Of a DNA stretch of 64,000 nucleotides, positions 1 through 64,000 are shown piece after piece. Where the stretch lies: positions 137,097-201,096 of the forward strand of contig CAXXFK010000031.1 in assembly GCA_963663965.2 (NCBI GenBank), read 5' to 3'. Position 1 is the first letter of the stretch, and every line of letters begins with the position of its first letter. This DNA is from Sedimentisphaerales bacterium. GTDB lineage: Bacteria; Planctomycetota; Phycisphaerae; Sedimentisphaerales; SM23-30. Below the pieces are notes generated by a model, which saw nothing but the letters and a program-made list of their open reading frames with translations, did no database searches and was not told where the DNA came from. Made by a program: the position numbers and the translations under genes.

Positions 1-1387
1 TTGCATGCGAGGGAAGGGACTATTGTCATCGAGGTATTGGCGCAACTCGATGCGCATCGCGTGCGTGGTATCGCACTGACTCCCACCCCAAGGCCTCGCC
101 CGCGGCATGACGGTGGAAGATACCGGTGGGCCATTGATGGCGCCGGTCGGCAAGGGAATTCTCGCGCGAATGTTCGATGTTTTCGGCCACGCCATCGACC
201 GCCAGGCGGAACTGACCGATGTCCAATGGCGTACTGTTCATCAGGCACCGCCGGCATTAGCCCGGCGCTCCACCCAATCCGAGGTGTTCGAGACCGGGAT
301 CAAAGTCATTGATGTACTGGTACCGCTCGAACGAGGCGGTAAGGCGGGTCTCTTTGGTGGAGCCGGGGTGGGAAAAAACCGTCTTATTGACCGAAATGAT
401 TCACAATATGATCGGGCACCAGGAAGGTGTCAGCATATTTTGCGGCATTGGCGAACGGTGTCGCGAAGGCGAAGAGCTTTACCGCGACATGAAGGAGGCG
501 GGCGTTTTATCGGATATGGTGATGATTTTCGGGCAAATGAACGAGCCGCCGGGCAGCCGTTTTCGCGTGGGCCATGCCGCGCTGACGATGGCCGAGTATT
601 TCCGGGACGATGAGCATCGCGATGTCCTGCTGCTGATCGACAATATTTTTCGCTTCATCCAGGCTGGTATGGAAGTGTCGGGCCTGATGGGGCAGATGCC
701 ATCGCGGTTGGGCTATCAACCGACCATGGGGACGGAGTTGTCGCGGCTGGAGGAACGCATTGCCAATACCGATGCGGGCGCCATCACCTCCATTCAGGCG
801 GTGTATGTCCCGGCGGACGATTTGACCGACCCGGCGGCGGTGCATACCTTTTCGCATCTCTCTGCTTCGATTGTCCTGTCACGCAAGCGGGCGAGCGAAG
901 GACTTTATCCGGCAGTCGATCTGTTGCAATCCAGTTCCAAAATGGCCACGCCCGGCATTGTCGGCGACCGCCATTATCTTCTGGCACAGGAAATCCGGCG
1001 AACGCTCGCGCAGTATGAAGAACTCAAGGATGTCATTGCCATGCTGGGCTTGGAGCAACTGGCGTCGGAAGATCGCAATGTCGTTGCCCGCGCCCGACGA
1101 TTGGAGCGATTCTTTTACCCAGCCTTTTTTTCGCCACCGAGCAGTTTAGCGGCATCAAAGGGAAACTCGTCAGTCTCAAGGATGCGCTCGATGGCTGCGA
1201 ACGAATCTTGCACGATGAATTCAAAGATTACCCGGAAAGCGCGCTCTATATGATCGGGGCGATTGGCGAAGCCGTGAAAAATAAACCGCCCGGCCGACCC
1301 AAAACCAAGGCTGGTTTGCAGTCTGAGTCCGAAACGAAACCCAAACCGGAGGACGATCATGCAACCATCGATACCCATGACGCTTAA
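1..1387 (+). CDS. atpD: N-ATPase (F-type) subunit beta; 5'-partial, split by about four single-base frameshifts
   Basis: Joining frames gives ...GIALTPTQGLARGM...[30 protein letters not shown]...[10 protein letters not shown]...[10 protein letters not shown]...PSRLGYQPT...[11 protein letters not shown]...TQPFFATEQF...[10 protein letters not shown], with stop TAA at 1385-1387. Shifts fall at ~85-92, 373-378, ~1114-1117 and 1125-1131, all in homopolymer runs. Confidence 0.95.
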
Positions 1388-1766
1388 GGTTCTGCTGCCG
1401 TTTGGAATCTATGCCGAGAAAACCGATGTTTTGCGCATCGTTGCCGAAACCCGCCAGGGCTCGTTTGGACTCCTGCCGCACCGGCTTGATTGCGTGGCCG
1501 CGATTGCTCCTGGAATTCTGATCTACGAAACCAAAACCGAGGGCGAGTTTTATGTGGCCGTCGATGAAGGGGTGTTGGTCAAGACCGGTTTAAATGTACT
1601 TGTTTCCGTACGCAATGCCATTGGCGGAACAGACCTCGGCCAACTACGGGAAGCGGTGGAGCAGGAGTTTATGCTCCTGAACGAACGGGAGCAAAGCGTT
1701 AACGTGGCAGTCGCAAAAATGGAAAGCGGTTTCATCCGCCGCTTAGTGGAGTTTAATCATGAGTGA
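1359..1766 (+). CDS. atpC: N-ATPase subunit epsilon
   Basis: RIVAETRQGSFGLLPHRLDCVAAIAPGIL motif; follows atpD; GGAGGA RBS. Confidence 0.92.
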   Translation: MQPSIPMTLKVLLPFGIYAEKTDVLRIVAETRQGSFGLLPHRLDCVAAIAPGILIYETKTEGEFYVAVDEGVLVKTGLNVLVSVRNAIGGTDLGQLREAVEQEFMLLNEREQSVNVAVAKMESGFIRRLVEFNHE

Positions 1767-2097
1767 CAAATCCCAAAACAAGCTTTTGAAGACGAAGCCG
1801 TCGTTCAGTCAGGAAGTCGGTGCGAAGGCGGCGCGTAAGCTTAAGGCGCGGCGCCACGCGACGCAGGGCGTCTGGTTTGGCATGGGGATGATGGGGCTGA
1901 TCGGCTGGTCGGTGGCGGTTCCGACATTGCTCGGTGCGGCGTTCGGTATTTGGCTGGACAATCGACATTCCGGCAGCCACTCCTGGACGCTCATGTTGCT
2001 GGTGTTCGGCCTGGTAATCGGTTGTTGGAATGCCTGGCATTGGGTATCCAAGGAAGACCAAGAAATGCGAATGGAACAGGAGGATGACGATGAATGA
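1759..2097 (+). CDS. atpQ: N-ATPase AtpQ (AtpZ/AtpI-like membrane protein)
   Basis: KAARKLKARR...WFGMGMMGLIGWSVAVPTLLG...SWTLMLL...GCWNAWHWV; operon position. Confidence 0.88.
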   Translation: MSDKSQNKLLKTKPSFSQEVGAKAARKLKARRHATQGVWFGMGMMGLIGWSVAVPTLLGAAFGIWLDNRHSGSHSWTLMLLVFGLVIGCWNAWHWVSKEDQEMRMEQEDDDE

Positions 2098-2401
2098 AAC
2101 GGTGACATTGTTGTTGGCATTGACGGCGGGCTTTTTGCTCGGGGTACTGTTCTTTGGCGGCCTTTGGTGGACGATTCAGAAAGGGGTTTCGTCTCAACGG
2201 CCGGCGCTGTGGTTTTTCGGCAGCCTACTATTGCGGATGGGCATCACTCTGACGGGATTTTACCTGGTCGCCGACGGTCGTTGGGAGCGGCTAACAGTAA
2301 GCCTCTTGGGATTTATCATGGCCCGTCTGCTCATAATGCGGCTCACTCGGGCGGCGGATAAACCAACTTGCTTGACACAGGAGACCAGCCATGCGACTTA
2401 G
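2090..2401 (+). CDS. atpR: N-ATPase AtpR membrane subunit
   Basis: GVLFFGGLWWT...WFFGSLLLR...SLLGFIMAR with the conserved helix Arg residues; AGGAGG RBS before ATG 2090. Confidence 0.88.
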   Translation: MNETVTLLLALTAGFLLGVLFFGGLWWTIQKGVSSQRPALWFFGSLLLRMGITLTGFYLVADGRWERLTVSLLGFIMARLLIMRLTRAADKPTCLTQETSHAT

Positions 2402-3125
2402 TCCCGACGAAATTGTGTACTGGCAACACGGATTCTTCAAGCTCAACGCCACCATTGTCTTTACCTGGGTACTGATGCTCGTACTGGCCGTCGGCTCAAA
2501 AGTCATTACGCGCAAGCTCTCCATTGACCTGAAGCGTTCCCGCTGGCAGAATTTACTGGAAATCATCGTCTCCGGCATCGAAAAACAAATTATCGAAGTT
2601 GGCTTAAGTCAACCGCGAAACTATCTTGGTTTCCTGGGCACGCTCTTTCTGTTCGTCGCCGCCGCCAGTCTTGGCACGGTCTTCCCCGGCTACGAACCGC
2701 CCACCGGGTCGCTCTCGACCACGACGGCGCTTGCGCTGTGTGTGTTGGTGGCCGTGCCATTCTTTGGGATCAAGGATCAGGGGGTGGGCAACTACCTTAA
2801 CTCCTATCTGAAGCCAACCATCATCATGCTGCCGTTTAATATTATCAGTGAAATTTCGCGCACACTGGCCCTGGCCGTCCGCTTGTTCGGCAATATGATG
2901 AGCGGGGCGATGATTATCGGCATTTTGCTTACGATTACGCCCTTCCTCTTCCCGATTGTTATGACAGTTCTCGGTCTGCTCACCGGCATGGTGCAGGCCT
3001 ATATCTTCAGTATCCTGGCCGCGGTTTACATCGCGGCCGCCACCCGTGTCCGTAAACCCAGGCATAAACCGGAACGCGCGACTAGAAGCAAAAATATTAT
3101 CAACGAAAGGATCTCTCATGGATAG
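2391..3125 (+). CDS. atpB: ATP synthase Fo subunit a
   Basis: PPTGSLSTT, LPFNIISEISRTLALAVRLFGNM, QAYIFSILA. Confidence 0.96.
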   Translation: MRLSPDEIVYWQHGFFKLNATIVFTWVLMLVLAVGSKVITRKLSIDLKRSRWQNLLEIIVSGIEKQIIEVGLSQPRNYLGFLGTLFLFVAAASLGTVFPGYEPPTGSLSTTTALALCVLVAVPFFGIKDQGVGNYLNSYLKPTIIMLPFNIISEISRTLALAVRLFGNMMSGAMIIGILLTITPFLFPIVMTVLGLLTGMVQAYIFSILAAVYIAAATRVRKPRHKPERATRSKNIINERISHG

Positions 3126-3399
3126 CATGACACTTATCGCGGTGGCATCCATTGTCACTGCCGGCATTACCACCGCGTTTGGCACCATGGCCCCGGCGTT
3201 GGGTGAGGGCAGGGCGGTCGCAACGGCGTTGAGTTCACTGGCACAGCAGCCTGATGCCTCGGCCACCATCACCCGAACCTTGTTTGTGGGTCTGGCGATG
3301 ATCGAGTCCACGGCCATCTATTGTTTCGTGGTCTCGATGATTCTCATCTTCGCCAACCCGTTCTGGAACCATGTCATCGCCCAAGCCACAGGAAAGTAA
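3118..3399 (+). CDS. atpE: ATP synthase Fo subunit c, Na+-type
   Basis: PALGEG...AQQP...GLAMIESTAIY; start ATG 3118 after AAGGA. Confidence 0.96.
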   Translation: MDSMTLIAVASIVTAGITTAFGTMAPALGEGRAVATALSSLAQQPDASATITRTLFVGLAMIESTAIYCFVVSMILIFANPFWNHVIAQATGK

Positions 3400-3403
3400 A
3401 CCT

Positions 3404-4240
3404 ATGTTAATCGATTGGTTCACGGTGGGAGCGCAGCTAGTCAACTTCGCCATCTTGGTGTGGTTGATGAAACGCTTTCTTTATCAGCCCATTCTCCATG
3501 CCATCGATGAGCGGGAGAAGCGGATCGCCGCGGAACTCGCGGACGCCGGCGCCCAAAAAGCTGAGGCCCAAAAGCAGAGCGACGCCTTTCAGATCAAAAA
3601 CGACGCGTTCGAACAACAGCGCGCCGCGCTCTGGAGCAAGGCGACCGTCGAGGCGAAGGCCGAACGACAGCGGCTCCTTGACGAAGCCCGGGATGCGGCG
3701 GCGGCGCTGCGTTTAAAACAACAGGAAACGCTGAAAACTGACGCCCATAACCTGCAGCAAGCCCTCAGTCATAAAATACGGCAGGAAGTATTTGCCATCA
3801 CGCGAAAAGCGCTGACGGATCTCGCCACGACGAGTCTGGAAGAACGCCTGGGGGAGGTGTTCACACGCCGCTTGGGCGAGATGGACGGCAAGGTGAAGGA
3901 AAGTCTGGCCGGAGCCTTCAAGACGGCGTCAGGCCCCGCCTTGGTGCGCAGTGCGTTTGAACTGCCCGCAGAGCAACGAGCAGCGATACAAAATGTGCTC
4001 AATGAAACCTTGGCGGCCGACATTCCCGTTCGGTTCGAAACCGGGCCAGACCTGATCGGCGGGATCGAACTGACTACAAATGGACAAAAGGTGGCATGGA
4101 GCATTGCGGATTACCTCGCGGTGATGGAAAAGGATATTGATGAATTTCTGAAGGAACAGGACAAACCCATAGTCCCAGCCAAACCCAAACCGACAGTGCC
4201 GGAACCAAACAGTGTCGCCGCAGCATCCGGCTTCAAGTAA
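3404..4240 (+). CDS. atpF: N-ATPase subunit b with delta-like C-terminal extension
   Basis: MLIDWFTVGAQLVNFAILVWLMKRFLYQPI, a coiled coil, then DLIGGIEL...KVAWSIADYL. Confidence 0.93.
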   Translation: MLIDWFTVGAQLVNFAILVWLMKRFLYQPILHAIDEREKRIAAELADAGAQKAEAQKQSDAFQIKNDAFEQQRAALWSKATVEAKAERQRLLDEARDAAAALRLKQQETLKTDAHNLQQALSHKIRQEVFAITRKALTDLATTSLEERLGEVFTRRLGEMDGKVKESLAGAFKTASGPALVRSAFELPAEQRAAIQNVLNETLAADIPVRFETGPDLIGGIELTTNGQKVAWSIADYLAVMEKDIDEFLKEQDKPIVPAKPKPTVPEPNSVAAASGFK

Positions 4241-4413
4241 AGATATACGCATCGCGTAGGATGATTCCTGGATCGCCCGGATTTAACTGTCTTCCACGCA
4301 ATCAGTTATCTCACGGCGAAACGGTAAATCTCAATTGAGAGTATATCTTGGCCATCTTGTGCAATATTTCATTGGTAAGAGTCTAAAGAATCCAACCCTG
4401 AAACGAACAATAA

Positions 4414-6057
4414 ATGAACATGGAACCCGAGAGTCTTCAGTGGGGTATTGACCGCGCATTTGCCGGAATTGGCAAGGTGCGGGAAGCGTTTACACCACAA
4501 TTAACCCCACGAGAGGTGGGTACGATTACCAGTATTGCCACCGGCATCGCCAAGGTTTCCGGGCTTCCCGGCGTTGGTTATGATGAATTGGTGAGCTTTC
4601 CCGGGAATGTGTCCGGTATTGCGTTCAATGTGGACGAGCATGAAATCGGCGTCGTTTTGCTGGGTGAATACTGGCGCCTCCAGGCGGGGGACGAAGTACA
4701 GCGCACGGGCCGGGTCATGGATGTGGCCGTGGGCGATGGTTTGCTGGGGCGCGTCATCAATCCGCTCGGCGAGCCACTGGATGGCAACGGACCAGTGGTC
4801 GATGGCGAGCGCCTGCCCATCGAACGGGTCGCCGCCCCCATCATGGATCGCGCGCCTGTCAGAACACCCCTTCAGACCGGCATTAAAGTCATCGATGCGC
4901 TTATTCCGGTTGGGCGCGGCCAGCGCGAGTTGATTCTCGGCGACCGCCAGACGGGCAAGACCGCCATCGCGATTGACACCATCATCAACCAGCGGGACCA
5001 GAATGTCCTGTGCATCTATTGCGCCATCGGTCAGCGCGCGTCCGCCGTGGCGAAGGTTGTGGCAACCTTGCGGGGAAAGGGGGCCATGGATTACACCGTC
5101 GTCGTCGTAACCGAGGGCAATGATCCGCCGGGACTTGCTTACATCGCTCCGTACGCTGCGACCAGCATTGGGGAATATTTTATGGAAGCCGGCCGGGATG
5201 TGCTGATCGTTTACGACGATCTCACCCAACATGCCCGCGCTTACCGCGAACTGTCCCTTCTGCTCCGCCGGCCACCCGGACGCGAAGCGTTTCCCGGCGA
5301 CATTTTTTATATCCACTCGCGGCTGCTGGAGCGTGCGACGCACTTGGGCAAGGAACTCGGTGGCGGCTCCCTGACCGCCATGCCCATTATCGAAACCGAA
5401 GCACAGGATATCTCCGCCTATATTCCAACCAACTTGATCTCCATCACGGATGGGCAGATCTACCTTTCGCCCTCGCTGTTCGAATTGGGCGTCCTGCCTG
5501 CGGTGGATGTCGGGAAATCGGTTTCGCGCGTTGGCGGCAAGGCGCAACGATCAGCCTACCGTGCGGTCGCGGGTAACCTCAAGCTGGCCTATGCTCAGTT
5601 TGAGGAGCGCGAAATATTTTCCCGCTTTGGCGCCCGGCTGGATGACGAAGCCCGTCAGATTATCGAGCATGGACGGCGCATTCGCGCCTGCCTCAAACAG
5701 CCGGAATTCGCCCCGGTGTCCGTACCCGCGCAAATCGCCGTACTACTGGCATTGGCCACGGAACTCTTCGACCAAGTGCCTCTTGACCAGATGATGGACG
5801 CTGAGCATGCCGTGCATGAGGCGGCGGCGACCATTCCGGAGGATGTGGGCGAACGGCTGGATACCGTCGACGCTTTAAGCGACGAGGATCGACAAACACT
5901 TATCGGAATTGCCCGCCGGGCGCTCGAAAAATTCCAGCATAAGGAGGAGACGGTCGCGGAATATGTACATAAGACCAGGCAGGAGGGTGAAGAGAATATA
6001 AAAGCCAAAGATGAGCCAGAACCTGAGTTTAAGAGGGTGTCCGAGGAGAAGCCATGA
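4414..6057 (+). CDS. atpA: ATP synthase F1 subunit alpha
   Basis: [41 protein letters not shown]. Confidence 0.97.
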
Positions 6058-6947
6058 GCGATTCCACAGCGAGTCTGCGCCGAAAGATCGGTGGCGCCAG
6101 GGATCTTCAATCCGTTGTTCGCACCATGAAGGCCGTGGCCGCCTCAAGCATCGGACAATACGAGAACTCGGTGCGGGCATTGGCCGACTACTTTCGCACG
6201 GTGGAACTCGGGTTGGGCGCTTGCCTGCGGGAAAGCGGGCCGCCCCCCCCGGTGGCAGAACGAAAAAGCCAATTGGGTACGCACGCGATTGGCGCGGTTG
6301 TATTCGGTTCGGACCAAGGACTGGTGGGACAGTTTAACGATGTGGTGACCGATTACGCGGTCGAGACGCTGGCGGCGCTGACCGCCAAGCCTGTGGTATG
6401 GGCCATTGGCGAACGCGTTCATGCACGCCTGTCGGACGCGGGCCTTCCATTGACAGGACTTTTTACCGTACCGAGCTCCGTAAAGGCCATCGTTCCGCTC
6501 GTTGGCCAGATTATCATAGAAAGCGAAATTCGCCTTAACCAGGGTGAAATCGCCGAACTCCTTCTTATCTATAACCGTCCGGTGTCCGGAGCCGTTTATA
6601 CGCCCATAGTCCAATATCTGTTGCCGTTGGACGAAAAATGGCAAAGCAAACTGGTGGCACTGCCCTGGCCGACAAAAAGCCTACCCGAGGCGATGGGGGG
6701 TGGTATCGAACCCCTGCGGGCGTTCATTCGCGAATATCTGTTTGTCTCGCTTTTCCGCGCGTGCGCCGAATCTCTTGCCAGCGAAAATGCCAGTCGCTTG
6801 GCGGCGATGCAACGCGCTGACAAAAACATCGACGAATTACTGGAAGATCTCAACGGATCTTTCCATCGTTTACGCCAGAGTGGCATTGATGAGGAGTTGT
6901 TTGATGTGATCTCCGGCTTCGAGGCGCTGAGCGGAAAGGAAAAATAA
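6054..6947 (+). CDS. atpG: ATP synthase F1 subunit gamma
   Basis: [44 protein letters not shown]. Confidence 0.96.
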
Positions 6948-7085
6948 TATCAATGGCCATAATGAGGGGTTTGAGTAATAATGGCACGGACAGCGATGTT
7001 CATGGCCAGGCGGATTCGACTTTCACCCGGACTCTTGTGTTTTCAGGGTATCCAATTGCACCGCAATCAGTGAAAGCTCCAAAGA

Positions 7086-7325
7086 TCAACCGCCATTATC
7101 CTGACTCTTTGCCCATTTGATAGCATACCGGAGCAGATCCGCGGCATTCAACAAATCCAGCTTTTCCCGGATGCGCAAGCGATATGTTTCGATGGTTTTT
7201 GGGCTCAGAAAGAGTTTTTTGGCGATCTGGGTGGTCTTACTGCCTTCACCGATCAGACGGAATACCTCGATTTCCCGGTCGCTTAGCGTTTCGATCGGCG
7301 TTTTGGCCGGGCATACGCCATCGCG
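7086..7325 (-). pseudogene. C-terminal LuxR/NarL HTH fragment of a response regulator (receiver domain missing)
   Basis: Manual minus-strand translation: PIETLSDREIEVFRLIGEGSKTTQIAKKLFLSPKTIETYRLRIREKLDLLNAADLLRYAIKW...GG*; no start codon or N-terminus. Confidence 0.85.
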
Positions 7326-7328
7326 AGC

Positions 7329-8302
7329 GATGGCATGAACCTGGTGGGCGAGCAGGGCAAAGGCGAAAGCGTCTGGCTGGGATTTTTTCTATACGATGTT
7401 CTCATGCGCTTCGCTGAACTGGCCCGTGCGCATGGGGATGAATCATTCGCTGAAACTTGCACCCAGGAAGCGGCGGGGTTAAGCCGTCAGATCGCGAGAC
7501 CCATGGCTGGGATGGCGGTTGGTACCGTCGTGCTTACTTCGATGATGGCACCCCACTGGGTTCGTCCAACAATATCGAATGCCGGATCGATTCGATTGCG
7601 CAAAGCTGGTCGGTACTGTCAGGTGCGGGCAATTCCGAACGGGTGCGTCTGGCCATGGACGCGATGGATGTGCACCTCGTTCGCCGTGAGCATGGGCTGA
7701 TCCAACTGCTGGCTCCGCCCTTCGACAAGTCACCGCTGAATCCCGGTTATATTAAAGGCTATGTCCCTGGCGTGAGAGAGAATGGCGGCCAATACACGCA
7801 TGCAGCCATATGGGCGACGATGGCCTTTGCGCGTCTGGGTGACAATCGACGCGCCTGGGAGCTTTTCAACATGATCAATCCGGTGAACCATGCCAGATCG
7901 GCCCGGGAGATCGCCATCTACAAAGTGGAACCCTATGTCGTAGCGGCCGATGTCTATGCCGTGGCGCCACATACCGGTCGGGGTGGCTGGACCTGGTACA
8001 CCGGTTCTGCCGCCTGGATGTACCGGCTGATCGTCGAATCGCTCCTGGGACTCAGCTTGGAAGTGGATAAACTACGATTTACACCCTGTCTCCCAGCAGA
8101 TTGGGAGGGCTTCAAACTCCATTATCGCTATCGGGAGACACTTTACCATATCGCTGTTCAGCAAGTACCGCCTGTAGAGCATATGATATGCGTAATCCTG
8201 GATGGTCATGAACTGTCCGATGAGACCATCCCGTTGGTTGATGACCGTAAGGAACATTGGGTCGAGTTAAAACTGCCTTTAGTGGACGGCACCGTTAAGT
8301 AA
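7329..8302 (+). pseudogene. C-terminal fragment of a GH94 glycoside phosphorylase / cyclic beta-1,2-glucan synthase (NdvB-like), one frameshift at ~7480-7500
   Basis: DGMNLVGEQGKGESVWLGFF, WDGGWYRRAYFDDG, DSIAQSW, PGVRENGGQYTH, GRGGWTWYTGSA; begins inside the DWNDG motif. Confidence 0.9.
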
Positions 8303-8346
8303 AATTCATAACCATTTATTTGTCGTACGGTGCAAATACTCCGCGG

Positions 8347-8703
8347 CTAACTACTTGTCAATATGATAGTTGTTTTCAATAATTCTGTCTGTTGCGTGAC
8401 CACCTTGCCCTCATGCCTCAAAAGCACCAACGCGATAAACCACCAGATCAGGTCTCGCTGGAGATTGTCAATCAGGGCCGGTATCTTGCGAAAATTCACC
8501 GGCTCCACCTCCAAGACTCCGGTGATATGAGCCTGATACCAGTGGTAATCGAACCGATTTTCCCGCTGCCAGGTCTCTGTAACTCCGGTACCCACCAATT
8601 CATTCGACACCGCTTCCAGGCCGGGAATTGCATTAAAATCAATTCCCGCCAGGGTAATCGCCTCCGACCGCTCGGGCAGGACCACAGATTTTTCCCACTC
8701 CAT
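8347..8703 (-). CDS. Hypothetical protein or fragment (118 aa)
   Basis: Open frame next to the IS66 end; no family recognised. Confidence 0.3.
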   Translation of the reverse strand: MEWEKSVVLPERSEAITLAGIDFNAIPGLEAVSNELVGTGVTETWQRENRFDYHWYQAHITGVLEVEPVNFRKIPALIDNLQRDLIWWFIALVLLRHEGKVVTQQTELLKTTIILTSS

Positions 8704-8735
8704 CTATTGATGTCGCTGGCGTGTGTCGTTGTTCC

Positions 8736-9666
8736 GTGTCCTTTCGGCAAGGGTGAAAAATCTTAAAAATCCCCAAAATTGCCAGGCGGCGATTGGTGAG
8801 GGCAGATGGTTAGGTGGGAATATCATGCCGGTGCACTTGCCTGGAGGGTTTTCTGGTAGTTCCAGGGTAGCCATTGGGCGGGTTCGGCGGTGAGGCGGGC
8901 CTGATTTTTCTGCAATGCGGTCAGGTAGTCGAACGGATTGACCTCATTTAACTCACAGGTATGGATCAGACTCATATAGAAGTCACCCACCCGGGCCCCG
9001 GTCTCGGTCTTATAAAAGTAGGCGTTCTTGCGATGCAGAATCGCCTTCTTCAACGCCCGTTCACAGATATTATTGTCCAGCGGCGCGCCCGGCTGGCGCA
9101 AAAACAGCGTCAGTTCCTGCCAGTGGTTCTGCATATATTGGATCGCCTCGCCCAGCGAACTGTTGGGCTCCACCAATCGCTGATCGATCTGCTCATGCAG
9201 CCAGGCTTCCAGCTCCGCCATCTTCGGACCACTGTATTGCTGATGCCAGGATAATCGTTCCTCGTCCGTTATCCCTTTCGCCTCGTCATCGATGCGATAG
9301 ACCTCTTTCAAAAGCTCCAGCACATACCGGCATTCATCCGGGAAGCTGACGGCCGCCTGCACAAAGCCACGCCGGCCATGGACCAGGCAATGGCCCACGA
9401 GCGTCTTCATCTTCTCGGGCAGGTTGCGGCTCAAGGCATCGCACATCTGCAACGGCTTATCCAGACGCTCATCGCGCCGGCGCAGCAGCTCGGCCAGGTT
9501 CTCACCGGCGTGCCGACGGCCGGTAAAGAACAACGCAATCCGTTTGTTGTCAACCGACACCGAGATGATGCCGGAAGTAAACAGCCCTTTGCGGCCCGAC
9601 AGCGGATCCGGCGGATTTAAGATCTTCATGCCCGTGTCGTCGTTGTGAAGCGTTTTACCCTGAGCC
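8736..9666 (-). mobile_element. IS66-family remnant: 3' half of the TnpC transposase plus a probable terminus
   Basis: AQGKTLHNDDTGM...HAGENL...CLVHGRRGF...EPNSSLGEAIQY...PLDNNICERALK...SLIHTCELNEVNPFDYL...WLPWNY (ORF 8823-9629, extendable to ~9666); putative terminus GTGTCCTTTCGGCAA at 8736. Confidence 0.85.
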
Positions 9667-12600
9667 GTTTAGCGTTGCTCCGCCGTATATTATCCCATTA
9701 TTTCCCTCGATACTGTCATAAGCGGTTGTTCCGCTTTGCTCGTCAAAAGTCCAGCGACCCACGAGCCCCGGATTTGCAGGAACATATTCAGTTAACCATT
9801 GGTTTAACAGTATCTCGAGGTCATTTACATCGACAACTCCATTCTTATTAAAATCACCCGGACCAGGGGTTATAGCTTTTCCTTCAGCGGATACACCGGT
9901 TTCGTTGCCGTATTTATCCCTCATTTTAACTGTATATGTATACTCGTAGCCGGGTTCCAGACCTGTATCATTATAAATTGGATCGGTTTGCCAACCGCTG
10001 CCATTACCGCCGGGATTGCCGCTTGTCTCATCGAAATAGTATTCGATACCTCCGCTTGCATCTGTGCCCATTTCAGCAGCCATTGTGATTTCTGTTCCAC
10101 CAAGTGCATGCGGACCAGAGGCCCATTCAGCGGGATCGGGTGTCGGCGGCTGATTGTCACCTAAATTGAATCTATCGGAAATAGTTATATCCTTTATTCT
10201 TCCATCAAAATAATACTTGTTGCTTCCCGTGTCCATTGCAAATCCGATTCTGTAATTCTTGCCTGCTACATCATTTTGTGTTGCTGTATAGGTCCTCGAA
10301 GCCTTCAAAACATCGTCAACATAAAGCTCGGCAAAGCTACCGTTAAAACCGACCATGATCTTTTGCCACTGCCCTAAAGTTATATAAATACCCGTTCTCC
10401 AGAAGCCGATATTTTCAAGCCTGACTAGAATCTCTCCGTTATCAAGACCAAAGCCGGTTCCTTCGAAACTGCCGTCTCTTTCATCAGTACAATCGAGAAT
10501 TCCTTCGTAGTAGCCTACATCATCCGAAGTATCAGGATAAATCGAGGCCTCAAGGACACGCTCGATCCCGTTATGAACACCAGATTGAGCCTCTGTAGTT
10601 AAACCGTCAAAATCCTGAGAGGAATTATAGTAAAATACACCAATGGTATCTCCGCACCTGCGTATTTCATTGGCGATTTCATCTGCAGTTAATGCCACGT
10701 TATAAAAACGTACATCTTCGATGTCACCAGTGAACAGGTTGCCGCCCCAGTCTCTACCGACATAGAAGGCTTCCGGCTGGGTATAGTTGTTCGAACCGAG
10801 GACATCATCGGGAACCAGTGTTATTGCGGATGAATCTTCGGGTGTACCGCCATTTATATAAAGTGCTCCCTGGCTGCCGTCAAGTGTTATTGTAATATGC
10901 GTCCAAGAGCCTGTCGGGATTATCGATGATGATATAAGTGGCTGGTTGTTGAACTGTCGGTAATTGTAAATCTTGCATAACCTGAGGCGTCAAGGGCAAT
11001 TTGGAGATATTTAGAAGCAGAGCTTCCCATAAACAGGACCGGAACATTGGTATTATTAGCAGGTTTTACCCAAAGGCCGAAAGTGCCATCGGTTAAGTCG
11101 CAAAGGCTGCGATCCAAAACCATATAATCATCGATTCCGTCAATCCTTAAAACCTTGCTGTTCATATCAAGGTCGGTGACACGCTGCGGACCGCCTCTTA
11201 ATAGAGCGTGCTGAGCACCGAATTCGTCCCAGCAGACCTGGCCTTCAGATTCCTCAATTCTGTAGGATGCAATGAGCCCGCGGGTTTTTTTCTTCGTAAC
11301 AACATAGAAATCCATGTACCATCCACCCCACGGAATATGGCTGAAATGAACGCCGTCCAATACAGATTCTGCAGAAGAATAATCGTAACCGAGAATGGCT
11401 GTTCCTGAAACAGTGGTATCCCTGGGCAGACAAACACCACGTGCAATACCGTTGTCCTTGACATTCGTCGAGCCGTACGTATGGGAGTAATCTTCAACAA
11501 GACCATTTCCTTCAATAATGCAATTATCCTGCAGAATTGCCCGGTCGCGGACTTTGGCGTTATTTCGGACAATTGCATTATTTCTCACAGCAGCATAACC
11601 TGAAACAACAGCATTATCCCTGACAGTTGCATTTTCCATAACAACCGCATAATCTTCGATTCGTGCATAGTTATAAACCTTGGCGGTTCCGAGTACCATG
11701 GCGTTGGGCCCCACGTATGCAGTGCTGTTGACGGTAGCTGTATTATCGACCCATCCGCCGCCGTTGGAATGTGTATGCCCGGCCCCCTTAGACCAGCCCA
11801 ACTGCCTTTTTGCTGGCGTTGCTCCGACGATTCTGACTTCGTAGGCATAGTGCAGCCTGTCATAATGCTTGTCTGGTGGAAATCTGTTATCGGGATATTC
11901 GAGATTGAGTGACGTATCGCTTGGTGTCGCCACAACAACAATAAAAACCTTTGTCTCGCCGGGATTAAGGAGCATAGAATGAGTTCCAGGCTCCCACAGG
12001 TCGCTGAAACGCACGCTGCCGCCGGTATCCACAGCAGCAAGTGACCATCGCCAGCCCTCGGTGCCACCCAGTAAATCAAAACCCTGCAGCTCAACCGTAA
12101 CATTCGTATCGGTCGGCTCAAGCTCATGATACATATAACCAAATTTTTCAGGCGCTCTTTCGAATGGTACTCTCCACCAACCAGGCCTGTCCTGGGTGGG
12201 GATTAAAAGAGAGCCTGTAACATAATCATGCCAAGCTTTATCATTGGCGGTTGACCACAGTTGATTCTTGAATTTATCGCCGTCAGCAAAATCGAGGAAA
12301 GGCCAGTGACGCAAGCCAAAAGCCACAACATTCTCCACCTCATAATCTTCAGGCAAGAAACCTTTTAGCTTGTCATAGACCGTTTGGTTGCTTATTCCAT
12401 CAAACCACAATTGTGCTACAACGTTATAGTTAAGCCCGATATCGTCGGCATAATCCTGCAAGGCCTGGTGAATCCTGAAATCCCGATAAATCAGACGGCC
12501 GTGGTCCTGACGCAAATTTGACATCTCATAAATCTGGAGATCAAGCTGACACTGCTGATTGCTTGGAAACCGCTCGGCATAATGCATCTGCCAGGCTTGA

Positions 12601-13637
12601 CGAAGGTAGTTGGCGTGTGACTCCCAGTGTCCGCCAGACAAGGAGTTTATCTGATGGCCGTCAAGAACATGACCAAACTCATGAGGAACAGGATTACCCC
12701 AGCCTTCATCCCATAATCCGCCTGCAGGAACGTTGAGCCAGCCAAAGCCGTTTCTGCCGCCCATCCAGAATCCACCGAACCAGGTTGTGTGATTTACCTT
12801 ATACCTATTGCCGTCCCGTCTCCATAAATCCCAGCTTTCAAACGGCTCATTAAAGCCAAGTTTTTTGCAGTAAACCTGGTAAGATTCTTCAATCATCCGC
12901 AGTACCCGTCTGCCCATCACCTGTGGATTAAGAGCGGGATCGATTGTGTAGGATGCCGGAGACCACCAGAATACAGCGTGCTTGGATTCTATATAGTTGC
13001 AGTCAGCAAGTGTTTCACCCTCTGCCAATCCTATATCAGTATTGACCATAAGAATATCGTCCGGCAGGTCACCGATTTCAACATAATCAATGTAAAATGT
13101 CTGCCTGTTGCCTGAATTACCGAGGGGAAATATTTTCATGTCTGTCAGCGAATCCCGCCACCAGACAACCAGTCCCAGATCGAGACGGTATGTATGCCAA
13201 TCACCATCTTTGGGGATATTCGCGTCCGGAATCTGAAATTCTCTGTTTGTGGCAAAACCTCCGTTTACAGTAGTGCCGAAGTATAAAACGATATCATCAT
13301 TAAATGATGCAGGAACCTTTATTCTTATTTGGAGATAATCGAAAAAACCAAAGTCCAGGTCTGGCCCTGCTATACCTGTTTTCTGAATGCTGGAATTGAT
13401 TGCTGCTCCGATGCCTGTAATATAACCGCCCGTTGAGCTTAAGCCTGATATATTGTTTCCTGTCCAGCCATCGAGATTTCCGGGTGTTGCCCATTCACCT
13501 AAGACTTCAGAATTCATTAGTCTGTCCGGCGGGTCAACATTAATTAATATCTCGTTATCAGCTAATAAAAGGCTGTCTATTGCTGCAAAAACAAATAAAA
13601 CACAAATTGCAGATATCAGTTGGCCTGATTTTATCAT
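9667..13637 (-). CDS. Large secreted modular protein: DUF6055-like HExxH metallo-domain, left-handed beta-helix, LamG domains, Fn3-like and dockerin-like modules; frameshift at ~10935; 3' end truncated by IS66
   Basis: Signal peptide; PHEFGHVLD...WESHANY; hexapeptide repeats (ATVNSTAYVGPNAMV...NATVRDNAVVSGYAAVRNNA). The LamG sequence continues in another frame (WTHITITLDG...FTGDIEDVRFYNVALT) into ORF 9655-10698, which has GDFNKNGVVDVNDL. Confidence 0.75.
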
Positions 13638-13654
13638 TCATAATCTCCTGAAAA

Positions 13655-13951
13655 ATATCGCTACCCAGACTTCGTGCGGCAGTTGCATTGTGATCATGAA
13701 ATTGCAGTGCACTGATCAGGCAAACCACGCCTTGGGGAAACTTGCTGTACACCTGAATAATTCCATGATATTCTGTTGGCTGATAATTCTTGTCTGCATA
13801 AACATTTCTGGAGAGCCTTATAATCTTTTTATCCCGGTAGAGCCGATAGAGTATTTTGTGGAGAAATGCCTTGCTTCTCAAAATCTCGAGGTTTTATGAC
13901 GCCTTATCGAGACAGCAGTTTCAGTATTATTTTCTGTCTTTCTGTTGTCAT
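13655..13951 (-). pseudogene. AbiEi-family (type IV toxin-antitoxin) antitoxin relic
   Basis: MTTERQKIILKLLSR*GVIKPRDFEKQGI / LYRLYRDKKIIRLSRNVY...PTEYHGIIQVYSKFPQGVVCLISALQFHD / MQLPHEVWVAI; one internal stop and frameshifts. Confidence 0.7.
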
Positions 13952-14113
13952 ATTACACAATCCATATAGAATACACATAATGATAAGTGTATGCATATTC
14001 TATTGTCATAATATGTCTAAGACAATAAGAAAATCCTATGGTTTTGGCAATTCCAGTCTGGATTTCAATAACTGGAACCAGGATGGGGGAATCGATAATT
14101 TGGGCTGGATAAC

Positions 14114-14141
14114 ACGGGATCCTCACGGGAGTAATACGGGA
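14114..14141 (+). repeat. Three ACGGGA direct repeats at 11-bp spacing (candidate integrase arm-type sites)
   Basis: ACGGGA at 14114, 14125 and 14136, about 130 bp before the tmRNA-like fragment. Confidence 0.5.
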
Positions 14142-14267
14142 GTATTTGGGAGGAAAAACCTGGCAAAATGTGAAAAAACGTGATAAATTATGAGAATATT
14201 TAAATGCCTGCAAAAAAGAGACTTATCTCGTATTTCATTACAATGCAAGGACTTATAAAAAGGCTAT

Positions 14268-14295
14268 GACGGGGGTTCGACTCCCCCCGCCTCCA
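14268..14295 (+). repeat. tmRNA (ssrA)-like 3' end fragment; att site copy 1
   Basis: GACGGGGGTTCGACTCCCCCCGCCTCCA = T-arm plus acceptor 3' strand; no 5' part of the RNA upstream. Confidence 0.75.
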
Positions 14296-14464
14296 GTGCC
14301 ATGAAATGGCGTAAGTGTTTTCGAAATAACATCTTACATCATATCGTCGTGTGCCAGTAATTATTTAGTACACACATTTAGCACACTTAATCTGTCAAAG
14401 GAACAACTCAAATACTCGTTTAAACATAAAAAAACGGGGTTTCTCTGCAATTTAACACGAGTAG

Positions 14465-17400
14465 AAATTCTTTTACCCCCCGCCCGAGTATTTCAGTACC
14501 CAAACTGGACGGGGATCATCTTTATCCACGGCAGCAATAATCATCTCAGAGCCCGGGTTGTCTTTGCCTGTACCTACATCACCCATACCATAACCCCTTT
14601 ATCCCAACACAGAGATGGATTTAAGGTATTCAGGAGTGGGATAGCCCTCAGCATGTACCTTGAGATTGTCATACACCTGCTCGTATGCGTTAACGATTTT
14701 GTCGAGCATGGCGGTTGAGCTTTGGTTCTTCCTCCAGCATCCGGTCGCAACAATCATACCTTCGACATCATATTCATTGGAACAAACCAAAAAGCGTACC
14801 CAAGATTGATCATCATCTGGGTCAGCGCCGAGATCGGAGGTGTTAATGATACGGGGTTTTTGCAGTATTGGTTTATCAGTTGGTATCGGCTCAATGCACC
14901 AGTCAGCACGTTCTTGGAATTCTTTCTGGAAGTCTTTACGCCACTTGGAGATACTTGACCCACCGGGACCATCAACATAATGATTCGTACCGGTTACGCG
15001 CTTGTATTGTCCACCCCAACTTTCCTGTGTAGGATCTTCTGGATCGTTGATGCCGCGATTAGCACTGACAAGGTACATAAACGCCGGTGAATCCCCTTCG
15101 CATACCCCGGTGCATCCCATGCCTTCATGAGGGTAAATATCACAGAGAGAGCCATGATTGTTACGGATGTTTTCATTGACCCATGCAAGGTTCGAAACCG
15201 GGTCACTGCCTCCGAAAAAGCCCTGATAGGTTTTTCTTGATTCGATAATAAACAACTCAGGAAATTCATCCATGAGCCAACTGTGCGTGCAGTCCTGATA
15301 AGCGATCAGGAAGATGCGAAGCTTGCGGAGAAATGACTTGAACTCTTCTTCGCTGCGATCATTTCGAACCCTCCAGATGGCCTGGGAAAGCTCACGCGGT
15401 GTGCCCCAGACCTCCGATCCATAACGGCCGTGGATCCGGTTTATCCGCGGCAGCTATGATTGCATTGGAGGCCTCACTGTCCTTGCCTTCGCCAATAATG
15501 TCAGAAACCGGTTGACTATTGCTCCCCCCATTGAATGCTTAAACCGTGATTATTACCCAGCCCCTCGTAGGTGACCGAACGCAGGTAGTCCGCTGTGGGA
15601 TACTCAGGATCATGGCTCTTTAAGTTCTCATACACCATCTCGTATCGGTCAAGTACGCCCAACATATTTATCTTATGAGCTTCCATGGCGAAGGTGCCTG
15701 CTCCGGCAACCAATCCCTCTACATCAAACTCATTGGCATACAACAGGAAACGAACCATCGACTGCATATCATCAGGATCGCTTTTTTGCGTGTTGGGTAC
15801 ATCGCCACTCTTTACGAACGCCTATTGGAGGGAAATCAGACATCATAATTACACGAAGTTTTCCGGGAGCACTTGATGATCGGTCAGTCGGGGCCGGATC
15901 GAATGGAGCAGTCAAGCGCGATTCAATGAAACTGGATATCTCATCATGAGGGGCCTTCTGGTGGAATCCAAATACACAAACTGCATCCGTTCCCGTATAA
16001 GCCCGCTTATCCTCATCCCTGCCGAAACTGAAGATTACCATATTCAGGCCTTGCCTCCAGCCTTCGTCCCCGGCGCTGTCAGGCCCGACATCCTTTACTC
16101 CGACATAAAAGACCTGGGGATCCTTCGGATCGCTATCTGCCAAATAGAAGAACGGCGAGGGGAACTTGTTTCCAAACTCCGGTTCAAGATATCCCAATCC
16201 GCCAGTTTTTGCACTCCCGGTGATTTCCCGTCCTTAAGGACATAGTAGTCCTTCTCGACTGAGACATCTCTGCTCTCCCCCAATGGGTCCTTCGTAGAGG
16301 AAAGCGTATTTTTTGTTTGCTTTCAGAACCTTTATCGCGGCGTGAGTTGTGAAGAAGTGATATTCCAACTCGTAATCTGAATTGGCGGATCTCATGATTA
16401 AGTGATCCCCTTCAAGCTTGTCGGTGAATGCGATATCATTGCCATTTGCATCCACCCAAAGTGTCTGGGCACCACTACTCCTTTGAGGATGGTCAAAATT
16501 ACCTTCCCCGAAATTCGGCCAACCCCGATACTCGTGTCTTCCACCCGTATTTGGAGATATGTTGAATCCCCTGTCCGCGTCATTTCCAATCCAATCATTT
16601 CCGGCTTGATCGAAAGCACTGCTGAAGCCAGACTTTCCCTGGGTCTCACCGTTTTCGAAGTACCAAGTACCTCCCGCCGCCGCAATTTTCCAACACATGT
16701 TGCCAAAGTGCTCGACCTTTGTCACCACGACTTTATCCGGATAAGGCATATAGGATGTCCCAGCCGCGGGCTCCTTTTCTTCTTTGTCAACCTTAACCGG
16801 ATCTGCCATGCTCTCTGCCACATTTGCAGCCAGTTGCAATTTTTGGCCGGACTGTGAAGCGATCTCATCGGCCTTAAGAGCACCATTTCCGTCTTTAGAG
16901 CTGCCAAAAATCTGCAAGGCGCGAATCTCACCGCGAAACTGACGATCCATGCCGTAGGCCTTCATGGTTTCGTTAAAGTTGCCAACCACAAGAGGTCCAA
17001 CATCACTATCAACCGGACCAGGATTATAAGATGTTTTTTGGTCCAGACTGACAGTGGATTGCCCGGGTGTGTCAGAGGGTGTGCTGAAATACCAGCTCAT
17101 ATTGTCGCTGGACGCTGTTGAATCATAGCTTACAGCAAAGAATGTCCATTTGCCAACCTGCAGCTTGCCGGCGGAACTGTCATTTTGAATCTGATCCGGC
17201 CATTCGTTAACAGACAAACGCATACGGCCATCGTTATGATGAACGAGGTCGATGCCGGATCGATTTTCCTTGAGGCAAAACAGGATTCGATTGCCGCCGT
17301 GGCCGATTTGGAGGCTATCGGGCTTCACCCATCCCATAATGGTAAAGGAACGCAGAACTTTCAAGCTTTCCATTGCATCTTCACCAACTTTAATCCACCC

Positions 17401-19353
17401 CCATGGGGCTCCATCGATAAGTTGAAATGAACCATCGCCGGCACGTTTTGCTGTACCTACGAACTTTACTGAAGGTGTATCTTTATCGTCAGCTATACCT
17501 ACATGTACAATAGGCTTAGCACTCACCTTGCTGTCTGTTTTCTTTAACTTGGCCCATGCCTTAGCTATATTTTCTGCAAACTGTTCTGCGTCACCGTCGA
17601 ACTGAATTACTGAAAGCCCTTTACCATCCCAGCTGCCCATAGTGGCTGGATCGTATCCGGAGATATAGTAGCCGGCTCCTTCGTAGTAGGTCACTGCTGG
17701 ATGGTCAGCCCAGGCTTTCTTTTGGCCTTTCTGTTCAATGAACATTGCTTTACCCTGCGTCAGGTTATGGGCTTCCATGGCTTTCAGCGTGGAATCTTCA
17801 TCAGTCCACTCCGTCCAGTTCACCACCAGATCCTCAGTTATGTGCGACTGCAACCAATAGGTATGGTCGGTCATTTTAGCATCAGGATATTGCGTCGAAA
17901 TGTATTCATACAGCCATTGCCTGAAAGATAGATTCGTACTGATCGTATCATTGCCCGTTGGTTTAAAGATTATCCTGCGGTAATCGCTAAGGTTATGCGT
18001 ACCATCATCAATAACCTCGCATATCAACATGAAAGCTCTTCCCACCGGAATCGGACGGGATATCTATCATGGCAACACTTGAGCTGCTGTTTGAGATATT
18101 GACATCATCAGTATATGTACCCGCTTCGGATAATACCCACCACTTGAAGGTCAGCTTGTCGTCATCCGGATCAAATGTATCAGATGCGTCGAGTGTGATA
18201 GTCGAACCCTCCTGAGGCCTTTTCGTAATTATAGCAATACCGTCGTCACCATCAATGACAATGACCGGATTCCGGTTACCTGCACCGTCTTTTGCCCAGT
18301 CCATTCGGGCTGCAAAGTTGTTAAATGTTGCCTGGTAAAAATATTGTTGATATTTTGAGGAAATGTTTCTTGCATTGCCGCTGTGGTTTTGATACGCATT
18401 GGTTGCGTTGTCCTTGCATTGACCAAATTCAAAATAACCGCCCCAGCCGACTTGATTTGGGATCTGCGGATCATTCAGTCCAGTAGGCATGAGATGAAGA
18501 AACGCGGGAGTATCACCTTCAACTCCATACTTATATTTCGGATACCTGTTGCCCAAATTGCCATGGCCCTGGATATGGTTTGATATTCATCCCATCTGCT
18601 TCTGCCGGTGCCATTCTGATAGCCCCACGCGGATTCATCCCAAATGAAAAACAGGTCCTTCTCAAACTCTTTGCGCATCCATTGGTGAGAACTTTCCGGC
18701 CAATTGATTACATTACCCGATTTTTGGGCTCCATCCTGATCCGTGATTGTATAGACGCGAATCTTGCTTAGAAAAGCTTTCAATTGTTCGGGGGTTCGCT
18801 CTTGCTGTACCTGCCAGCATGCCTGGGCAAGCGTGTTTCCTCCACCCCATACCGTTACCCAAATGGGACGATCATCTTCTTCATCAGCCAGTTCAATAAT
18901 TCTTTTGCTTCCATCGGAATTGTTATTTTCGCCGATATACTGCTGTCCCCTGTTTTTACTGCCTAACAGGATACGCTCTCTTAAATAATCCGGGCTCGGC
19001 CAGTATCCGATTTCCTGAGGCTCGGCATCGTGCAGATGTCCCTGCTGGTTGGAGCGTTTCATTAAGTTGGGTAAATCTTTTTCGTATAAATCAATCGTTT
19101 CCCGGATCAGATTCAGACCGGTATCTCCAGCATTGGCCCATACGCTCCAACCGGTTGAATGGATCAGAGCTTCTATTTCATACAAGTCGGCATGGACAAG
19201 AAGCCGAATCATGGATTCCATGTCGTCAGGTTCAACATTGTCGGGCGAGATATCTGTCAGCACAACAAGACGCGGTTTAAGCGGAGCTGCAATGGATGAA
19301 GCAGTTATCCCCAGGGAAAGCAGCATAAGCATCATTATTAAGTTGTTCTTCAA
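14465..19353 (-). CDS. Giant secreted multidomain protein (~1600 aa when joined): DUF1593 - Sde182-type C-terminal domain - unknown - LamG - unknown - DUF1593 - truncated DUF1593; several frameshifts
   Basis: Abutting ORFs 18475-19353, 18008-18556, 16234-18045, 15772-16197, 15516-15767 and 14599-15273 read continuously across frame changes. DUF1593 starts: [84 protein letters not shown] start with CGGAGA RBS. Confidence 0.75.
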
Positions 19354-19445
19354 TGTAATTTCTCCGTTAACAGTAGTTCAGTATTCACAGTTACTTTTGT
19401 GTTTCATCAACTGTATCGAGCATCTAACCATTAACTAGAGTTTAA

Positions 19446-19500
19446 TTAAGAATCCAGCAATTTCTTCCTTTATTTAAGAAACAATCTGTTGTATTCATAG
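19446..19500 (-). promoter_or_regulatory. Conserved 55-bp upstream element, copy 1
   Basis: + strand TTAAGAATCCAGCAAT-N24-CTGTTGTATTCATAG, 93 bp upstream of the DUF1593 polyprotein; near-identical copy at 24169. Confidence 0.65.
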
Positions 19501-19564
19501 GTCTAAACATAAAATGCATATCCCCGGCGGTTCAATTCTTTCAGGGCAAATGTACTCGGGAATT

Positions 19565-22500
19565 AGTTTACATTAATAACCACGCGACGATAGGCGTAAA
19601 GATTGGGAGAGCCATTGTCTCGCAGCGTTAAGATATATATAGATCGTCTTGCCCCCCGCATCAGACGGAACTGATACTGTTGCAGATGACGAAGTACTGC
19701 CCGAAATCGACACAGGGCTTTTATAGGAACTGGGTTCAGCGTAAACTGCCCATGAATAAACCAGTGAATTGCCGTCCGGGTCGCTGGAACCGGCTGCGCT
19801 GAGAGCAACGCTGGAACCGGCGGAGGCCGAGACGGTCAGCACTTGCCTTGTGCTGTCATCATTGACAACCGCAACAGGATGATGGTTGCAACTGGAGTAG
19901 TTGCTGGTTAAAGTCCAGTCCATGCGGGCGGCAAAATCATTCTCAATGGCGGTTTTCCAGCGACTTATCGAACTGCCGCCTTCCGAAGCATCGCCGTACA
20001 TATAGTATGGATCGTATGCCGATTCACCAGTGACCGCCGACATTCCTCGGCTGTTAGCCACTTTGGTCAGAATCATACGTCCGCCCCAACCGCCCCAATT
20101 AACATGCTCAGGATCGTTGAGGCCATTGAGCAACTGGTAGAAAAACGCAGGGGTGTCACCTTCGTAGGTCCACTCTTTTTCCGGGTATTGAGCCCCCAGC
20201 ACGCCGTGATTTTGGATGTTATTGTCATAATAACTATCGCTGGATTGCCAATTATAGACCCCCTTGAAGCGGATATAGAAAAGACTCGGAAAGGTTTTGG
20301 TCATCCAGGCCCCGGTTTCATCCTGTCCCAGGATGTCATACACCCGCAGTTTGCTCACAAATTGATCAACCTGGGCCGGGGTCCGCGTGTTCTTAACTTT
20401 CCACAGCGCCTGCGCCAGGGTGTTTCCACCGCCCCAGAAGTTAACCCAAACAGGGCGGGGGTCGTCTTTATCCACCGCGGCAATGATCAGTTCCGAACCG
20501 TCGCTGTCTTTACCTTCGCCAATCCCAGCCATACCATAACCGGTTTGACCCAGCTTGGAGATGGACTGCAAATATGCAAGGGTGGGATACCCCTCAGCAT
20601 GTACTATGAGTTTGTCATAAACCTGCCCATAAGCGTTCAGTCTGGGATTAAGCAGGTTGTTCATATTGGTTAAGGTCTGAGACTTTTTCCAGCAACTGGT
20701 CCCGACAATAATGCCTTCAATATCACACTCATTGGCCGTCACCAGCATGCGAACCAACGATTGCAGGTCATCGTTGTCGGCGCCAAGGTCGGTGGTGTTG
20801 ATCACCCGATGCTTCTGAAAAACGGGTCTTTCCCATAGCCAGTTTTGGCTGAGCACACTAAAATCTCTCATATTTACACAGCCGTCACCAGTAACATCGG
20901 TTATGGGGTCGCTGCATGACAGCCAATCGGCAGCCAGTTCAGTCAAATCATCGATATTAATTCTGTTATCGTCAGTAAACTCCGGGAAATCTGCTGATAT
21001 TGTCGTAAAACTTCGTGTCCCCGAAGCATAGGGAGTCGTCCCGTCATAGGCAATCACAGCCCAGTAATAGGTCGTGTCATTGTCCAATGCTTCTGCCGGA
21101 TCAAATGCTTCGGTCCCAACACTATAGCTGGGATTTTCGCTAACGACTGAATTGGTGCCAAGGAAAACCTCGTACGATGTGGGCGTATATGCCATTGGCG
21201 CCGTCCATTGTAAAGCGGTCACAACTGACACATCCTCCTGAACACTGGAAGGATAGATTAAAACAGGCAGATTCGGGTCCGGTTCTTGATTAAATTCAAT
21301 TTTAAAACCATTCATCACAAACCACGCCTCATTATAGGCCGTCGAATACGGCTGACAATCAAAGACAAGGGAAACATCCGAACCGTCAGAAACAAGCGTC
21401 GTTTCGAACTTCGCTACGCTGTCAAATGTCGTGGCGCTGCTGTTGGTACACTGAATATCTGTCGTCGTCACTGAACCGGTCGCATCATTGACCGTGACAT
21501 CGAATGTGCCAATATTTGCAGTCGGTTCTGTATCCGTATGGTATGACACCCAGGTATATTCGCCCGCCGGCAGGCCGCTGATCGTCAGCGTCAGAGGATC
21601 GCCGGCCGAACGGGTATCCGAGCCGATCCAGTCCTGCATCAGCGCTTCGGTCGCATCCTCATAGGCCTCCGGGCCCCGGTCGAGCATCTGCATCACCGCA
21701 TCCACCGCACCGGACGCCCAACTGGGAGTCACGCTGACGGTTGTTTCAAACACAGAATAGCTCTGCGTGGTAAAACTGCCTGAACTTTCATGACTGGCCG
21801 TATATGCCGCATAGTCACTCTGCACTGGGGAACCGGATGTGCCAAAATCAATCCGCAGGGTTTCACCCCCGACGGGAGTGTCGTTAATCGTGGTAAAACT
21901 CCAGGTCTCCTCGGACATATATCCAGTCGTACTGTCATAGGCAACGACGGCCCAATAATAAGTCGTTCCCAAGGCCAGCGGTGTCCCCGGTGTGTACTCT
22001 TCGGTGGATGCAAAATAAACCGGATTATTGGTGACTGTTGAGTCGGTTCCCAGATAGACATCATACCCAGTGGGAGTATAGGCCGTGGGTGATTCCCACT
22101 GCAACATGGGCAGGATTGATATATTGCCTTGGCCGTCCGACGGTGCTGCCAACACCGGAAGGTTCGGATTCGGAGGAGACACTTCCGGACCATAGACAAC
22201 AAGATCGTCAATGTAGATATCGACACCTGAGGCCGGTCCTTCAATGTAAACATAAAGCTCTTCATCAGTGATCTCTGCGGGAACAGTATAAGTTCCTGAA
22301 ATGTATGTCCAGCCGCTACTGTTAGCGGTACCCCCAATATGACCTGTCCAATTCCCATTGACTCTCCATGTGATAGAAATCGTCGAATCACCCGCGGTAC
22401 TGGTTCTAAAGTAACCTGACACATTATAGGTTGCCCCGGGCACTACTTTGTCATACAAATCCTGCTGCATGCCCTGGTAGGTTCCGGTTCTGCCGGTCGA

Positions 22501-22764
22501 AGCTCCGCACCAGGAACCGCCGTGAGGCGATGGTGTCTGTACACCGCTGACAGTGCTGCCGAAGTGGGGAACCCACGGGGATGCATCAGCTCCATTTTCA
22601 AATCCGGGATTGGCCAGGATATTCGTATCACCAAACGCCGGCAGGTTTAGCATCATTAGTAATACGGCTGCTATAAAAAGAGGGCTTCTCCATATATGCT
22701 TCGGTGAATAACACTTGCACATTGCGTGATTGGCATCACCCACCCAGGTAAACTTATTAAACAT
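19565..22764 (-). CDS. Secreted CBM4/9-like + Fn3-like repeats + dockerin-like + DUF1593 (nucleoside-hydrolase-like) protein; frameshift near the C-terminus
   Basis: NILANPGFENG...MQQDL...YIDD; two LQWxxPxAYTPTxYxVxLGT...TTYYWAV repeats; DVTGDGCVNMRDF; RVINTTDLGADNDDLQSLVRML...WGGGNTLAQ...EGDTP...WGGWGGR...DFAARMDW...NHHP. Confidence 0.85.
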
Positions 22765-22803
22765 ATGTCACCCCCTTAGGTTGCATTTAATTGACATTTT
22801 TGC

Positions 22804-24128
22804 GGTTCTTCCGAAAAATGAGTAGTTAATGTTGCAAAAAGAGAGACATGACTTTACTGTTTGAGGAAAAAAATAAAACCTCATATTAGGAGCTAAAGTC
22901 ATGTCCACAAGTATGTTGTATCATACTTTTGGTGTTCGAGGTGTTCAATACCAAAAGACAGAATATTTTTGCGGGCAAGAGCGTGATTCACGGCATCTTG
23001 CCGGCGGATAGTCTGCGTTGCCCTTGTTGTAACTCCCGTAATTTCATTTACTTCGGTCACAAGGCCCGGAGGTTTGCCATGGTACCCGCCGGTCTGCGTC
23101 AAATGGAGTTGCTTGTCACTATTCCCCGATTGAAATGTCTGGCGTGCGGGGCCATTCGTCAGCCTCATCTGCCATTTGCCGACCCCAAGAAGCATTACAC
23201 CCATGCGTTGGAACGGTATGTCATCGATTTATGTCAGGCGGCTTCCCTGCAAGAGGTGGCCCGACGGACCGGCTTAAGCTGGGATACCATCAAATCGATT
23301 CATAAGTCCTGGCTAGGTCGACGGTACCGAAAGATTTCCCTGAAAAAGGTTCGTTATCTGGGGATTGACGAATTGTATCTGGGCAGGAAAAGCAAATACA
23401 TCTCGCTGGTAACCGACCTGGAAAGCGGTCAAATTTTGCATATCGGCCAGGGCAAAGGCCAAGAGGCCCTGGTGGGATTCTGGGGGCGTGTCCGACGCAG
23501 CCGGGCGGTGATTGCCGCGGTGGCTACCGATATGGCCAGTGGTTTTATGACCAGTGTCCTGAAAGAACTGCCGCAAGCCAAACTGGTGCTGGACCATTTT
23601 CATCTGGTCAAATGGTTTAACGACAAACTGACCAGTTTACGCCGGGATTTGTACCGGGAGGCCGATACCATGGGCAAAGCGGTACTTAAAGGCAGCCGCT
23701 GGCTGCTGCTCAAAGCGCCGGAGAACCTTAAATCCCATGCCGATAGCGCCAAAGATGAACGGCACCGGTTGCAGGAGGCTCTGCAACTCAACCAGCCGCT
23801 GGCCACCGCCTATTACATGAAAGAACGGCTCCGTCTCCTTTTTGATGCGATCACGGCTCCGCTGGCTGAACAGGAACTTAAACGCTGGATCAGCCAGGCG
23901 CAAACCAGCGGGATTCGGATCCTGCTGGATGCCGCCAAACAACTGCAACTCTGGAAACCCTTCCTGCTCAATTGGTATGACCATCCCATCAGCACCAGCA
24001 AAGTCGAAGTCAATAACCGTAAAATCGGCCTCCTGCAACGAATGGCTCATGGCTACCGCGATCAGGAATACTTCTATCTCCGGATCCATCATATCCATAA
24101 CCAAAACTACTCATTAACCGGATGAGCC
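22804..24128 (+). mobile_element. ISL3-family insertion sequence, complete, with 8-bp target site duplication
   Basis: IRL GGTTCTTCCGAAAAATGAGTAGTT; IRR (reverse complement) GGCTCATCCGGTTAATGAGTAGTT; TSD ATTTTTGC at 22796-22803 and 24129-24136. Confidence 0.93.
22901..24125 (+). CDS. ISL3 transposase (one extra T at 22966-22970)
   Basis: MSTSMLYHTFGVRG after an AGGAG RBS; CPCC...CLAC zinc finger; GIDE, ATDM, LDHFHLV, EVNNRKI..QRMAHGYRD. Confidence 0.92.
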
Positions 24129-24168
24129 ATTTTTGCTTATAACAACACACCAATTTTAATAGTATAGC

Positions 24169-24223
24169 TTAAGAATCCAGCAATATCCTGCTGGATATAT
24201 GAAAATGCCTGTCGTATTCATAG
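24169..24223 (-). promoter_or_regulatory. Conserved 55-bp upstream element, copy 2, now separated from its gene by ISL3
   Basis: TTAAGAATCCAGCAAT-N24-CTGTCGTATTCATAG. Confidence 0.65.
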
Positions 24224-24477
24224 ATTTTACCTTAACTGATTAAAGATACCTGATATGAAGTACAAAACGGATATTTCAAAAAAATGTGTGCGCTTTCACT
24301 GTACTCTAATCCCTGATGATTTTCTGGGTTTAATTGAGTTTTTTCTCCCTGAAATCCTTCAATTTGCTGTAGATTGCTAACTTACGGTCATCTTGCTATA
24401 GCCATATTACAGATAGACTATCAGCAGTATTGAGGACCTATACAGTGTAAATCGAGATGTCTGCGGTACATGGACTT

Positions 24478-25344
24478 TCAGGTTGAAAGTCGATGGGCGT
24501 TTCGATACTCACGGGGAGTACAATGGCACAGCTGTTTGAAAGATGAATTGAATCTGCTAAGTGAATTGAAACCGGATTCCAAAGCTATTTCAAGAACCTT
24601 TTTGTTGGATGTAACAAGCAAACGTTGGGCATGCTGGACACGATGCTGAATGACAAAGTTATTTAATGTGATCCCAAAGGTTTTCTTGAAGATGTATGCC
24701 GCATAATCCGGGTGTAAATCAACTGATTGTGCGATATCTGAAAGATTAATTTTGTTTATATAATTTTGAGCAATGAATTTTGCCATGCTTTCAATTTTAC
24801 TGAAATTATAACTGCCGCTTGGTCTCATTGTGGGACCAGAAGGCAATTCCCCTGATTCTGTCTTGTTCTTTTCCAAGTTTTTTGCAAGGCGCAGAAGACG
24901 TGCTTTTATTTCAAGTAGTACTATTTCGTGAATTGCTGTCGAATCTTGATTAATATCTTGAAACCAATGTTCAAACAAGAGTTTATCATAAGAAGTAAAT
25001 GTTTCTACTTCCTGTATCAGTCGGCCATTTAGAATCAGGGTTGTGATTCTCTCTGGCAAGTCGAAATCCAGTACCCACGGCAAGGGAAGTGTTATGACAA
25101 AATAGGACTCCAAATCTTTATAATCCACAATCTGATGCGGTGTCGCTGCCCAAAACAATGCGAGTTTTCCACCTTCAATTGTGATCCGTTCTCCCCAAAA
25201 AAGGTATGTTAATTCACCTTTGGCAAAAAAGTTCAACTCGATTTCAGAATGCTTGTCAGGGCGATTCATCAATCTGGGTTCCCATTGTTCGCAGGTAAAG
25301 CCATATGGCGTAAATTCTTTTCTTTTTTGGTCGAAATGTTCCAT
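24478..25344 (-). CDS. AraC/MelR-like transcriptional regulator
   Basis: HSEIELN cupin, FWAATPHQ; C-terminal LHPDY..FKK..G..R..A..LL..IALESGFNSLSRF..TPREYR; divergent from the sugar operon. Confidence 0.93.
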   Translation of the reverse strand: MEHFDQKRKEFTPYGFTCEQWEPRLMNRPDKHSEIELNFFAKGELTYLFWGERITIEGGKLALFWAATPHQIVDYKDLESYFVITLPLPWVLDFDLPERITTLILNGRLIQEVETFTSYDKLLFEHWFQDINQDSTAIHEIVLLEIKARLLRLAKNLEKNKTESGELPSGPTMRPSGSYNFSKIESMAKFIAQNYINKINLSDIAQSVDLHPDYAAYIFKKTFGITLNNFVIQHRVQHAQRLLVTSNKKVLEIALESGFNSLSRFNSSFKQLCHCTPREYRNAHRLST

Positions 25345-25489
25345 AAATCTAAGTATATGATAAGTGTTTTAAGAAATCAAGGCAGAATGCCCTATTTATC
25401 TGTTGTTACAATGCAATTTATTACTATAATCAATCACTATATGAAGTTATTTTGCGTATTTTTCTAAATAAAGAGCAGGTGATCGTAAA

Positions 25490-26458
25490 ATGAAAAAAAA
25501 ACTAATGTTAAAAGGTCTGAGTGTCTTGATGGCTGTTGTCATGATGTGGTTGTCCGGTTGTGAGAAGAAAGGGCAAAAACCTCAGGAAACAAAAAGGATT
25601 GCAGTTGTTATTTCGACTTTGAATAATCCCTGGTTTGTAGTTCTGGGGGAAACCGCGAAGGCGAGGGCAGAGGAACTGGGCTATGAAGCGACTGTTTTTG
25701 ACTCAACAAACGATACAGCCCGGGAAACATCGCATTTTGAGAATATTATTGCCAGCGGCTACAGCGCCATTATTTTTAACCCAACAGATGCTGACGCTTC
25801 TATTTTCAATGTAAAGAAAGCAAAAAAAGCCGGAATTCCCGTGTTCTGCGTGGACAGGGAGATTAATTCCAATAAAGACGCAACGTCACAGATTTTATCT
25901 GACAATTACTCCGGATGTGTGGCTATAGGCGCTTTTTTCGTCAAAGAAGTTGGCGAAGAAGGGGAATATATCGAATTGCTCGGTTTATTGGGGGACAACA
26001 ACACGCAGAATCGGTCGGATGGTTTTCACTCCGTTGTGGACAAGTATCCCGACCTCAAAATGGTTGCCCAGCAAACGGCCGGATTCGACCGGACGAAGGC
26101 ATTCGATGTTACATCGGCGCTCCTTGGGGATCATCCGGACATTGACGCTATTTTCTGCGGCAATGATGCTATGGCTATGGGTGCGTATCAGGCACTTGTT
26201 TCTGCCGGAAAAGACAAATCTGTCAAGGTGTTTGGTTTTGACGGTGCTGCGGATGTTTTACAGTCTATTGCAGAAGGTAAAATCAAAGCCACCGGTATGC
26301 AGTTTCCCAAACGAATGGCTCGAACTGCGGCAGAATTTGCAGACGAATACATTAAGGGAAAGCGTGATTTCGATCAGAAAATTCCTGTACCGGTAGAATT
26401 AGTCACGATAGAAAATATTGATAAATATCACGACTATGACAAAAAGGCATCAGAATGA
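25490..26458 (+). CDS. Sugar ABC transporter substrate-binding lipoprotein (RbsB-like; apiose-binding candidate)
   Basis: Lipobox [38 protein letters not shown]. Confidence 0.9.
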
Positions 26459-27108
26459 AGCAATGGTTTTCCCGGAAAATGGCAATTTGGCTGTTCTTGG
26501 GCGGCTCAATCATAGGTGTGTTTATCACATTTCCACCTTTTCGTATCGTATCTCTGGAAGAGAACAGAAACAGGTTAAATGAAGGTGTGTTTGATCCACT
26601 TAAATTTGCCCGGCAGTTTTGGCAGAACGATTTACCTTCAACATTTGAGAAGGCGTTTGATGCTCAACAAGTGTTAAATGTTATGCGTAATAATCCTAAA
26701 GAGGCCAGAACTCGATACGGACGAGTGATAGGGTTGGGTGGCCCCTGTTATTATTACTTGAATGGGGCTGGCACGATAACAGCGATTGAACCCAGGCAGA
26801 TTAAGGTCCGTTTGGATGTGGAAGATACCGGCGCCGAGATTATCCTCATGACATCAATGGTCTTCGGTAACGAGATTCTTGATGCGACAAACATCATCAG
26901 CAGAAACCAATTCCAAAAAACGAACGATTATAATGCGGTCAGCGCCGAACTTAATAAGATCGTGGAGACGCAGCTTACAGAACCGTTTTTACAGCAAATA
27001 AAATTGGGCGAAACTATCCATTTCATCGGCTGTTCAACGGGTATGACGGATGAGGATTCACTGGTTCCGATGCGTCTGGTGCCTGTCAAATTGGAGACCA
27101 TCCGGTGA
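26455..27108 (+). CDS. DUF2291-like membrane-anchored periplasmic protein
   Basis: N-terminal [22 protein letters not shown]...[18 protein letters not shown]; sits between the binding protein and the ATPase. Confidence 0.75.
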
Positions 27109-28649
27109 ATGCAGTTAAAGACCAAATTACGAATTCCTTATCAGTCATTCTGGAGGCAAAAAATATTGAGAAATCGTTTCCCGGTGTTCATGCTCTCAAG
27201 CATGTTGACTTTTGTGTTTATCGCGGCTGTCTGAATGCTTTGGTTGGCGAAAATGGAGCAGGCAAGTCGACGCTGATGAAAGTGCTTGCGGGCATTTATC
27301 AACCCGATTCAGGCAGTATCTTTCTGGATGGCAATCCAATCCAATTCAATGATTCGCGGCAGGCCCGGCAGCACGGCATCGCCGTCATTCATCAGGAGCT
27401 TAGCTTAATTCCATATTTAAGCATCGCTGAAAATATTTTTCTTGGATATGAATTCCGGAACCGGTTTGGATTGGTTGACTATAGTAAAATGCATCGTGAA
27501 GCATCTCGTCTTCTGGAAATGCTGGATCTTCATATTAAACCCGACCGTCTTGTATCCTCCCTAAGCGTAGGACAGCAGCAGATTGTCGAAATCGCCCGAT
27601 CCCTTTCAATGGATGCCAATATTATTATCATGGATGAGCCGACATCAGCGATCAGTGAGCATGAAATCGACATTCTTTTCGGATTGATTGAAAGTTTAAA
27701 ACATCAGGGCGTGTCATTTATTTATATTTCCCATAAGTTGGACGAATTGTTCAGAATTGGAGACACTATCACTGTCATGCGTGATGGTGAGGTGATCGGT
27801 AAAGATTCGTTATCCAATTTGAATCATGATGCTGTTGTCCGCATGATGGTAGGCCGTGATTTAAAAGATCTTTATCAGCGAGAGGCATCCGTGACACACG
27901 AAGAGGCCCTTCGCGTGGAACAGATATGCCTGGATAATAGTCGTCACGAAGGGTGTTCAGTCAAGAATGTCAGTTTTCATGTGAACCGGGGTGAGGTTCT
28001 CGGCATTTTTGGGCTAATGGGTGCCGGGCGAACGGAACTGCTGGAGGCAATTTTCGGTTGTCATCCGAAACGATCAAGCGGAGATATTTTTATTCAGCAC
28101 GAAAAGCTGTGTTTGCAGTCCCCGAAAGATGCCATTAAGGCGGGGATTGTTCTGGCACCGGAGGACCGGAAAGAGCAGGGGCTTATCCTTGGTATGACTG
28201 TGGTGGAAAACACGACTTTGGCAAATCTGCAAAAAGTACAGCGATTTGGGTTTATCCAGACACAAGCTGAGGCACGAATGGCTGATATATATATCGAACG
28301 ATTAAAAATAAAAACCCCGTCCGGAAAGCAGAAAGTAAAAAATCTCAGCGGAGGTAACCAGCAGAAGGTAATTTTAGGAAAATGGCTGGCCACACAGCCC
28401 CTGGTCCTGCTGCTGGATGAACCCACACGGGGAATTGATATCAACGCAAAAAGAGAAATTTACCGTCTCATTGATGAACTGACAGAGCAGGGTTTGGCTG
28501 TGGTGATGGTTTCATCTGAGTTACCTGAAATTCTCGGGCTCTCTGATCGTATATTGGTTATGTCTGAGGGACAAAAGACGGCCGAATTCTCGCGAGCCGA
28601 AGCCACGGAAGAGGCCCTTTTAAATGCTGCACTGCCTAAAAGTGCATAA
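27105..28649 (+). CDS. Sugar ABC transporter ATP-binding protein (RbsA-like, two ATPase domains)
   Basis: GENGAGKSTL, MDEPTS, PEDRK, LSGGNQQKV, DEPTRGID. Confidence 0.96.
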   Translation: MNAVKDQITNSLSVILEAKNIEKSFPGVHALKHVDFCVYRGCLNALVGENGAGKSTLMKVLAGIYQPDSGSIFLDGNPIQFNDSRQARQHGIAVIHQELSLIPYLSIAENIFLGYEFRNRFGLVDYSKMHREASRLLEMLDLHIKPDRLVSSLSVGQQQIVEIARSLSMDANIIIMDEPTSAISEHEIDILFGLIESLKHQGVSFIYISHKLDELFRIGDTITVMRDGEVIGKDSLSNLNHDAVVRMMVGRDLKDLYQREASVTHEEALRVEQICLDNSRHEGCSVKNVSFHVNRGEVLGIFGLMGAGRTELLEAIFGCHPKRSSGDIFIQHEKLCLQSPKDAIKAGIVLAPEDRKEQGLILGMTVVENTTLANLQKVQRFGFIQTQAEARMADIYIERLKIKTPSGKQKVKNLSGGNQQKVILGKWLATQPLVLLLDEPTRGIDINAKREIYRLIDELTEQGLAVVMVSSELPEILGLSDRILVMSEGQKTAEFSRAEATEEALLNAALPKSA

Positions 28650-28662
28650 GTCGAAAGGTGAC

Positions 28663-29640
28663 ATGGAAAAAAGTACAGTAAAAACTATAATTTCTCGATT
28701 ACAATTGCCATTGGTTATTCTGATCATGGCAACAGTATTGAGCATACTCAGTCCTACATTTCTGAAACCGACGAATATTCAGAACATTCTTCAGCAGATA
28801 TCAATTAATCTATGTCTATCGATTGGAATGACCCTGGTGATTTTGACTGGAGGAATTGACCTTTCGGTTGGCTCGATACTGGCTTTCTCCGGAATTCTGA
28901 TGGCGGGATTTCTCAAAAATGGTATCGAGATACCCGCTCTTAACATCGCAATTCAGTTCACTTTTTATGGAGCTGTACTGGCAGGATTGCTCACAGGACT
29001 TCTGTCAGGAGCCATTAACGGATTTGCAATTACTCGGTTTAAAATCCCTCCTTTTGTAGCAACATTAGGAATGCTGAGTATTGCCCGAGGGCTCACTAAA
29101 CTATGGACACGAGGCGAACCGATTACAAATTTAGGCCCCAGATTTGAGTACCTCGCTGCAAACTCGTTGTTCGGCATCAGTTTCATAGTATGGATTCCTG
29201 TGATACTTATTATTCTGTTTATTATTGTAACCCGCAGGACCTGTTTCGGCAGGCATTTATATGCTGTCGGAGGAAATGAACAGGCAGCAGCATTATCCGG
29301 CGTGCGTGTTGACCGGATTAAGCTATGGGCTTATGCACTGAGTGGTTTGCTGTCAGCTGTCGGCGCACTGCTTTTAACCGCGAGATTGAATGCAGCTACC
29401 GTTGTCGCGGGTGAAACATATGAACTGGAAGCGATTGCAGCCGTCGTCATCGGTGGGACTTCACTCTCGGGAGGGCGAGGTTCGATCTTTGGCACGGTAT
29501 TGGGATGCCTTGTGATTGGCATCCTTGCGAATGGTTTGGTGTTGATGGGTGTTCGTGAAGAATTGCAGTTAGTTGTCAAGGGCGGTGTTATTTTACTGGC
29601 TGTCGCTTTTGATAAATTACAAAATGAATATTCAACTTAG
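28663..29640 (+). CDS. Sugar ABC transporter permease (RbsC-like)
   Basis: GGIDLSVGS, IPPFVATLG, AVGGNEQAAALSG, AAVVIGGTSLSGG. Confidence 0.95.
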   Translation: MEKSTVKTIISRLQLPLVILIMATVLSILSPTFLKPTNIQNILQQISINLCLSIGMTLVILTGGIDLSVGSILAFSGILMAGFLKNGIEIPALNIAIQFTFYGAVLAGLLTGLLSGAINGFAITRFKIPPFVATLGMLSIARGLTKLWTRGEPITNLGPRFEYLAANSLFGISFIVWIPVILIILFIIVTRRTCFGRHLYAVGGNEQAAALSGVRVDRIKLWAYALSGLLSAVGALLLTARLNAATVVAGETYELEAIAAVVIGGTSLSGGRGSIFGTVLGCLVIGILANGLVLMGVREELQLVVKGGVILLAVAFDKLQNEYST

Positions 29641-29658
29641 ACTTTATTAGGAGTTTAT

Positions 29659-31083
29659 ATGAGAATTATAAACAAGAAAATTATCTTTGGATTGATCATT
29701 GGAACAAGGAACATCTTCAATGCCGAATTGGCATCAGCAGAACGTACCAAAATACTGACGCTGCTGGATAAGCTCGGATTCGGATATGTTATACCCGATG
29801 AACATGCAACGCCTGCAGGAGCGATTGAAACTCGAACTGACGCGAAGATATGCGCGGAATTATTTAAGAAGAATCGAGATGCAATTGACGGAGTCATTGT
29901 TGTGTTGCCCAATTTTGGTGATGAACTCGGAATTGTAGCAACACTGGAAATGGCAAAACTCAATGTGCCGATACTGGTTCAGGCATGTAATGATGAGGTT
30001 GATAAGGTCGACATAACAAGTAGGCGCGATGCTTTCTGCGGTAAGATTTCTGTCTGCAACAACCTCTATCAGTATAATATTCCGTTTTCTGATACAACAG
30101 AGCACACATGTGATATTAACAGCGATGTGTTTGAAAAAGACATTCGGCAGTTTGCTGCTGTTTGCCGTACTGCAAAAGGTCTTCGAAATGCAAGGATCGG
30201 TGCTTTCGGAACTCGCCCGGCTGCTTTCCAGACAGTACGATACAGTGAAAAAATTCTCCAAGCATCGGGGATTACAGTCGTTCCTGTAGACCTTTCTGAA
30301 ATCATAAACAGAGCCAGTTCTATGAATGTCGATGATGCAGCAGTACAGGATAAACTGGCACAAATCAAGGCTTACGGGAAAATACCAAAAGAAATTTTAC
30401 CTGAAAGTGTACTGCGTCAAACTAAGCTGTCAGTCGTATTTGATGAGTTGATGGAAGAACACGAACTGGATGCCAGTGCGATTCAATGTTGGGATTCTAT
30501 CGAGAATAACTATGGTTGTGCAACCTGCCTGTCCATGTCCATGATGGGTGAGCGTTTGATGCCCAGCGCCTGTGAAACAGACATAACCGGGGCTGTTTCA
30601 ATGTATGCTCTCCTGCTTGCAGGGGGCTTTTCTCCGGGACTTTTGGATTGGAACAACAATTTTGGAAAAGAACCAAATAAATGTGTTTGCACACACTGCA
30701 GCAATTATCCTAAAAGCTTCATGGGAAATGAAGTCGAGATTTCAAAATTAGATGTTTTGGGGACTGTCATTGATCGAGAAAAATGTTTTGGAGCGATTAA
30801 AGGTAAGGTCGCTCCGGGTTCTATGACTTATTTCAGGGTATCTACAGACGATACAAACGGCAATATTAAGTCTTATTTGGGTCAGGGACAATTTACTGAT
30901 GATGCATTTGGGATGGATGGTGGTATTGCAGTATGCCAGGTCAGTAATCTTAGAGCGCTGCTTGGCCATATCTGCGAAAACGGCTATGAACATCATGTAG
31001 CGATGACCCGCTGTCACTGTGCGGATGTGATCTATGAAGCTGTGACGAAGTATCTGGGATGGAAGTTATATTATCACAAATAG
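29659..31083 (+). CDS. L-fucose/L-arabinose isomerase-family protein
   Basis: PNFGDE, RRDAFCGKISV, AIQCW, ACETD, THCSN, GYEHHVAM. Confidence 0.85.
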   Translation: MRIINKKIIFGLIIGTRNIFNAELASAERTKILTLLDKLGFGYVIPDEHATPAGAIETRTDAKICAELFKKNRDAIDGVIVVLPNFGDELGIVATLEMAKLNVPILVQACNDEVDKVDITSRRDAFCGKISVCNNLYQYNIPFSDTTEHTCDINSDVFEKDIRQFAAVCRTAKGLRNARIGAFGTRPAAFQTVRYSEKILQASGITVVPVDLSEIINRASSMNVDDAAVQDKLAQIKAYGKIPKEILPESVLRQTKLSVVFDELMEEHELDASAIQCWDSIENNYGCATCLSMSMMGERLMPSACETDITGAVSMYALLLAGGFSPGLLDWNNNFGKEPNKCVCTHCSNYPKSFMGNEVEISKLDVLGTVIDREKCFGAIKGKVAPGSMTYFRVSTDDTNGNIKSYLGQGQFTDDAFGMDGGIAVCQVSNLRALLGHICENGYEHHVAMTRCHCADVIYEAVTKYLGWKLYYHK

Positions 31084-31096
31084 GAACATAAACACA

Positions 31097-31927
31097 ATGG
31101 TTGACAATACACTGATCATAAAATCAATCCAGTATCGAATTCGTATATTGGAATATATTAAAAAAGCGAAGGCCGGTCATACCGGCGGAAGTTTATCCTG
31201 TGTGGACATCTTAAATGTTCTGTATAATCGGGTATTGAATGTTTCTCCTGAAACTGTAAACGACCCGCAGCGAGACCGTTATGTCCAGAGTAAGGGGCAT
31301 TCGGTTGAGGCATTATATGTCGTTTTGGCAGACAGAGGATTTTTCCCGGAATCAGACCTGGAAACACTGTGTAAGTTCAAATCGCCTTATGTTGGACATC
31401 CTACACGTAAAATTAATGGAATCGAACAAAATACGGGCGCTTTGGGACATGGCCTGGCATTCAGTACGGGAGTTGCCTTAAGCGGTAAAATGGATGGGCT
31501 GAGCTTTCGCGTTTTCACATTGCTGGGCGATGGTGAATTGGCAGAGGGTTCTAATTGGGAATCGATGATGACTGCAGCACATTATCGTCTGGATAATTTA
31601 ACTGCTGTCATTGACCGTAATCAACTGCAGATAACCGGTCACACTGAGGATGTCTGTGCATTGGAAAACCTGCGTGACAAGTTCACTGCTTTCGGATGGT
31701 CTGTAAGACATGTTGACGGGCACGATACAAGCGCTCTTAGAGATATTTTATGTACAGTACCATTTGAATCAGGCAAGCCCACTATGATTATCGCCAATAC
31801 CGTCAAGGGCAAAGGAGTGAGTTTTATGGAGCATGCTGTTAAATGGCATCACGGCGTACCCGACGACCAGCAATATGAATTGGCTATTACAGAACTCAAG
31901 TCGCGACTGCGGGAGGTGAGCGTATGA
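31097..31927 (+). CDS. Transketolase N-terminal subunit (apulose-4-phosphate transketolase A candidate)
   Basis: GHTGGSLS, SKGH, GHP, TGALGHGL, GDGELAEGSNWE, DRN, KWHH. Confidence 0.92.
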   Translation: MVDNTLIIKSIQYRIRILEYIKKAKAGHTGGSLSCVDILNVLYNRVLNVSPETVNDPQRDRYVQSKGHSVEALYVVLADRGFFPESDLETLCKFKSPYVGHPTRKINGIEQNTGALGHGLAFSTGVALSGKMDGLSFRVFTLLGDGELAEGSNWESMMTAAHYRLDNLTAVIDRNQLQITGHTEDVCALENLRDKFTAFGWSVRHVDGHDTSALRDILCTVPFESGKPTMIIANTVKGKGVSFMEHAVKWHHGVPDDQQYELAITELKSRLREVSV

Positions 31928-32874
31928 GTATGAATGCAACTGAAAGCTGTAAAGCAAATTTGGAAGTGTTTGCTGAGACACTGCTGGGTATTGCCCGAAC
32001 GAATAAGGATGTATTGGTGGTTACGAGCGATTCACGCGGTTCAGGGAAATTGAAACCTTACGCCGAAGCATTACCGGATCAAATCATTGAAGTTGGTATT
32101 GCCGAGCAAAATCTTGTTGGCGTAGCCTCCGGATTAGCATCTGCCGGCAAGATTGTCTATGCAGTATCACCGGGCAGTTTTCTGACAACACGGTCCCTGG
32201 AGCAGATTAAAAATGATGTATGTTATTCAGATCAACCCGTTAAATTAATTGGCATCAGTTCCGGCGTCAGTTATGGTGCGTTGGGTTCTACGCACCATTC
32301 ACTGCATGATTTGGCAGCTATTCGTGCAATTCACAATTGTACCATTATTGTCCCGGCGGATAACTTTGAAACAGCAGAAGCGATCAAAGCGGTAGCAGAC
32401 ATGCCTCATCCGGTCTTTATTCGTTTTGGTAAGAGAGTTCTGCCTCATCTCCACAAGCCTGGCACCTCATTCATGGTTGGTAAATCCCTGCTTGTTCGCC
32501 CAGGTGATGATGTCGCATTTATTGCCACAGGTGAATCCGTTGTGCAGGCGGCATTGGCCTCTGAAGCATTGGAGCATAAAGGTATTAACGCACGCGTGGT
32601 CAGTATGCACACCATTAAGCCTTTGGACGAAGAGGTTGTATTAAAAGCAGCCAAAGAATGTCGAGCTGTCATTACGGTCGAGGAACATAGCTGTTACGGC
32701 GGCCTTGGAGAAGCGTGTGCATCGCTACTGATGCAGGCGGGGATATCAGTGCCTTTTAAAATCGTGGGCTTTCCCGACGAGGATACGATCACGGGAAGTC
32801 AATTGGACATCATGGGGTATTACGGCATCTCGCAAGAAGGCCTTATCCAAACTGCAAAATCTATGTTGAAATAG
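31924..32874 (+). CDS. Transketolase C-terminal subunit (apulose-4-phosphate transketolase B candidate)
   Basis: EVGIAEQN, EQIKND, GSTHHS, TIKPLD, TVEEHS..GGLG. Confidence 0.92.
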   Translation: MSMNATESCKANLEVFAETLLGIARTNKDVLVVTSDSRGSGKLKPYAEALPDQIIEVGIAEQNLVGVASGLASAGKIVYAVSPGSFLTTRSLEQIKNDVCYSDQPVKLIGISSGVSYGALGSTHHSLHDLAAIRAIHNCTIIVPADNFETAEAIKAVADMPHPVFIRFGKRVLPHLHKPGTSFMVGKSLLVRPGDDVAFIATGESVVQAALASEALEHKGINARVVSMHTIKPLDEEVVLKAAKECRAVITVEEHSCYGGLGEACASLLMQAGISVPFKIVGFPDEDTITGSQLDIMGYYGISQEGLIQTAKSMLK

Positions 32875-32877
32875 GAA

Positions 32878-34377
32878 ATGTTCGTGAAAAAATATATTCT
32901 TGCTATTGATCAGGGGACAAGTTCAACAAAGGCCGTAATATTTGACACTGAAGGCCGAATCGTTGCCAAAGGCACTGAGCCGCTGGCTTCATATTATCCG
33001 CAACCTGGTTTTGTCGAACAGGATCCTTTGGAATTATATCAAAATGTATTGTCGGCGATAGAATCCTGCTTGGACATGTTTCGCGCCGAGATATCTGAGG
33101 ATCTGAGTCAAATAGCTACATGCGGTATAAGCAATCAACGGGAAACCTTCTGTTTGTGGAACGCAGATGGAGCCCCGATACATCCTGCTATCGTCTGGCA
33201 ATGCAAGCGATCAGTAGATATCTGCAAAAGCCTGAAAGACTCTTCGTTGGAACAGGAAATAAATAAGCGTACCGGATTAATTGCTGACCCCTATTTTTCT
33301 GCAAGCAAGTTAATCTGGCTCTGTGAAAACGACAGCAAAATCAAATCTGCCGTAATCGCAGGAGATGTATTTTTTGGAACAGTAGACACCTGGCTGCTTT
33401 ATAAGTTTACAAACGGTCAGCGCTATTATACCGATTATACCAATGCTTCACGCACACTATTCTTCAATATTGATAATCTGGAGTGGGACAATTATCTTTT
33501 GGAACATTTTGGACTATCAGGATTGAAACTCCCCCAGGTCAGACCATCCTCATTTGATTTTGGTACAACTGATTTTGATGGTTTATTGTCTTTGTCAATT
33601 AGTATAAACGCAATGATCGGAGATTCGCATGCTGCAGCTTTTGGCGAGGGATGTTTTTCTCCGGGAACAGCCAAGGCAACATTGGGAACCGGGTGCTCAA
33701 TTTTATTAAATACAGGGAGCAAACGAGTCGAATCGACCAATGAAATGATGACTACGATCTGCTGGAGTATGGGAAATCGTGTGGATTATGCAATTGAAGG
33801 GATTATTGTAACCTGCGGTGCAACCATCGTTTGGCTGAAAGATAACTTAGGACTGCTGAGTCGAAGCGAAGACAGTGAGAAAATGGCTCTATCGGTTCAA
33901 GATACAAACGGGGTGTATTTAATCCCCGCTTTTAATGGTCTCGGAGCCCCTCATTGGAAAATGGATGCAAGAGCCGTGATCTCAGGATTAACGCTGGGGT
34001 GCAATCGCAACCATATTGTACGGGCTGCATTGGAGTCGATACCGTATCAGATTATGGATGTGATTACTGCAATGGAGACATCCAGTAATATCCCTTTAGA
34101 GCAATTACGAATCGACGGAGGCATTAGTCAAAATAAATTTCTTATGCAGTATCTTAGTGATTTGCTCCAAAAGGAAATCACCAATATCGGGATGCAGGAT
34201 GTCTCAGCGTTTGGTGCGGCGTGCCTGGCAGGATTACAGAAGGGTGTGTATCGGGACATAGAACAGCTTCCGAATAATGTCCTGAATGAGATCAAATATA
34301 TTCCCTCCAATGATAAAACGGTCAGTGTAATAAAAAAGAATTATCAAGGATGGCTGAAAGAAATAACAAAACTATGA
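32878..34377 (+). CDS. FGGY carbohydrate kinase, glycerol-kinase-like (apulose kinase candidate)
   Basis: AIDQGTSSTK, NQRET, DPYFSASK, TDYTNASRT, KATLGTG, IDGG; has GDSHAA where GlpK has GDQQAA. Confidence 0.88.
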   Translation: MFVKKYILAIDQGTSSTKAVIFDTEGRIVAKGTEPLASYYPQPGFVEQDPLELYQNVLSAIESCLDMFRAEISEDLSQIATCGISNQRETFCLWNADGAPIHPAIVWQCKRSVDICKSLKDSSLEQEINKRTGLIADPYFSASKLIWLCENDSKIKSAVIAGDVFFGTVDTWLLYKFTNGQRYYTDYTNASRTLFFNIDNLEWDNYLLEHFGLSGLKLPQVRPSSFDFGTTDFDGLLSLSISINAMIGDSHAAAFGEGCFSPGTAKATLGTGCSILLNTGSKRVESTNEMMTTICWSMGNRVDYAIEGIIVTCGATIVWLKDNLGLLSRSEDSEKMALSVQDTNGVYLIPAFNGLGAPHWKMDARAVISGLTLGCNRNHIVRAALESIPYQIMDVITAMETSSNIPLEQLRIDGGISQNKFLMQYLSDLLQKEITNIGMQDVSAFGAACLAGLQKGVYRDIEQLPNNVLNEIKYIPSNDKTVSVIKKNYQGWLKEITKL

Positions 34378-34456
34378 TAGTGCTATCAATCTGGATATGT
34401 TTGGCAGTACTCTTTTTCCAGTACATTAGAAACCCAAAAAGAATGGTGTAAGAAAG

Positions 34457-34800
34457 ATGAAAAAGACAACATTACGAAATATGTCCTCGATAAACAAAAA
34501 CGACTCAAATCAAGGGCTGATTTTCAGTTCACTTTTTGTTGTTTGTATTTTGGTGAGTATCTCCCAAGTTTATGCTGTATAACAGGCGGACAGAACACAT
34601 TTTCGTTGGTAGTGGACGGTCAGTCCGCTCCGCTTTGTGTCAGCTCAGAGGATTTTTCGGCCGTGCTAAAAGTTGCCGGGCATTTGCAAACAGACATTCA
34701 ACAAGTCACGGGTGTAAAACCAAAAATTCTCACCGATGAAACTGCTGGAAAAACTGCCGTCATTAACGGCACAATCGCCAAAAGTCCGATGATTGATAAG
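34457..34800 (+). pseudogene. N-terminal fragment of a secreted glycoside hydrolase (GH115-like N-domain)
   Basis: Broken signal peptide, then APLCVSSED..VLKVAGHLQTDIQQVTGVKP...GTIAKSPMIDK. Confidence 0.6.
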
Positions 34801-35369
34801 TGTACCAGCAAAGAGGTCTTTATGCCGCTGAATCATCCGCCGGGCGAAGCTCAGGTCGACTATTTTCAGGCCCTGGCCAATATGGATGGTGTTTTGCAGA
34901 AGACATGCTGTTTTGTGATGAGTTTACCCTATTCGGACATGTTTTTTGTCCGGGCTTATCCTCGTGAATGTACGGAATCCTTCTGGGACGGCCATGTACA
35001 GGCGTTCAAGTTTTTTGGAGGCGTTCCCAGTCGGATCAGTTATGACAATTCCCGGATCGCGATCCAGCAGATCACTGGCTGTCACAAACGGGTTTTAACC
35101 GATGGTTTTTTACGATTACAAAGTCATTATCTGTTTGTGCCTCATTTTTGTGCTGTTCGCCGTGCCAACGAAAAAGGGGTGGTCGAGAATATCGTTCGAT
35201 ACGCCCGCTGCAACTTTATGGTTCCGGTTCCCCAGGTCCGCAGTTTTGATCATCTCAACGAATGGCTCTGGGAATCCTGTTACAGTGAGCAATACCGGCA
35301 ATTGCGTGGCAAGGCCAAAACCAAGCTGGAACTCTGGCTGGAAGAGGATCAGGGATTTTTAGAATTTAA
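34801..35369 (+). mobile_element. IS21-family IstA transposase internal fragment
   Basis: EVFMPLNHPPGEAQVD, MSLPYS, FFGGVPSRISYDN, NEKGVVEN..YARCNF. Confidence 0.85.
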
Positions 35370-36913
35370 GTAACATTTTAGCCAACTGAAGCAAATTTTC
35401 TAAAATTGTCAAGAAAACGCTTGCGCCCGTGTTTGTTTTGTGTATGCTTAACAAGCATGAGCATGCATAGTAAAGCCCAACAGATTCTGGCCAACCTGAA
35501 CGGACCGATGACGGCCGAGCAGGCGCGGGCGATATTTGCCTTGGGAGAAGAGGCGGTGGTGTTTGCTTTGCTGAAATTGTCGTCCCTTCAGACCGTTTCG
35601 CCCGCTTCCACTACGGGGGCGTTGGGGCCTCACGATCCCTCGTGCCCTTCGGGACAGAAACCGCCGTTTGTCAAAGACAATCTCTCGGACAAGCGGCGTA
35701 AGAAACTCAAGGGACGCAAAGCGGGTCATCCCGGCGTTCGCCGACCGGCTCCTGACCGGGTCGACCGGACCGAAGCGCATCGGGCCGACTGTTGTCCGGA
35801 TTGCGGCGGCCACCTGAAGCGCTGTGCCGAGACCCGCGAACGACTGATCGAAGACCTGCCCGCCTCGACCCGCATTGAAGTCGTTCGCCATATCATTCAT
35901 CGCGACTGGTGTTCCAACTGCCGCAAGATGGTTGAACCGGTGATTGACGCCGCTCTGCCACGCGCCACCGTTGGCAATGGGATGCTGGTGTTGTGCGCCT
36001 GGCTGCATTTTGCCCTGGGCAACACGATTTCGCAGATTCTGGCGGTGTTCAATTACCATTTGCAATTTAAAATGTCCGGCGGCGGCCTGGTGCAGATGTG
36101 GCACCGGCTGGCGACCATTCTGGAAGCCTGGTACGATGAAATTCTGGCTGACATTCAGAAGGTCGGCGCCTTGTTTGCCGACGAGACGGGCTGGCGGATG
36201 GATGGCAAAACCCATTGGCTCTGGTGCTTTACCAGCGCGACGGCCACCATCTTTACTATCGAGCAATCGCGGGCCGGGCCGGTGGTGCTGGCGTTTATTA
36301 AAGAATGGTTCGACGGCGTGTTGGTGAGCGACTTCTGGTACGCTTACCATGTGCTGGATTGCGCCAAACAAAAATGCCTGGTGCACCTGTTGCGCGAGTT
36401 GGAGCGGGTCAAAAAATATAAGAACTGCGACAGCGACTGGCCCCGGTTTGGCAAATCGCTCAAGCGGTTGCTGCGCGATGCCATCCGTCTGAGCAAGCGG
36501 CAGGCGGACCTGGAACCGGCCATCTACCAGCGGCGTTGCGCCCTCATCGAAAAACGACTGCAAGCGATTCTGGATCATGCCTGGTCCCATCCCGATGCCA
36601 AGCGGCTGATAAAACGGCTCAAACGTCATCAAGCCGAACTGTTTACCTTTTTGTATCATCCGGAAGTGCCCTTCGACAATAACTTCGGCGAACGCAGTAT
36701 CCGTGGCGCAGTGATCATGCGCAAAAACAGCTACAACAACCGCAGCCCGCGGGGCGCCCGCATCCAATCCATCCTGATGAGCGTGTTCTACACCCTCAAA
36801 CAGCGTGGTCTCAACCCGGTCGCCGCTGTCAAAAAAGCACTGCAAATCTATCTCCAAACGGGTAAATTACCTACTTTAGCCCAATTACCTGCTTCACTTG
36901 GCTAAAATCTTAC
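35370..36913 (+). mobile_element. Compact IS66-family element (single ORF), complete, with 8-bp target site duplication
   Basis: IRL GTAACATTTTAGCCAACTGAAGC; IRR (reverse complement) GTAAGATTTTAGCCAAGTGAAGC; TSD GAATTTAA at 35362-35369 and 36914-36921. Confidence 0.93.
35457..36905 (+). CDS. IS66 transposase (TnpC)
   Basis: GRKAGHPG, CPDC...CSNC, ADETGW, WLW, VSDF, QKCLVHLLR, DNNFGERSIR. Confidence 0.93.
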   Translation: MSMHSKAQQILANLNGPMTAEQARAIFALGEEAVVFALLKLSSLQTVSPASTTGALGPHDPSCPSGQKPPFVKDNLSDKRRKKLKGRKAGHPGVRRPAPDRVDRTEAHRADCCPDCGGHLKRCAETRERLIEDLPASTRIEVVRHIIHRDWCSNCRKMVEPVIDAALPRATVGNGMLVLCAWLHFALGNTISQILAVFNYHLQFKMSGGGLVQMWHRLATILEAWYDEILADIQKVGALFADETGWRMDGKTHWLWCFTSATATIFTIEQSRAGPVVLAFIKEWFDGVLVSDFWYAYHVLDCAKQKCLVHLLRELERVKKYKNCDSDWPRFGKSLKRLLRDAIRLSKRQADLEPAIYQRRCALIEKRLQAILDHAWSHPDAKRLIKRLKRHQAELFTFLYHPEVPFDNNFGERSIRGAVIMRKNSYNNRSPRGARIQSILMSVFYTLKQRGLNPVAAVKKALQIYLQTGKLPTLAQLPASLG

Positions 36914-37204
36914 GAATTTAACCATTTTTCAAACAAATCCAACAAGAAATAGCAATAAAAGCATCAACCAGACACCAAAGTCCTGAAGGATTGTTTGAGC
37001 CAATGCCCCTGTTGGGTATTCATCCCGGAAGGGAACCGGATTCACAGATGGGGCCACGGTAAAGACTATCACCATGTGAGTCCATCAAACACCTTGACAA
37101 AAATGTTGACGAATTTCTTTCTGCAAATGAAGCATCCCATAGATCGCCGCCCTTGCGAAATATCCGCCAATCACGGCTTGAGCAAATTTGGAATCCTGGC
37201 AACT

Positions 37205-37345
37205 ATCCTGTCGCTGATTTGACAAGGATATTTATTGATGCTTTGATACTCTCGGGTAATTCAGACCATTTACTGATAAGCTACTTTAAATCATCCGGTA
37301 AATTCTTGTGCACACATTTAGCACACTTTTGATGCAAAAATGTGT
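37205..37345 (-). pseudogene. Island-end micro-ORF relic, copy 1
   Basis: HQKCAKCVHKNLPDDLK*LISKWSELPESIKASINILVKS; homologous to 39935-40060. Confidence 0.5.
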
Positions 37346-37490
37346 CCGAAGAGTGTTCTGGAACTGTAAGGAATTGTTCAGAATCGACGTTTTTCGATTT
37401 TTCGTAAGTGTTAGTATTTGCAAGGGGTTGTGAGCTTTCTGTTGTGCTTTTGTCATCGCTCTGTAATAAAACGTCAAAAGTATCCAAGGA

Positions 37491-37512
37491 GGTTCGATTC
37501 CCCCCGCCTCCA
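37491..37512 (+). repeat. tmRNA-like 3' end fragment; att site copy 2
   Basis: GGTTCGATTCCCCCCGCCTCCA, 21/22 identical to 14274-14295. Confidence 0.75.
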
Positions 37513-37855
37513 ATTTTAAATTCTAAACGCCTTTATATTTCAATGCTTTATTCGTTTATAGGCCGGAGAACAGCAATCCCCGTCCGTAACCATTTCAGTC
37601 AGCCACCTTTTATTACATTTAAACTGCATATGAATATGAATATGAATTTCCCATCGAAACCATATCCAAGTAATGTGAACATTTGGGGTACATTTCAATA
37701 ACTCAACATTCGTGGGTAACCGAACCGTCAGGATAGCTGACCGTTTGCAGACGATCATAATCGTCATAGTTCGGACGAACCTATGCCCTTCTATGTCAGC
37801 CCCTGAACTGATTTTTCTCTTGAACTGTTATCACCGCAAGTCATATAATCGCGGC

Positions 37856-39637
37856 ATGAATGTAAAAGCAAAATTTCTATCAGCGATTCTTTGTTCTTGG
37901 TTACTGGCCACCATTCAGGCGTTCGCCGGAGAGCGGGTTGCGCTGTGGCCGGAAGGGAATATCCCGGATTTTCAGACCGGTCAGATCGCAGCGACCACCC
38001 AGGAAGTGAATACTTTAGGATTCGAGGCGGCGGACCATACGATGCCGTATCTCGACTGGTACGAGGCGCCGGCGGAAAAAAATGGCGGATGCATGCTGCT
38101 CATTTCAGGCGGCGGTTATCAGAGTTGCTGCGATGGGGTGTGGATTGACCGGGTCGCGAAGAAGTTCACCGAACTCGGGTTCGTTTGCGCGAGCCTCACC
38201 TACCGTACGCCGCGTCCGCAAGGGTTGCCGATCTACCAGAGCGCGTGGGAGGATGGGCAACGCGCTGTCCGTCTCGTCCGCAACGATGCGCAGAAACGAG
38301 GATTCGCCCCGGAGAAGATCGGCGCGTTCGGGTTCTCTGCGGGCTCGCACCTGACGGTCCTGCTCGCAACGAGCGCGCTCACACCGGCGTATGAGCCGGT
38401 CGACGGACTCGACCAGCTTCCGTGCCACATAAACTGGGCTGTGCCGATTTACACCGCCTACGCGCTCACGGACGGACTCACCGGCCCCAACACGCGCGAG
38501 GGCGAAGCGATCGATGTCAAGCTCTCGGATGTGTTCAAGTTCGACGAAAAGACCTGTCCGATGGCGCTCTTCCATGGCGGGGCGGACATTTATTCGCCGA
38601 ACGGCTCCACGCAGATCTACCGTCAGCTCCGCAGGATGAAAATCCCGGCCGAAATCCATCTCTTCGCGGATCGTCCCCACGGGTTCATGGGCAACCCAGA
38701 AAAGGGCGAGGACGGCACCGCCTATGACCACTGGCTTGACCGTATCGCCGAGTTCATCCGCCAGATGAATTTTGACGGGCGTCTCGGCGATGAAATCGAT
38801 CTGATGTCCCGCTATCCGAACAACGATGCACGTGGCGAATATCTCAAGGAGACAGTCTGGCCGGAAGGCAAAATGCCGGATGTGCAGACGAACCAGTGCG
38901 AGCCATATCTCGAGTGGCACATGCCGAAGGAACTCAAGACGAAGGCCATCCAGATCATCTACTCGGGCGGCGGCTACATGGGCAACAATCCGGATGGATT
39001 CGAAGTCGCGCCGGCGCGGCGTTACCTGAACGAAAAGGGCATGACGGTTGTGACGATGAAATACCGCACGCCGCGTCCGCTGAATGGGCTGGCCAAGCAT
39101 ACGACGGCGTGGCAGGATCTGCAACGCACCGTCCGAATCGTCCGCAGCCAGGCAGCGGCGAAGGGGCTCGACCCCGACCGCATCGGCATCATGGGCTCCT
39201 CAGCCGGCGGTCATCTGACACTCATGGGTGCGACCAGTTCGAAACGCCGTTCCTATTGGCCAATCGACGACCTTGACAAGCTTCCCTGCAATGTGCAGTG
39301 GGCGGTCGCGATCTATCCGGCGTACGCGCTCACAGACGGCGCACAATCCCCGAATGCGATGGGCGGCAACGAAGACGATGCGCGGCTCGTTCCTGAGTTC
39401 TCGTTCGACGGCGCGACCTGTCCGATCCTGTTCATCCACGGCGACAAGGATGGTTGGGCGGCGATGAATTCGGTGAAATGCTGGGAGCAGCTTCGCCGGA
39501 TGGGCATCCAGTCCGATCTCCACACGCTCATCGAACGCGATCACTGCTTCCAGAGGAACGCCGCTCCGGGTACGGGCAGCTATACCTGGATGGGGCGCAT
39601 TTGGGAATTCATGAACCACAAGGGTTTCAACAAGTAA
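37856..39637 (+). CDS. Secreted tandem alpha/beta-hydrolase (two acetyl-esterase/BD-FAE-like domains)
   Basis: Signal peptide; SGGGY and YRTPRP in each half; nucleophile motifs GFSAGSH and GSSAGGH; HGF and HCF His motifs; probable start ATG 37856. Confidence 0.88.
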   Translation: MNVKAKFLSAILCSWLLATIQAFAGERVALWPEGNIPDFQTGQIAATTQEVNTLGFEAADHTMPYLDWYEAPAEKNGGCMLLISGGGYQSCCDGVWIDRVAKKFTELGFVCASLTYRTPRPQGLPIYQSAWEDGQRAVRLVRNDAQKRGFAPEKIGAFGFSAGSHLTVLLATSALTPAYEPVDGLDQLPCHINWAVPIYTAYALTDGLTGPNTREGEAIDVKLSDVFKFDEKTCPMALFHGGADIYSPNGSTQIYRQLRRMKIPAEIHLFADRPHGFMGNPEKGEDGTAYDHWLDRIAEFIRQMNFDGRLGDEIDLMSRYPNNDARGEYLKETVWPEGKMPDVQTNQCEPYLEWHMPKELKTKAIQIIYSGGGYMGNNPDGFEVAPARRYLNEKGMTVVTMKYRTPRPLNGLAKHTTAWQDLQRTVRIVRSQAAAKGLDPDRIGIMGSSAGGHLTLMGATSSKRRSYWPIDDLDKLPCNVQWAVAIYPAYALTDGAQSPNAMGGNEDDARLVPEFSFDGATCPILFIHGDKDGWAAMNSVKCWEQLRRMGIQSDLHTLIERDHCFQRNAAPGTGSYTWMGRIWEFMNHKGFNK

Positions 39638-39934
39638 AAAAGCAAACAAGGCAGTATCAGGATCTTGGGGACAGGCAAACAATTGCAGCCCAGTACAACG
39701 GCAAAGGTAATCTCGAACCAGGTACTATGGAGGAATGTGAACGCGTGTCAGCCAGGCTGCGCGATATCAGTCCCTTCACGGGTGAACTCCAGCACTTGCC
39801 CCGTACGCACGACACATTCTTCCCGTAAGGGCACACAAATTATGGTTATTGAACTTCCCTTGCTTAAGGAAAATTGGGATGGGTTAAGGATATAATGGTT
39901 AGAATCCTTGTCGAAATTCAGTATAAAAGTTTGC

Positions 39935-40060
39935 TGATTTGACAAGAATCTTTATCATTTTCTTGATGCTTTCCGACAGGTGCGGCCAGCGTAGAATGAT
40001 TTCCTGTAAATTGGCCGGTAAATATTTGGGCACACATAGGACACACTTTTTGTGTTTATA
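39935..40060 (-). pseudogene. Island-end micro-ORF, copy 2
   Basis: HKKCVLCVPKYLPANLQEIILRWPHLSESIKKMIKILVKS; carries CACACATAGGACACACTT. Confidence 0.5.
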
Positions 40061-40129
40061 TTCTGTATCAGAACTGTATACCTCTGTTGTTTGATCATCA
40101 ATTCCGGTATCTATTACATGTTTCCCATC

Positions 40130-40295
40130 TGGATTTCGGGCCGGCAACTTCAGGGTCTGGACTCCTGAGCCCTTTAAGATCTCCGCAAATCCCTCAGTGG
40201 TATGCAAGGGATCGCGATCGTAGATCAGATAACGTTTGCCATTCAGGAAGCCTTGATCACTATCGGTTAAAATCCGGGAGACCCGGCGTATATCC
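40130..40295 (-). mobile_element. Integrase-core (rve) transposase fragment
   Basis: SRILTDSDQGFLNGKRYLIYDRDP...EILKGSGVQTLKLPARNP. Confidence 0.65.
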
Positions 40296-40464
40296 GAGCC
40301 ATCTGGCTGAGGCTTGATGGGAGCAAAACAGAACATCCCTTATTTGATTGACTGGGATGAGACAAACCGTATTCCGCCAGTATTTCCATAAAACCATCCA
40401 TACCGACAGCCCCATTCAAATTGTAATCGCCGTAAATACCAAACACCGGATTATACTTGTTACA

Positions 40465-40650
40465 GTGTAACCGTTCGGCAAACTTGTTTTTGTTGTCGAT
40501 GCTGACATGATTCAGTTATCAAAATAAGTCCGACTGATCTTCTTCGTCCAGTTGGCATCGACAATCTGGCATTTCTGGGCCGTAAAACCGTGGGAACGCA
40601 GAAATGCGTCAAAGCGTTCAAACGATTGTCTGCCAATCGAAAAGTCCTGC
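40465..40650 (-). mobile_element. Decayed IS5-like transposase fragment
   Basis: Manual translation FERFDAFLRSHGFTAQKCQIVDA/NWTKK...NHVSIDNKNKF, with internal deletion and frameshift. Confidence 0.5.
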
Positions 40651-40746
40651 TGGCATAACCGTGCTTCTTTCACAGGAGGGTGTTTTTCAGGTCCAAGTCT
40701 CCAACGAAACCATTATCATGGCTGCATAGCCGCGATGCACAAAAAA

Positions 40747-41895
40747 TTACCTGTTTTTAGAGATTCCCTGAATATTTTGAGTACGACATCCCCTGGCATC
40801 ATTATTGGTGCTTTGTGGCGACAGTTCCAAAGTAAATTGCATATCAGCATCTGTTTTCCAGGCGGCTGATTTATCCTCCGATGTTCGCATTAAATAAGGG
40901 GATAGAGTTTTAATCTGTACTGTTTTCCCATCCGGCATGAATTGAAGCAAACGAATCCATCCATTTCCACCCTTGGGGGCCCATTGAGCATTAAATAACA
41001 TCTGATGCACAACTCGACCATTATGATAGGTATCCCGACGATACGAAACCGCCAGATCATCCCTGATCTCCTCAACATCTTCTCTTGAAGGCCCGGTTTT
41101 TTTAAACGCTTTATAATGACCGTTCAAGACCATTTCAAAATTAGAATGTCTGCTTACAAACGCGTCCCAAAGTTCCTGGCCGCAATGAACCGATCCGATT
41201 TTGCTGATATCGTAACTGTATGGACTGTTTTTTGAGTCAGGTTTTGTATGACAAGCCATGCTGTCATCGCTGAAAAGAGCGGATTCCTGATCGATAAACT
41301 CATGGGTTACTAAAATAAAAGATTGATCAGGATGCTCATCAGCCACTGCATTTGCCCACTCAACAACTTCGTTTCGCGGGCCGAATTCAAGGGAGAATAT
41401 CACATAATCTCGATTATCATACTGAAAATGATACCAGGCATTTTCCAAATGACCTTCTTCGAAATACCCACCGAATATTTTTTCATTTAAGGGGTTATCT
41501 GATAACTTGAAGTACTGATTCAGCAGGGTGGATCGGTCGCTGGAATTTTTTCCCAGGTCATGGTTGCCAACTGCAAGTATATATGGAAGTTTACCATCAA
41601 ATACTTTCAAGCTTTCCTTGGCATTTTCCCATTGTTTAGTCTTATTTTGGTCAACAATGTCACCCACATGCAGGATTAATTGCAGATTATATTCATCCTT
41701 GTGCTGAACCAGCCATTGGGTTATTTCCGTAAAGATTGGAGCATTTTCATCGCTTCGAACATAATACTGAGTATCGGGAATCACCGCGAGTGTCCATGCC
41801 GGATGCGTAACTGCCTGATCTTGCGCAAACGTCAGACCCGCGCAAAGCATCATGCTCCCATATATATATATCGTAATAATTGTCCGTTTAATCAT
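40747..41895 (-). CDS. Secreted calcineurin-like metallophosphoesterase
   Basis: PDTQYY, HVGDIVD, GNHD, VTHE, NGH motifs; signal peptide. Confidence 0.9.
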   Translation of the reverse strand: MIKRTIITIYIYGSMMLCAGLTFAQDQAVTHPAWTLAVIPDTQYYVRSDENAPIFTEITQWLVQHKDEYNLQLILHVGDIVDQNKTKQWENAKESLKVFDGKLPYILAVGNHDLGKNSSDRSTLLNQYFKLSDNPLNEKIFGGYFEEGHLENAWYHFQYDNRDYVIFSLEFGPRNEVVEWANAVADEHPDQSFILVTHEFIDQESALFSDDSMACHTKPDSKNSPYSYDISKIGSVHCGQELWDAFVSRHSNFEMVLNGHYKAFKKTGPSREDVEEIRDDLAVSYRRDTYHNGRVVHQMLFNAQWAPKGGNGWIRLLQFMPDGKTVQIKTLSPYLMRTSEDKSAAWKTDADMQFTLELSPQSTNNDARGCRTQNIQGISKNR

Positions 41896-42529
41896 ATTGT
41901 TCCTCTGTTTTTATGCAGTATAAATAATTCATCCTCAACCTAATTTCTTCTCCATTAAAACATAGAATCATATCTTTATTAACCTATACTTGTCAAGACC
42001 ACAAAACGTATATTTCCTCAAACCGACTTGGAAGCGCCAGCTATCAACCGGATGATTAGAGGTTTGAGTTGCGTATCTAGAATGACCGTTGTCTATGCGT
42101 GCCTGATTAAGCAGCACGTCCGACCAGTAATGCCTTCTACTCTATCCGGAAAACACTATCATAATGCCCCACCCGTACGCCTTACGCAGCGAGATCCAAA
42201 CAACCGATGATACCCGTTGTATAAAAGCCCAAAGATAACGGAACAGATGCTTGAATCTTAGCATCTATAACCATAAAATGATGTATCTTCCTTATATTAA
42301 GATCCTTACACATTTCGTCTATAGGTTTCAATTCTAACTTTTGCACATAAATCAGTATATTTTTGCTGCTAAAAATTGCTTAAATTGGGTTCTGGAACTG
42401 AAAGTATATGAGAATACATTTTTCCTTTTTTCCTCCTCAGGGATCCCTGAAATCCAGCAGTTTGCACTTGTTCGTAATTCTGTGCGGCCCAATTTGTCTT
42501 TCTTCAACATAGTCGATTTTAATCCCTTC

Positions 42530-42558
42530 TTGACACTTGGATACAACATAATTATAAA
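42530..42558 (+). promoter_or_regulatory. Sigma70-like promoter upstream of the GH29 gene
   Basis: TTGACA-N17-TATAAA. Confidence 0.5.
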
Positions 42559-42638
42559 AGGTTAGATATTTCTAGACTGCATGGGCCTCAGTCGATATCT
42601 CATTTTGAAACTTGTGAATTTACCATTAAAAGGGCAGA

Positions 42639-44144
42639 TTGATGATTAATAAGACATTAACTCATAGACTGTATTGGTCAACGTATTTATTCATATTTTT
42701 ATTTGTCTATGTTTCCACCGCTTATGGTCAGGAACAGATATATGTTCCTGATCCGGATCCTTTAGTGCAGCAGCGGTTGGAGGACTGGCAGGATCTGAAA
42801 TTTGGCCTGCTGATGCACTGGGGCGCTTACAGTCAGTGGGGAATTGTAGAATCCTGGTCGCTGTGCCCAGAAGACTACGGCTGGTGCGCCCGCCAGGCCG
42901 GCCGCCATCCAGATCATTATTTCGAGTACAAGAAAGAATATGAAAGCCTTATCCACACCTTCAATCCTGTCAAATTCAACCCATCTAAGTGGGCTGAAGC
43001 CGCGAAAAAAGCCGGTATGAAATATGTCGTGTTCACAACGAAACACCATGATGGATTCTGCATGTTCGATTCACAATACACCGACTACAAGATCACCTCG
43101 ACGGATTGCCCGTTTCATACCAATCCGAAAGCTAATGTGGCCAGGGAAATATTCGATGCCTTTCGAAGCAAAGGCCTCTGGACAGGCGCGTATTTTTCCA
43201 AACCAGACTGGCATAGCCCATATTATTGGGATCCCTATTTTCCACCGCTCGACCGTAATGTTAATTATGACCCGGCCCAGTATCCGGATAAGTGGGCTAA
43301 ATTTGTTGAGTTTACCCACAACCAGATTCTGGAGCTGATGACGGAGTACGGCCAAATGGATATTCTCTGGCTGGATGGCGGCTGGGTCGCCAAAAAAGCC
43401 AAAGAGGATATCGAACATTGGATGGGTGAAAAGGTCGCCGCGTCACAATCAGGATTTCTGAAAAATACTATTATCAACCAGGATATACAAATGGATGAGT
43501 TAGTGGAAAAGGTCCGTCAAAAGCAGCCGGGCATTATTGTGGTGGACCGCGCGGTTGAAGGCAAAAACCAGAATTACCTGACACCGGAAAACCGTGTGCC
43601 TGAAAAGGAACTGCCATTCCCGTGGGAGTCATGCATCATTGCCGGCGGCGGCTGGTCGTGGGTACACGATGCCAAATATAAAACCTCGAACGAACTGATC
43701 CGGACGCTGGTGGATATTGTATGTAAAGGTGGCAATCTGCTATTGAATATCGCTCCCGGTCCCGACGGCACATGGGATGAGGCCGCGTATGAGCGGCTCG
43801 ACGATATCGGTACCTGGATCAAGATCAATGGTGAAGCAATTTACGGAACCCGGGCCATTGCGCCCTATAAGGAAGGAAATGTTTGCTATACCCGCAAGAG
43901 GAAAACCGGCCAGGCGTATGCGATTTATCTGCCGGATGACGGCCAGTCATCAATGCCGCCCCAAATCATTTTGAAATCGCTGACTCCCGCCGCCGGTAGC
44001 ACAGTGACTTTGTTGGGTACCAGTCAGACGCTTCAATGGACCCAATCGCCTGTGGGAACAGTCATCCAAATCCCCACAAACCTGCAAAAGAATCCTCCCT
44101 GCGAATACGCATGGGTCATAATGATAGATAAAATCCAAAGATAA
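42639..44144 (+). CDS. GH29 alpha-L-fucosidase
   Basis: KFGLLMHWG, AGMKYVVFTTKHHDGF, SKPDWH, ILWLDGGW, KGGNLLLNIAP. Confidence 0.95.
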   Translation: MMINKTLTHRLYWSTYLFIFLFVYVSTAYGQEQIYVPDPDPLVQQRLEDWQDLKFGLLMHWGAYSQWGIVESWSLCPEDYGWCARQAGRHPDHYFEYKKEYESLIHTFNPVKFNPSKWAEAAKKAGMKYVVFTTKHHDGFCMFDSQYTDYKITSTDCPFHTNPKANVAREIFDAFRSKGLWTGAYFSKPDWHSPYYWDPYFPPLDRNVNYDPAQYPDKWAKFVEFTHNQILELMTEYGQMDILWLDGGWVAKKAKEDIEHWMGEKVAASQSGFLKNTIINQDIQMDELVEKVRQKQPGIIVVDRAVEGKNQNYLTPENRVPEKELPFPWESCIIAGGGWSWVHDAKYKTSNELIRTLVDIVCKGGNLLLNIAPGPDGTWDEAAYERLDDIGTWIKINGEAIYGTRAIAPYKEGNVCYTRKRKTGQAYAIYLPDDGQSSMPPQIILKSLTPAAGSTVTLLGTSQTLQWTQSPVGTVIQIPTNLQKNPPCEYAWVIMIDKIQR

Positions 44145-44192
44145 CAATCCGTTCTGCAAGAACGCTTCTTTTTAGAGGTTCACTCTATATTT

Positions 44193-44456
44193 ATGCCTGA
44201 AAAACTAATCGCAACCGGTGTTGTACATAGTGTCCCAGCTGACCTGGAGAAAGCCCTGATAGCTGACAGTGAGGCGCTATCGCTATGGGAAAACATTACC
44301 CCACTCGCGCGTAATGAGTGGATCTGCTGGATTGAAGACGCCAGAAAACCGGAAACGAGGCTCAATCGGATAAATAGAGTCCAAATAGATCTCAAAGAAG
44401 GAAAGCGCCGTCCTTGTTGCTGGCCAGGTTGTCCTCACCGAAAAAAACAAAAGTAG
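44193..44456 (+). CDS. YdeI/OmpD-associated (OmdA) family protein
   Basis: VPADLEKAL...ITPLARNEWICWIEDARKPETR...RRPCCWPGCPHR. Confidence 0.85.
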   Translation: MPEKLIATGVVHSVPADLEKALIADSEALSLWENITPLARNEWICWIEDARKPETRLNRINRVQIDLKEGKRRPCCWPGCPHRKKQK

Positions 44457-44606
44457 GCATTCTTTCTAATCTGAATCGCAATAAAAAAAGCTTATTATAT
44501 GTTGTAAAGCATATGAACGATTCAGGCAAGATGTTCTATTGCTGGTTTATCCTTAGAATTTGAATAGTTTCCCATTTTAAATCCTTAACCTATAGAGTAC
44601 ACCAAA

Positions 44607-45902
44607 ATGAAAAAAACAGTATTAACCATCGTTCTCATCCTGAGTTCAGTAGGATGCGCGTTTGAATATCAGAGCCCAGACCTGAATCCCATTCTGGAGA
44701 ATTTTAAAGCGATCAGAGCCCCTGAACCTACTGGACTAATGCTCAAGAAAGGTGATCGACTGGCTATCTGTGGCGATTCAATCACCGAACAGAAAATGTA
44801 CTCTCTGATAATCGAAACTTATTTAACGGTTTGTGAACCGGAACTTGATATCAAAGTACGCCAGTACGGATGGGGCGGAGAAACGGCTCGTGGCTTTCTC
44901 GGTCGCATGAAAAATGACTGCCTCCGATTTAATCCATCGATCGCAATGACTTGCTATGGCATGAACGATCACCGTTACCTCCCCTATCAAGATGAATTTG
45001 GAAAGGAATATCGTGACAATACGACTGCCATCGTCAAACTATTCAAAGAGAATGGCACCCGGGTCATTTTAGGATCGCCCGGTTGTGTCGGCAAAAAACC
45101 CTGGTGGCAGAGCAATCCGGATATAACCACCAAAGATCTGAACCTAAGCCTGTTAAAATTTCGTAATATCGATATTGAAATCGCCGCAGAACAGAATGTT
45201 GCCTTTGCCGATGTCTACCTGCCCATGCTGCTGGCAACCTATCAGGCGCAAACGCTGTATGGCTCAGATTTCAAAGTTGCCGGTGATGATGGCGTTCACC
45301 CCGACTGGGCGGGCCACATGGTTATGGCATACGCATTTCTGAAAGCCATGGGTTTGGACGGCCAGATTGGTACCCTTACCGTCGACCTCAAAGGCAACAA
45401 AGCGGCTACGACCAAGGGCCATGAGGTCACTAACTTTGCGGATAACACCATATCGATCAAAAGCTATCGCTATCCCTATTGCGATACTGGCGAGCCCGAT
45501 AAACAAAACAGCATCCGGGCCGGCATGAACCTTATCCCTTTTAACCAAAACTTAAACCGTTTCATACTGGTAGTTATAAATACCCAGGCCAGTAATTATA
45601 AGGTCACCTGGGGTAACTGGGAAAAAACCTATCCGGCTGAACAATTGAATAAAGGTATCAATCTGGCCGCGGACTTCAAATCCAATCCTTTTGTTGAACC
45701 GTTCAACAAAGTAAACGAAGCGGTCAAGAAAAAACAGGAATATGAAACCAAACAGATCAAATCGTTATTTCACGGCCCCGAGGGAGGCTCTGATATGGAA
45801 ACCGTGGTCAATATTACCGAGAAAGCCCGTGGTGTTTTAGCAGACGAGTTGGCCCGTTCGTTTAAACCGGTTGAGCATACCATCCGCATTACTGCTGAGT
45901 AA
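44607..45902 (+). CDS. SGNH/GDSL-family esterase
   Basis: CGDSITE, GWGGE, YGMND, DGVHP. Confidence 0.9.
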   Translation: MKKTVLTIVLILSSVGCAFEYQSPDLNPILENFKAIRAPEPTGLMLKKGDRLAICGDSITEQKMYSLIIETYLTVCEPELDIKVRQYGWGGETARGFLGRMKNDCLRFNPSIAMTCYGMNDHRYLPYQDEFGKEYRDNTTAIVKLFKENGTRVILGSPGCVGKKPWWQSNPDITTKDLNLSLLKFRNIDIEIAAEQNVAFADVYLPMLLATYQAQTLYGSDFKVAGDDGVHPDWAGHMVMAYAFLKAMGLDGQIGTLTVDLKGNKAATTKGHEVTNFADNTISIKSYRYPYCDTGEPDKQNSIRAGMNLIPFNQNLNRFILVVINTQASNYKVTWGNWEKTYPAEQLNKGINLAADFKSNPFVEPFNKVNEAVKKKQEYETKQIKSLFHGPEGGSDMETVVNITEKARGVLADELARSFKPVEHTIRITAE

Positions 45903-45917
45903 GTCCAGAGAGACGCA

Positions 45918-46946
45918 ATGATATCAATCAACAAAACATTCATAGTTACATCTTTGTTCTTATTATCATTGATCGAATTACCCTCTATTCTCTTTGCCCA
46001 GACCCGCTATGGTGGAACCAATCTTGCCGGCGCCGAATTTGGCGGTGGGCAACTGCCTGGAATTCCTAATAAAAACTATACGTATCCAACCAAAGCGGAA
46101 GTGGACTATTTTACCGGTAAAGGCATGAATATCTTTCGCCTGCCCTTCTTATGGGAACGGCTTCAACCGGAACCCAACGCCGCCCTGGATCAGGCTGAGT
46201 TGGGACGGATCAAAACCTTCGTAACCTATGCCACCTCCAGAAAGGCCGTTGTCATCCTTGACCCACATAATTACGCCCGTTATCGCGGTAATGTCATTGG
46301 TGAAGCAAAGTTGCCGGTATCTGCATTTGAGAATTTCTGGCAGCGGCTTGCTCTGGAGTTCAAAGATGATCCCAATACCATCTTTGGCTTGATGAATGAA
46401 CCTCATGGTATGAAAACCGAACTCTGGCTATCAGACGCCAATACCGCCATCCGGGCCATCCGTTCTACCTGTGCCTCCAACCTGATCCTGGTACCCGGCA
46501 ACGCCTACTCCGGCGCCCATTCCTGGACCTCCAACTGGTACGGTTCATCCAACGGTGTCGTCATGCTGAATATTGTCGATCCCATGAACAACTATGCCTA
46601 TGAAGTGCATCAGTATTTTGACAGTAATTCTTCCGGATCTTCCGATCAATGTGTCAGTACCACCATCGGTTCGGAGCGCTTGAAGTCCTTCACTGCCTGG
46701 CTCCGGTTACACAAAAAACGTGGTTTCCTGGGCGAATTCGGCGCCGCCAATAACGAAACTTCTCTGGCAGCTCTGGAGGACATGCTCACCCACCTGGATA
46801 ACAATACCGATGTCTGGCTCGGTTGGACCTACTGGGCCGCCGGACCCTGGTGGGGCAATTACATGTTCTCCATCGAACCAAGAAATGGTATCGATAAACC
46901 TCAACTGACTATTCTGACCAAACATTTAAACCGTGTTGCCAATTAA
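45918..46946 (+). CDS. GH5 endoglucanase (GH5_5-like)
   Basis: GTNLAGAEFG, RLPFLWERLQP, DPHNYARY, MNEPH, HQYFD, LGEFG, WAAGPWW. Confidence 0.93.
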   Translation: MISINKTFIVTSLFLLSLIELPSILFAQTRYGGTNLAGAEFGGGQLPGIPNKNYTYPTKAEVDYFTGKGMNIFRLPFLWERLQPEPNAALDQAELGRIKTFVTYATSRKAVVILDPHNYARYRGNVIGEAKLPVSAFENFWQRLALEFKDDPNTIFGLMNEPHGMKTELWLSDANTAIRAIRSTCASNLILVPGNAYSGAHSWTSNWYGSSNGVVMLNIVDPMNNYAYEVHQYFDSNSSGSSDQCVSTTIGSERLKSFTAWLRLHKKRGFLGEFGAANNETSLAALEDMLTHLDNNTDVWLGWTYWAAGPWWGNYMFSIEPRNGIDKPQLTILTKHLNRVAN

Positions 46947-47212
46947 TACTGCCCACGCAACCTCAAGATAAGTATCTTACAAGCAGTAAGTTAGCTTCAT
47001 ATTCACTATTAATAAACATAGACAACTTCCCAAAACGATCATAATATCAATCTTACAGGCCGGCCATTTCCCTCACAAGGTCCGGGTACCATTAAAACTA
47101 CTTGACAAGACTGCGAAATAGCAGCTAGATTAACTGAAAGACCAGTTTTACTACGGAAATAAACCTGGTTTCGAATTGACAATGGTTTTACAACACGAAG
47201 AAAGGCATTACC

Positions 47213-49660
47213 ATGAAAAACATGTTTTCCTGTTCCCTCCCACCCTGCATCATTATCCTCTGCCTGTCACTAAGCTGGTTCTGTCAAGCCGGCAATGTTG
47301 ATATCCGGATTCATTGCGATCAACCGACCGTGCCGATCAGTCCGGTACTCTATGGTATTTTCTTTGAAGATATCAACTTTGCCGCTGACGGTGGTTTATA
47401 TGCCGAACTGATCCAGAACCGCTCTTTCGAATATTACCCGGTCGAAGGGGGTAATCCATTAAGCGATCAATATCATACGCTTTATGCCTGGGAAAAAGTT
47501 GAACGCGATGGGGGCCAGTGCCGGTTGAGCGTAGATCGCGGTATTCCATTGAACCGAAACAATCCCAACTATCTGACAATCCGGATCGAACAGACTGGAT
47601 CGGGCGTTGGTGTAATGAACGAAGGTTATGATGGTATCCGGATTGATACTGATAAAAAATACGACATCTCGTTTTATGCCCGCCGTAGCGGCAGGCAAAA
47701 CGCTGCCATAACCGCAGCCCTTGAATTAGCAGACGGAACCGTATGCGGCTCAGTGAATTTCGAAGGAATTGGTGTTGACTGGCAGAAATACGAAGGTGTC
47801 ATCACCTCAAAGTCCACATCAGACAAGGCGCGTCTGGTCCTCACCACCCCCAACCGCGGCCCACTCTATCTGGATATGATTTCGCTTTTTCCGCAAGACA
47901 CCTTCAAAAAACGTAAAAATGGCCTCCGCGCGGATCTGGCCCAGGCGTTGGCGGATCTCAAACCGAAATTCTTCCGATTTCCAGGTGGCTGTATTACCCA
48001 TGGCCACAGTCTGCAAAACGCGTACCGATGGAAAGATACTGTAGGAGATGTCGCCGAACGATTAGGTAACTGGAACCGCTGGGGATATCATCAAACCTAT
48101 GGTTTGGGATATTTCGAATATTTCCAGTTATGCGAAGATATTGGGGCTGCCCCCCTGCCCGTTCTGCCTGTGGGTGTCTCCTGTGGATTCAATCAGCCCT
48201 ATCAATGCGTACCGATGGATGAATTACAACCCTGGATTGATGATGCCATCGATTTAATTGAATTTGCCAATGGACCGGCCAACAGCCGCTGGGGTAAAAT
48301 CCGTGCCGAGATGGGCCACCCTCAACCGTTCGGACTGGAATATGTCTGTCTCGGCAATGAAGAACATGACCGGCCGGAATTCCACGAACGCTTCCCTCAT
48401 TTTGTCAAGGCCATCCGGGAATCTCACCCGGAAATCAAAATTATCGGTACTTCCGGGTTGGGAACCGGCATACCGTTATATAGCATGATGGCTGATCTGA
48501 ATGTTTACAGTTCCGATGAACATTATTACATGAATCCCCAGTGGTTTCTGGCCAATCAGAACCGCTTCGATACGTTCGATCGCAGTCTCCCCAAAATTTT
48601 TGTAGGAGAATATGCCTCGGAGGGCAATTCCCTGTTTAATGCCATCGCAGAAGCAGCCTTTCTCACCGGTGTTGAACGCAATGGCGATATCGTGGATATG
48701 ACATGCTACGCCCCGCTCTTCGCTCATGTCGATCACACTCAGTGGCCCAGGGCCGACCTGATCTGGTTCGATAAACGCACCGTGGTCAAAACGCCAAACT
48801 ATTACGTCCAGCAACTTTTCAGCTGTAATTCCGGTCATATTTATCTTAAAAATTCCGTAACTCAAATATTGGAAGACAAAATCCCCACGATCAAAGGCGC
48901 CATTGGCATCGGCGCCTGGAGCACTGCTATCGAAATGAATCAAGCGTCCGTAAACGGCGCCATTCTTGATCCGTCCCAATGGCGGGCTGTTAGTGGTAAT
49001 TTCCGTATGCAAAACAACCATTACGTACAATTGGATACGACCCAACAACCGGCCATTAGCTTTGCACCAATAAAATACCAGGACGACAAAATCACCTATA
49101 CCGTCCGGGCCAGAAAAACCGGTGGTAGCGAAGGTTTTCTACTGGTCTTTGGTTGTGAAAATGATCAGAGCTACTGGTGGTGGAACGTGGGCGGCTGGAA
49201 TAATACCCAGCATGCCATCGAACGTATTGAAAACGGCAAGAAATCCGTCCTGACCGAACGCCGTGGCTCCATCCGTAACGATACCTGGTATACCATGAAA
49301 GTTGAGTTAACGCCTGGACGCATTCAATGCTTCCTTGATGGCCAACTCATCCATGATTATGAGATGCAGAAACCGTCCATCAGCGTATCGTCCACACTGG
49401 ATAAGAAATCCCATGAGGTCATTGTCAAATTAGTCAATCCCACGGATGAGGTAGTAAAGTCGATTATTCATCTTGACGGTGTCTCTGGTCTGAAATCCCC
49501 GGCAAAACTGATGCTCCTATCCGGCCAGGCATCAGCCAGAAATTCAATCCAGAATCTGGATCAGATCAAAACCCAGACACGTCAGATTACAGTAGATAAA
49601 CAGTTCGGATACACCTTGCCCGCCATGTCAGTCCAGTTCATTCGGATTTCCACACAATAA
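47213..49660 (+). CDS. GH51 alpha-L-arabinofuranosidase with CBM-like and inserted beta-sandwich domains
   Basis: GIFFEDINFAADGGLYAELIQNRSFE, FRFPGGC, GNEE, DEHYY, VGEYA, ERNGD..YAPL. Confidence 0.93.
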   Translation: MKNMFSCSLPPCIIILCLSLSWFCQAGNVDIRIHCDQPTVPISPVLYGIFFEDINFAADGGLYAELIQNRSFEYYPVEGGNPLSDQYHTLYAWEKVERDGGQCRLSVDRGIPLNRNNPNYLTIRIEQTGSGVGVMNEGYDGIRIDTDKKYDISFYARRSGRQNAAITAALELADGTVCGSVNFEGIGVDWQKYEGVITSKSTSDKARLVLTTPNRGPLYLDMISLFPQDTFKKRKNGLRADLAQALADLKPKFFRFPGGCITHGHSLQNAYRWKDTVGDVAERLGNWNRWGYHQTYGLGYFEYFQLCEDIGAAPLPVLPVGVSCGFNQPYQCVPMDELQPWIDDAIDLIEFANGPANSRWGKIRAEMGHPQPFGLEYVCLGNEEHDRPEFHERFPHFVKAIRESHPEIKIIGTSGLGTGIPLYSMMADLNVYSSDEHYYMNPQWFLANQNRFDTFDRSLPKIFVGEYASEGNSLFNAIAEAAFLTGVERNGDIVDMTCYAPLFAHVDHTQWPRADLIWFDKRTVVKTPNYYVQQLFSCNSGHIYLKNSVTQILEDKIPTIKGAIGIGAWSTAIEMNQASVNGAILDPSQWRAVSGNFRMQNNHYVQLDTTQQPAISFAPIKYQDDKITYTVRARKTGGSEGFLLVFGCENDQSYWWWNVGGWNNTQHAIERIENGKKSVLTERRGSIRNDTWYTMKVELTPGRIQCFLDGQLIHDYEMQKPSISVSSTLDKKSHEVIVKLVNPTDEVVKSIIHLDGVSGLKSPAKLMLLSGQASARNSIQNLDQIKTQTRQITVDKQFGYTLPAMSVQFIRISTQ

Positions 49661-49674
49661 AGTCCCTGTCCATC

Positions 49675-49708
49675 AAAACAGGCTATGTCTTAACGCATAG
49701 CCTGTTTT
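49675..49708. terminator. Bidirectional intrinsic terminator between convergent genes
   Basis: AAAACAGGCTATG-N8-CATAGCCTGTTTT hairpin. Confidence 0.75.
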
Positions 49709-49722
49709 ATCATTGATATGCT

Positions 49723-52700
49723 TCACTCTAGTGTGATATCAAAATACACAGAATACCGACCGTACATTTCATAAAAAGGTTTTAAATTCACACCATTGGT
49801 ACTGAACCGCAACTTGTCGGCATCTCCTTTGATCGACTGACGGATATCCGCAGCCTTCAATGTAATGGGCCGCCAATCAGTAAGCGCTTCCGGCTCCTCT
49901 CCGGCCAGCAGAATCGGGCCATAAAAAATACTGGCTATATTGGGCTGGTCCATGACCGGACATAAATGAAAATCCATAGGCAGCTTTATTTCAACCACAT
50001 CGCCATCTTTCCAGTTTCGTTTCAGCTTCAGATAGGATCCTGCATTGGCATTAACGCGCAGGACTTCGCCATTAATCTTAAGCAAAAATTCGTCATCAAT
50101 CCACCTGGGCACCCGAATATACATATCAAAAGTGCCCTCTCCCAGCAGGGTCAGGGTGGTACGATCATCATAAGGAAAACTGGTACGCTGCTTAATCGTT
50201 ACCTTTTTTTCTTCCCATCGCAAGGTTGAAGGTACAAAGAGATTTATATACAACGCACTGTTATCGGTACTCTTAAAATAAATAGAGTCCTGAAGCTTCG
50301 TACTACTTTCCAGGGCCGTCCCGTTACAGCAGGTAAAACCATCCATCCGGGCATTACCAAAACTCTTACGCGCGCCCGGATTCAACGGGACATGATAAGT
50401 ATTTCCCGGATTGTCTTCATCGACCGATGCTAGAATATGGTTATAAAGCGCCTGCTCATAATAGTCCATATACCTGGCATTCTGATCAAACATAAAGAGT
50501 TGCCGGCTGAGCTTTAACAGATTATAGGTGGCGCAGGTCTCATTCTGGCCACCCCGGGCAAATCCATTATGAAACAAGGTATTGGGCTGGGCCGTAAAGC
50601 ATTCAGCATTATTCGGATTCCTGGCCCCCGCGACACCGCCAATACTGTACATGTAACAATGGGTACAGATATCCCAGAAATTCTCAGCGATCTGATAATA
50701 GGCGCCATCTCCCGTGCCTTTAAAGGTTTCCAGTGATCCGGTAATCTGCGGGATATGCTGGTTGGCATGTTTACCCCGGATTGTATCGACATTTTTGGCA
50801 AGGCCATGGTCATGAGCGACGTCTCCAAAAAAGAAGTCGATATTATCAAATAACCGTGCACACGCCAGAAAACGGTCATCCCCGGTCAGCCGATACATTC
50901 GGGCCATCACTTCATTCATACCGCCGTATTCGCCGGCAATATACCGGTTCCACATCTTAATCCGGGTTTCCTCGGGCAGCACATTCAGGCGTTTATAAAC
51001 CCAGAGACCCATCCCCGTGGCGATTTCCAGCGCTTTGGTGTTACCTCCCACTTCATAGCAATCCATCAAACCCGCCAGAATTTTATGCAGAGTGTAATAA
51101 GGCGCCCAGATTTGGTTATTACGCCCCCCATAAGTAGCGCCCTGTTCCAACATAATAAACTGATCTGGCGGATAGCCGCTGATAAATCCTTCACCCCAGT
51201 TCCAGTAATCCGTACGAATACCGACTTTGCTCAAATCTGAATCATAACCATCCCGTCCTTCTCCCGGCGGAACGGTCGCCGGATCAGTGTTACATGGTCC
51301 ACCCTCACTCCCTGGCCGTCCCGATTTCCGTGCCAGGTCAGATAAGATATCAATCATATAATTCATTTTTCTGGCAAAGTCTTCATGTAATTCAGAGTCG
51401 TAGGTTGTGCTGGCATAGGCTTGAGCGATAGCAGTCAGGTAATGCCCGCTGGCATGACCGCGCAAACGCGTAGTCTGACTATCCCAGCCACCCAGTGGCC
51501 GTACTCCTTCGGGTTGTTTCTGGCCAAAAGCATCGCGAAAATTGTACAGGAAAGTATCTGGATTGGTCCTGGCCAGCCCCAGAATAAATTTGTCGCGATT
51601 CTTCATAAACGGCGTTGCGTGTCCTTCCATATCAGGCTCCAGAACCACCTGGCCTAACGGAAACGATTCCAGCGATATCCGAGGCATTGGTCGATCTTCT
51701 GATTTATCCAGAACGATGACCGTTGCTTGAGGCTTAAATGAGGTACCTGGTACGGTCCCGGTTATGGTATAGGTTCCGGGCTGATGAACCTCTTGATTAT
51801 CCAGTGGAGCCGGCCAGATCACACGCACCAGAGGACCGTCTAAACCGTCACGATAGATACCATTTAAATAATAAGGTAAATGCGGTAACTGACCCACCTT
51901 TGTTTTCAATTCAATATCTGGAACATTCATTAATCCACGTGTCAACAAGCGCCCATCCGACATTTCAACACCTTCAGTCGGTTTTTCATCCTCGGCCACA
52001 GCAATATCTTCATCTGAAACGGCATTGTGGCAGATTACCGCCACCTGCTGATCAGACAGGGCGATGCGGTAAAACCGAACATCATATAATTTTCCGCTCA
52101 GACAGGAATCCTGATCAAAAAGCGATTTGCCCAGGCAAATCCGGTTGGTTGCGACATCATTCTGATTGATGATCTCCGCAAGCGTAACATCTTTTATGAC
52201 GCTTTGTCCAACGCGTATCCCATCCACATAAAGACTGAGAGTCTTTTTGGCGCTATCCAGCACCGTCGCCAAATGCACCCACTGCCCGGTGGCCACCCTG
52301 AAAGCCGCAGGCCCCTGCTCCCGTCCATAACCATCGGCGGTGATCCGAACCCGGCAACCATTCGACCGTTCTTCGCCAACCGGCGTGCAAAAAAAGTAGC
52401 GGTTTAAATCCTGGCCCAGATCAAAAAAACGCTGCCAGGGAATCAGGTCATTAACCCAAATCCATCCCGTCACACTTAAATTTTCGATTCCATCCAAAGC
52501 CTGACCAGGAACCTGAACATAGGCCCCATTTCGGCCTCCCGGCAATGACAACACCTTACCAAACTGATCATCCTCCACAAACACCCCCTGCCGCCCCTGT
52601 AAACTGGCATGCAGACTGTTCCTGGAACTGTCATTCACATTACCATTAAACAGATATCGGGCAATCATCGCCGTTTCACCGATACCGTCGAGAAATTGAT

Positions 52701-52788
52701 CTCCTTCGCCGCTTTGAGCATAGATTAATGACTCATAACCGATTAGAACTATTAATGATAATATCCAGAATTTCAATAATTTGCACAC
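49723..52788 (-). CDS. LamG + Ig-like + GH146/GH127 beta-L-arabinofuranosidase-family protein
   Basis: WQRFFDLG LamG; RGHASGHYL, PYYTLHK, GEYGGMNE, HANQHIP, ETCATYNLLKL, CCNGT. Probable GTG start at 52788 after AAGGAG; the ORF track extends to 52863. Confidence 0.9.
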   Translation of the reverse strand: MCKLLKFWILSLIVLIGYESLIYAQSGEGDQFLDGIGETAMIARYLFNGNVNDSSRNSLHASLQGRQGVFVEDDQFGKVLSLPGGRNGAYVQVPGQALDGIENLSVTGWIWVNDLIPWQRFFDLGQDLNRYFFCTPVGEERSNGCRVRITADGYGREQGPAAFRVATGQWVHLATVLDSAKKTLSLYVDGIRVGQSVIKDVTLAEIINQNDVATNRICLGKSLFDQDSCLSGKLYDVRFYRIALSDQQVAVICHNAVSDEDIAVAEDEKPTEGVEMSDGRLLTRGLMNVPDIELKTKVGQLPHLPYYLNGIYRDGLDGPLVRVIWPAPLDNQEVHQPGTYTITGTVPGTSFKPQATVIVLDKSEDRPMPRISLESFPLGQVVLEPDMEGHATPFMKNRDKFILGLARTNPDTFLYNFRDAFGQKQPEGVRPLGGWDSQTTRLRGHASGHYLTAIAQAYASTTYDSELHEDFARKMNYMIDILSDLARKSGRPGSEGGPCNTDPATVPPGEGRDGYDSDLSKVGIRTDYWNWGEGFISGYPPDQFIMLEQGATYGGRNNQIWAPYYTLHKILAGLMDCYEVGGNTKALEIATGMGLWVYKRLNVLPEETRIKMWNRYIAGEYGGMNEVMARMYRLTGDDRFLACARLFDNIDFFFGDVAHDHGLAKNVDTIRGKHANQHIPQITGSLETFKGTGDGAYYQIAENFWDICTHCYMYSIGGVAGARNPNNAECFTAQPNTLFHNGFARGGQNETCATYNLLKLSRQLFMFDQNARYMDYYEQALYNHILASVDEDNPGNTYHVPLNPGARKSFGNARMDGFTCCNGTALESSTKLQDSIYFKSTDNSALYINLFVPSTLRWEEKKVTIKQRTSFPYDDRTTLTLLGEGTFDMYIRVPRWIDDEFLLKINGEVLRVNANAGSYLKLKRNWKDGDVVEIKLPMDFHLCPVMDQPNIASIFYGPILLAGEEPEALTDWRPITLKAADIRQSIKGDADKLRFSTNGVNLKPFYEMYGRYSVYFDITLE

Positions 52789-52843
52789 AGTTATCGTACT
52801 CCTTAAATTATGCGCAATTCCATTTGTTTTTTGAGCACTATGC

Positions 52844-53791
52844 CTATTGGGGACTCTGGCCAAACGTTGTCTTTGCCACTCCCTCAGAAGTCATTGTTAC
52901 CGGTTTGATCAATCCGGCAGAATCATACTCGAGCTTGTCAATAGCCGTTTTTCTGGAATCCGGATAGGGCCCATCCCCGGAAACATATTCCCAGCGATGA
53001 TAAACAATATACCATTGATCCGTAACCGGATTGCGTAAAAAAGAATGATGACCCGGCCCTTTAAACGTTTCATTACTGCTTAATATACAACCTTGATACT
53101 TCCAGGGCCCCATGGGCCCATGGGCTGTCGCATAATGAACCGAATAAGAACTGGTCTGCCACCCTCCATGGCTGTAAGATAAATAATAGGTTCCGTTTCG
53201 ATAATGCATAAAAACGCCCTCGGTAAATGCCGGCGGTGTCTGGACTTCAATTTCTCTGGCAAAAGTAGTCATGTTATCGTTTAGTTCAAACATCCGCAGT
53301 TTAGCCCCGGCGCTTCCTCCGGCGTAAAGATAATGCTTACTGGAGTTGGGATCTTGAAACACCATCGGATCGATGGCTTCGAAGGCAGGATCGTTATTAT
53401 CAGACAGCAAAGCCCGGCCGCTGTCTTTGAAAGGGCCCATAGGAGTTATCCCGGTTGCGACACCAATATGAGAAGGCTTAGGCCCCACGGAATAATAAAA
53501 ATAAAAAACACCTTTTTTTTCTGTGATGGCCGGCGCCCAGGCATATTTTCCCCAGGGTATCCAGTCTATCATGCTGAAATCAAGAATTGGCCCTTCCCGC
53601 TTCCATGATACCAGATCGGATGATGAAAATACATAAAACTTCCCCCGTGAGCCATAAGTGGGATAGATATAAACCGTATCGCCATAAACAACTGCGTGCG
53701 GATCTGCAGCAGTAAATACAGGATTGACAGCCCATAACTCAAAGGGTGTTATTATAATAAATAAGATCGATAATTTATGGTATGGTTTCAT
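52844..53791 (-). CDS. GH43 glycoside hydrolase
   Basis: ADPH, WAP, AIDP, TEG, GPGHHS five-bladed-propeller motifs. Confidence 0.92.
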   Translation of the reverse strand: MKPYHKLSILFIIITPFELWAVNPVFTAADPHAVVYGDTVYIYPTYGSRGKFYVFSSSDLVSWKREGPILDFSMIDWIPWGKYAWAPAITEKKGVFYFYYSVGPKPSHIGVATGITPMGPFKDSGRALLSDNNDPAFEAIDPMVFQDPNSSKHYLYAGGSAGAKLRMFELNDNMTTFAREIEVQTPPAFTEGVFMHYRNGTYYLSYSHGGWQTSSYSVHYATAHGPMGPWKYQGCILSSNETFKGPGHHSFLRNPVTDQWYIVYHRWEYVSGDGPYPDSRKTAIDKLEYDSAGLIKPVTMTSEGVAKTTFGQSPQ

Positions 53792-53824
53792 CTTGGATAC
53801 TCTTTAAAGTAAAAAACTCCCATG

Positions 53825-56800
53825 CTAATTTTGTTTCGACCTGATAATCCGTAAGTCAAATATTCCGCCGGCCCAGTTGCTGGATTTGGGTTTGAATAAA
53901 ACAGTAATGGTTTTTTTGTCTTGAACCATTTTTTCAGGCAATGCATACCTGACCTCAACAAAGTCATCAAGATTCCATTTGTTTACTGTATTTTCGGTGG
54001 TTAAAAGCTGGCCATCGATGAAGATATCGAACGTTCGCCTTCCTGTTTCATGTCCCCAGTATAGCACCATCAGTTCAAGGTCAGCATGGGAGCCCGTTTC
54101 CATTTCATAACTGAACCACCCGGGCGCCATCACATGCCGAAAACGAATCCCGCGATAGAGTCCTGAATCTGATCGTTCCGATCGAAGGTGATGATCCGCC
54201 TCGGGCTGCTGTTCACCAGGAATTACTCGATCTACGGTCAGGCTATCCAGTAGCAACTTTTTCTGTTCCTGTTCCCTGATCTCACCTCTGATTTTTTCGT
54301 ATTGATCTGGCTGAATGATCCGCCAGTACATCATATAACGGCTGTCATGAACTCGAAAAAACGGTTCAAGTGTCAGTTCCTTATACTGTTCCGGCCTGAC
54401 CACATTTTTTACCGAAAAGTGCAAAGGAAGACCGTCTGACAGTGGTCGAATCGCCGATATCACCGAGTCACAGTCACCCAATAACATCGGGGCATCATTC
54501 AAGCTCAGGAGTTGACCATGAGCAATATGGCTCCAGCGGCCATCATCTGCCTTCAAGCCCACAAGATCTTCTATGCCGGTTTTGGCAGTCAGGACAATCG
54601 GTCCATACAAAATAGCCGCATAATCGGGAACATTGGGCATCGATTCAATGGATAAGTGCATGAGAACGTTTATTTCCAGCTGATCTCCATCCTGCCAGGT
54701 ACGGGTAATATCAACATATGTGGAAGGATTGGAATCGGCGCTCCATATCTTATCGCCTATTCGAAACGTTAATTGACCTGCAGGCACCCATCGTGGATGC
54801 CTCACCTTAAGCGTAAAGGTATTGGGTTTGTCTGTCTTGATGGTTAATACTGTTTTTGCCTGGTCCGGGAAACGGGTTTCCTGACAGAGTCGTACCCCCT
54901 GCTCAGTCCAGTCAAGCTCAGAAGCGATAAATAAATTCAGATACAAAATGCCGGGGGCGTGACTGTAGATAAACTCCGCGTGTTTACCGTGATTTTCCAT
55001 ACCCGTACCCACGCAACACCACATCGCCTGATTGGGTGCAGAATAAACGCGGTAATGGCGTGGCCGGGCCGGGGTAAAATAGACATAACCGCCGTGATCA
55101 GGATGCTGGGAAGAAAGGATATGGTTATAAAGCGCCCGTTCATAAAAATCGGCATATTTCGCCAGGGGCTGGCTTCGATGCAGCGATTGGGTCAGTTTGA
55201 GCATATTGTACGTGTTACAGGTTTCCGGTCCTTCACGCTCTTCGATCATTTCAAAACAGGCATCAGCCGCCGGAAAATGTTCCCGCCGGCTATTGCCGCC
55301 AAAGGCCAGTGACCGTTGCTCTACTACTGTGTCCCAGAAAAACCCGGCGGCATCATGATAAATAGGGCCTCCCCCCAGTTCGGCAATCCGCTGAAAACCG
55401 ACCGCTTTGGGAACCTGAGTATTGGCATGCTTATTATCCAGTGTGTCCCGCCGTTCAGCCATGGGTGTCAGCAGTTGTCGATGACAAAACCTTTTCGCCA
55501 GCGTTAAATATTTGATATCGCCGGTAATCGCATAGACATCCGCCAGAACTTCATTCATGCCGCCGTGTTCTTGATCCAGCATGGATTCCATCTGTTGATC
55601 GGTGAAATTCTTTACCAGTTCATTACACCAGTCAGCCAGTTCAATCAGAATGGTCTTTGCCTGAGAGTTTCCTCCGCAGAGCCACGCATCCCGTAAACCG
55701 GCAAAGGTCTTATGCAGATTGTACCAGGGAACCCAGCCTTTTGAGGTGGCCTTGGGATTGCCCCGGCGAACCTGATCCCACAATTCTTTACTGCCCGGCA
55801 CACCGCCCACATAACCATTGCCATGGGCAGCCTGACACAAGGCCAACTCATTGATGATGTAATCCATGCGTTGCTTGCATTCAGGATCACCGGTGGCTGC
55901 AACATAAATCGCCATGGCGGAAAGATAATGTCCGCCGATATGGCCATCCAGTCCAATCCAGTTGGGGTAGCTTTCCGCTTTTGGTTTTAAACCAGCTTCT
56001 TTACGAAACGGCGCAAGCAGCCGGTCGACATCATACTGAAGCAGGTATTTCTTATTAACATCCCCTGAGTGCTTAAATGGTCCATCCAGTAATTTTACCC
56101 GATTTAATGGAAAATTCTGAATATGCCTCTCTTGTTTCTGCCCGCCATCCACCTGCGTTTTGTTAAACCGGATCACTACCAGTGAATTTGCCGGTACCAG
56201 ATATTGAAAGGATTCATCCATGTCGATCTGAGATACCTGGGGCAATACCTTCGGTGACTGTCCAAAACGATTCACCGCCATCGCCTCGCCCGTCAATGTA
56301 ATACAAGTGGCGGACGTTTTGAAACGTCCCAATGCTGATAAGTCAATATCCACCGGCATAGTCTTCGATGACTTACTCACCAGTTTTATAATCACATCAC
56401 CGGATTGGGTATCCTGCACGCAGGACGCTGCCAGGTCGGGACTGGAAGCGTTTAACCGGTTGGCAAAATCGAGAATCTGAACACCATCTAACCAACAACG
56501 GATCCGGTTTTCGGACACCTCAATCTTGATATCGTACCAGCGATTCAACTCAATCTTTCCGGACTTCGAAGGCCCCATTCTTCCTCGACTGTTATTGACA
56601 GACTTCTCAATCGTATGAAGCGTATTGTTCCAGCCGCCCAGGTTGAGCCAGTAATAATTTTCCGGATCCTGAGCGGCAAAACCTACCAGAAATCCCTCGG
56701 TTCCGCCTGTTTTTCTGGCCTTCAGGGTCAGAGTATACCCCTTTTCCTGATCCGGCAGTGAACACATCGCCAGGGCCGGAGTCGCGCTGGAGCGCTGGCT

Positions 56801-58708
56801 ATAAACTCCATCAGCAGAATCCCACTGCCCGGCCAGCAAACGCCATCGGTTGTCTGGCTTTTCAAAGGTCTCCTCCAGCAGCACCTCGTCGGCGCCGGCC
56901 AGTTTTACATTGTCATACTGAACCTGGCTGTCCCAGGAACCCAGCAAAATACCGCATGGGATCATTTTCTCTTTTTCCCGAACGGGAAGAATCGTCTCAG
57001 TAGGCAAATAAATATCACCACTATGAATACTGAACAATTGCTGGACATAATAATTGACCGATGGCGAGATGGCGAGATTATCAAAATAGATCAGATCCGG
57101 CCGCCACTGGGTACGGCGTTGCTTGGATAATAAGGGCGCATAGGAGGACAACTCTACCAGATCGCCATTTCTTTCCAAAGAAGTCATATAGGCAGCTTCC
57201 GCCAGTGCCGATCTCAAGGTGTTTTCCCGGCCGGTATCGTGAGCAGCATATTCTCCCAGATACACTTTAGTACCGTTACGTGGATAGCCATCGAATCGTT
57301 CCAGATTCTCCCAGAACCAGTCGGGCGATTTATAACCATGTTCATCGACCATTGGCAGCTTTTCGTCTCGGGCGAATTTCCAGCCCTCTTCATAATCGGC
57401 ACCGTCCGTAAAGGGTCCGGTTGTGCCAATAACGACTATCTCAGGATAACGGGCTTTGATCGCATCGTTGATCATGCGATAACGTTCTTTAAACACCGTT
57501 GAAATAACATCTTCATTACCTAAACCCAGGTATTCCAGATGAAACGGTTCAGGATGACCTGCCTGCGCCCGTTTCGCGCCCCATTCAGAAGTCGGCGAAC
57601 CATTCGCCCATTCTATCAGGTCGAGCACCTCTTGAACATACTCCGGCATTTCATCCATGGGAATCCCACGCTGTCCCCTGGGGACCAGGTTTAGGTAATT
57701 ACCCGAATTCTGACAACAGACCCCGGCAGGCACCACAGGGAGCGGCTTGGCGCCGATATCTTCACAAAACTGAAAATACTCGAAGTAACCCAGTCCCATT
57801 GTTTGGTGATAACGCCAGATATTGCGCTGGGCTTTACGCTGTTCTACCGGACCAATGGTATCCTTCCAGCGGTACATGTTTTCCAGACCATCCCCATGCG
57901 CCAGGCAGCCTCCGGGAAACCGAATAAATTTAGGTTTTAAATCCGCAATTACCTGGGCCAGATCTGCCCTCAATCCATTGGGACGATTGCGAAATGTTTT
58001 CTGTGGAAAAAGCGAAATCATATCCAGTGCCAAAATACCGGTACCTTCCACCAATAATACCAGACGGGCATTATCGTCACTGTCAGACGCCTCGATAACC
58101 AGGGAATATTTTTTCCAGGCGTTAGTCAAATCGTTTATTAGCCGTTGGCCAATCAGTTCTCCATCCGCACTTTCCAACCGTACTGTTACCTTTTCAGGAC
58201 TGCCAGATAGAATTTGGGCAAACATGGAAAAATCATATTTTTCACCCCCCTTAATCACCATGCCGTCAAAACCCGTATTACATAATCCCACCCGATCGCC
58301 TGTCTTTTCGATAGTCAGTATGGCATAATGTGGATTATTGTCATTTAACGGCACATCTGTTTCGACAGCAAGAGTGGCTTTTGCTTCCACATTTTGCAGC
58401 AAGTCCCACGAGGTCAGCGAATTCCAATCCCTATTGTCCTCCCGACTATATTCAAAAGAACGATTTTGCACCATTTCAGCATATAAACCACCATCTGCGG
58501 CATAATTGATATCCTCAAAAAATATTCCAAACAGATCGGGACTGATCGGTTTGCCCGCAGTGCCGATCCGGATGAGAGCAGTATCGGAATCCCGGGCATC
58601 CACGGTACCAGCCAGTGCATACACACAGACAATCAACAGCAAGGAAGAAACATATCGGCAACAAGTTAACATATTGGACGGACCTTTCCATATAAACGCT
58701 TTTTTCAT
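53825..58708 (-). CDS. Bifunctional GH51 alpha-L-arabinofuranosidase - GH146/GH127 beta-L-arabinofuranosidase fusion (1627 aa)
   Basis: N-half: GIFFEDIN..DGG, RFPGGC, GNED, DEHGY, GEYA. C-half: GHIGGHYLSA, PWYNLHK, EHGGMNE, HANTQVPK, ETCNTYNMLKL, WCCVGTG, GEQQPEADH. Confidence 0.92.
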   Translation of the reverse strand: MKKAFIWKGPSNMLTCCRYVSSLLLIVCVYALAGTVDARDSDTALIRIGTAGKPISPDLFGIFFEDINYAADGGLYAEMVQNRSFEYSREDNRDWNSLTSWDLLQNVEAKATLAVETDVPLNDNNPHYAILTIEKTGDRVGLCNTGFDGMVIKGGEKYDFSMFAQILSGSPEKVTVRLESADGELIGQRLINDLTNAWKKYSLVIEASDSDDNARLVLLVEGTGILALDMISLFPQKTFRNRPNGLRADLAQVIADLKPKFIRFPGGCLAHGDGLENMYRWKDTIGPVEQRKAQRNIWRYHQTMGLGYFEYFQFCEDIGAKPLPVVPAGVCCQNSGNYLNLVPRGQRGIPMDEMPEYVQEVLDLIEWANGSPTSEWGAKRAQAGHPEPFHLEYLGLGNEDVISTVFKERYRMINDAIKARYPEIVVIGTTGPFTDGADYEEGWKFARDEKLPMVDEHGYKSPDWFWENLERFDGYPRNGTKVYLGEYAAHDTGRENTLRSALAEAAYMTSLERNGDLVELSSYAPLLSKQRRTQWRPDLIYFDNLAISPSVNYYVQQLFSIHSGDIYLPTETILPVREKEKMIPCGILLGSWDSQVQYDNVKLAGADEVLLEETFEKPDNRWRLLAGQWDSADGVYSQRSSATPALAMCSLPDQEKGYTLTLKARKTGGTEGFLVGFAAQDPENYYWLNLGGWNNTLHTIEKSVNNSRGRMGPSKSGKIELNRWYDIKIEVSENRIRCWLDGVQILDFANRLNASSPDLAASCVQDTQSGDVIIKLVSKSSKTMPVDIDLSALGRFKTSATCITLTGEAMAVNRFGQSPKVLPQVSQIDMDESFQYLVPANSLVVIRFNKTQVDGGQKQERHIQNFPLNRVKLLDGPFKHSGDVNKKYLLQYDVDRLLAPFRKEAGLKPKAESYPNWIGLDGHIGGHYLSAMAIYVAATGDPECKQRMDYIINELALCQAAHGNGYVGGVPGSKELWDQVRRGNPKATSKGWVPWYNLHKTFAGLRDAWLCGGNSQAKTILIELADWCNELVKNFTDQQMESMLDQEHGGMNEVLADVYAITGDIKYLTLAKRFCHRQLLTPMAERRDTLDNKHANTQVPKAVGFQRIAELGGGPIYHDAAGFFWDTVVEQRSLAFGGNSRREHFPAADACFEMIEEREGPETCNTYNMLKLTQSLHRSQPLAKYADFYERALYNHILSSQHPDHGGYVYFTPARPRHYRVYSAPNQAMWCCVGTGMENHGKHAEFIYSHAPGILYLNLFIASELDWTEQGVRLCQETRFPDQAKTVLTIKTDKPNTFTLKVRHPRWVPAGQLTFRIGDKIWSADSNPSTYVDITRTWQDGDQLEINVLMHLSIESMPNVPDYAAILYGPIVLTAKTGIEDLVGLKADDGRWSHIAHGQLLSLNDAPMLLGDCDSVISAIRPLSDGLPLHFSVKNVVRPEQYKELTLEPFFRVHDSRYMMYWRIIQPDQYEKIRGEIREQEQKKLLLDSLTVDRVIPGEQQPEADHHLRSERSDSGLYRGIRFRHVMAPGWFSYEMETGSHADLELMVLYWGHETGRRTFDIFIDGQLLTTENTVNKWNLDDFVEVRYALPEKMVQDKKTITVLFKPKSSNWAGGIFDLRIIRSKQN

Positions 58709-58833
58709 ATTCCGTAATACATTGGCAGGTATTTTATCTTATCTAGACATAAATGTAAACCATTTTTCCAGACCCGGGCTAGGAAATGAGTACGATCCAG
58801 AATTGAATAATTACTGACCGGCTGAATTCCGTT

Positions 58834-61800
58834 TTATAACGACAACTTGCTGGTACATTCCTTATGAAAGCAGTACAACACTGGTACGACCAGCATGGTC
58901 AGTACCTCAATAGCCATACCACCAAACACTGGGATAGCCATGGGGACCATAATATCAGAACCACGGCCCTTGGAAGTCAAGACCGGAATCAGCGCCAGAA
59001 TGGTTGTTGCGGTGGTCATCAGGCAGGGACGCACCCGTCTCCGGCCCGCCTCCAACACAGAACGGCGTATATCGATCCTGCTGATCGGCCGGTTCTTTTG
59101 AAAAGTCTGATCCAGATAGGTACACATCACCACGCCATCGTCGGAAGCGATCCCAAATAGCGCGAGGAATCCAACCCAGATAGCCACACTTAAATTGATG
59201 GGATGAATCTGAAATATAGTTCTTAGCGATTCGCCCATGAGATTGAAATCGAGAAACCAAGGCTGCGACCAGGCCCAGATCATGATAAATCCACCCGACC
59301 AGGCAACCAGAATACTGGAAAAAAATTAATAAACTCACCGGGATTGATTTAAACTGGAAGTAAAGAATCATGAAAATAATAAACAATGCCAGCGGTATCA
59401 CCAGCGCCAGGGTCCGTTGTGCCCTTAACTGATTCTCATAACTTCCGGCAAAGACATAGCTGACACCATTAGGAAGGGTGATCTCGCCGCTGTCAATCTT
59501 CTCTTTTATATAAGCCTTACACGCATCCACCACATTAACCTCGGCATACCCCGCCTTTTTATCAAATAACACATAGCCCAGTAAAAAGGTGTCTTCGCTC
59601 TTGATGGCCTGAGGTCCCCGGATATAGCGAATATCCGCCAATTGGATTAACGGTATCTGAGATCCATCTTCTGCCGCCACCAGTATGCGTCCCAGCGATT
59701 CAATTTCATCCCTCAATTCACGCATATAGCGGATCCGGACTGGATATCGTTCCCGACCTTCGACCGTCATAGTGACTGCCTTGCCTCCTACTGCCACTTC
59801 TATAGTATTTTGCACTTTCTGGATACTAAGGCCATAACGGGCTATTTTCTCTCGATCGATGTCGATTTCCAGATAGGGTTTCCCGACCACCCGGTCGGCA
59901 ATAACCGCGGACGGCTCCACGCCCTCAACCTCTTTTAACGCCGCTTCCAATTCCAGGGCAACTTTTTCAATGGTTTTCAGGTCGGGGCCTTTCACCTTAA
60001 TCCCCATGGGCGCCCTCATGCCGCTTTGCAGCATGACCAGCCGCGCTGCGATCGGTTGAAGCTTGGGCGCGCTGGTCGTTCCAGGAATCTGGCCCGCTGC
60101 GACAATTTCATTCCAGATATCATCGGCCGAATGAATATGTTCCCGCCATTGCCGATAGGGCCGGCCATGTTTATCGGGTATCAGTTTCCCCTGGTCATCA
60201 CGGAGATACTGTTCTTTTGTCCGGTCATATTTAAATCGCAGTTTTTTTCCGTCCGAATTGACCAGGTACTCGGATTTATAATTAATAACCGTTTCGACCA
60301 TTGATACCGGCGCCGGATCAAGCGGACTGTCGGCCCGGCCAATTTTCCCAACAACGCTGTCTATCTCTGGAATGGATTGAAACGCCAGGTCCTGTGTCTG
60401 TAACACATCCAATGCTTCGCCTATCGAGGCATGTGGCATAGTGGTAGGCATATATAAAAATGAGCCTTCATCCAGCGGCGGCATGAATTCATTACCCAGA
60501 CTGGTCCATATCCATCCGCCAAACGCTATTAAACCTACTGGAACCGACAACAAAAATACTTTGTGATTTAAACACCACGCCAGGATGAATGGATAAGTCT
60601 TTTGGAACAGATAAAAGAACAATAGCAACGATCCAATAATTACCAGAATAAAAACCGTATTAAAAAACAATCCTTTTTCCGGGCCCAGCGGCATCCAGTG
60701 CCCCGCCAGAACAAATGCCACCAAAATCAACACGATGATATTTAGCAAGAATGATCCGCCTCTTTTCAGTCGGCCCGGATTGGGTTTTCCTCCCTTTTCA
60801 AACAAAATCAAAGCGGCAACCGGTATCACGGTAAGCGCAATGACAATGGACGCCAGTAGCGCAAAAGTCTTGGTAAATGCCAGGGGCCTGAATAATTTCC
60901 CTTCCGCGCCAGTCATGGTAAACACCGGCAGGAATCCCACAATGGTTGTGGTAACTGCCGTGAGTACTGCGCCTCCGACTTCACTGGATGCCTTATAGAC
61001 AATATCCAGCTTGCGTTCTTTACCGTCAGAGGCATGCAGATGTTTAAGAATATTCTCGCATATAATGATCCCCATGTCGACAATGGTACCGATCGCGATG
61101 GCAATCCCGGACAAGGCGACAATATTGGCGTCCACCTTAAACAATTTCATCGCCACAAAGCACAGGAGCACCGACAGTGGCAACATGGCGCTGATCAGAA
61201 TGGAACTCCGTAAATGCATTACCATAACCAGAACAACAATAATCGTCACCAGAATCTCTTCTGTCAGGGCTGACTCCAAAGTTCCCAGGGTTTCATAGAT
61301 CAACCCGGTTCGGTCATAAAAGGGTACAATGGTCACCTGAGATATCGTGCCATCGGCAAGATTTTTGCTGGGCAGACCCGGCGCGATTTCAGCGATCTTC
61401 TCTTTGACATTTTTAATGGCCTGCAACGGATTGTACCCATAACGAACAACCACCACACCCCCGACAGCCTCCGCTCCGCCTTTATCCAGTGCGCCACGCC
61501 GAAAAGCCGGCCCGAGTGAGACTTTGGCAATCTGCCGAATAGTCACTGGCACATTTTCTTGAACTTTGATAACGGTGTTTTCAATATCAGACAGGTGCTT
61601 GATGAAACCCAGCCCGCGAATCACATATTCCACTTTGTTAAATTCGAGTGTCCGGGCGCCAACATCGATATTGGATGCCTTAACGGCATTAAAGATGTTT
61701 TCCAACGTCACACCATAGGCGCGCATGGCATCCGGATCAACATCGATTTGATATTCCTTGACATAACCGCCTATAGAAGCCACCTCACTGATTCCACTGG

Positions 61801-62389
61801 CTCCCTGCAAGGCATACCTCACCTGCCAGTCCTGAATGCTGCGCAGATCCTGCGGATCCCATCCCCCTACAGGATTGCCTTCGTCATCGCGTCCCTCCAG
61901 AGTATACCAGAACACTTGCCCCAATGCCGTGGCATCAGGGCCCAGTGCTGGTTTAACATTTTCAGGCAGTGTTCCCGGCGTCAATGAATTCAGCTTCTCC
62001 AGAATACGGCTCCGGGATGGATAAAAATCAGCCTTCTCTTCAAAAATGATATAAATGGATGAATACCCAAAAAACGAGTAACTGCGGATGGTCTTAACAT
62101 CCGGTATCCCCATTAACGATACCGTTAAAGGATACGTGATCTGATCCTCCACATCCTGAGGCGAGCGGCCCGGCCATTCGGTGAATACAATTTGCTGATT
62201 TTCACCAATGTCCGGAATTGCGTCTACTGGGACAGGATGACGGGGAAGAATATCGCTTTGCCAGTCAAAAGGAGCGGTAAGAACCCCCCATCCGATAAAG
62301 AGAATCGAAACGAGGGCGAGAAACAGCTTATTTTCCAGGCAAAAACGAATAATCTTGTCAATCAGGTTCGTTTTTTCCGGAGTGCTCAT
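58834..62389 (-). CDS. cusA: Heavy-metal efflux RND permease (CusA/SilA type); frameshift at ~59320
   Basis: VDAIPDIGENQQIV, GPDATALG, GIAIAIG, EFMPPLDEG, RRVRPCLMT, PMAIP..GG; ORF 58834-59283 is the C-terminus. Confidence 0.9.
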
Positions 62390-62404
62390 AAATGTTATTG
62401 TTGG

Positions 62405-62737
62405 TTATTCGGTTTTAAATTGGGGTAGTTTGGCCAGATATTTTTCCGGTTCTGCCAAAAACTTCTCTTCGCAACCAGGACAGCAGAAATAAACTCTCTT
62501 GCCTTTATATTCCACAAAGATATCCTTGTTAATCGGTTCACCCATAACTGGACATACGGTTTGTTCAACTTGCACGATCGCCTCGTTACCCTCTGGAGTA
62601 GTGGTCTGCTTATCCGGATTTTTAACTGGGGGCGTCGTGGTTGTCGTATCTTCTTTCTGACATCCAGTCAGGCCTGCCAAAGCAAGCATGAATACCAGTG
62701 AACATGTGATGCTGATTGCCTTCAGGTTCTTTTTCAT
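62405..62737 (-). CDS. YHS-domain lipoprotein
   Basis: Lipobox LTGC; CPVMGEPI...YKGKRVYFCCPGCEEKF..PEKY. Confidence 0.88.
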   Translation of the reverse strand: MKKNLKAISITCSLVFMLALAGLTGCQKEDTTTTTPPVKNPDKQTTTPEGNEAIVQVEQTVCPVMGEPINKDIFVEYKGKRVYFCCPGCEEKFLAEPEKYLAKLPQFKTE

Positions 62738-62755
62738 TGGAAATCTCCTGTAAAA

Positions 62756-64000
62756 TTAGTGATGCATGTCCTGTTTAAATTGCGGCAATAACGGGATATA
62801 CTTTTCCGGATCTTCCAGAAAAATGTCGTCGCATCCAGGACAGCAGAAATAGACTTTCTTTCCTTTATATTCAATGAAATACTGTTTATTGATTTTCCCT
62901 CCATCACGGGACAGAACTGTTGCTCCAACGGCCCCATTTTTTCACCTTCCATTGTCATCATACTGTTACCTGCCTGAATTTGCAATGCCGAGTCAATTTT
63001 AAAGTTGCCGTGTGTGACAACCATATCACCTTCCTCAACACCTTCTGTGACCTGATAATAAACACTCACCCTGGGGCCTAACGTAATGGTCTTCGCCTGA
63101 AAATGCGGATGATCCCCGCCCTGGGTTTGTACATAAACCACCGATCGTTTCCCCGTAAACAAGACCGCCGATGCCGGCACCACCAGTGGTGGCTGGCCCT
63201 TTTCTAGCGTATGATATCCCAAGGTATCGGGTTTGACCAGCTTCATCCCACAGATCACACAGGTTTCTTCATGGTTGCTGATAACGGAAGGATGCATCGG
63301 ACAGATCCACTTGTCGGCAAGTTCAGGTTCAATCACCTGTCCGCCGCCAGCAATCGCCGGTCGAACGATCGCCCGTACAAACATATCAGGTTTTAAACGT
63401 AAATTGTCATTGGCAATATTAACTCGAATCGCTACCGTACGCGTTTTGGCGTTCAGAATCGGAGAGATAAATGTGATCGTCCCATTAAATATTTCACCCG
63501 GATAAGACTCTGTCGTAAACTCAACCGGTTGTCCATAACGCAGCCAGACCAGATCCGCTTCATAGGCATCCAGTATGCCCCATAGCCGGGTCAGATCGGC
63601 AATCGTATAAAGCGGCGCTCCAGTTTTGACATATTCCCCCTCGTTTACATGCTTATTAATAACAATGCCATCACGGGGGGCATAAAGCGTCAGGGTATCA
63701 GATACGACACGTTCTTTTTTAATCGTATCAACCTGTTCTTCCGTCAGTCCCGACAATAGCAATTTATCCCGCGCTGCCTGTAATGTGTCGGTGATTGAAC
63801 GCCGAACCATATCAGAAATTCCTGTCTCCATTTGCTCGGCAGTCGCCAGAGCCTGTAGATACTCTCCCTGTGCGGCAATCAATTCCGGACTGTAAAGTTC
63901 AACCATATGATCGCCTTTAATGACCCGGGTACCGGTAAAATCGACAAACATTCGATCGATCCGCCCTGGAATCCAGGCGGTAATATGTTTGATATTTGAT
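62756..64000 (-). CDS. cusB: RND periplasmic adaptor (CusB-like) with heavy-metal-binding and C-terminal YHS domains; 5'-partial, frameshift at ~62895
   Basis: YSPELIAAQ, LYTIADL, LKPDMF, WICPMHP..CVICGMKL, GNFKIDS; shifted frame continues INKQYFIEYKGKKVYFCCPGCDDIFLEDPEKY...HH* to 62756. Confidence 0.88.

Follow-up and report, generated by a model that had tools for sequence, protein, structure and literature searches.

The window, the whole 64,000-nt stretch of DNA analyzed here (Sedimentisphaerales bacterium, GCA_963663965.2, contig CAXXFK010000031.1, forward-strand positions 137,097–201,096), contains a genomic island in which exported DUF1593 proteins are encoded beside a sugar catabolic operon. 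These proteins stand out as good candidates for a novel class of enzyme that liberates sugars with the help of Ca2+. Our preferred reading, held tentatively and at a little under even confidence, is that they are Ca2+-dependent O-furanosidases releasing D-apiofuranose, carried with a complete apiose module in an island at a tmRNA site.

The island is a tmRNA-site genomic island with the duplicated tmRNA 3′ end at its boundaries; the tmRNA gene itself lies 16.5 kb ahead of the window start. A previous sequence-only reading of this DNA had described an att-bounded island. Its flanks do carry copies of the tmRNA end and 21-nt repeats, but no integrase family was detected among the island or upstream ORFs scanned, a set that took in some of the short or broken ORFs. 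Rfam and ARAGORN searches of the window returned no match, and a promoter scan performed at chance (7 observed vs 5.7 ± 2.3). The ISL3 element, with 14 near-full copies across the genome, lies upstream of gene A at a distance of 40 nt. At 14388 a loose contig end continues into sequence resembling 37329 onward; it could represent an empty att site, and the alignable part may be just the 21-nt repeat.

Table 1. Coordinates of island features, numbered from the first base of the window.
Feature	Position	Strand	Remarks
Left att-like site, tmRNA 3′ end copy	14268..14295	+	27/28 bases match tmRNA end
21-nt direct repeat	14368..14388	+	partner 37308-37328
Gene B	14476..19353	-	broken as assembled
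Gene B, half DUF1593 domain	14476..14853	-	profile 1-125 of 268; internal TAA near 14599
Gene B, DUF1593 domain 2	14887..15840	-	SDFPP..DPDD type; frame changes near 15812, 15526, 15411
Gene B, unnamed domain	15890..16775	-	no Pfam match; compensated frameshift pair near 16270/16205
Gene B, LamG/concanavalin-like module	16846..17520	-	51-59% identity to GH140-like fusions P0004, P0072, P0074
Gene B, DUF1593 domain 1	18431..19272	-	[12 protein letters not shown] type; frame change near 18583
Gene A	19573..22764	-	CBM4_9, PF07632, PF21027 matched; remainder judged by eye
Gene A, intact DUF1593 (PF07632) domain	20077..20808	-	sole intact one of four in window
ISL3 insertion sequence	22804..24135 (about)	+	between DUF1593 genes and AraC
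AraC/MelR-type regulator	24478..25344	-	intact ORF; divergent from operon
Sugar-binding protein (SBP)	25490..26458	+	32% to E. coli SE15 apiose-cluster SBP
DUF2291 lipoprotein	26455..27108	+	sole copy in genome
ABC ATPase and permease	27105..29640	+	43% and 38% to E. coli SE15 apiose cluster
L-fucose-isomerase-like protein (PF02952)	29659..31083	+	presumed apiose isomerase
Two-subunit transketolase	31097..32874	+	47% and 38% to E. coli AptA and AptB
FGGY kinase	32878..34377	+	37% to E. coli AplK; genome's best AplK match
IS21 and IS66 transposase genes	34543..36905	+	island right end
Right att-like site, tmRNA 3′ end copy	37488..37544	+	48/57 bases match tmRNA end

The operon runs in the order SBP–DUF2291–ATPase–permease–isomerase–TK(N)–TK(C)–FGGY (25490–34377, +), and all of its ORFs are intact, as is the AraC gene, in agreement with the earlier description of this locus. 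Counterparts of 7 of the 10 genes of the E. coli SE15 apiose cluster, which has been validated by growth, are present at 23–47% identity, DUF2291 weakly (E 0.001). A published apiose-cluster screen used a 40% identity threshold, reached here only by AptA and the ATPase, and a nucleotide search with the transketolase–kinase stretch against E. coli genomes gave no match. Homologues of AplK, AptA and AptB cluster with the ABC and DUF2291 genes in the window, as in the D-apiose transketolase pathway. In 2018, Carter and colleagues reportedly described this non-oxidative pathway as consisting of ApsI, AplK and AptAB. The ABC transporter with DUF2291, the FGGY kinase and the two-subunit transketolase are common to the window operon and the E. 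coli ST131 cluster, whereas the L-fucose isomerase family isomerase, the AraC regulator and the attached exported DUF1593 genes set the window operon apart. The isomerase position of the window operon is taken by a PF02952 protein, from a family that presumably serves as apiose isomerase in Bacteroides. By homology, the operon probably imports and degrades the plant sugar apiose. The window proteins scanned gave no match to PF13204 (GH140), as had been noted before, and the genome has PF13204 matches on contigs C22 and C36, one of them strong, which the sequence-only reading had missed.

The SBP counts against this assignment. Its closest solved relative is a ribose binder, the Thermotoga maritima ribose-binding protein 2FN8 (372 bits, vs 210 bits for 4RY0/5IBQ), whose operon carries a ribose and D-arabinose annotation. 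Sequence comparison of the SBP fails to part ribose binders from apiose binders, and the 5IBQ structure presumably contains apiose. The T. maritima rbs operon is ribose-induced and is described with a transketolase and two predicted D-arabinose enzymes (PMC3750489). An operon of this type for D-ribose or D-arabinose, with DUF1593 acting as an O-ribofuranosidase or similar, is nevertheless improbable. The T. maritima regulon has ribokinase and RbsR, while neither these nor RbsD occur in the window operon. The validated apiose cluster is made up of this same set of kinase, two-subunit transketolase and DUF2291 genes, and the D-arabinose label is a 2013 prediction that predates the described apiose pathways. 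In addition, GH140-like genes are the commonest glycosidase neighbors of the isomerase (10 of 80 loci by blastp; a profile count of 11/80 was dropped as circular, because the GH140 profile was built partly from isomerase loci).

All four DUF1593 regions of the window match Pfam PF07632 (Sde182_NH-like) above its cut-off of 26.8 bits, gene A over the full profile (290 bits) and the gene B pieces at 49–188 bits. The Asp clusters previously picked out in each region were confirmed, all on the minus strand (20767–20793, 19222–19257, 15768–15840 and 14812–14838); that of the intact gene A domain is accompanied by EGDTP at 20149–20163. Gene A encodes, after a signal-like N-terminus, a CBM4_9 module, an unnamed domain flanked by two repeated beta domains, a dockerin-like repeat, DUF1593 and Sde0182_C, with a frame change near 19634, within the last 20 or so residues. 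The signal peptides of genes A and B were judged by eye.

The intact domain is 61% identical to PDB 2YHG over its 390 modelled residues. 2YHG is the C-terminal region of Saccharophagus degradans Sde_0182 (PF07632 and PF21027), a member of the same family, in which, as in gene A, CBMs precede an NH-like Ca2+ domain and a beta-sandwich. A model of the intact domain (pLDDT 96.6) matches 2YHG with Z 56.6, TM 0.95 and rmsd 1.2 Å over 383 residues, and its predicted structure includes the 2YHG C-terminal beta-sandwich. Eleven nucleoside hydrolase entries match the model with Z 16–17.4 and rmsd 3.2–3.5 Å over about 235 residues at 9–13% identity, and the nucleoside-hydrolase-like fold and Ca2+/diol-site reasoning of the sequence-only reading holds. 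That reading, which knew of no function for DUF1593, missed both the 2YHG structure and a furanose role already suggested: such a role was reportedly proposed for the 2YHG family by Hehemann et al. 2011. Our literature search found no publication naming DUF1593 and, judged by titles and abstracts, none linking the PF07632 family to apiose. Unlike Sde_0182, the DUF1593 domain of the window occurs in several copies that adjoin an operon for sugar catabolism.

Nucleoside hydrolases (IU-NH, IAG-NH, RihA-C; PF01156) have the fold in common with DUF1593, together with a similar N-terminal Asp cluster and, presumably, an equivalent downstream Asp. DUF1593 differs in its D..DD arrangement in place of the DxDxxxDD fingerprint, its Gly instead of His (group I) or Trp (group II), its extra C-terminal domain, and its exported, modular character. 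D7, D13, D14 and D218 are conserved at ≥90%, and the pocket-type residues Q162, D163, E216 and D218 are invariant or nearly so. The E-G-D motif occurs in 125 of 138 domain rows. Gly occupies the NH catalytic His position in every E-G-D and M-G-D row, an equivalence drawn from the motif rather than from superposition, and in E-G-D rows it adjoins a conserved Glu. In nucleoside hydrolases the residue preceding the last Ca2+ Asp is His, Trp or Cys, and these enzymes also cleave the O-glycoside 4-nitrophenyl riboside (PMC8910321).

These features are compatible with a mechanism in which the island would bring a complete apiose-utilization module. The exported DUF1593 domains would free D-apiofuranose from plant glycans or glycosides. 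Ca2+, held by the Asp cluster and the Asp of EGD, would grip the cis O2/O3 diol of the sugar and activate water, as in nucleoside hydrolases. Replacement of the nucleobase-activating His by Gly would agree with the reported lack of nucleosidase activity, and the conserved Glu just before Gly may protonate the glycosidic oxygen. Free apiose would be imported by the ABC/DUF2291 transporter, then isomerized, phosphorylated and split by transketolase, with AraC possibly controlling both the DUF1593 and operon arms. AraC orthologues (64–72% identity) lie beside the isomerase in 7 loci, and homologues (39–46%) lie beside DUF1593 in 4. The paralogous domains probably serve different linkages or aglycones. 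By extension, and again with slightly less than an even chance in our estimation, DUF1593 would be an unclassified GH family and the first natural O-glycosidases on the NH fold. Here Ca2+ would select the apiose cis-diol and a Glu acid would replace His. Different paralogues would serve different terminal apiosyl linkages (in apiogalacturonan, apiosyl glycosides and RG-II fragments). The unnamed mutarotase-fold domain fused to them may interconvert the anomers of the freed apiose.

Counter to a furanosidase, a review calls Sde_0182 a catalytically inactive furanose-binding module, reports no nucleoside hydrolysis by it, and proposes that it interacts with furanoses (PMC8910321). DUF1593 could likewise be a non-catalytic module that binds apiose through its furanose cis-diol and so catches apiosylated glycans, or directs GH140 and other enzymes to them, a less likely alternative. 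It would account equally for the gene linkage and would fit both the missing NH general-acid His and the fusion of DUF1593 to many different catalytic domains. Set against it, DUF1593 is commonly a stand-alone exported protein of 430–490 aa with up to five paralogues per locus, and in gene A and Streptomyces L116 it is the sole candidate catalytic domain behind carbohydrate-binding modules. The near-invariance of the pocket-type residues also argues against binding alone.

Gene B qualifies the earlier claim of four domains on two secreted modular proteins: all four regions were found, but gene B is not an open frame and its fourth domain is of half length. Its order is a signal-like N-terminus, DUF1593, Sde0182_C, an unnamed beta domain, LamG, a mutarotase-fold domain, a short-type DUF1593 and a half DUF1593. 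The second unnamed domain has a stand-alone homologue with a galactose-mutarotase-like beta-sandwich fold, and its Atlas matches to named families were all <0.9. Some 90 nt separate the end of the half domain from the left repeat, and no continuation past profile position 124–125 was found in any frame down to 13701. Seven frame changes (near 18583, 18026, 16270, 16205, 15812, 15526 and 15411) and the TAA at ~14599 interrupt the gene.

These breaks, the truncation and the nearby ISL3 could mean that the pairing here is incidental or dead, with decaying CAZyme cargo that happens to neighbor an operon of no related function in an island rich in IS elements. Outside the locus, about 136 kb tested gave a single frameshift site, and no DUF1593 gene occurs within 10 kb of the operon in its nearest relatives (L037, L039). 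This explanation is very improbable, as the extra base at 18026 is absent from contigs of two studies, the other four breaks in 16205–19634 all fall in the 9% of that range unbridged by the short-read pieces listed, and the same pairing recurs across unrelated phyla. Because the short-read contigs point that way, most gene B frameshifts are suggested to be assembly errors, and the gene is probably intact in the organism except for the last half-domain. A plain pseudogene was rejected on this read evidence.

In six other phyla an operon of this type has DUF1593 less than or equal to 10 kb away, frequently inside it, and DUF1593 is co-directional and inside or abutting the operon in G304, G328, G341, G303 and G565. 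In 15 genomes with both, 10 of 39 DUF1593 copies are within 10 kb of the isomerase, compared with 0/68 for GH29, 2/58 for GH43 and 2/44 rows for PF13204. Counted per genome, the GH43 control is not clearly beaten (5/15 vs 2/13, p 0.40). Among 400 evenly sampled Bacteroidota, DUF1593 occurs in 8 of 14 isomerase-positive and 31 of 386 isomerase-negative genomes; the two are adjacent in 3 of the 8 genomes with both, and 31 of 39 DUF1593-positive genomes lack the isomerase. The predicted enrichment near apiose genes is thus present in several phyla, the glycosidase controls being close to zero, and gene linkage and fold speak for the apiofuranosidase interpretation. The link does not extend to the whole family. 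Of the 80 best GTDB DUF1593 loci, 5 have the operon within 10 kb (Streptomyces, Micromonospora, Terriglobus, KSB1, Bryobacterales), GH140-like genes occur in 6, and 70 have neither. Conversely, 1 of 80 isomerase loci has DUF1593, with only 37 of these loci spanning at least 10 kb. Within the window's own phylum there is no co-occurrence, the isomerase being found in just 1 of 17 DUF1593 genomes, on a different contig. Two further DUF1593 copies of this genome sit apart from apiose genes.

The GH140 apiosidase BT1012 (PF13204) shares genomic company and proposed substrate with DUF1593. The two are separate Pfam families, and the demonstrated activity belongs to BT1012, which cleaves the Apif-GalA bond of RG-II (bioRxiv 10.64898/2026.03.13.711244), with DUF1593 as the candidate. 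Direct fusions to GH140-like PF13204 domains occur in 5 of 102 long relatives, and G340 has a further, strong one next to a GH78. GH140 as the dominant partner was rejected, since CE15-like PF22244 is the commonest (15/102); GH43 and GH29 each account for 7. GH140 is the one bacterial apiosidase family found in the literature searched, and for the 2YHG family a structure, but no substrate, has been on record since 2011. If our preferred reading is true, there would be a second, Ca2+-dependent apiosidase family and a nucleoside-hydrolase fold acting as an O-glycosidase. A domain that roughly 10% of the Bacteroidota sampled possess, and that Aspergillus niger is reported to have as well, would gain a function, and tools would follow for work on RG-II, on pectin from duckweed or seagrass, and on aroma precursors bearing apiosyl groups.

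Most DUF1593 members sit amid xylan/arabinan or housekeeping genes, and Bacteroidota neighbors include many xylan/arabinan enzymes (GH43, GH51, GH127, GH11, CE15-like; 86 of 235 neighbors scanned). The tree has deep clades, one of them (10 rows) with KMGD in place of EGD, and on wheat straw A. niger expresses its family member together with CAZymes (PMC5294722). DUF1593 might be a broader furanosidase family, with some clades acting on apiose and others, maybe including some window domains, on other hemicellulose or glycoside furanosides. We regard this as unlikely. The diol of arabinofuranose is trans, a poor fit to the NH Ca2+ site, and copies linked to the operon or GH140 are spread over many clades. 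Apiose linkage as the mark of one clade was rejected on the same distribution. Gene B domain 1 groups in one clade with a domain of the GH140-like fusion P0004, which has three modules in common with gene B, and the three nearest relatives of the intact gene A domain in the tree include both Actinomycetota operon-linked cases (Streptomyces and Micromonospora).

Four DUF1593 (PF07632) regions were placed by the profile search of the window on two minus-strand genes, A and B, beside an AraC gene and the intact operon SBP-DUF2291-ABC-isomerase-TK-TK-FGGY, which diverges from AraC. An ISL3 element, present in 14 near-identical genome copies, one also just after the tmRNA gene, separates the DUF1593 genes from AraC. 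Copies of the tmRNA 3' end bound the DUF1593/AraC/operon block on both sides; the gene for tmRNA itself lies 16.5 kb upstream of the window, and a second 21-nt repeat sits just inside the island tmRNA-end copies. No integrase was found among the ORFs scanned in the tandem tmRNA islands. Named close homologues of the isomerase (76–80% identity) are from Planctomycetes, including Sedimentisphaerales and Anaerohalosphaeraceae, which points to a host of this kind. The sequence-only reading of four domains on two modular proteins beside AraC and the operon in one island stands, except that gene B, given there as a secreted modular protein, carries seven frame changes.

Features discussed in the text (unprefixed positions are those of the window; L, locus; G000:C31, contig of the window's own genome)
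Feature	Coordinates	Strand	Remarks
Gene A	22764-19573	-	CBM4_9, further beta domains, one intact DUF1593 (20077-20808) and Sde0182_C module
Gene B	19353-14476	-	broken as assembled
Gene B unnamed domain	15890-16775	-	~300 residues
ISL3	22804-24135		insertion 40 nt 5' of gene A
Operon	25490-34377	+
Tandem islands downstream of tmRNA	14268-14388, 37308-37544, G000:C31:120203-120553		each closes with copy of tmRNA 3' end
First tmRNA island (L011)	G000:C31:118000-137500 and window 1-8302
DUF6055 protein	10920-13637	-	just left of island; 905 aa
CAZyme cluster	42639-58708		right of island
Stand-alone unnamed domains	L119:3100-4050, L119:12506-13342		around DUF1593 locus
DUF4432	L061:4808-6010, L056:7825-9015, L196:9260-10537
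Ureide-permease-like	L090:8180-9235, L197:478-1497
KARI-like gene with GntP permease	L200:3832-6209

Gene B also has a TAA near 14599, and its last DUF1593 domain ends half-way. Frameshifts are otherwise rare in the genome (4 sites in ~136 kb tested), three of the four being at the DUF1593 locus. At the break at 18026, one base is missing from the contigs of sequencing run X1 (depth ~3; possibly the source sample) as well as from those of X3, which belongs to a different study. The X1 pieces span 91% of 15818-22833; the part left unbridged contains the four breaks at 19634, 18583, 16270 and 16205, break positions being approximate and bridging taken from the longest X1 pieces listed, and the break at 15812 lies at the edge of that part. 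These four breaks and that at 18026 fit uncorrected assembly errors at low coverage, a pattern that does not extend to 15526 and 15411, to the stop at 14599 or to the truncation of gene B. The relatives P0008, P0009 and P0028 have their modules in a similar order and are intact.

The operon sugar is very probably apiose. A fucose-isomerase-type protein serves as apiose isomerase in Bacteroides, and the ligand of 5IBQ is presumably apiose. Apiose has a cis-diol and arabinofuranose a trans diol. Of 308 metagenome isomerase loci, the best 80 included ten with a GH140 homologue by blastp, and GH140 was the commonest glycosidase neighbour, followed by GH3 (5) and GH78 (4), in a ranking that covers 41 of 55 cluster representatives and uses the GH numbers that we take to correspond to the Pfam names. 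The operon also resembles the E. coli SE15 cluster (AptA 47%, AptB 38%, AplK 37%; other proteins 43%, 38%, 32% and 23%), and strains carrying that E. coli cluster grow on apiose, according to PMC13001218. Counting against apiose, the SBP is nearest to the T. maritima ribose binder, whose operon is described in PMC3750489 as induced by ribose and annotated for D-arabinose.

DUF4432 proteins, candidate apiose mutarotases, are found next to the isomerase in 5 of the best 80 of 308 loci and also at the locus of the Bacteroidota genome G304. A ureide-permease-like protein follows the isomerase in 15 of the best 80 and may transport apiose at loci lacking the ABC system. The KARI-like gene of L200, 5 kb from the DUF1593-apiose operon of G303, possibly encodes an ApnO-like apionate enzyme.

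The DUF1593 model (pLDDT 96.6) matches 2YHG, the C-terminal region of Saccharophagus degradans Sde_0182, with Z 56.6 and rmsd 1.2 Å over 383 residues; the next-best matches are nucleoside hydrolases (Z 16–17.4, rmsd ~3.3 Å, ~235 residues). In PMC8910321, Sde_0182 is described as retaining Ca2+, having no activity on nucleosides and being thought a furanose-interacting module, while nucleoside hydrolases chelate O2'/O3' at Ca2+, use as acid the His preceding the last Asp, and efficiently cleave 4-nitrophenyl riboside. In place of this His, 125 of 138 DUF1593 domain rows have E-G-D and ten K-M-G-D or similar, the rest showing no match or a variant; the Glu of E-G-D may be the acid. Hydrolase activity is a well-posed prediction and a candidate function of DUF1593, tentatively held. 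Previous work covers the family, the 2YHG structure and a general furanose role; the literature searched contained no assignment to apiose.

The association of DUF1593 with apiose genes is real and passes controls, but is limited to a minority of DUF1593 members. The isomerase is present in 15 of 50 genomes drawn from the GTDB DUF1593 loci, and in these 15 the predicted enrichment was borne out: 10 of 39 DUF1593 copies (5 genomes, three already known from the GTDB-locus count) lie within 10 kb of it, compared with 0/68 for GH29, 2/58 for GH43 (2/13 genomes) and 2/44 rows for PF13204, the GH140 profile, although copies sharing a genome are statistically linked and assembly fragmentation depresses all counts. 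The best 80 of 581 GTDB loci, picked by likeness to the window domain, included the operon in 5, a GH140-like gene in 6 and either in 10. Of 400 evenly drawn Bacteroidota, 39 had DUF1593, 14 the isomerase, 8 both and 3 both adjacent (odds ratio 15, p 8e-6, figures inflated by the relatedness of the genomes). Gene orders, from 82 of 138 called genes, were DeoR-FGGY-isomerase-transporter-TK-TK-DUF-DUF in G304, with two GH140 and three additional DUF1593 genes on its flanks; TK-DUF-DUF-DUF-FGGY in G328; SBP-isomerase-DUF-DUF in G341; DUF-isomerase-TK-TK-SBP-DUF2291-ABC in G303; and, in G340, a GH140+DUF1593 fusion adjoining GH78. PF13204 is fused to DUF1593 in 5 of 102 long relatives; these domains are just 23–26% identical to the window genome's own GH140, so 'apiosidase-like' is the safe label. 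By database phylum labels, operon-adjacent DUF1593 occurs in Actinomycetota, Acidobacteriota, KSB1, Bacteroidota and Balneolota, five phyla besides the window's own (six with it); GH140-like neighbours add Pseudomonadota and Planctomycetota.

Other counts weigh against the association. The window's phylum, sampled with 300 genomes, gave 17 with DUF1593, 11 with the isomerase and one with both, on different contigs; such counts cover the isomerase route, and a genome that lacks it may still use apiose by an oxidative one. GH140 co-occurred in 6/17 DUF1593 genomes versus 17/283 others. The operon was found in none of 20 DUF1593 regions of this phylum (21 of 24 matches, excluding G146:C162, G193:C692 and G218); GH140-like neighbours occurred there in G130 alone. 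DUF1593 was present in one isomerase locus among the best 80 of 308, and the window genome's two other copies are not linked to apiose genes. In Bacteroidota, most DUF1593 copies have GH43, GH51, GH127, GH29, CE15-like, esterase or housekeeping genes as neighbours. The commonest fusion partner is the CE15-like domain PF22244 (15 of 102 long relatives: P0013, P0014, P0033, P0038, P0041 and ten more), which has no explanation under the apiose reading.

A quick IQ-TREE tree of 138 rows, in which two window rows are under half length, splits the window's domains among three clades. The intact one clusters with Streptomyces L116 and Micromonospora L117 and L118 at support 96, and two of these three relatives adjoin the operon. 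DUF1593 copies linked to the operon or to GH140 spread across many clades, and single loci, the window included, combine DUF1593 from different clades. A single substrate class with specificities for several linkages would fit this pattern, though the fit is not proof.

The unnamed domain of gene B has no Pfam match and 237 relatives among 50%-cluster representatives; it is fused to DUF1593 in gene B and at least two of 150 listed relatives. The model of a stand-alone homologue at DUF1593 locus L119 (pLDDT 90.9) matches galactose mutarotase-like proteins (best Z 17.5, rmsd 2.9 Å, 208 residues). Many glycosidases and lyases also contain this fold in a non-catalytic capacity, so a mutarotase role is no more than a lead.

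In eight related Acidobacteriaceae (L161, L176, L183, L187, L189, L192–L194), DUF1593 adjoins the ATP synthase operon, and no sugar genes were among the clusters common to the eight loci. Beside the island, the DUF6055 protein has hexapeptide repeats and a below-cut-off Svx/AvrXca family match. The CAZyme cluster comprises GH29, GDSL, GH5, GH51, GH43, GH127 and a GH51+GH127 fusion, the two GH51 genes forming an inverted 73–79% repeat. The first tmRNA island, with GC above that of the apiose island, carries RpiB, transaldolase, a broken phosphorylase, acetate kinase, phosphoketolase and an F-type ATP synthase operon.

Follow-up and report, generated by a model that had tools for sequence, protein, structure and literature searches.

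An operon of a Sedimentisphaerales bacterium predicted to use D-apiose by the transketolase route with an AraA/FucI-fold protein as isomerase

Which sugar is degraded by an operon that joins an ABC importer, a split transketolase and an FGGY kinase to an isomerase of the AraA/FucI superfamily, and what does that isomerase do? The branched sugar apiose occurs in plant cell walls. Its non-oxidative, transketolase-dependent degradation (MetaCyc PWY-8089) reportedly proceeds via ApsI, AplK and AptA/AptB (Carter et al. 2018).

In the 64,000-nt stretch of DNA analysed here (the window), eight ORFs without internal stops occupy positions 25490 to 34377 of the plus strand, with gaps of -4, -4, -26, +18, +13, -4 and +3 nt between successive ORFs. 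ORF coordinates and Pfam matches bear out the gene order that an earlier note had read from the sequence (binding protein, DUF2291, ATPase, permease, isomerase, transketolase-N, transketolase-C, FGGY kinase). Its description of the genes as tightly packed and free of frameshifts is correct (gaps from -26 to +18 nt), as is its statement that a TIM-barrel isomerase is missing; no xylose-isomerase-like barrel is encoded in the operon. A divergent regulatory gene had been missed. The features are as follows.

24478 to 25344, minus strand: AraC-family regulator, divergent from the operon (PF12833/PF00165)
25490 to 26458, plus strand: sugar-binding protein of a CUT2 ABC importer, likely a lipoprotein (PF13407)
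26455 to 27108, plus strand: DUF2291 protein, predicted importer accessory (PF10054, E 2e-39)
27105 to 28649, plus strand: ABC ATPase with two ABC domains (PF00005 twice)
28624 to 29640, plus strand: ABC permease (PF02653)
29659 to 31083, plus strand: AraA/FucI-fold aldose-ketose isomerase, predicted D-apiose isomerase substituting for ApsI (PF02952)
31097 to 31927, plus strand: transketolase N-terminal subunit, AptA-like (PF00456; ThDP motif GDGE...N from residue 144)
31924 to 32874, plus strand: transketolase C-terminal subunit, AptB-like (PF02779/PF02780; motif GALGSTHH, L120)
32878 to 34377, plus strand: GlpK-like FGGY kinase, AplK-like (PF00370 and PF02782)

The AraC-family protein is likely the activator of the operon, and its divergent position is repeated in seven other loci (L001, L002, L003, L014, L082, L273 and L274). 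Scans for promoters (22 sites versus 21.6 expected) and terminators (14 sites versus 8.9 +/- 3.2 expected) led us to claim no regulatory site. IS elements flank the operon, which the earlier note had also missed.

The only Pfam match of the 474-aa isomerase was to the C-terminal domain PF02952 (E 8e-26). Its predicted model has the three-domain fold and the Glu/Asp/His metal site of the AraA/FucI superfamily, and lies nearer to AraA (TM 0.79-0.82) than to FucI-type enzymes (0.70-0.75). BLAST against E. coli FucI (591 aa) gave nothing significant (E about 2), and the NCBIfam FucI model was not matched. The earlier placement in the FucI family thus holds for the superfamily and fails for orthology to FucI. 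The protein differs from both AraA and FucI, with 10-14% identity and no significant BLAST match, and it is adjoined by neither fucK/fucA nor araB/araD. FucI proper was rejected for want of full-length similarity and of a fuc operon context. AraA proper was rejected as well: PF02610 picks another gene, on contig C32, and the operon lacks araB and araD. The nearest named NCBIfam model, that of sulfoquinovose isomerase SftI (NF048012) in the same superfamily, scored 96 bits against a cut-off of 700, and a sulfoquinovose pathway was rejected on this score. Plain fuc, ara and glycerol operons were likewise rejected on the FucI and AraA comparisons above and the GlpK comparison below.

The isomerase family serves several pathways. 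Among 80 loci retrieved with the isomerase, 39 also contain a split transketolase, and this arrangement is therefore not due to chance; 10 carry araB/araD, and in 9 a DRL or Zn-dehydrogenase set replaces the transketolase. In the tree, isomerases of the DRL type are intermixed with those of the transketolase type. The window protein might accordingly be a substitute for L-arabinose isomerase, loosely tied to the transketolase genes, like its araBD-linked paralogues. Its predicted fold is nearest to AraA, paralogues at 46-49% identity adjoin araB and araD in 6 of 10 loci retrieved from relatives, and the 64-kb window also contains GH51 and GH127 arabinofuranosidase genes. However, the araBD-linked proteins form a starred clade that excludes the window protein, the genome already has a canonical AraA (56% identical to that of E. 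coli) and, as noted, the operon has no araB or araD. We regard an L-arabinose role as highly improbable.

Occupancy of the isomerase slot was compared in 80 enterobacterial aptA loci, whose counts are not independent because a Rahnella query was used to pick the loci and some of them are closely related. A FucI-like isomerase alone was present in 29, an SE15-type SDR alone in 15, ApsI alone in 3 and none of these in 33 (many incomplete). Two types never occurred together (0/80), as expected from the mutual exclusivity of ApsI and this family beside aptAB that the earlier note had proposed to check. The criteria for calling ApsI were a PF01261 match and a cluster member carrying the name D-apiose isomerase. 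The enzyme was also found standing alone on a Pantoea plasmid, and the exclusivity applies per locus, not per genome. The isomerase, SDR and ApsI locus types interleave within one clade with a starred support of 100. A Rahnella locus (L084) bridges two of them: its TktN, TktC and kinase are 79%, 76% and 72% identical to those of the E. coli SE15 apiose cluster, its binding protein is 70% identical to that of the R. etli apiose cluster, and an isomerase of the window family (45% to the window protein) takes the place of the SDR pair. Rhizobium SL42 has the gene set of the window with ApsI in the isomerase slot. Among 24 Bacteroidales loci selected by transketolases of the window's clade, 23 contain the isomerase, 24 the kinase and 0 ApsI, with a PF13204-like gene in 4 and a PF07632 gene in 10; none of 35 control loci, which are housekeeping loci and not other sugar operons, contains the isomerase, ApsI, a PF13204-like or a PF07632 gene. 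Some loci are present in more than one sample, and counts from different samples are not additive.

A working apiose cluster without apsI has a published precedent in Escherichia ST131/ST14, and apiose supports the growth of strains that carry the Escherichia-type cluster (PMC13001218). That cluster shares the importer, kinase and transketolase types of the window; it differs in having two SDR oxidoreductases in the isomerase slot, neither of which is present in the window. The best matches to the SE15 SDRs in the genome are at 34-38% and lie elsewhere. An ApsI orthologue is absent from the whole assembly (94.6% complete), in which the best match was 28% over residues 70-264 of a 450-aa frame on another contig.

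Genes with the apiosidase-like domain PF13204 lie between the isomerase gene and tktN in four close relatives (L002, L003, L273 and L274); another is inside L013, and another is beside the Listeria cluster L083. The same PF13204 subfamily adjoins the R. tropici cluster L092, which is of the oxidative apiose type. The window's own operon has no apiosidase gene; the genome encodes PF13204 proteins, together with AraA and another FucI-like protein.

The transketolase and kinase carry distinctive residues. Where TktC of the window has GALGSTHH and L120, housekeeping split transketolases have GPDGATHQ and Asp. The Leu..HH signature was found in 109/112 isomerase loci, 19/19 SDR loci and 3/3 ApsI loci, and Asp..HQ in 25 of 27 control split transketolases, these controls being housekeeping loci, not other sugar operons. 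The Leu signature was also seen in 2 controls; the other split transketolase encoded in the genome shares it and is accompanied by neither isomerase nor kinase. In the kinase pocket, D249-S250-H251 and S274 replace the D-Q-Q and F of GlpK. D-S-H was present in 100 of 103 isomerase loci and 19 of 20 SDR loci, and D-Q-Q/F in all five glycerol-kinase-type rows. The D-S-H/Ser signature of the window kinase is identical to that of SE15 AplK and of ApsI-linked kinases. The kinase scored 548 bits on the glycerol kinase model TIGR01311 (cut-off 590), 218 on XylB, 82 on FucK and 61 on pentulose kinase; a GlpK equivalog was rejected on the sub-threshold score and the D-S-H/S pocket.

TktN and TktC show 47% and 38% identity to SE15 AptAB, values no higher than those against other split transketolases. 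In the trees, which were quick or FastTree runs without bootstrap and with near-identical enterobacterial rows thinned by hand, the window transketolase and kinase form clades of their own, apart from housekeeping split transketolases and GlpK and not nested in enterobacterial AptAB/AplK (FastTree deep support 39). The earlier note would have taken clustering away from AptAB and AplK as evidence against its proposal; such separation is seen in part, as distinct clades at that low deep support. It is not fatal to the apiose reading, because ApsI-linked transketolases also fall into two separate clades of the same tree. Transketolases named for Bacteroides fall 73-75% from a member of the isomerase-linked clade.

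Separate transketolase and kinase clades might also mean that the same isomerase-kinase-transketolase chemistry acts on another branched sugar (e.g. hamamelose, L-apiose or an apiose-like RG-II fragment). The occurrence of the Leu signature outside apiose loci and of the isomerase family in other gene contexts would fit such a substrate. However, locus L014 combines the gene order and the five-row isomerase clade of the window (starred support of 100) with a transketolase whose branch neighbours that of enterobacterial AptAB, so that the two transketolase types look interchangeable, and orthologous operons contain the apiosidase-like genes. Another branched sugar is, in our judgement, very unlikely.

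The order binding protein, DUF2291, ATPase, permease is common to the window and the clusters of E. coli SE15, R. etli and Rhizobium SL42. The ATPase is 43-44% and the permease 38-44% identical to those of the SE15 and R. etli clusters. The binding protein is 45% identical to that of the oiaX-containing R. etli apiose cluster, a protein almost identical to PDB 5IBQ/4RY0; across the apiose-cluster importers compared, binding-protein identity is only 32-45%. The window protein is closer to ribose-binding T. maritima TM0958 (2FN8), its nearest solved structure, and keeps all ten TM0958 pocket residues (10/10). Ribose and apiose were not separated by the pocket comparison.

TM0958 belongs to the T. 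maritima TM0949-0960 'RbsR' operon (darA, drlK, tktAB, rbsABC, TM0957), which by annotation has an isomerase, an FGGY kinase, a split transketolase and an ABC importer with an extra small gene, as in the window. Unlike the window, it includes rbsD and rbsK and a LacI regulator, and it was published as a predicted D-arabinose/ribose system. Orthology here rests on the binding-protein match, gene annotations and control matches for PF10054 and PF02952, the isomerases being compared by annotation. In the scheme predicted in Rodionov 2013 (PMC3750489) for TM0951 (darA), TM0952 (drlK) and TM0953-54, the isomerase would convert D-arabinose to D-ribulose and the kinase would form ribulose-5-phosphate, with the transketolase as an extra pentose-phosphate-pathway copy. 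The paper also reports that ribose and xylose induce the operon, and the title of entry 3A9R names D-arabinose as a substrate of a FucI-type enzyme, which, with the ribose-type pocket, would suit such a scheme in the window. However, the paper labels the T. maritima functions 'predicted' and gives glycerol as the experimental metabolite of TM0952. Ribulose-5-phosphate is no transketolase donor, the kinase scores 548 bits on GlpK and only 61-82 on pentulose and fuculose kinases, and the window operon has no rbsK or rbsD. The transketolase and kinase signatures and the apiosidase neighbours favour apiose, and we consider a D-arabinose/ribose operon very unlikely.

These findings support the earlier proposal of an apiose operon, through locus exclusivity, the kinase and transketolase signatures and the apiosidase-like genes in orthologous operons. 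The operon probably serves to take up D-apiose and break it down through the non-oxidative transketolase pathway, the protein at 29659-31083 being the predicted apiose isomerase in place of TIM-barrel ApsI. The ABC importer and DUF2291 protein would take up apiose, as the gene context suggests, in a pocket that also fits ribose. The isomerase, likely Mn2+-dependent with ligands E306, D330 and His in its predicted fold, would convert D-apiose to apulose via an ene-diol, like FucI and AraA. The kinase would then phosphorylate one hydroxymethyl arm of apulose, which can be viewed as glycerol with a C2 glycoloyl substituent; without the Phe and Gln residues of GlpK, the pocket would have room for this group. 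By analogy with the published route, the split transketolase would move C1-C2 of apulose-4-phosphate to glyceraldehyde-3-phosphate, yielding xylulose-5-phosphate and DHAP. Its missing Asp fits a donor with a ketone leaving group. Expression is likely controlled by the divergent AraC protein.

The Carter-type ApsI pathway shares with the window the importer order, a GlpK-like kinase with D-S-H and Ser, and a split transketolase with Leu..HH. The window differs in its PF02952 isomerase of AraA/FucI fold instead of PF01261, in separate transketolase and kinase clades (37-47% identity to the SE15 enzymes) and in its AraC-type regulator. The pathway itself is already known and the arrangement is common; the operon is a widespread variant. 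A literature search pairing apiose with fucose or arabinose isomerase, with transketolase/apulose or with a Thermotoga isomerase found nothing relevant, most subscription journals being outside its range; Carter 2018 may already describe the variant in Bacteroides.

Bacterial apiose breakdown has had little biochemical follow-up so far (PMC13753588). The cluster spans Planctomycetota, Bacteroidota, Spirochaetota, Thermodesulfobacteriota, Chloroflexota, Bacillota and enterobacteria. Should the predicted isomerase function prove right, the missing first step would be filled for the cluster across these groups, annotations as 'fucose isomerase / glycerol kinase / ribose transporter' would be corrected, and the slot would be a clear example of replacement by non-homologous enzymes, with three alternative occupants. 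More tentatively, this AraA/FucI-fold subfamily may have arisen independently as a second D-apiose isomerase, and may be the most frequent one except in a few proteobacterial and actinobacterial lineages. If so, apiose use would become the assigned role of thousands of 'L-fucose isomerase-like' genes, of the 'D-arabinose' genes darA-drlK-tktAB of T. maritima and of the cluster in Listeria that joins isomerase, transketolase, kinase, PTS and apiosidase genes. The D-S-H motif of the kinase and the Leu..HH motif of the transketolase would then serve as portable markers, and neighbouring PF07632 proteins would become candidate apiose-releasing enzymes of a new family.

ORF checking and a Pfam search bore out the earlier note's description of the eight-gene operon at 25490-34377 (binding protein SBP, DUF2291, ATPase, permease, isomerase, split transketolase TktN and TktC, kinase): all genes were present, intact and tightly coupled, and the named families were recovered. 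The following features lay beside it:

22929-24125, ISL3 transposase, flanking the operon
24478-25344, AraC-family regulator, divergent from the operon
35406-36905, IS66 transposase, flanking the operon
19573-22764, minus strand, PF07632 ORF (Sde182/DUF1593, nucleoside-hydrolase-like), just upstream
18475-19353, minus strand, PF07632 ORF, apparently broken or truncated, just upstream
14599-15273, minus strand, PF07632 ORF, apparently broken or truncated, just upstream

The ISL3 and IS66 transposases and an ORF partly resembling a transposase fragment surrounded the operon (22929-24125, 34543-35373, 35406-36905, 8823-9629). GC content was 0.39-0.45 across 24-34 kb of the window and higher (0.56-0.57) at 309-8302; this last stretch contained a GH94 fragment and a gene of the F-type ATP synthase alpha/beta family. 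The operon was patchy among relatives, with DUF2291 in 2 of 61 genomes.

Plant-glycan enzymes were abundant around the operon (GH29, GH5, GH51, GH127, GH43 and the three PF07632 ORFs). The cluster at 42639-58708 contained GH29, a GDSL esterase, GH5, GH51, GH127, GH43 and a GH51-GH127 fusion of 1627 aa.

Reference loci served as anchors for the apiose reading. The E. coli SE15 cluster matched the window in importer order, encoded a kinase and a split transketolase together with two SDR oxidoreductases, and lacked apsI, the gene for the TIM-barrel D-apiose isomerase. It is the reference cluster of PMC13001218, and related strains carrying it grew on apiose according to that paper. The R. etli cluster with oiaX had the same importer as the operon. 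Its SBP was near-identical to PDB 5IBQ/4RY0, which reportedly bound apiose and ribose. A Rahnella cluster joined the two types: its transketolase and kinase were 72-79% identical to those of SE15, its SBP 70% identical to that of R. etli, and its isomerase 45% identical to the window's FucI-like enzyme (29659-31083), whose closest relatives came from Planctomycetota (74-80% identity), so that a Phycisphaerae planctomycete is the probable host. Rhizobium SL42 had importer, transketolase and kinase genes as in the window, but ApsI occupied the first-step slot instead. On a Streptomyces plasmid, ApsI, transketolase and kinase genes were located behind GH127 and GH28 genes.

Slot content was counted in 80 metagenome loci retrieved with Rahnella TktN, with ApsI recognised by PF01261 and a cluster member named D-apiose isomerase. 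In this sample of kin, biased by the query towards the FucI-like type, 29 loci had only a FucI-like isomerase, 15 only an SE15-type SDR, 3 only ApsI and 33 none, several of the last being full length. The mutual exclusivity of ApsI and FucI-like isomerase beside aptAB, raised in the earlier note, was shown at the locus level only, two types co-occurring in 0 of these 80 loci. The three types were interleaved inside one transketolase clade. Six full-length enterobacterial aptAB-kinase-importer loci (L131, L134, L151, L165, L168, L172) had no isomerase or SDR in the fetched 20 kb; an enzyme encoded elsewhere may carry out their first step. ApsI stood alone on a Pantoea plasmid (L262), so it can sit outside an apt locus.

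The window transketolase, 47/38% identical to that of SE15, grouped with enzymes of Bacteroidota, Listeria and Chloroflexota in a separate clade (support 99). The kinase was likewise apart, and deep nodes lacked resolution. This clade was tested free of isomerase selection by a TktN search over 401 Bacteroidales genomes. Of the 27 places reaching E <= 1e-80, 24 were sampled, three having been fetched earlier, and 35 of the 60 weaker places served as controls. By BLAST to proteins of this analysis, with Pfam confirming a subset, the 24 loci contained the isomerase in 23, the kinase in all, ApsI in none, a PF13204-like gene in 4 and a PF07632 gene in 10; isomerase, ApsI, PF13204-like and PF07632 genes were found in 0/35 controls. 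Because it was present in 10/24 clade loci versus 0/35 controls, the PF07632 family is a candidate for apiose release. In four close planctomycete operons (L002, L003, L273, L274), isomerase and tktN were separated by a DUF5060-PF13204-DUF5605 gene (architecture Pfam-checked for L002 and L003); in R. tropici, the same PF13204 subfamily adjoined the oxidative apiose cluster. In L014, the isomerase belonged to the window's five-row clade and gene order was the same; its transketolase came from the branch beside enterobacterial AptAB. The L054 operon clustered tightly with a Hymenobacter one, and its Janthinobacterium label or binning is doubtful.

When kinases encoded beside ApsI, an SDR or a FucI-like isomerase were aligned, the window's among them, 27/28 rows showed D-S-H, the exception being Listeria (D-S-E). 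Ser was present in all 28 where five glycerol-kinase-type rows, with D-Q-Q, had Phe. TktC carried Leu..HH in 109/112 isomerase loci, 19/19 SDR loci and 3/3 ApsI loci, and Asp..HQ in 25/27 control split transketolases; the Leu form was not exclusive, with 2 controls and a second split transketolase of this genome sharing it. These signatures would fit apiose chemistry: apulose is a C2-substituted glycerol, and the leaving group of its transketolase would be a ketone without the hydroxyl bound by the conserved Asp. This second split transketolase (L259, G000:C35:50000-69500) had neighbours resembling, by eye, radical-SAM and NAD-dependent epimerase genes. The locus resembles sugar-nucleotide biosynthesis, and possibly makes a branched sugar.

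The isomerase family serves more than one purpose. Among 80 isomerase-selected loci, transketolase occurred in 39, araB/araD in 10 and a DRL or Zn-dehydrogenase set in 9; the remaining 22 were short or unclear. The araBD-linked isomerases formed their own clade with the window's protein outside; the DRL-linked ones interleaved. The window SBP retained 10/10 pocket residues of ribose-binding TM0958. PMC3750489 describes a similarly annotated T. maritima operon whose isomerase and kinase are predicted to act on D-arabinose and D-ribulose, respectively, and which is induced by ribose and by xylose; glycerol is the tested metabolite listed for the kinase.

The araB-araD-linked branch, paralogous to the window's isomerase (46-50% identity), was found in the window's relatives, Chloroflexota and Acidobacteriota (L279, L281-L285; L066, L067, L070-L074, L076, L077, L079, L080), and is probably an unrecognised AraA substitute. 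Close homologues (47-62%) without transketolase (L021, L024, L027, L034, L047-L049, L059, L186) accompanied a distant FGGY kinase, DRL-type oxidoreductase and/or Zn-dehydrogenase, with a PF13204-like gene in L059 and L186; the DRL/Zn-dehydrogenase loci may represent a further apiose or rare-sugar route. A third branch (36-38%; L288-L291) lay next to a distant FGGY kinase. The genome also encodes a 567-aa FucI-like protein (L197, G000:C13:52635-56042), 25% identical to E. coli FucI, with Glu and Asp kept and a poorly aligning C-terminal His region.

The present analysis tested slot content per locus, clade loci against controls, and two motifs (kinase D-S-H, TktC Leu..HH). No apiose role for the FucI-like family emerged from the literature searched, which excluded most subscription titles and the main paper on the pathway. 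In Escherichia, a cluster that has lost apsI and carries another kind of replacement is already published (PMC13001218). The apiose pathway itself was already known; the operon arrangement is real, and its substrate is likely D-apiose.
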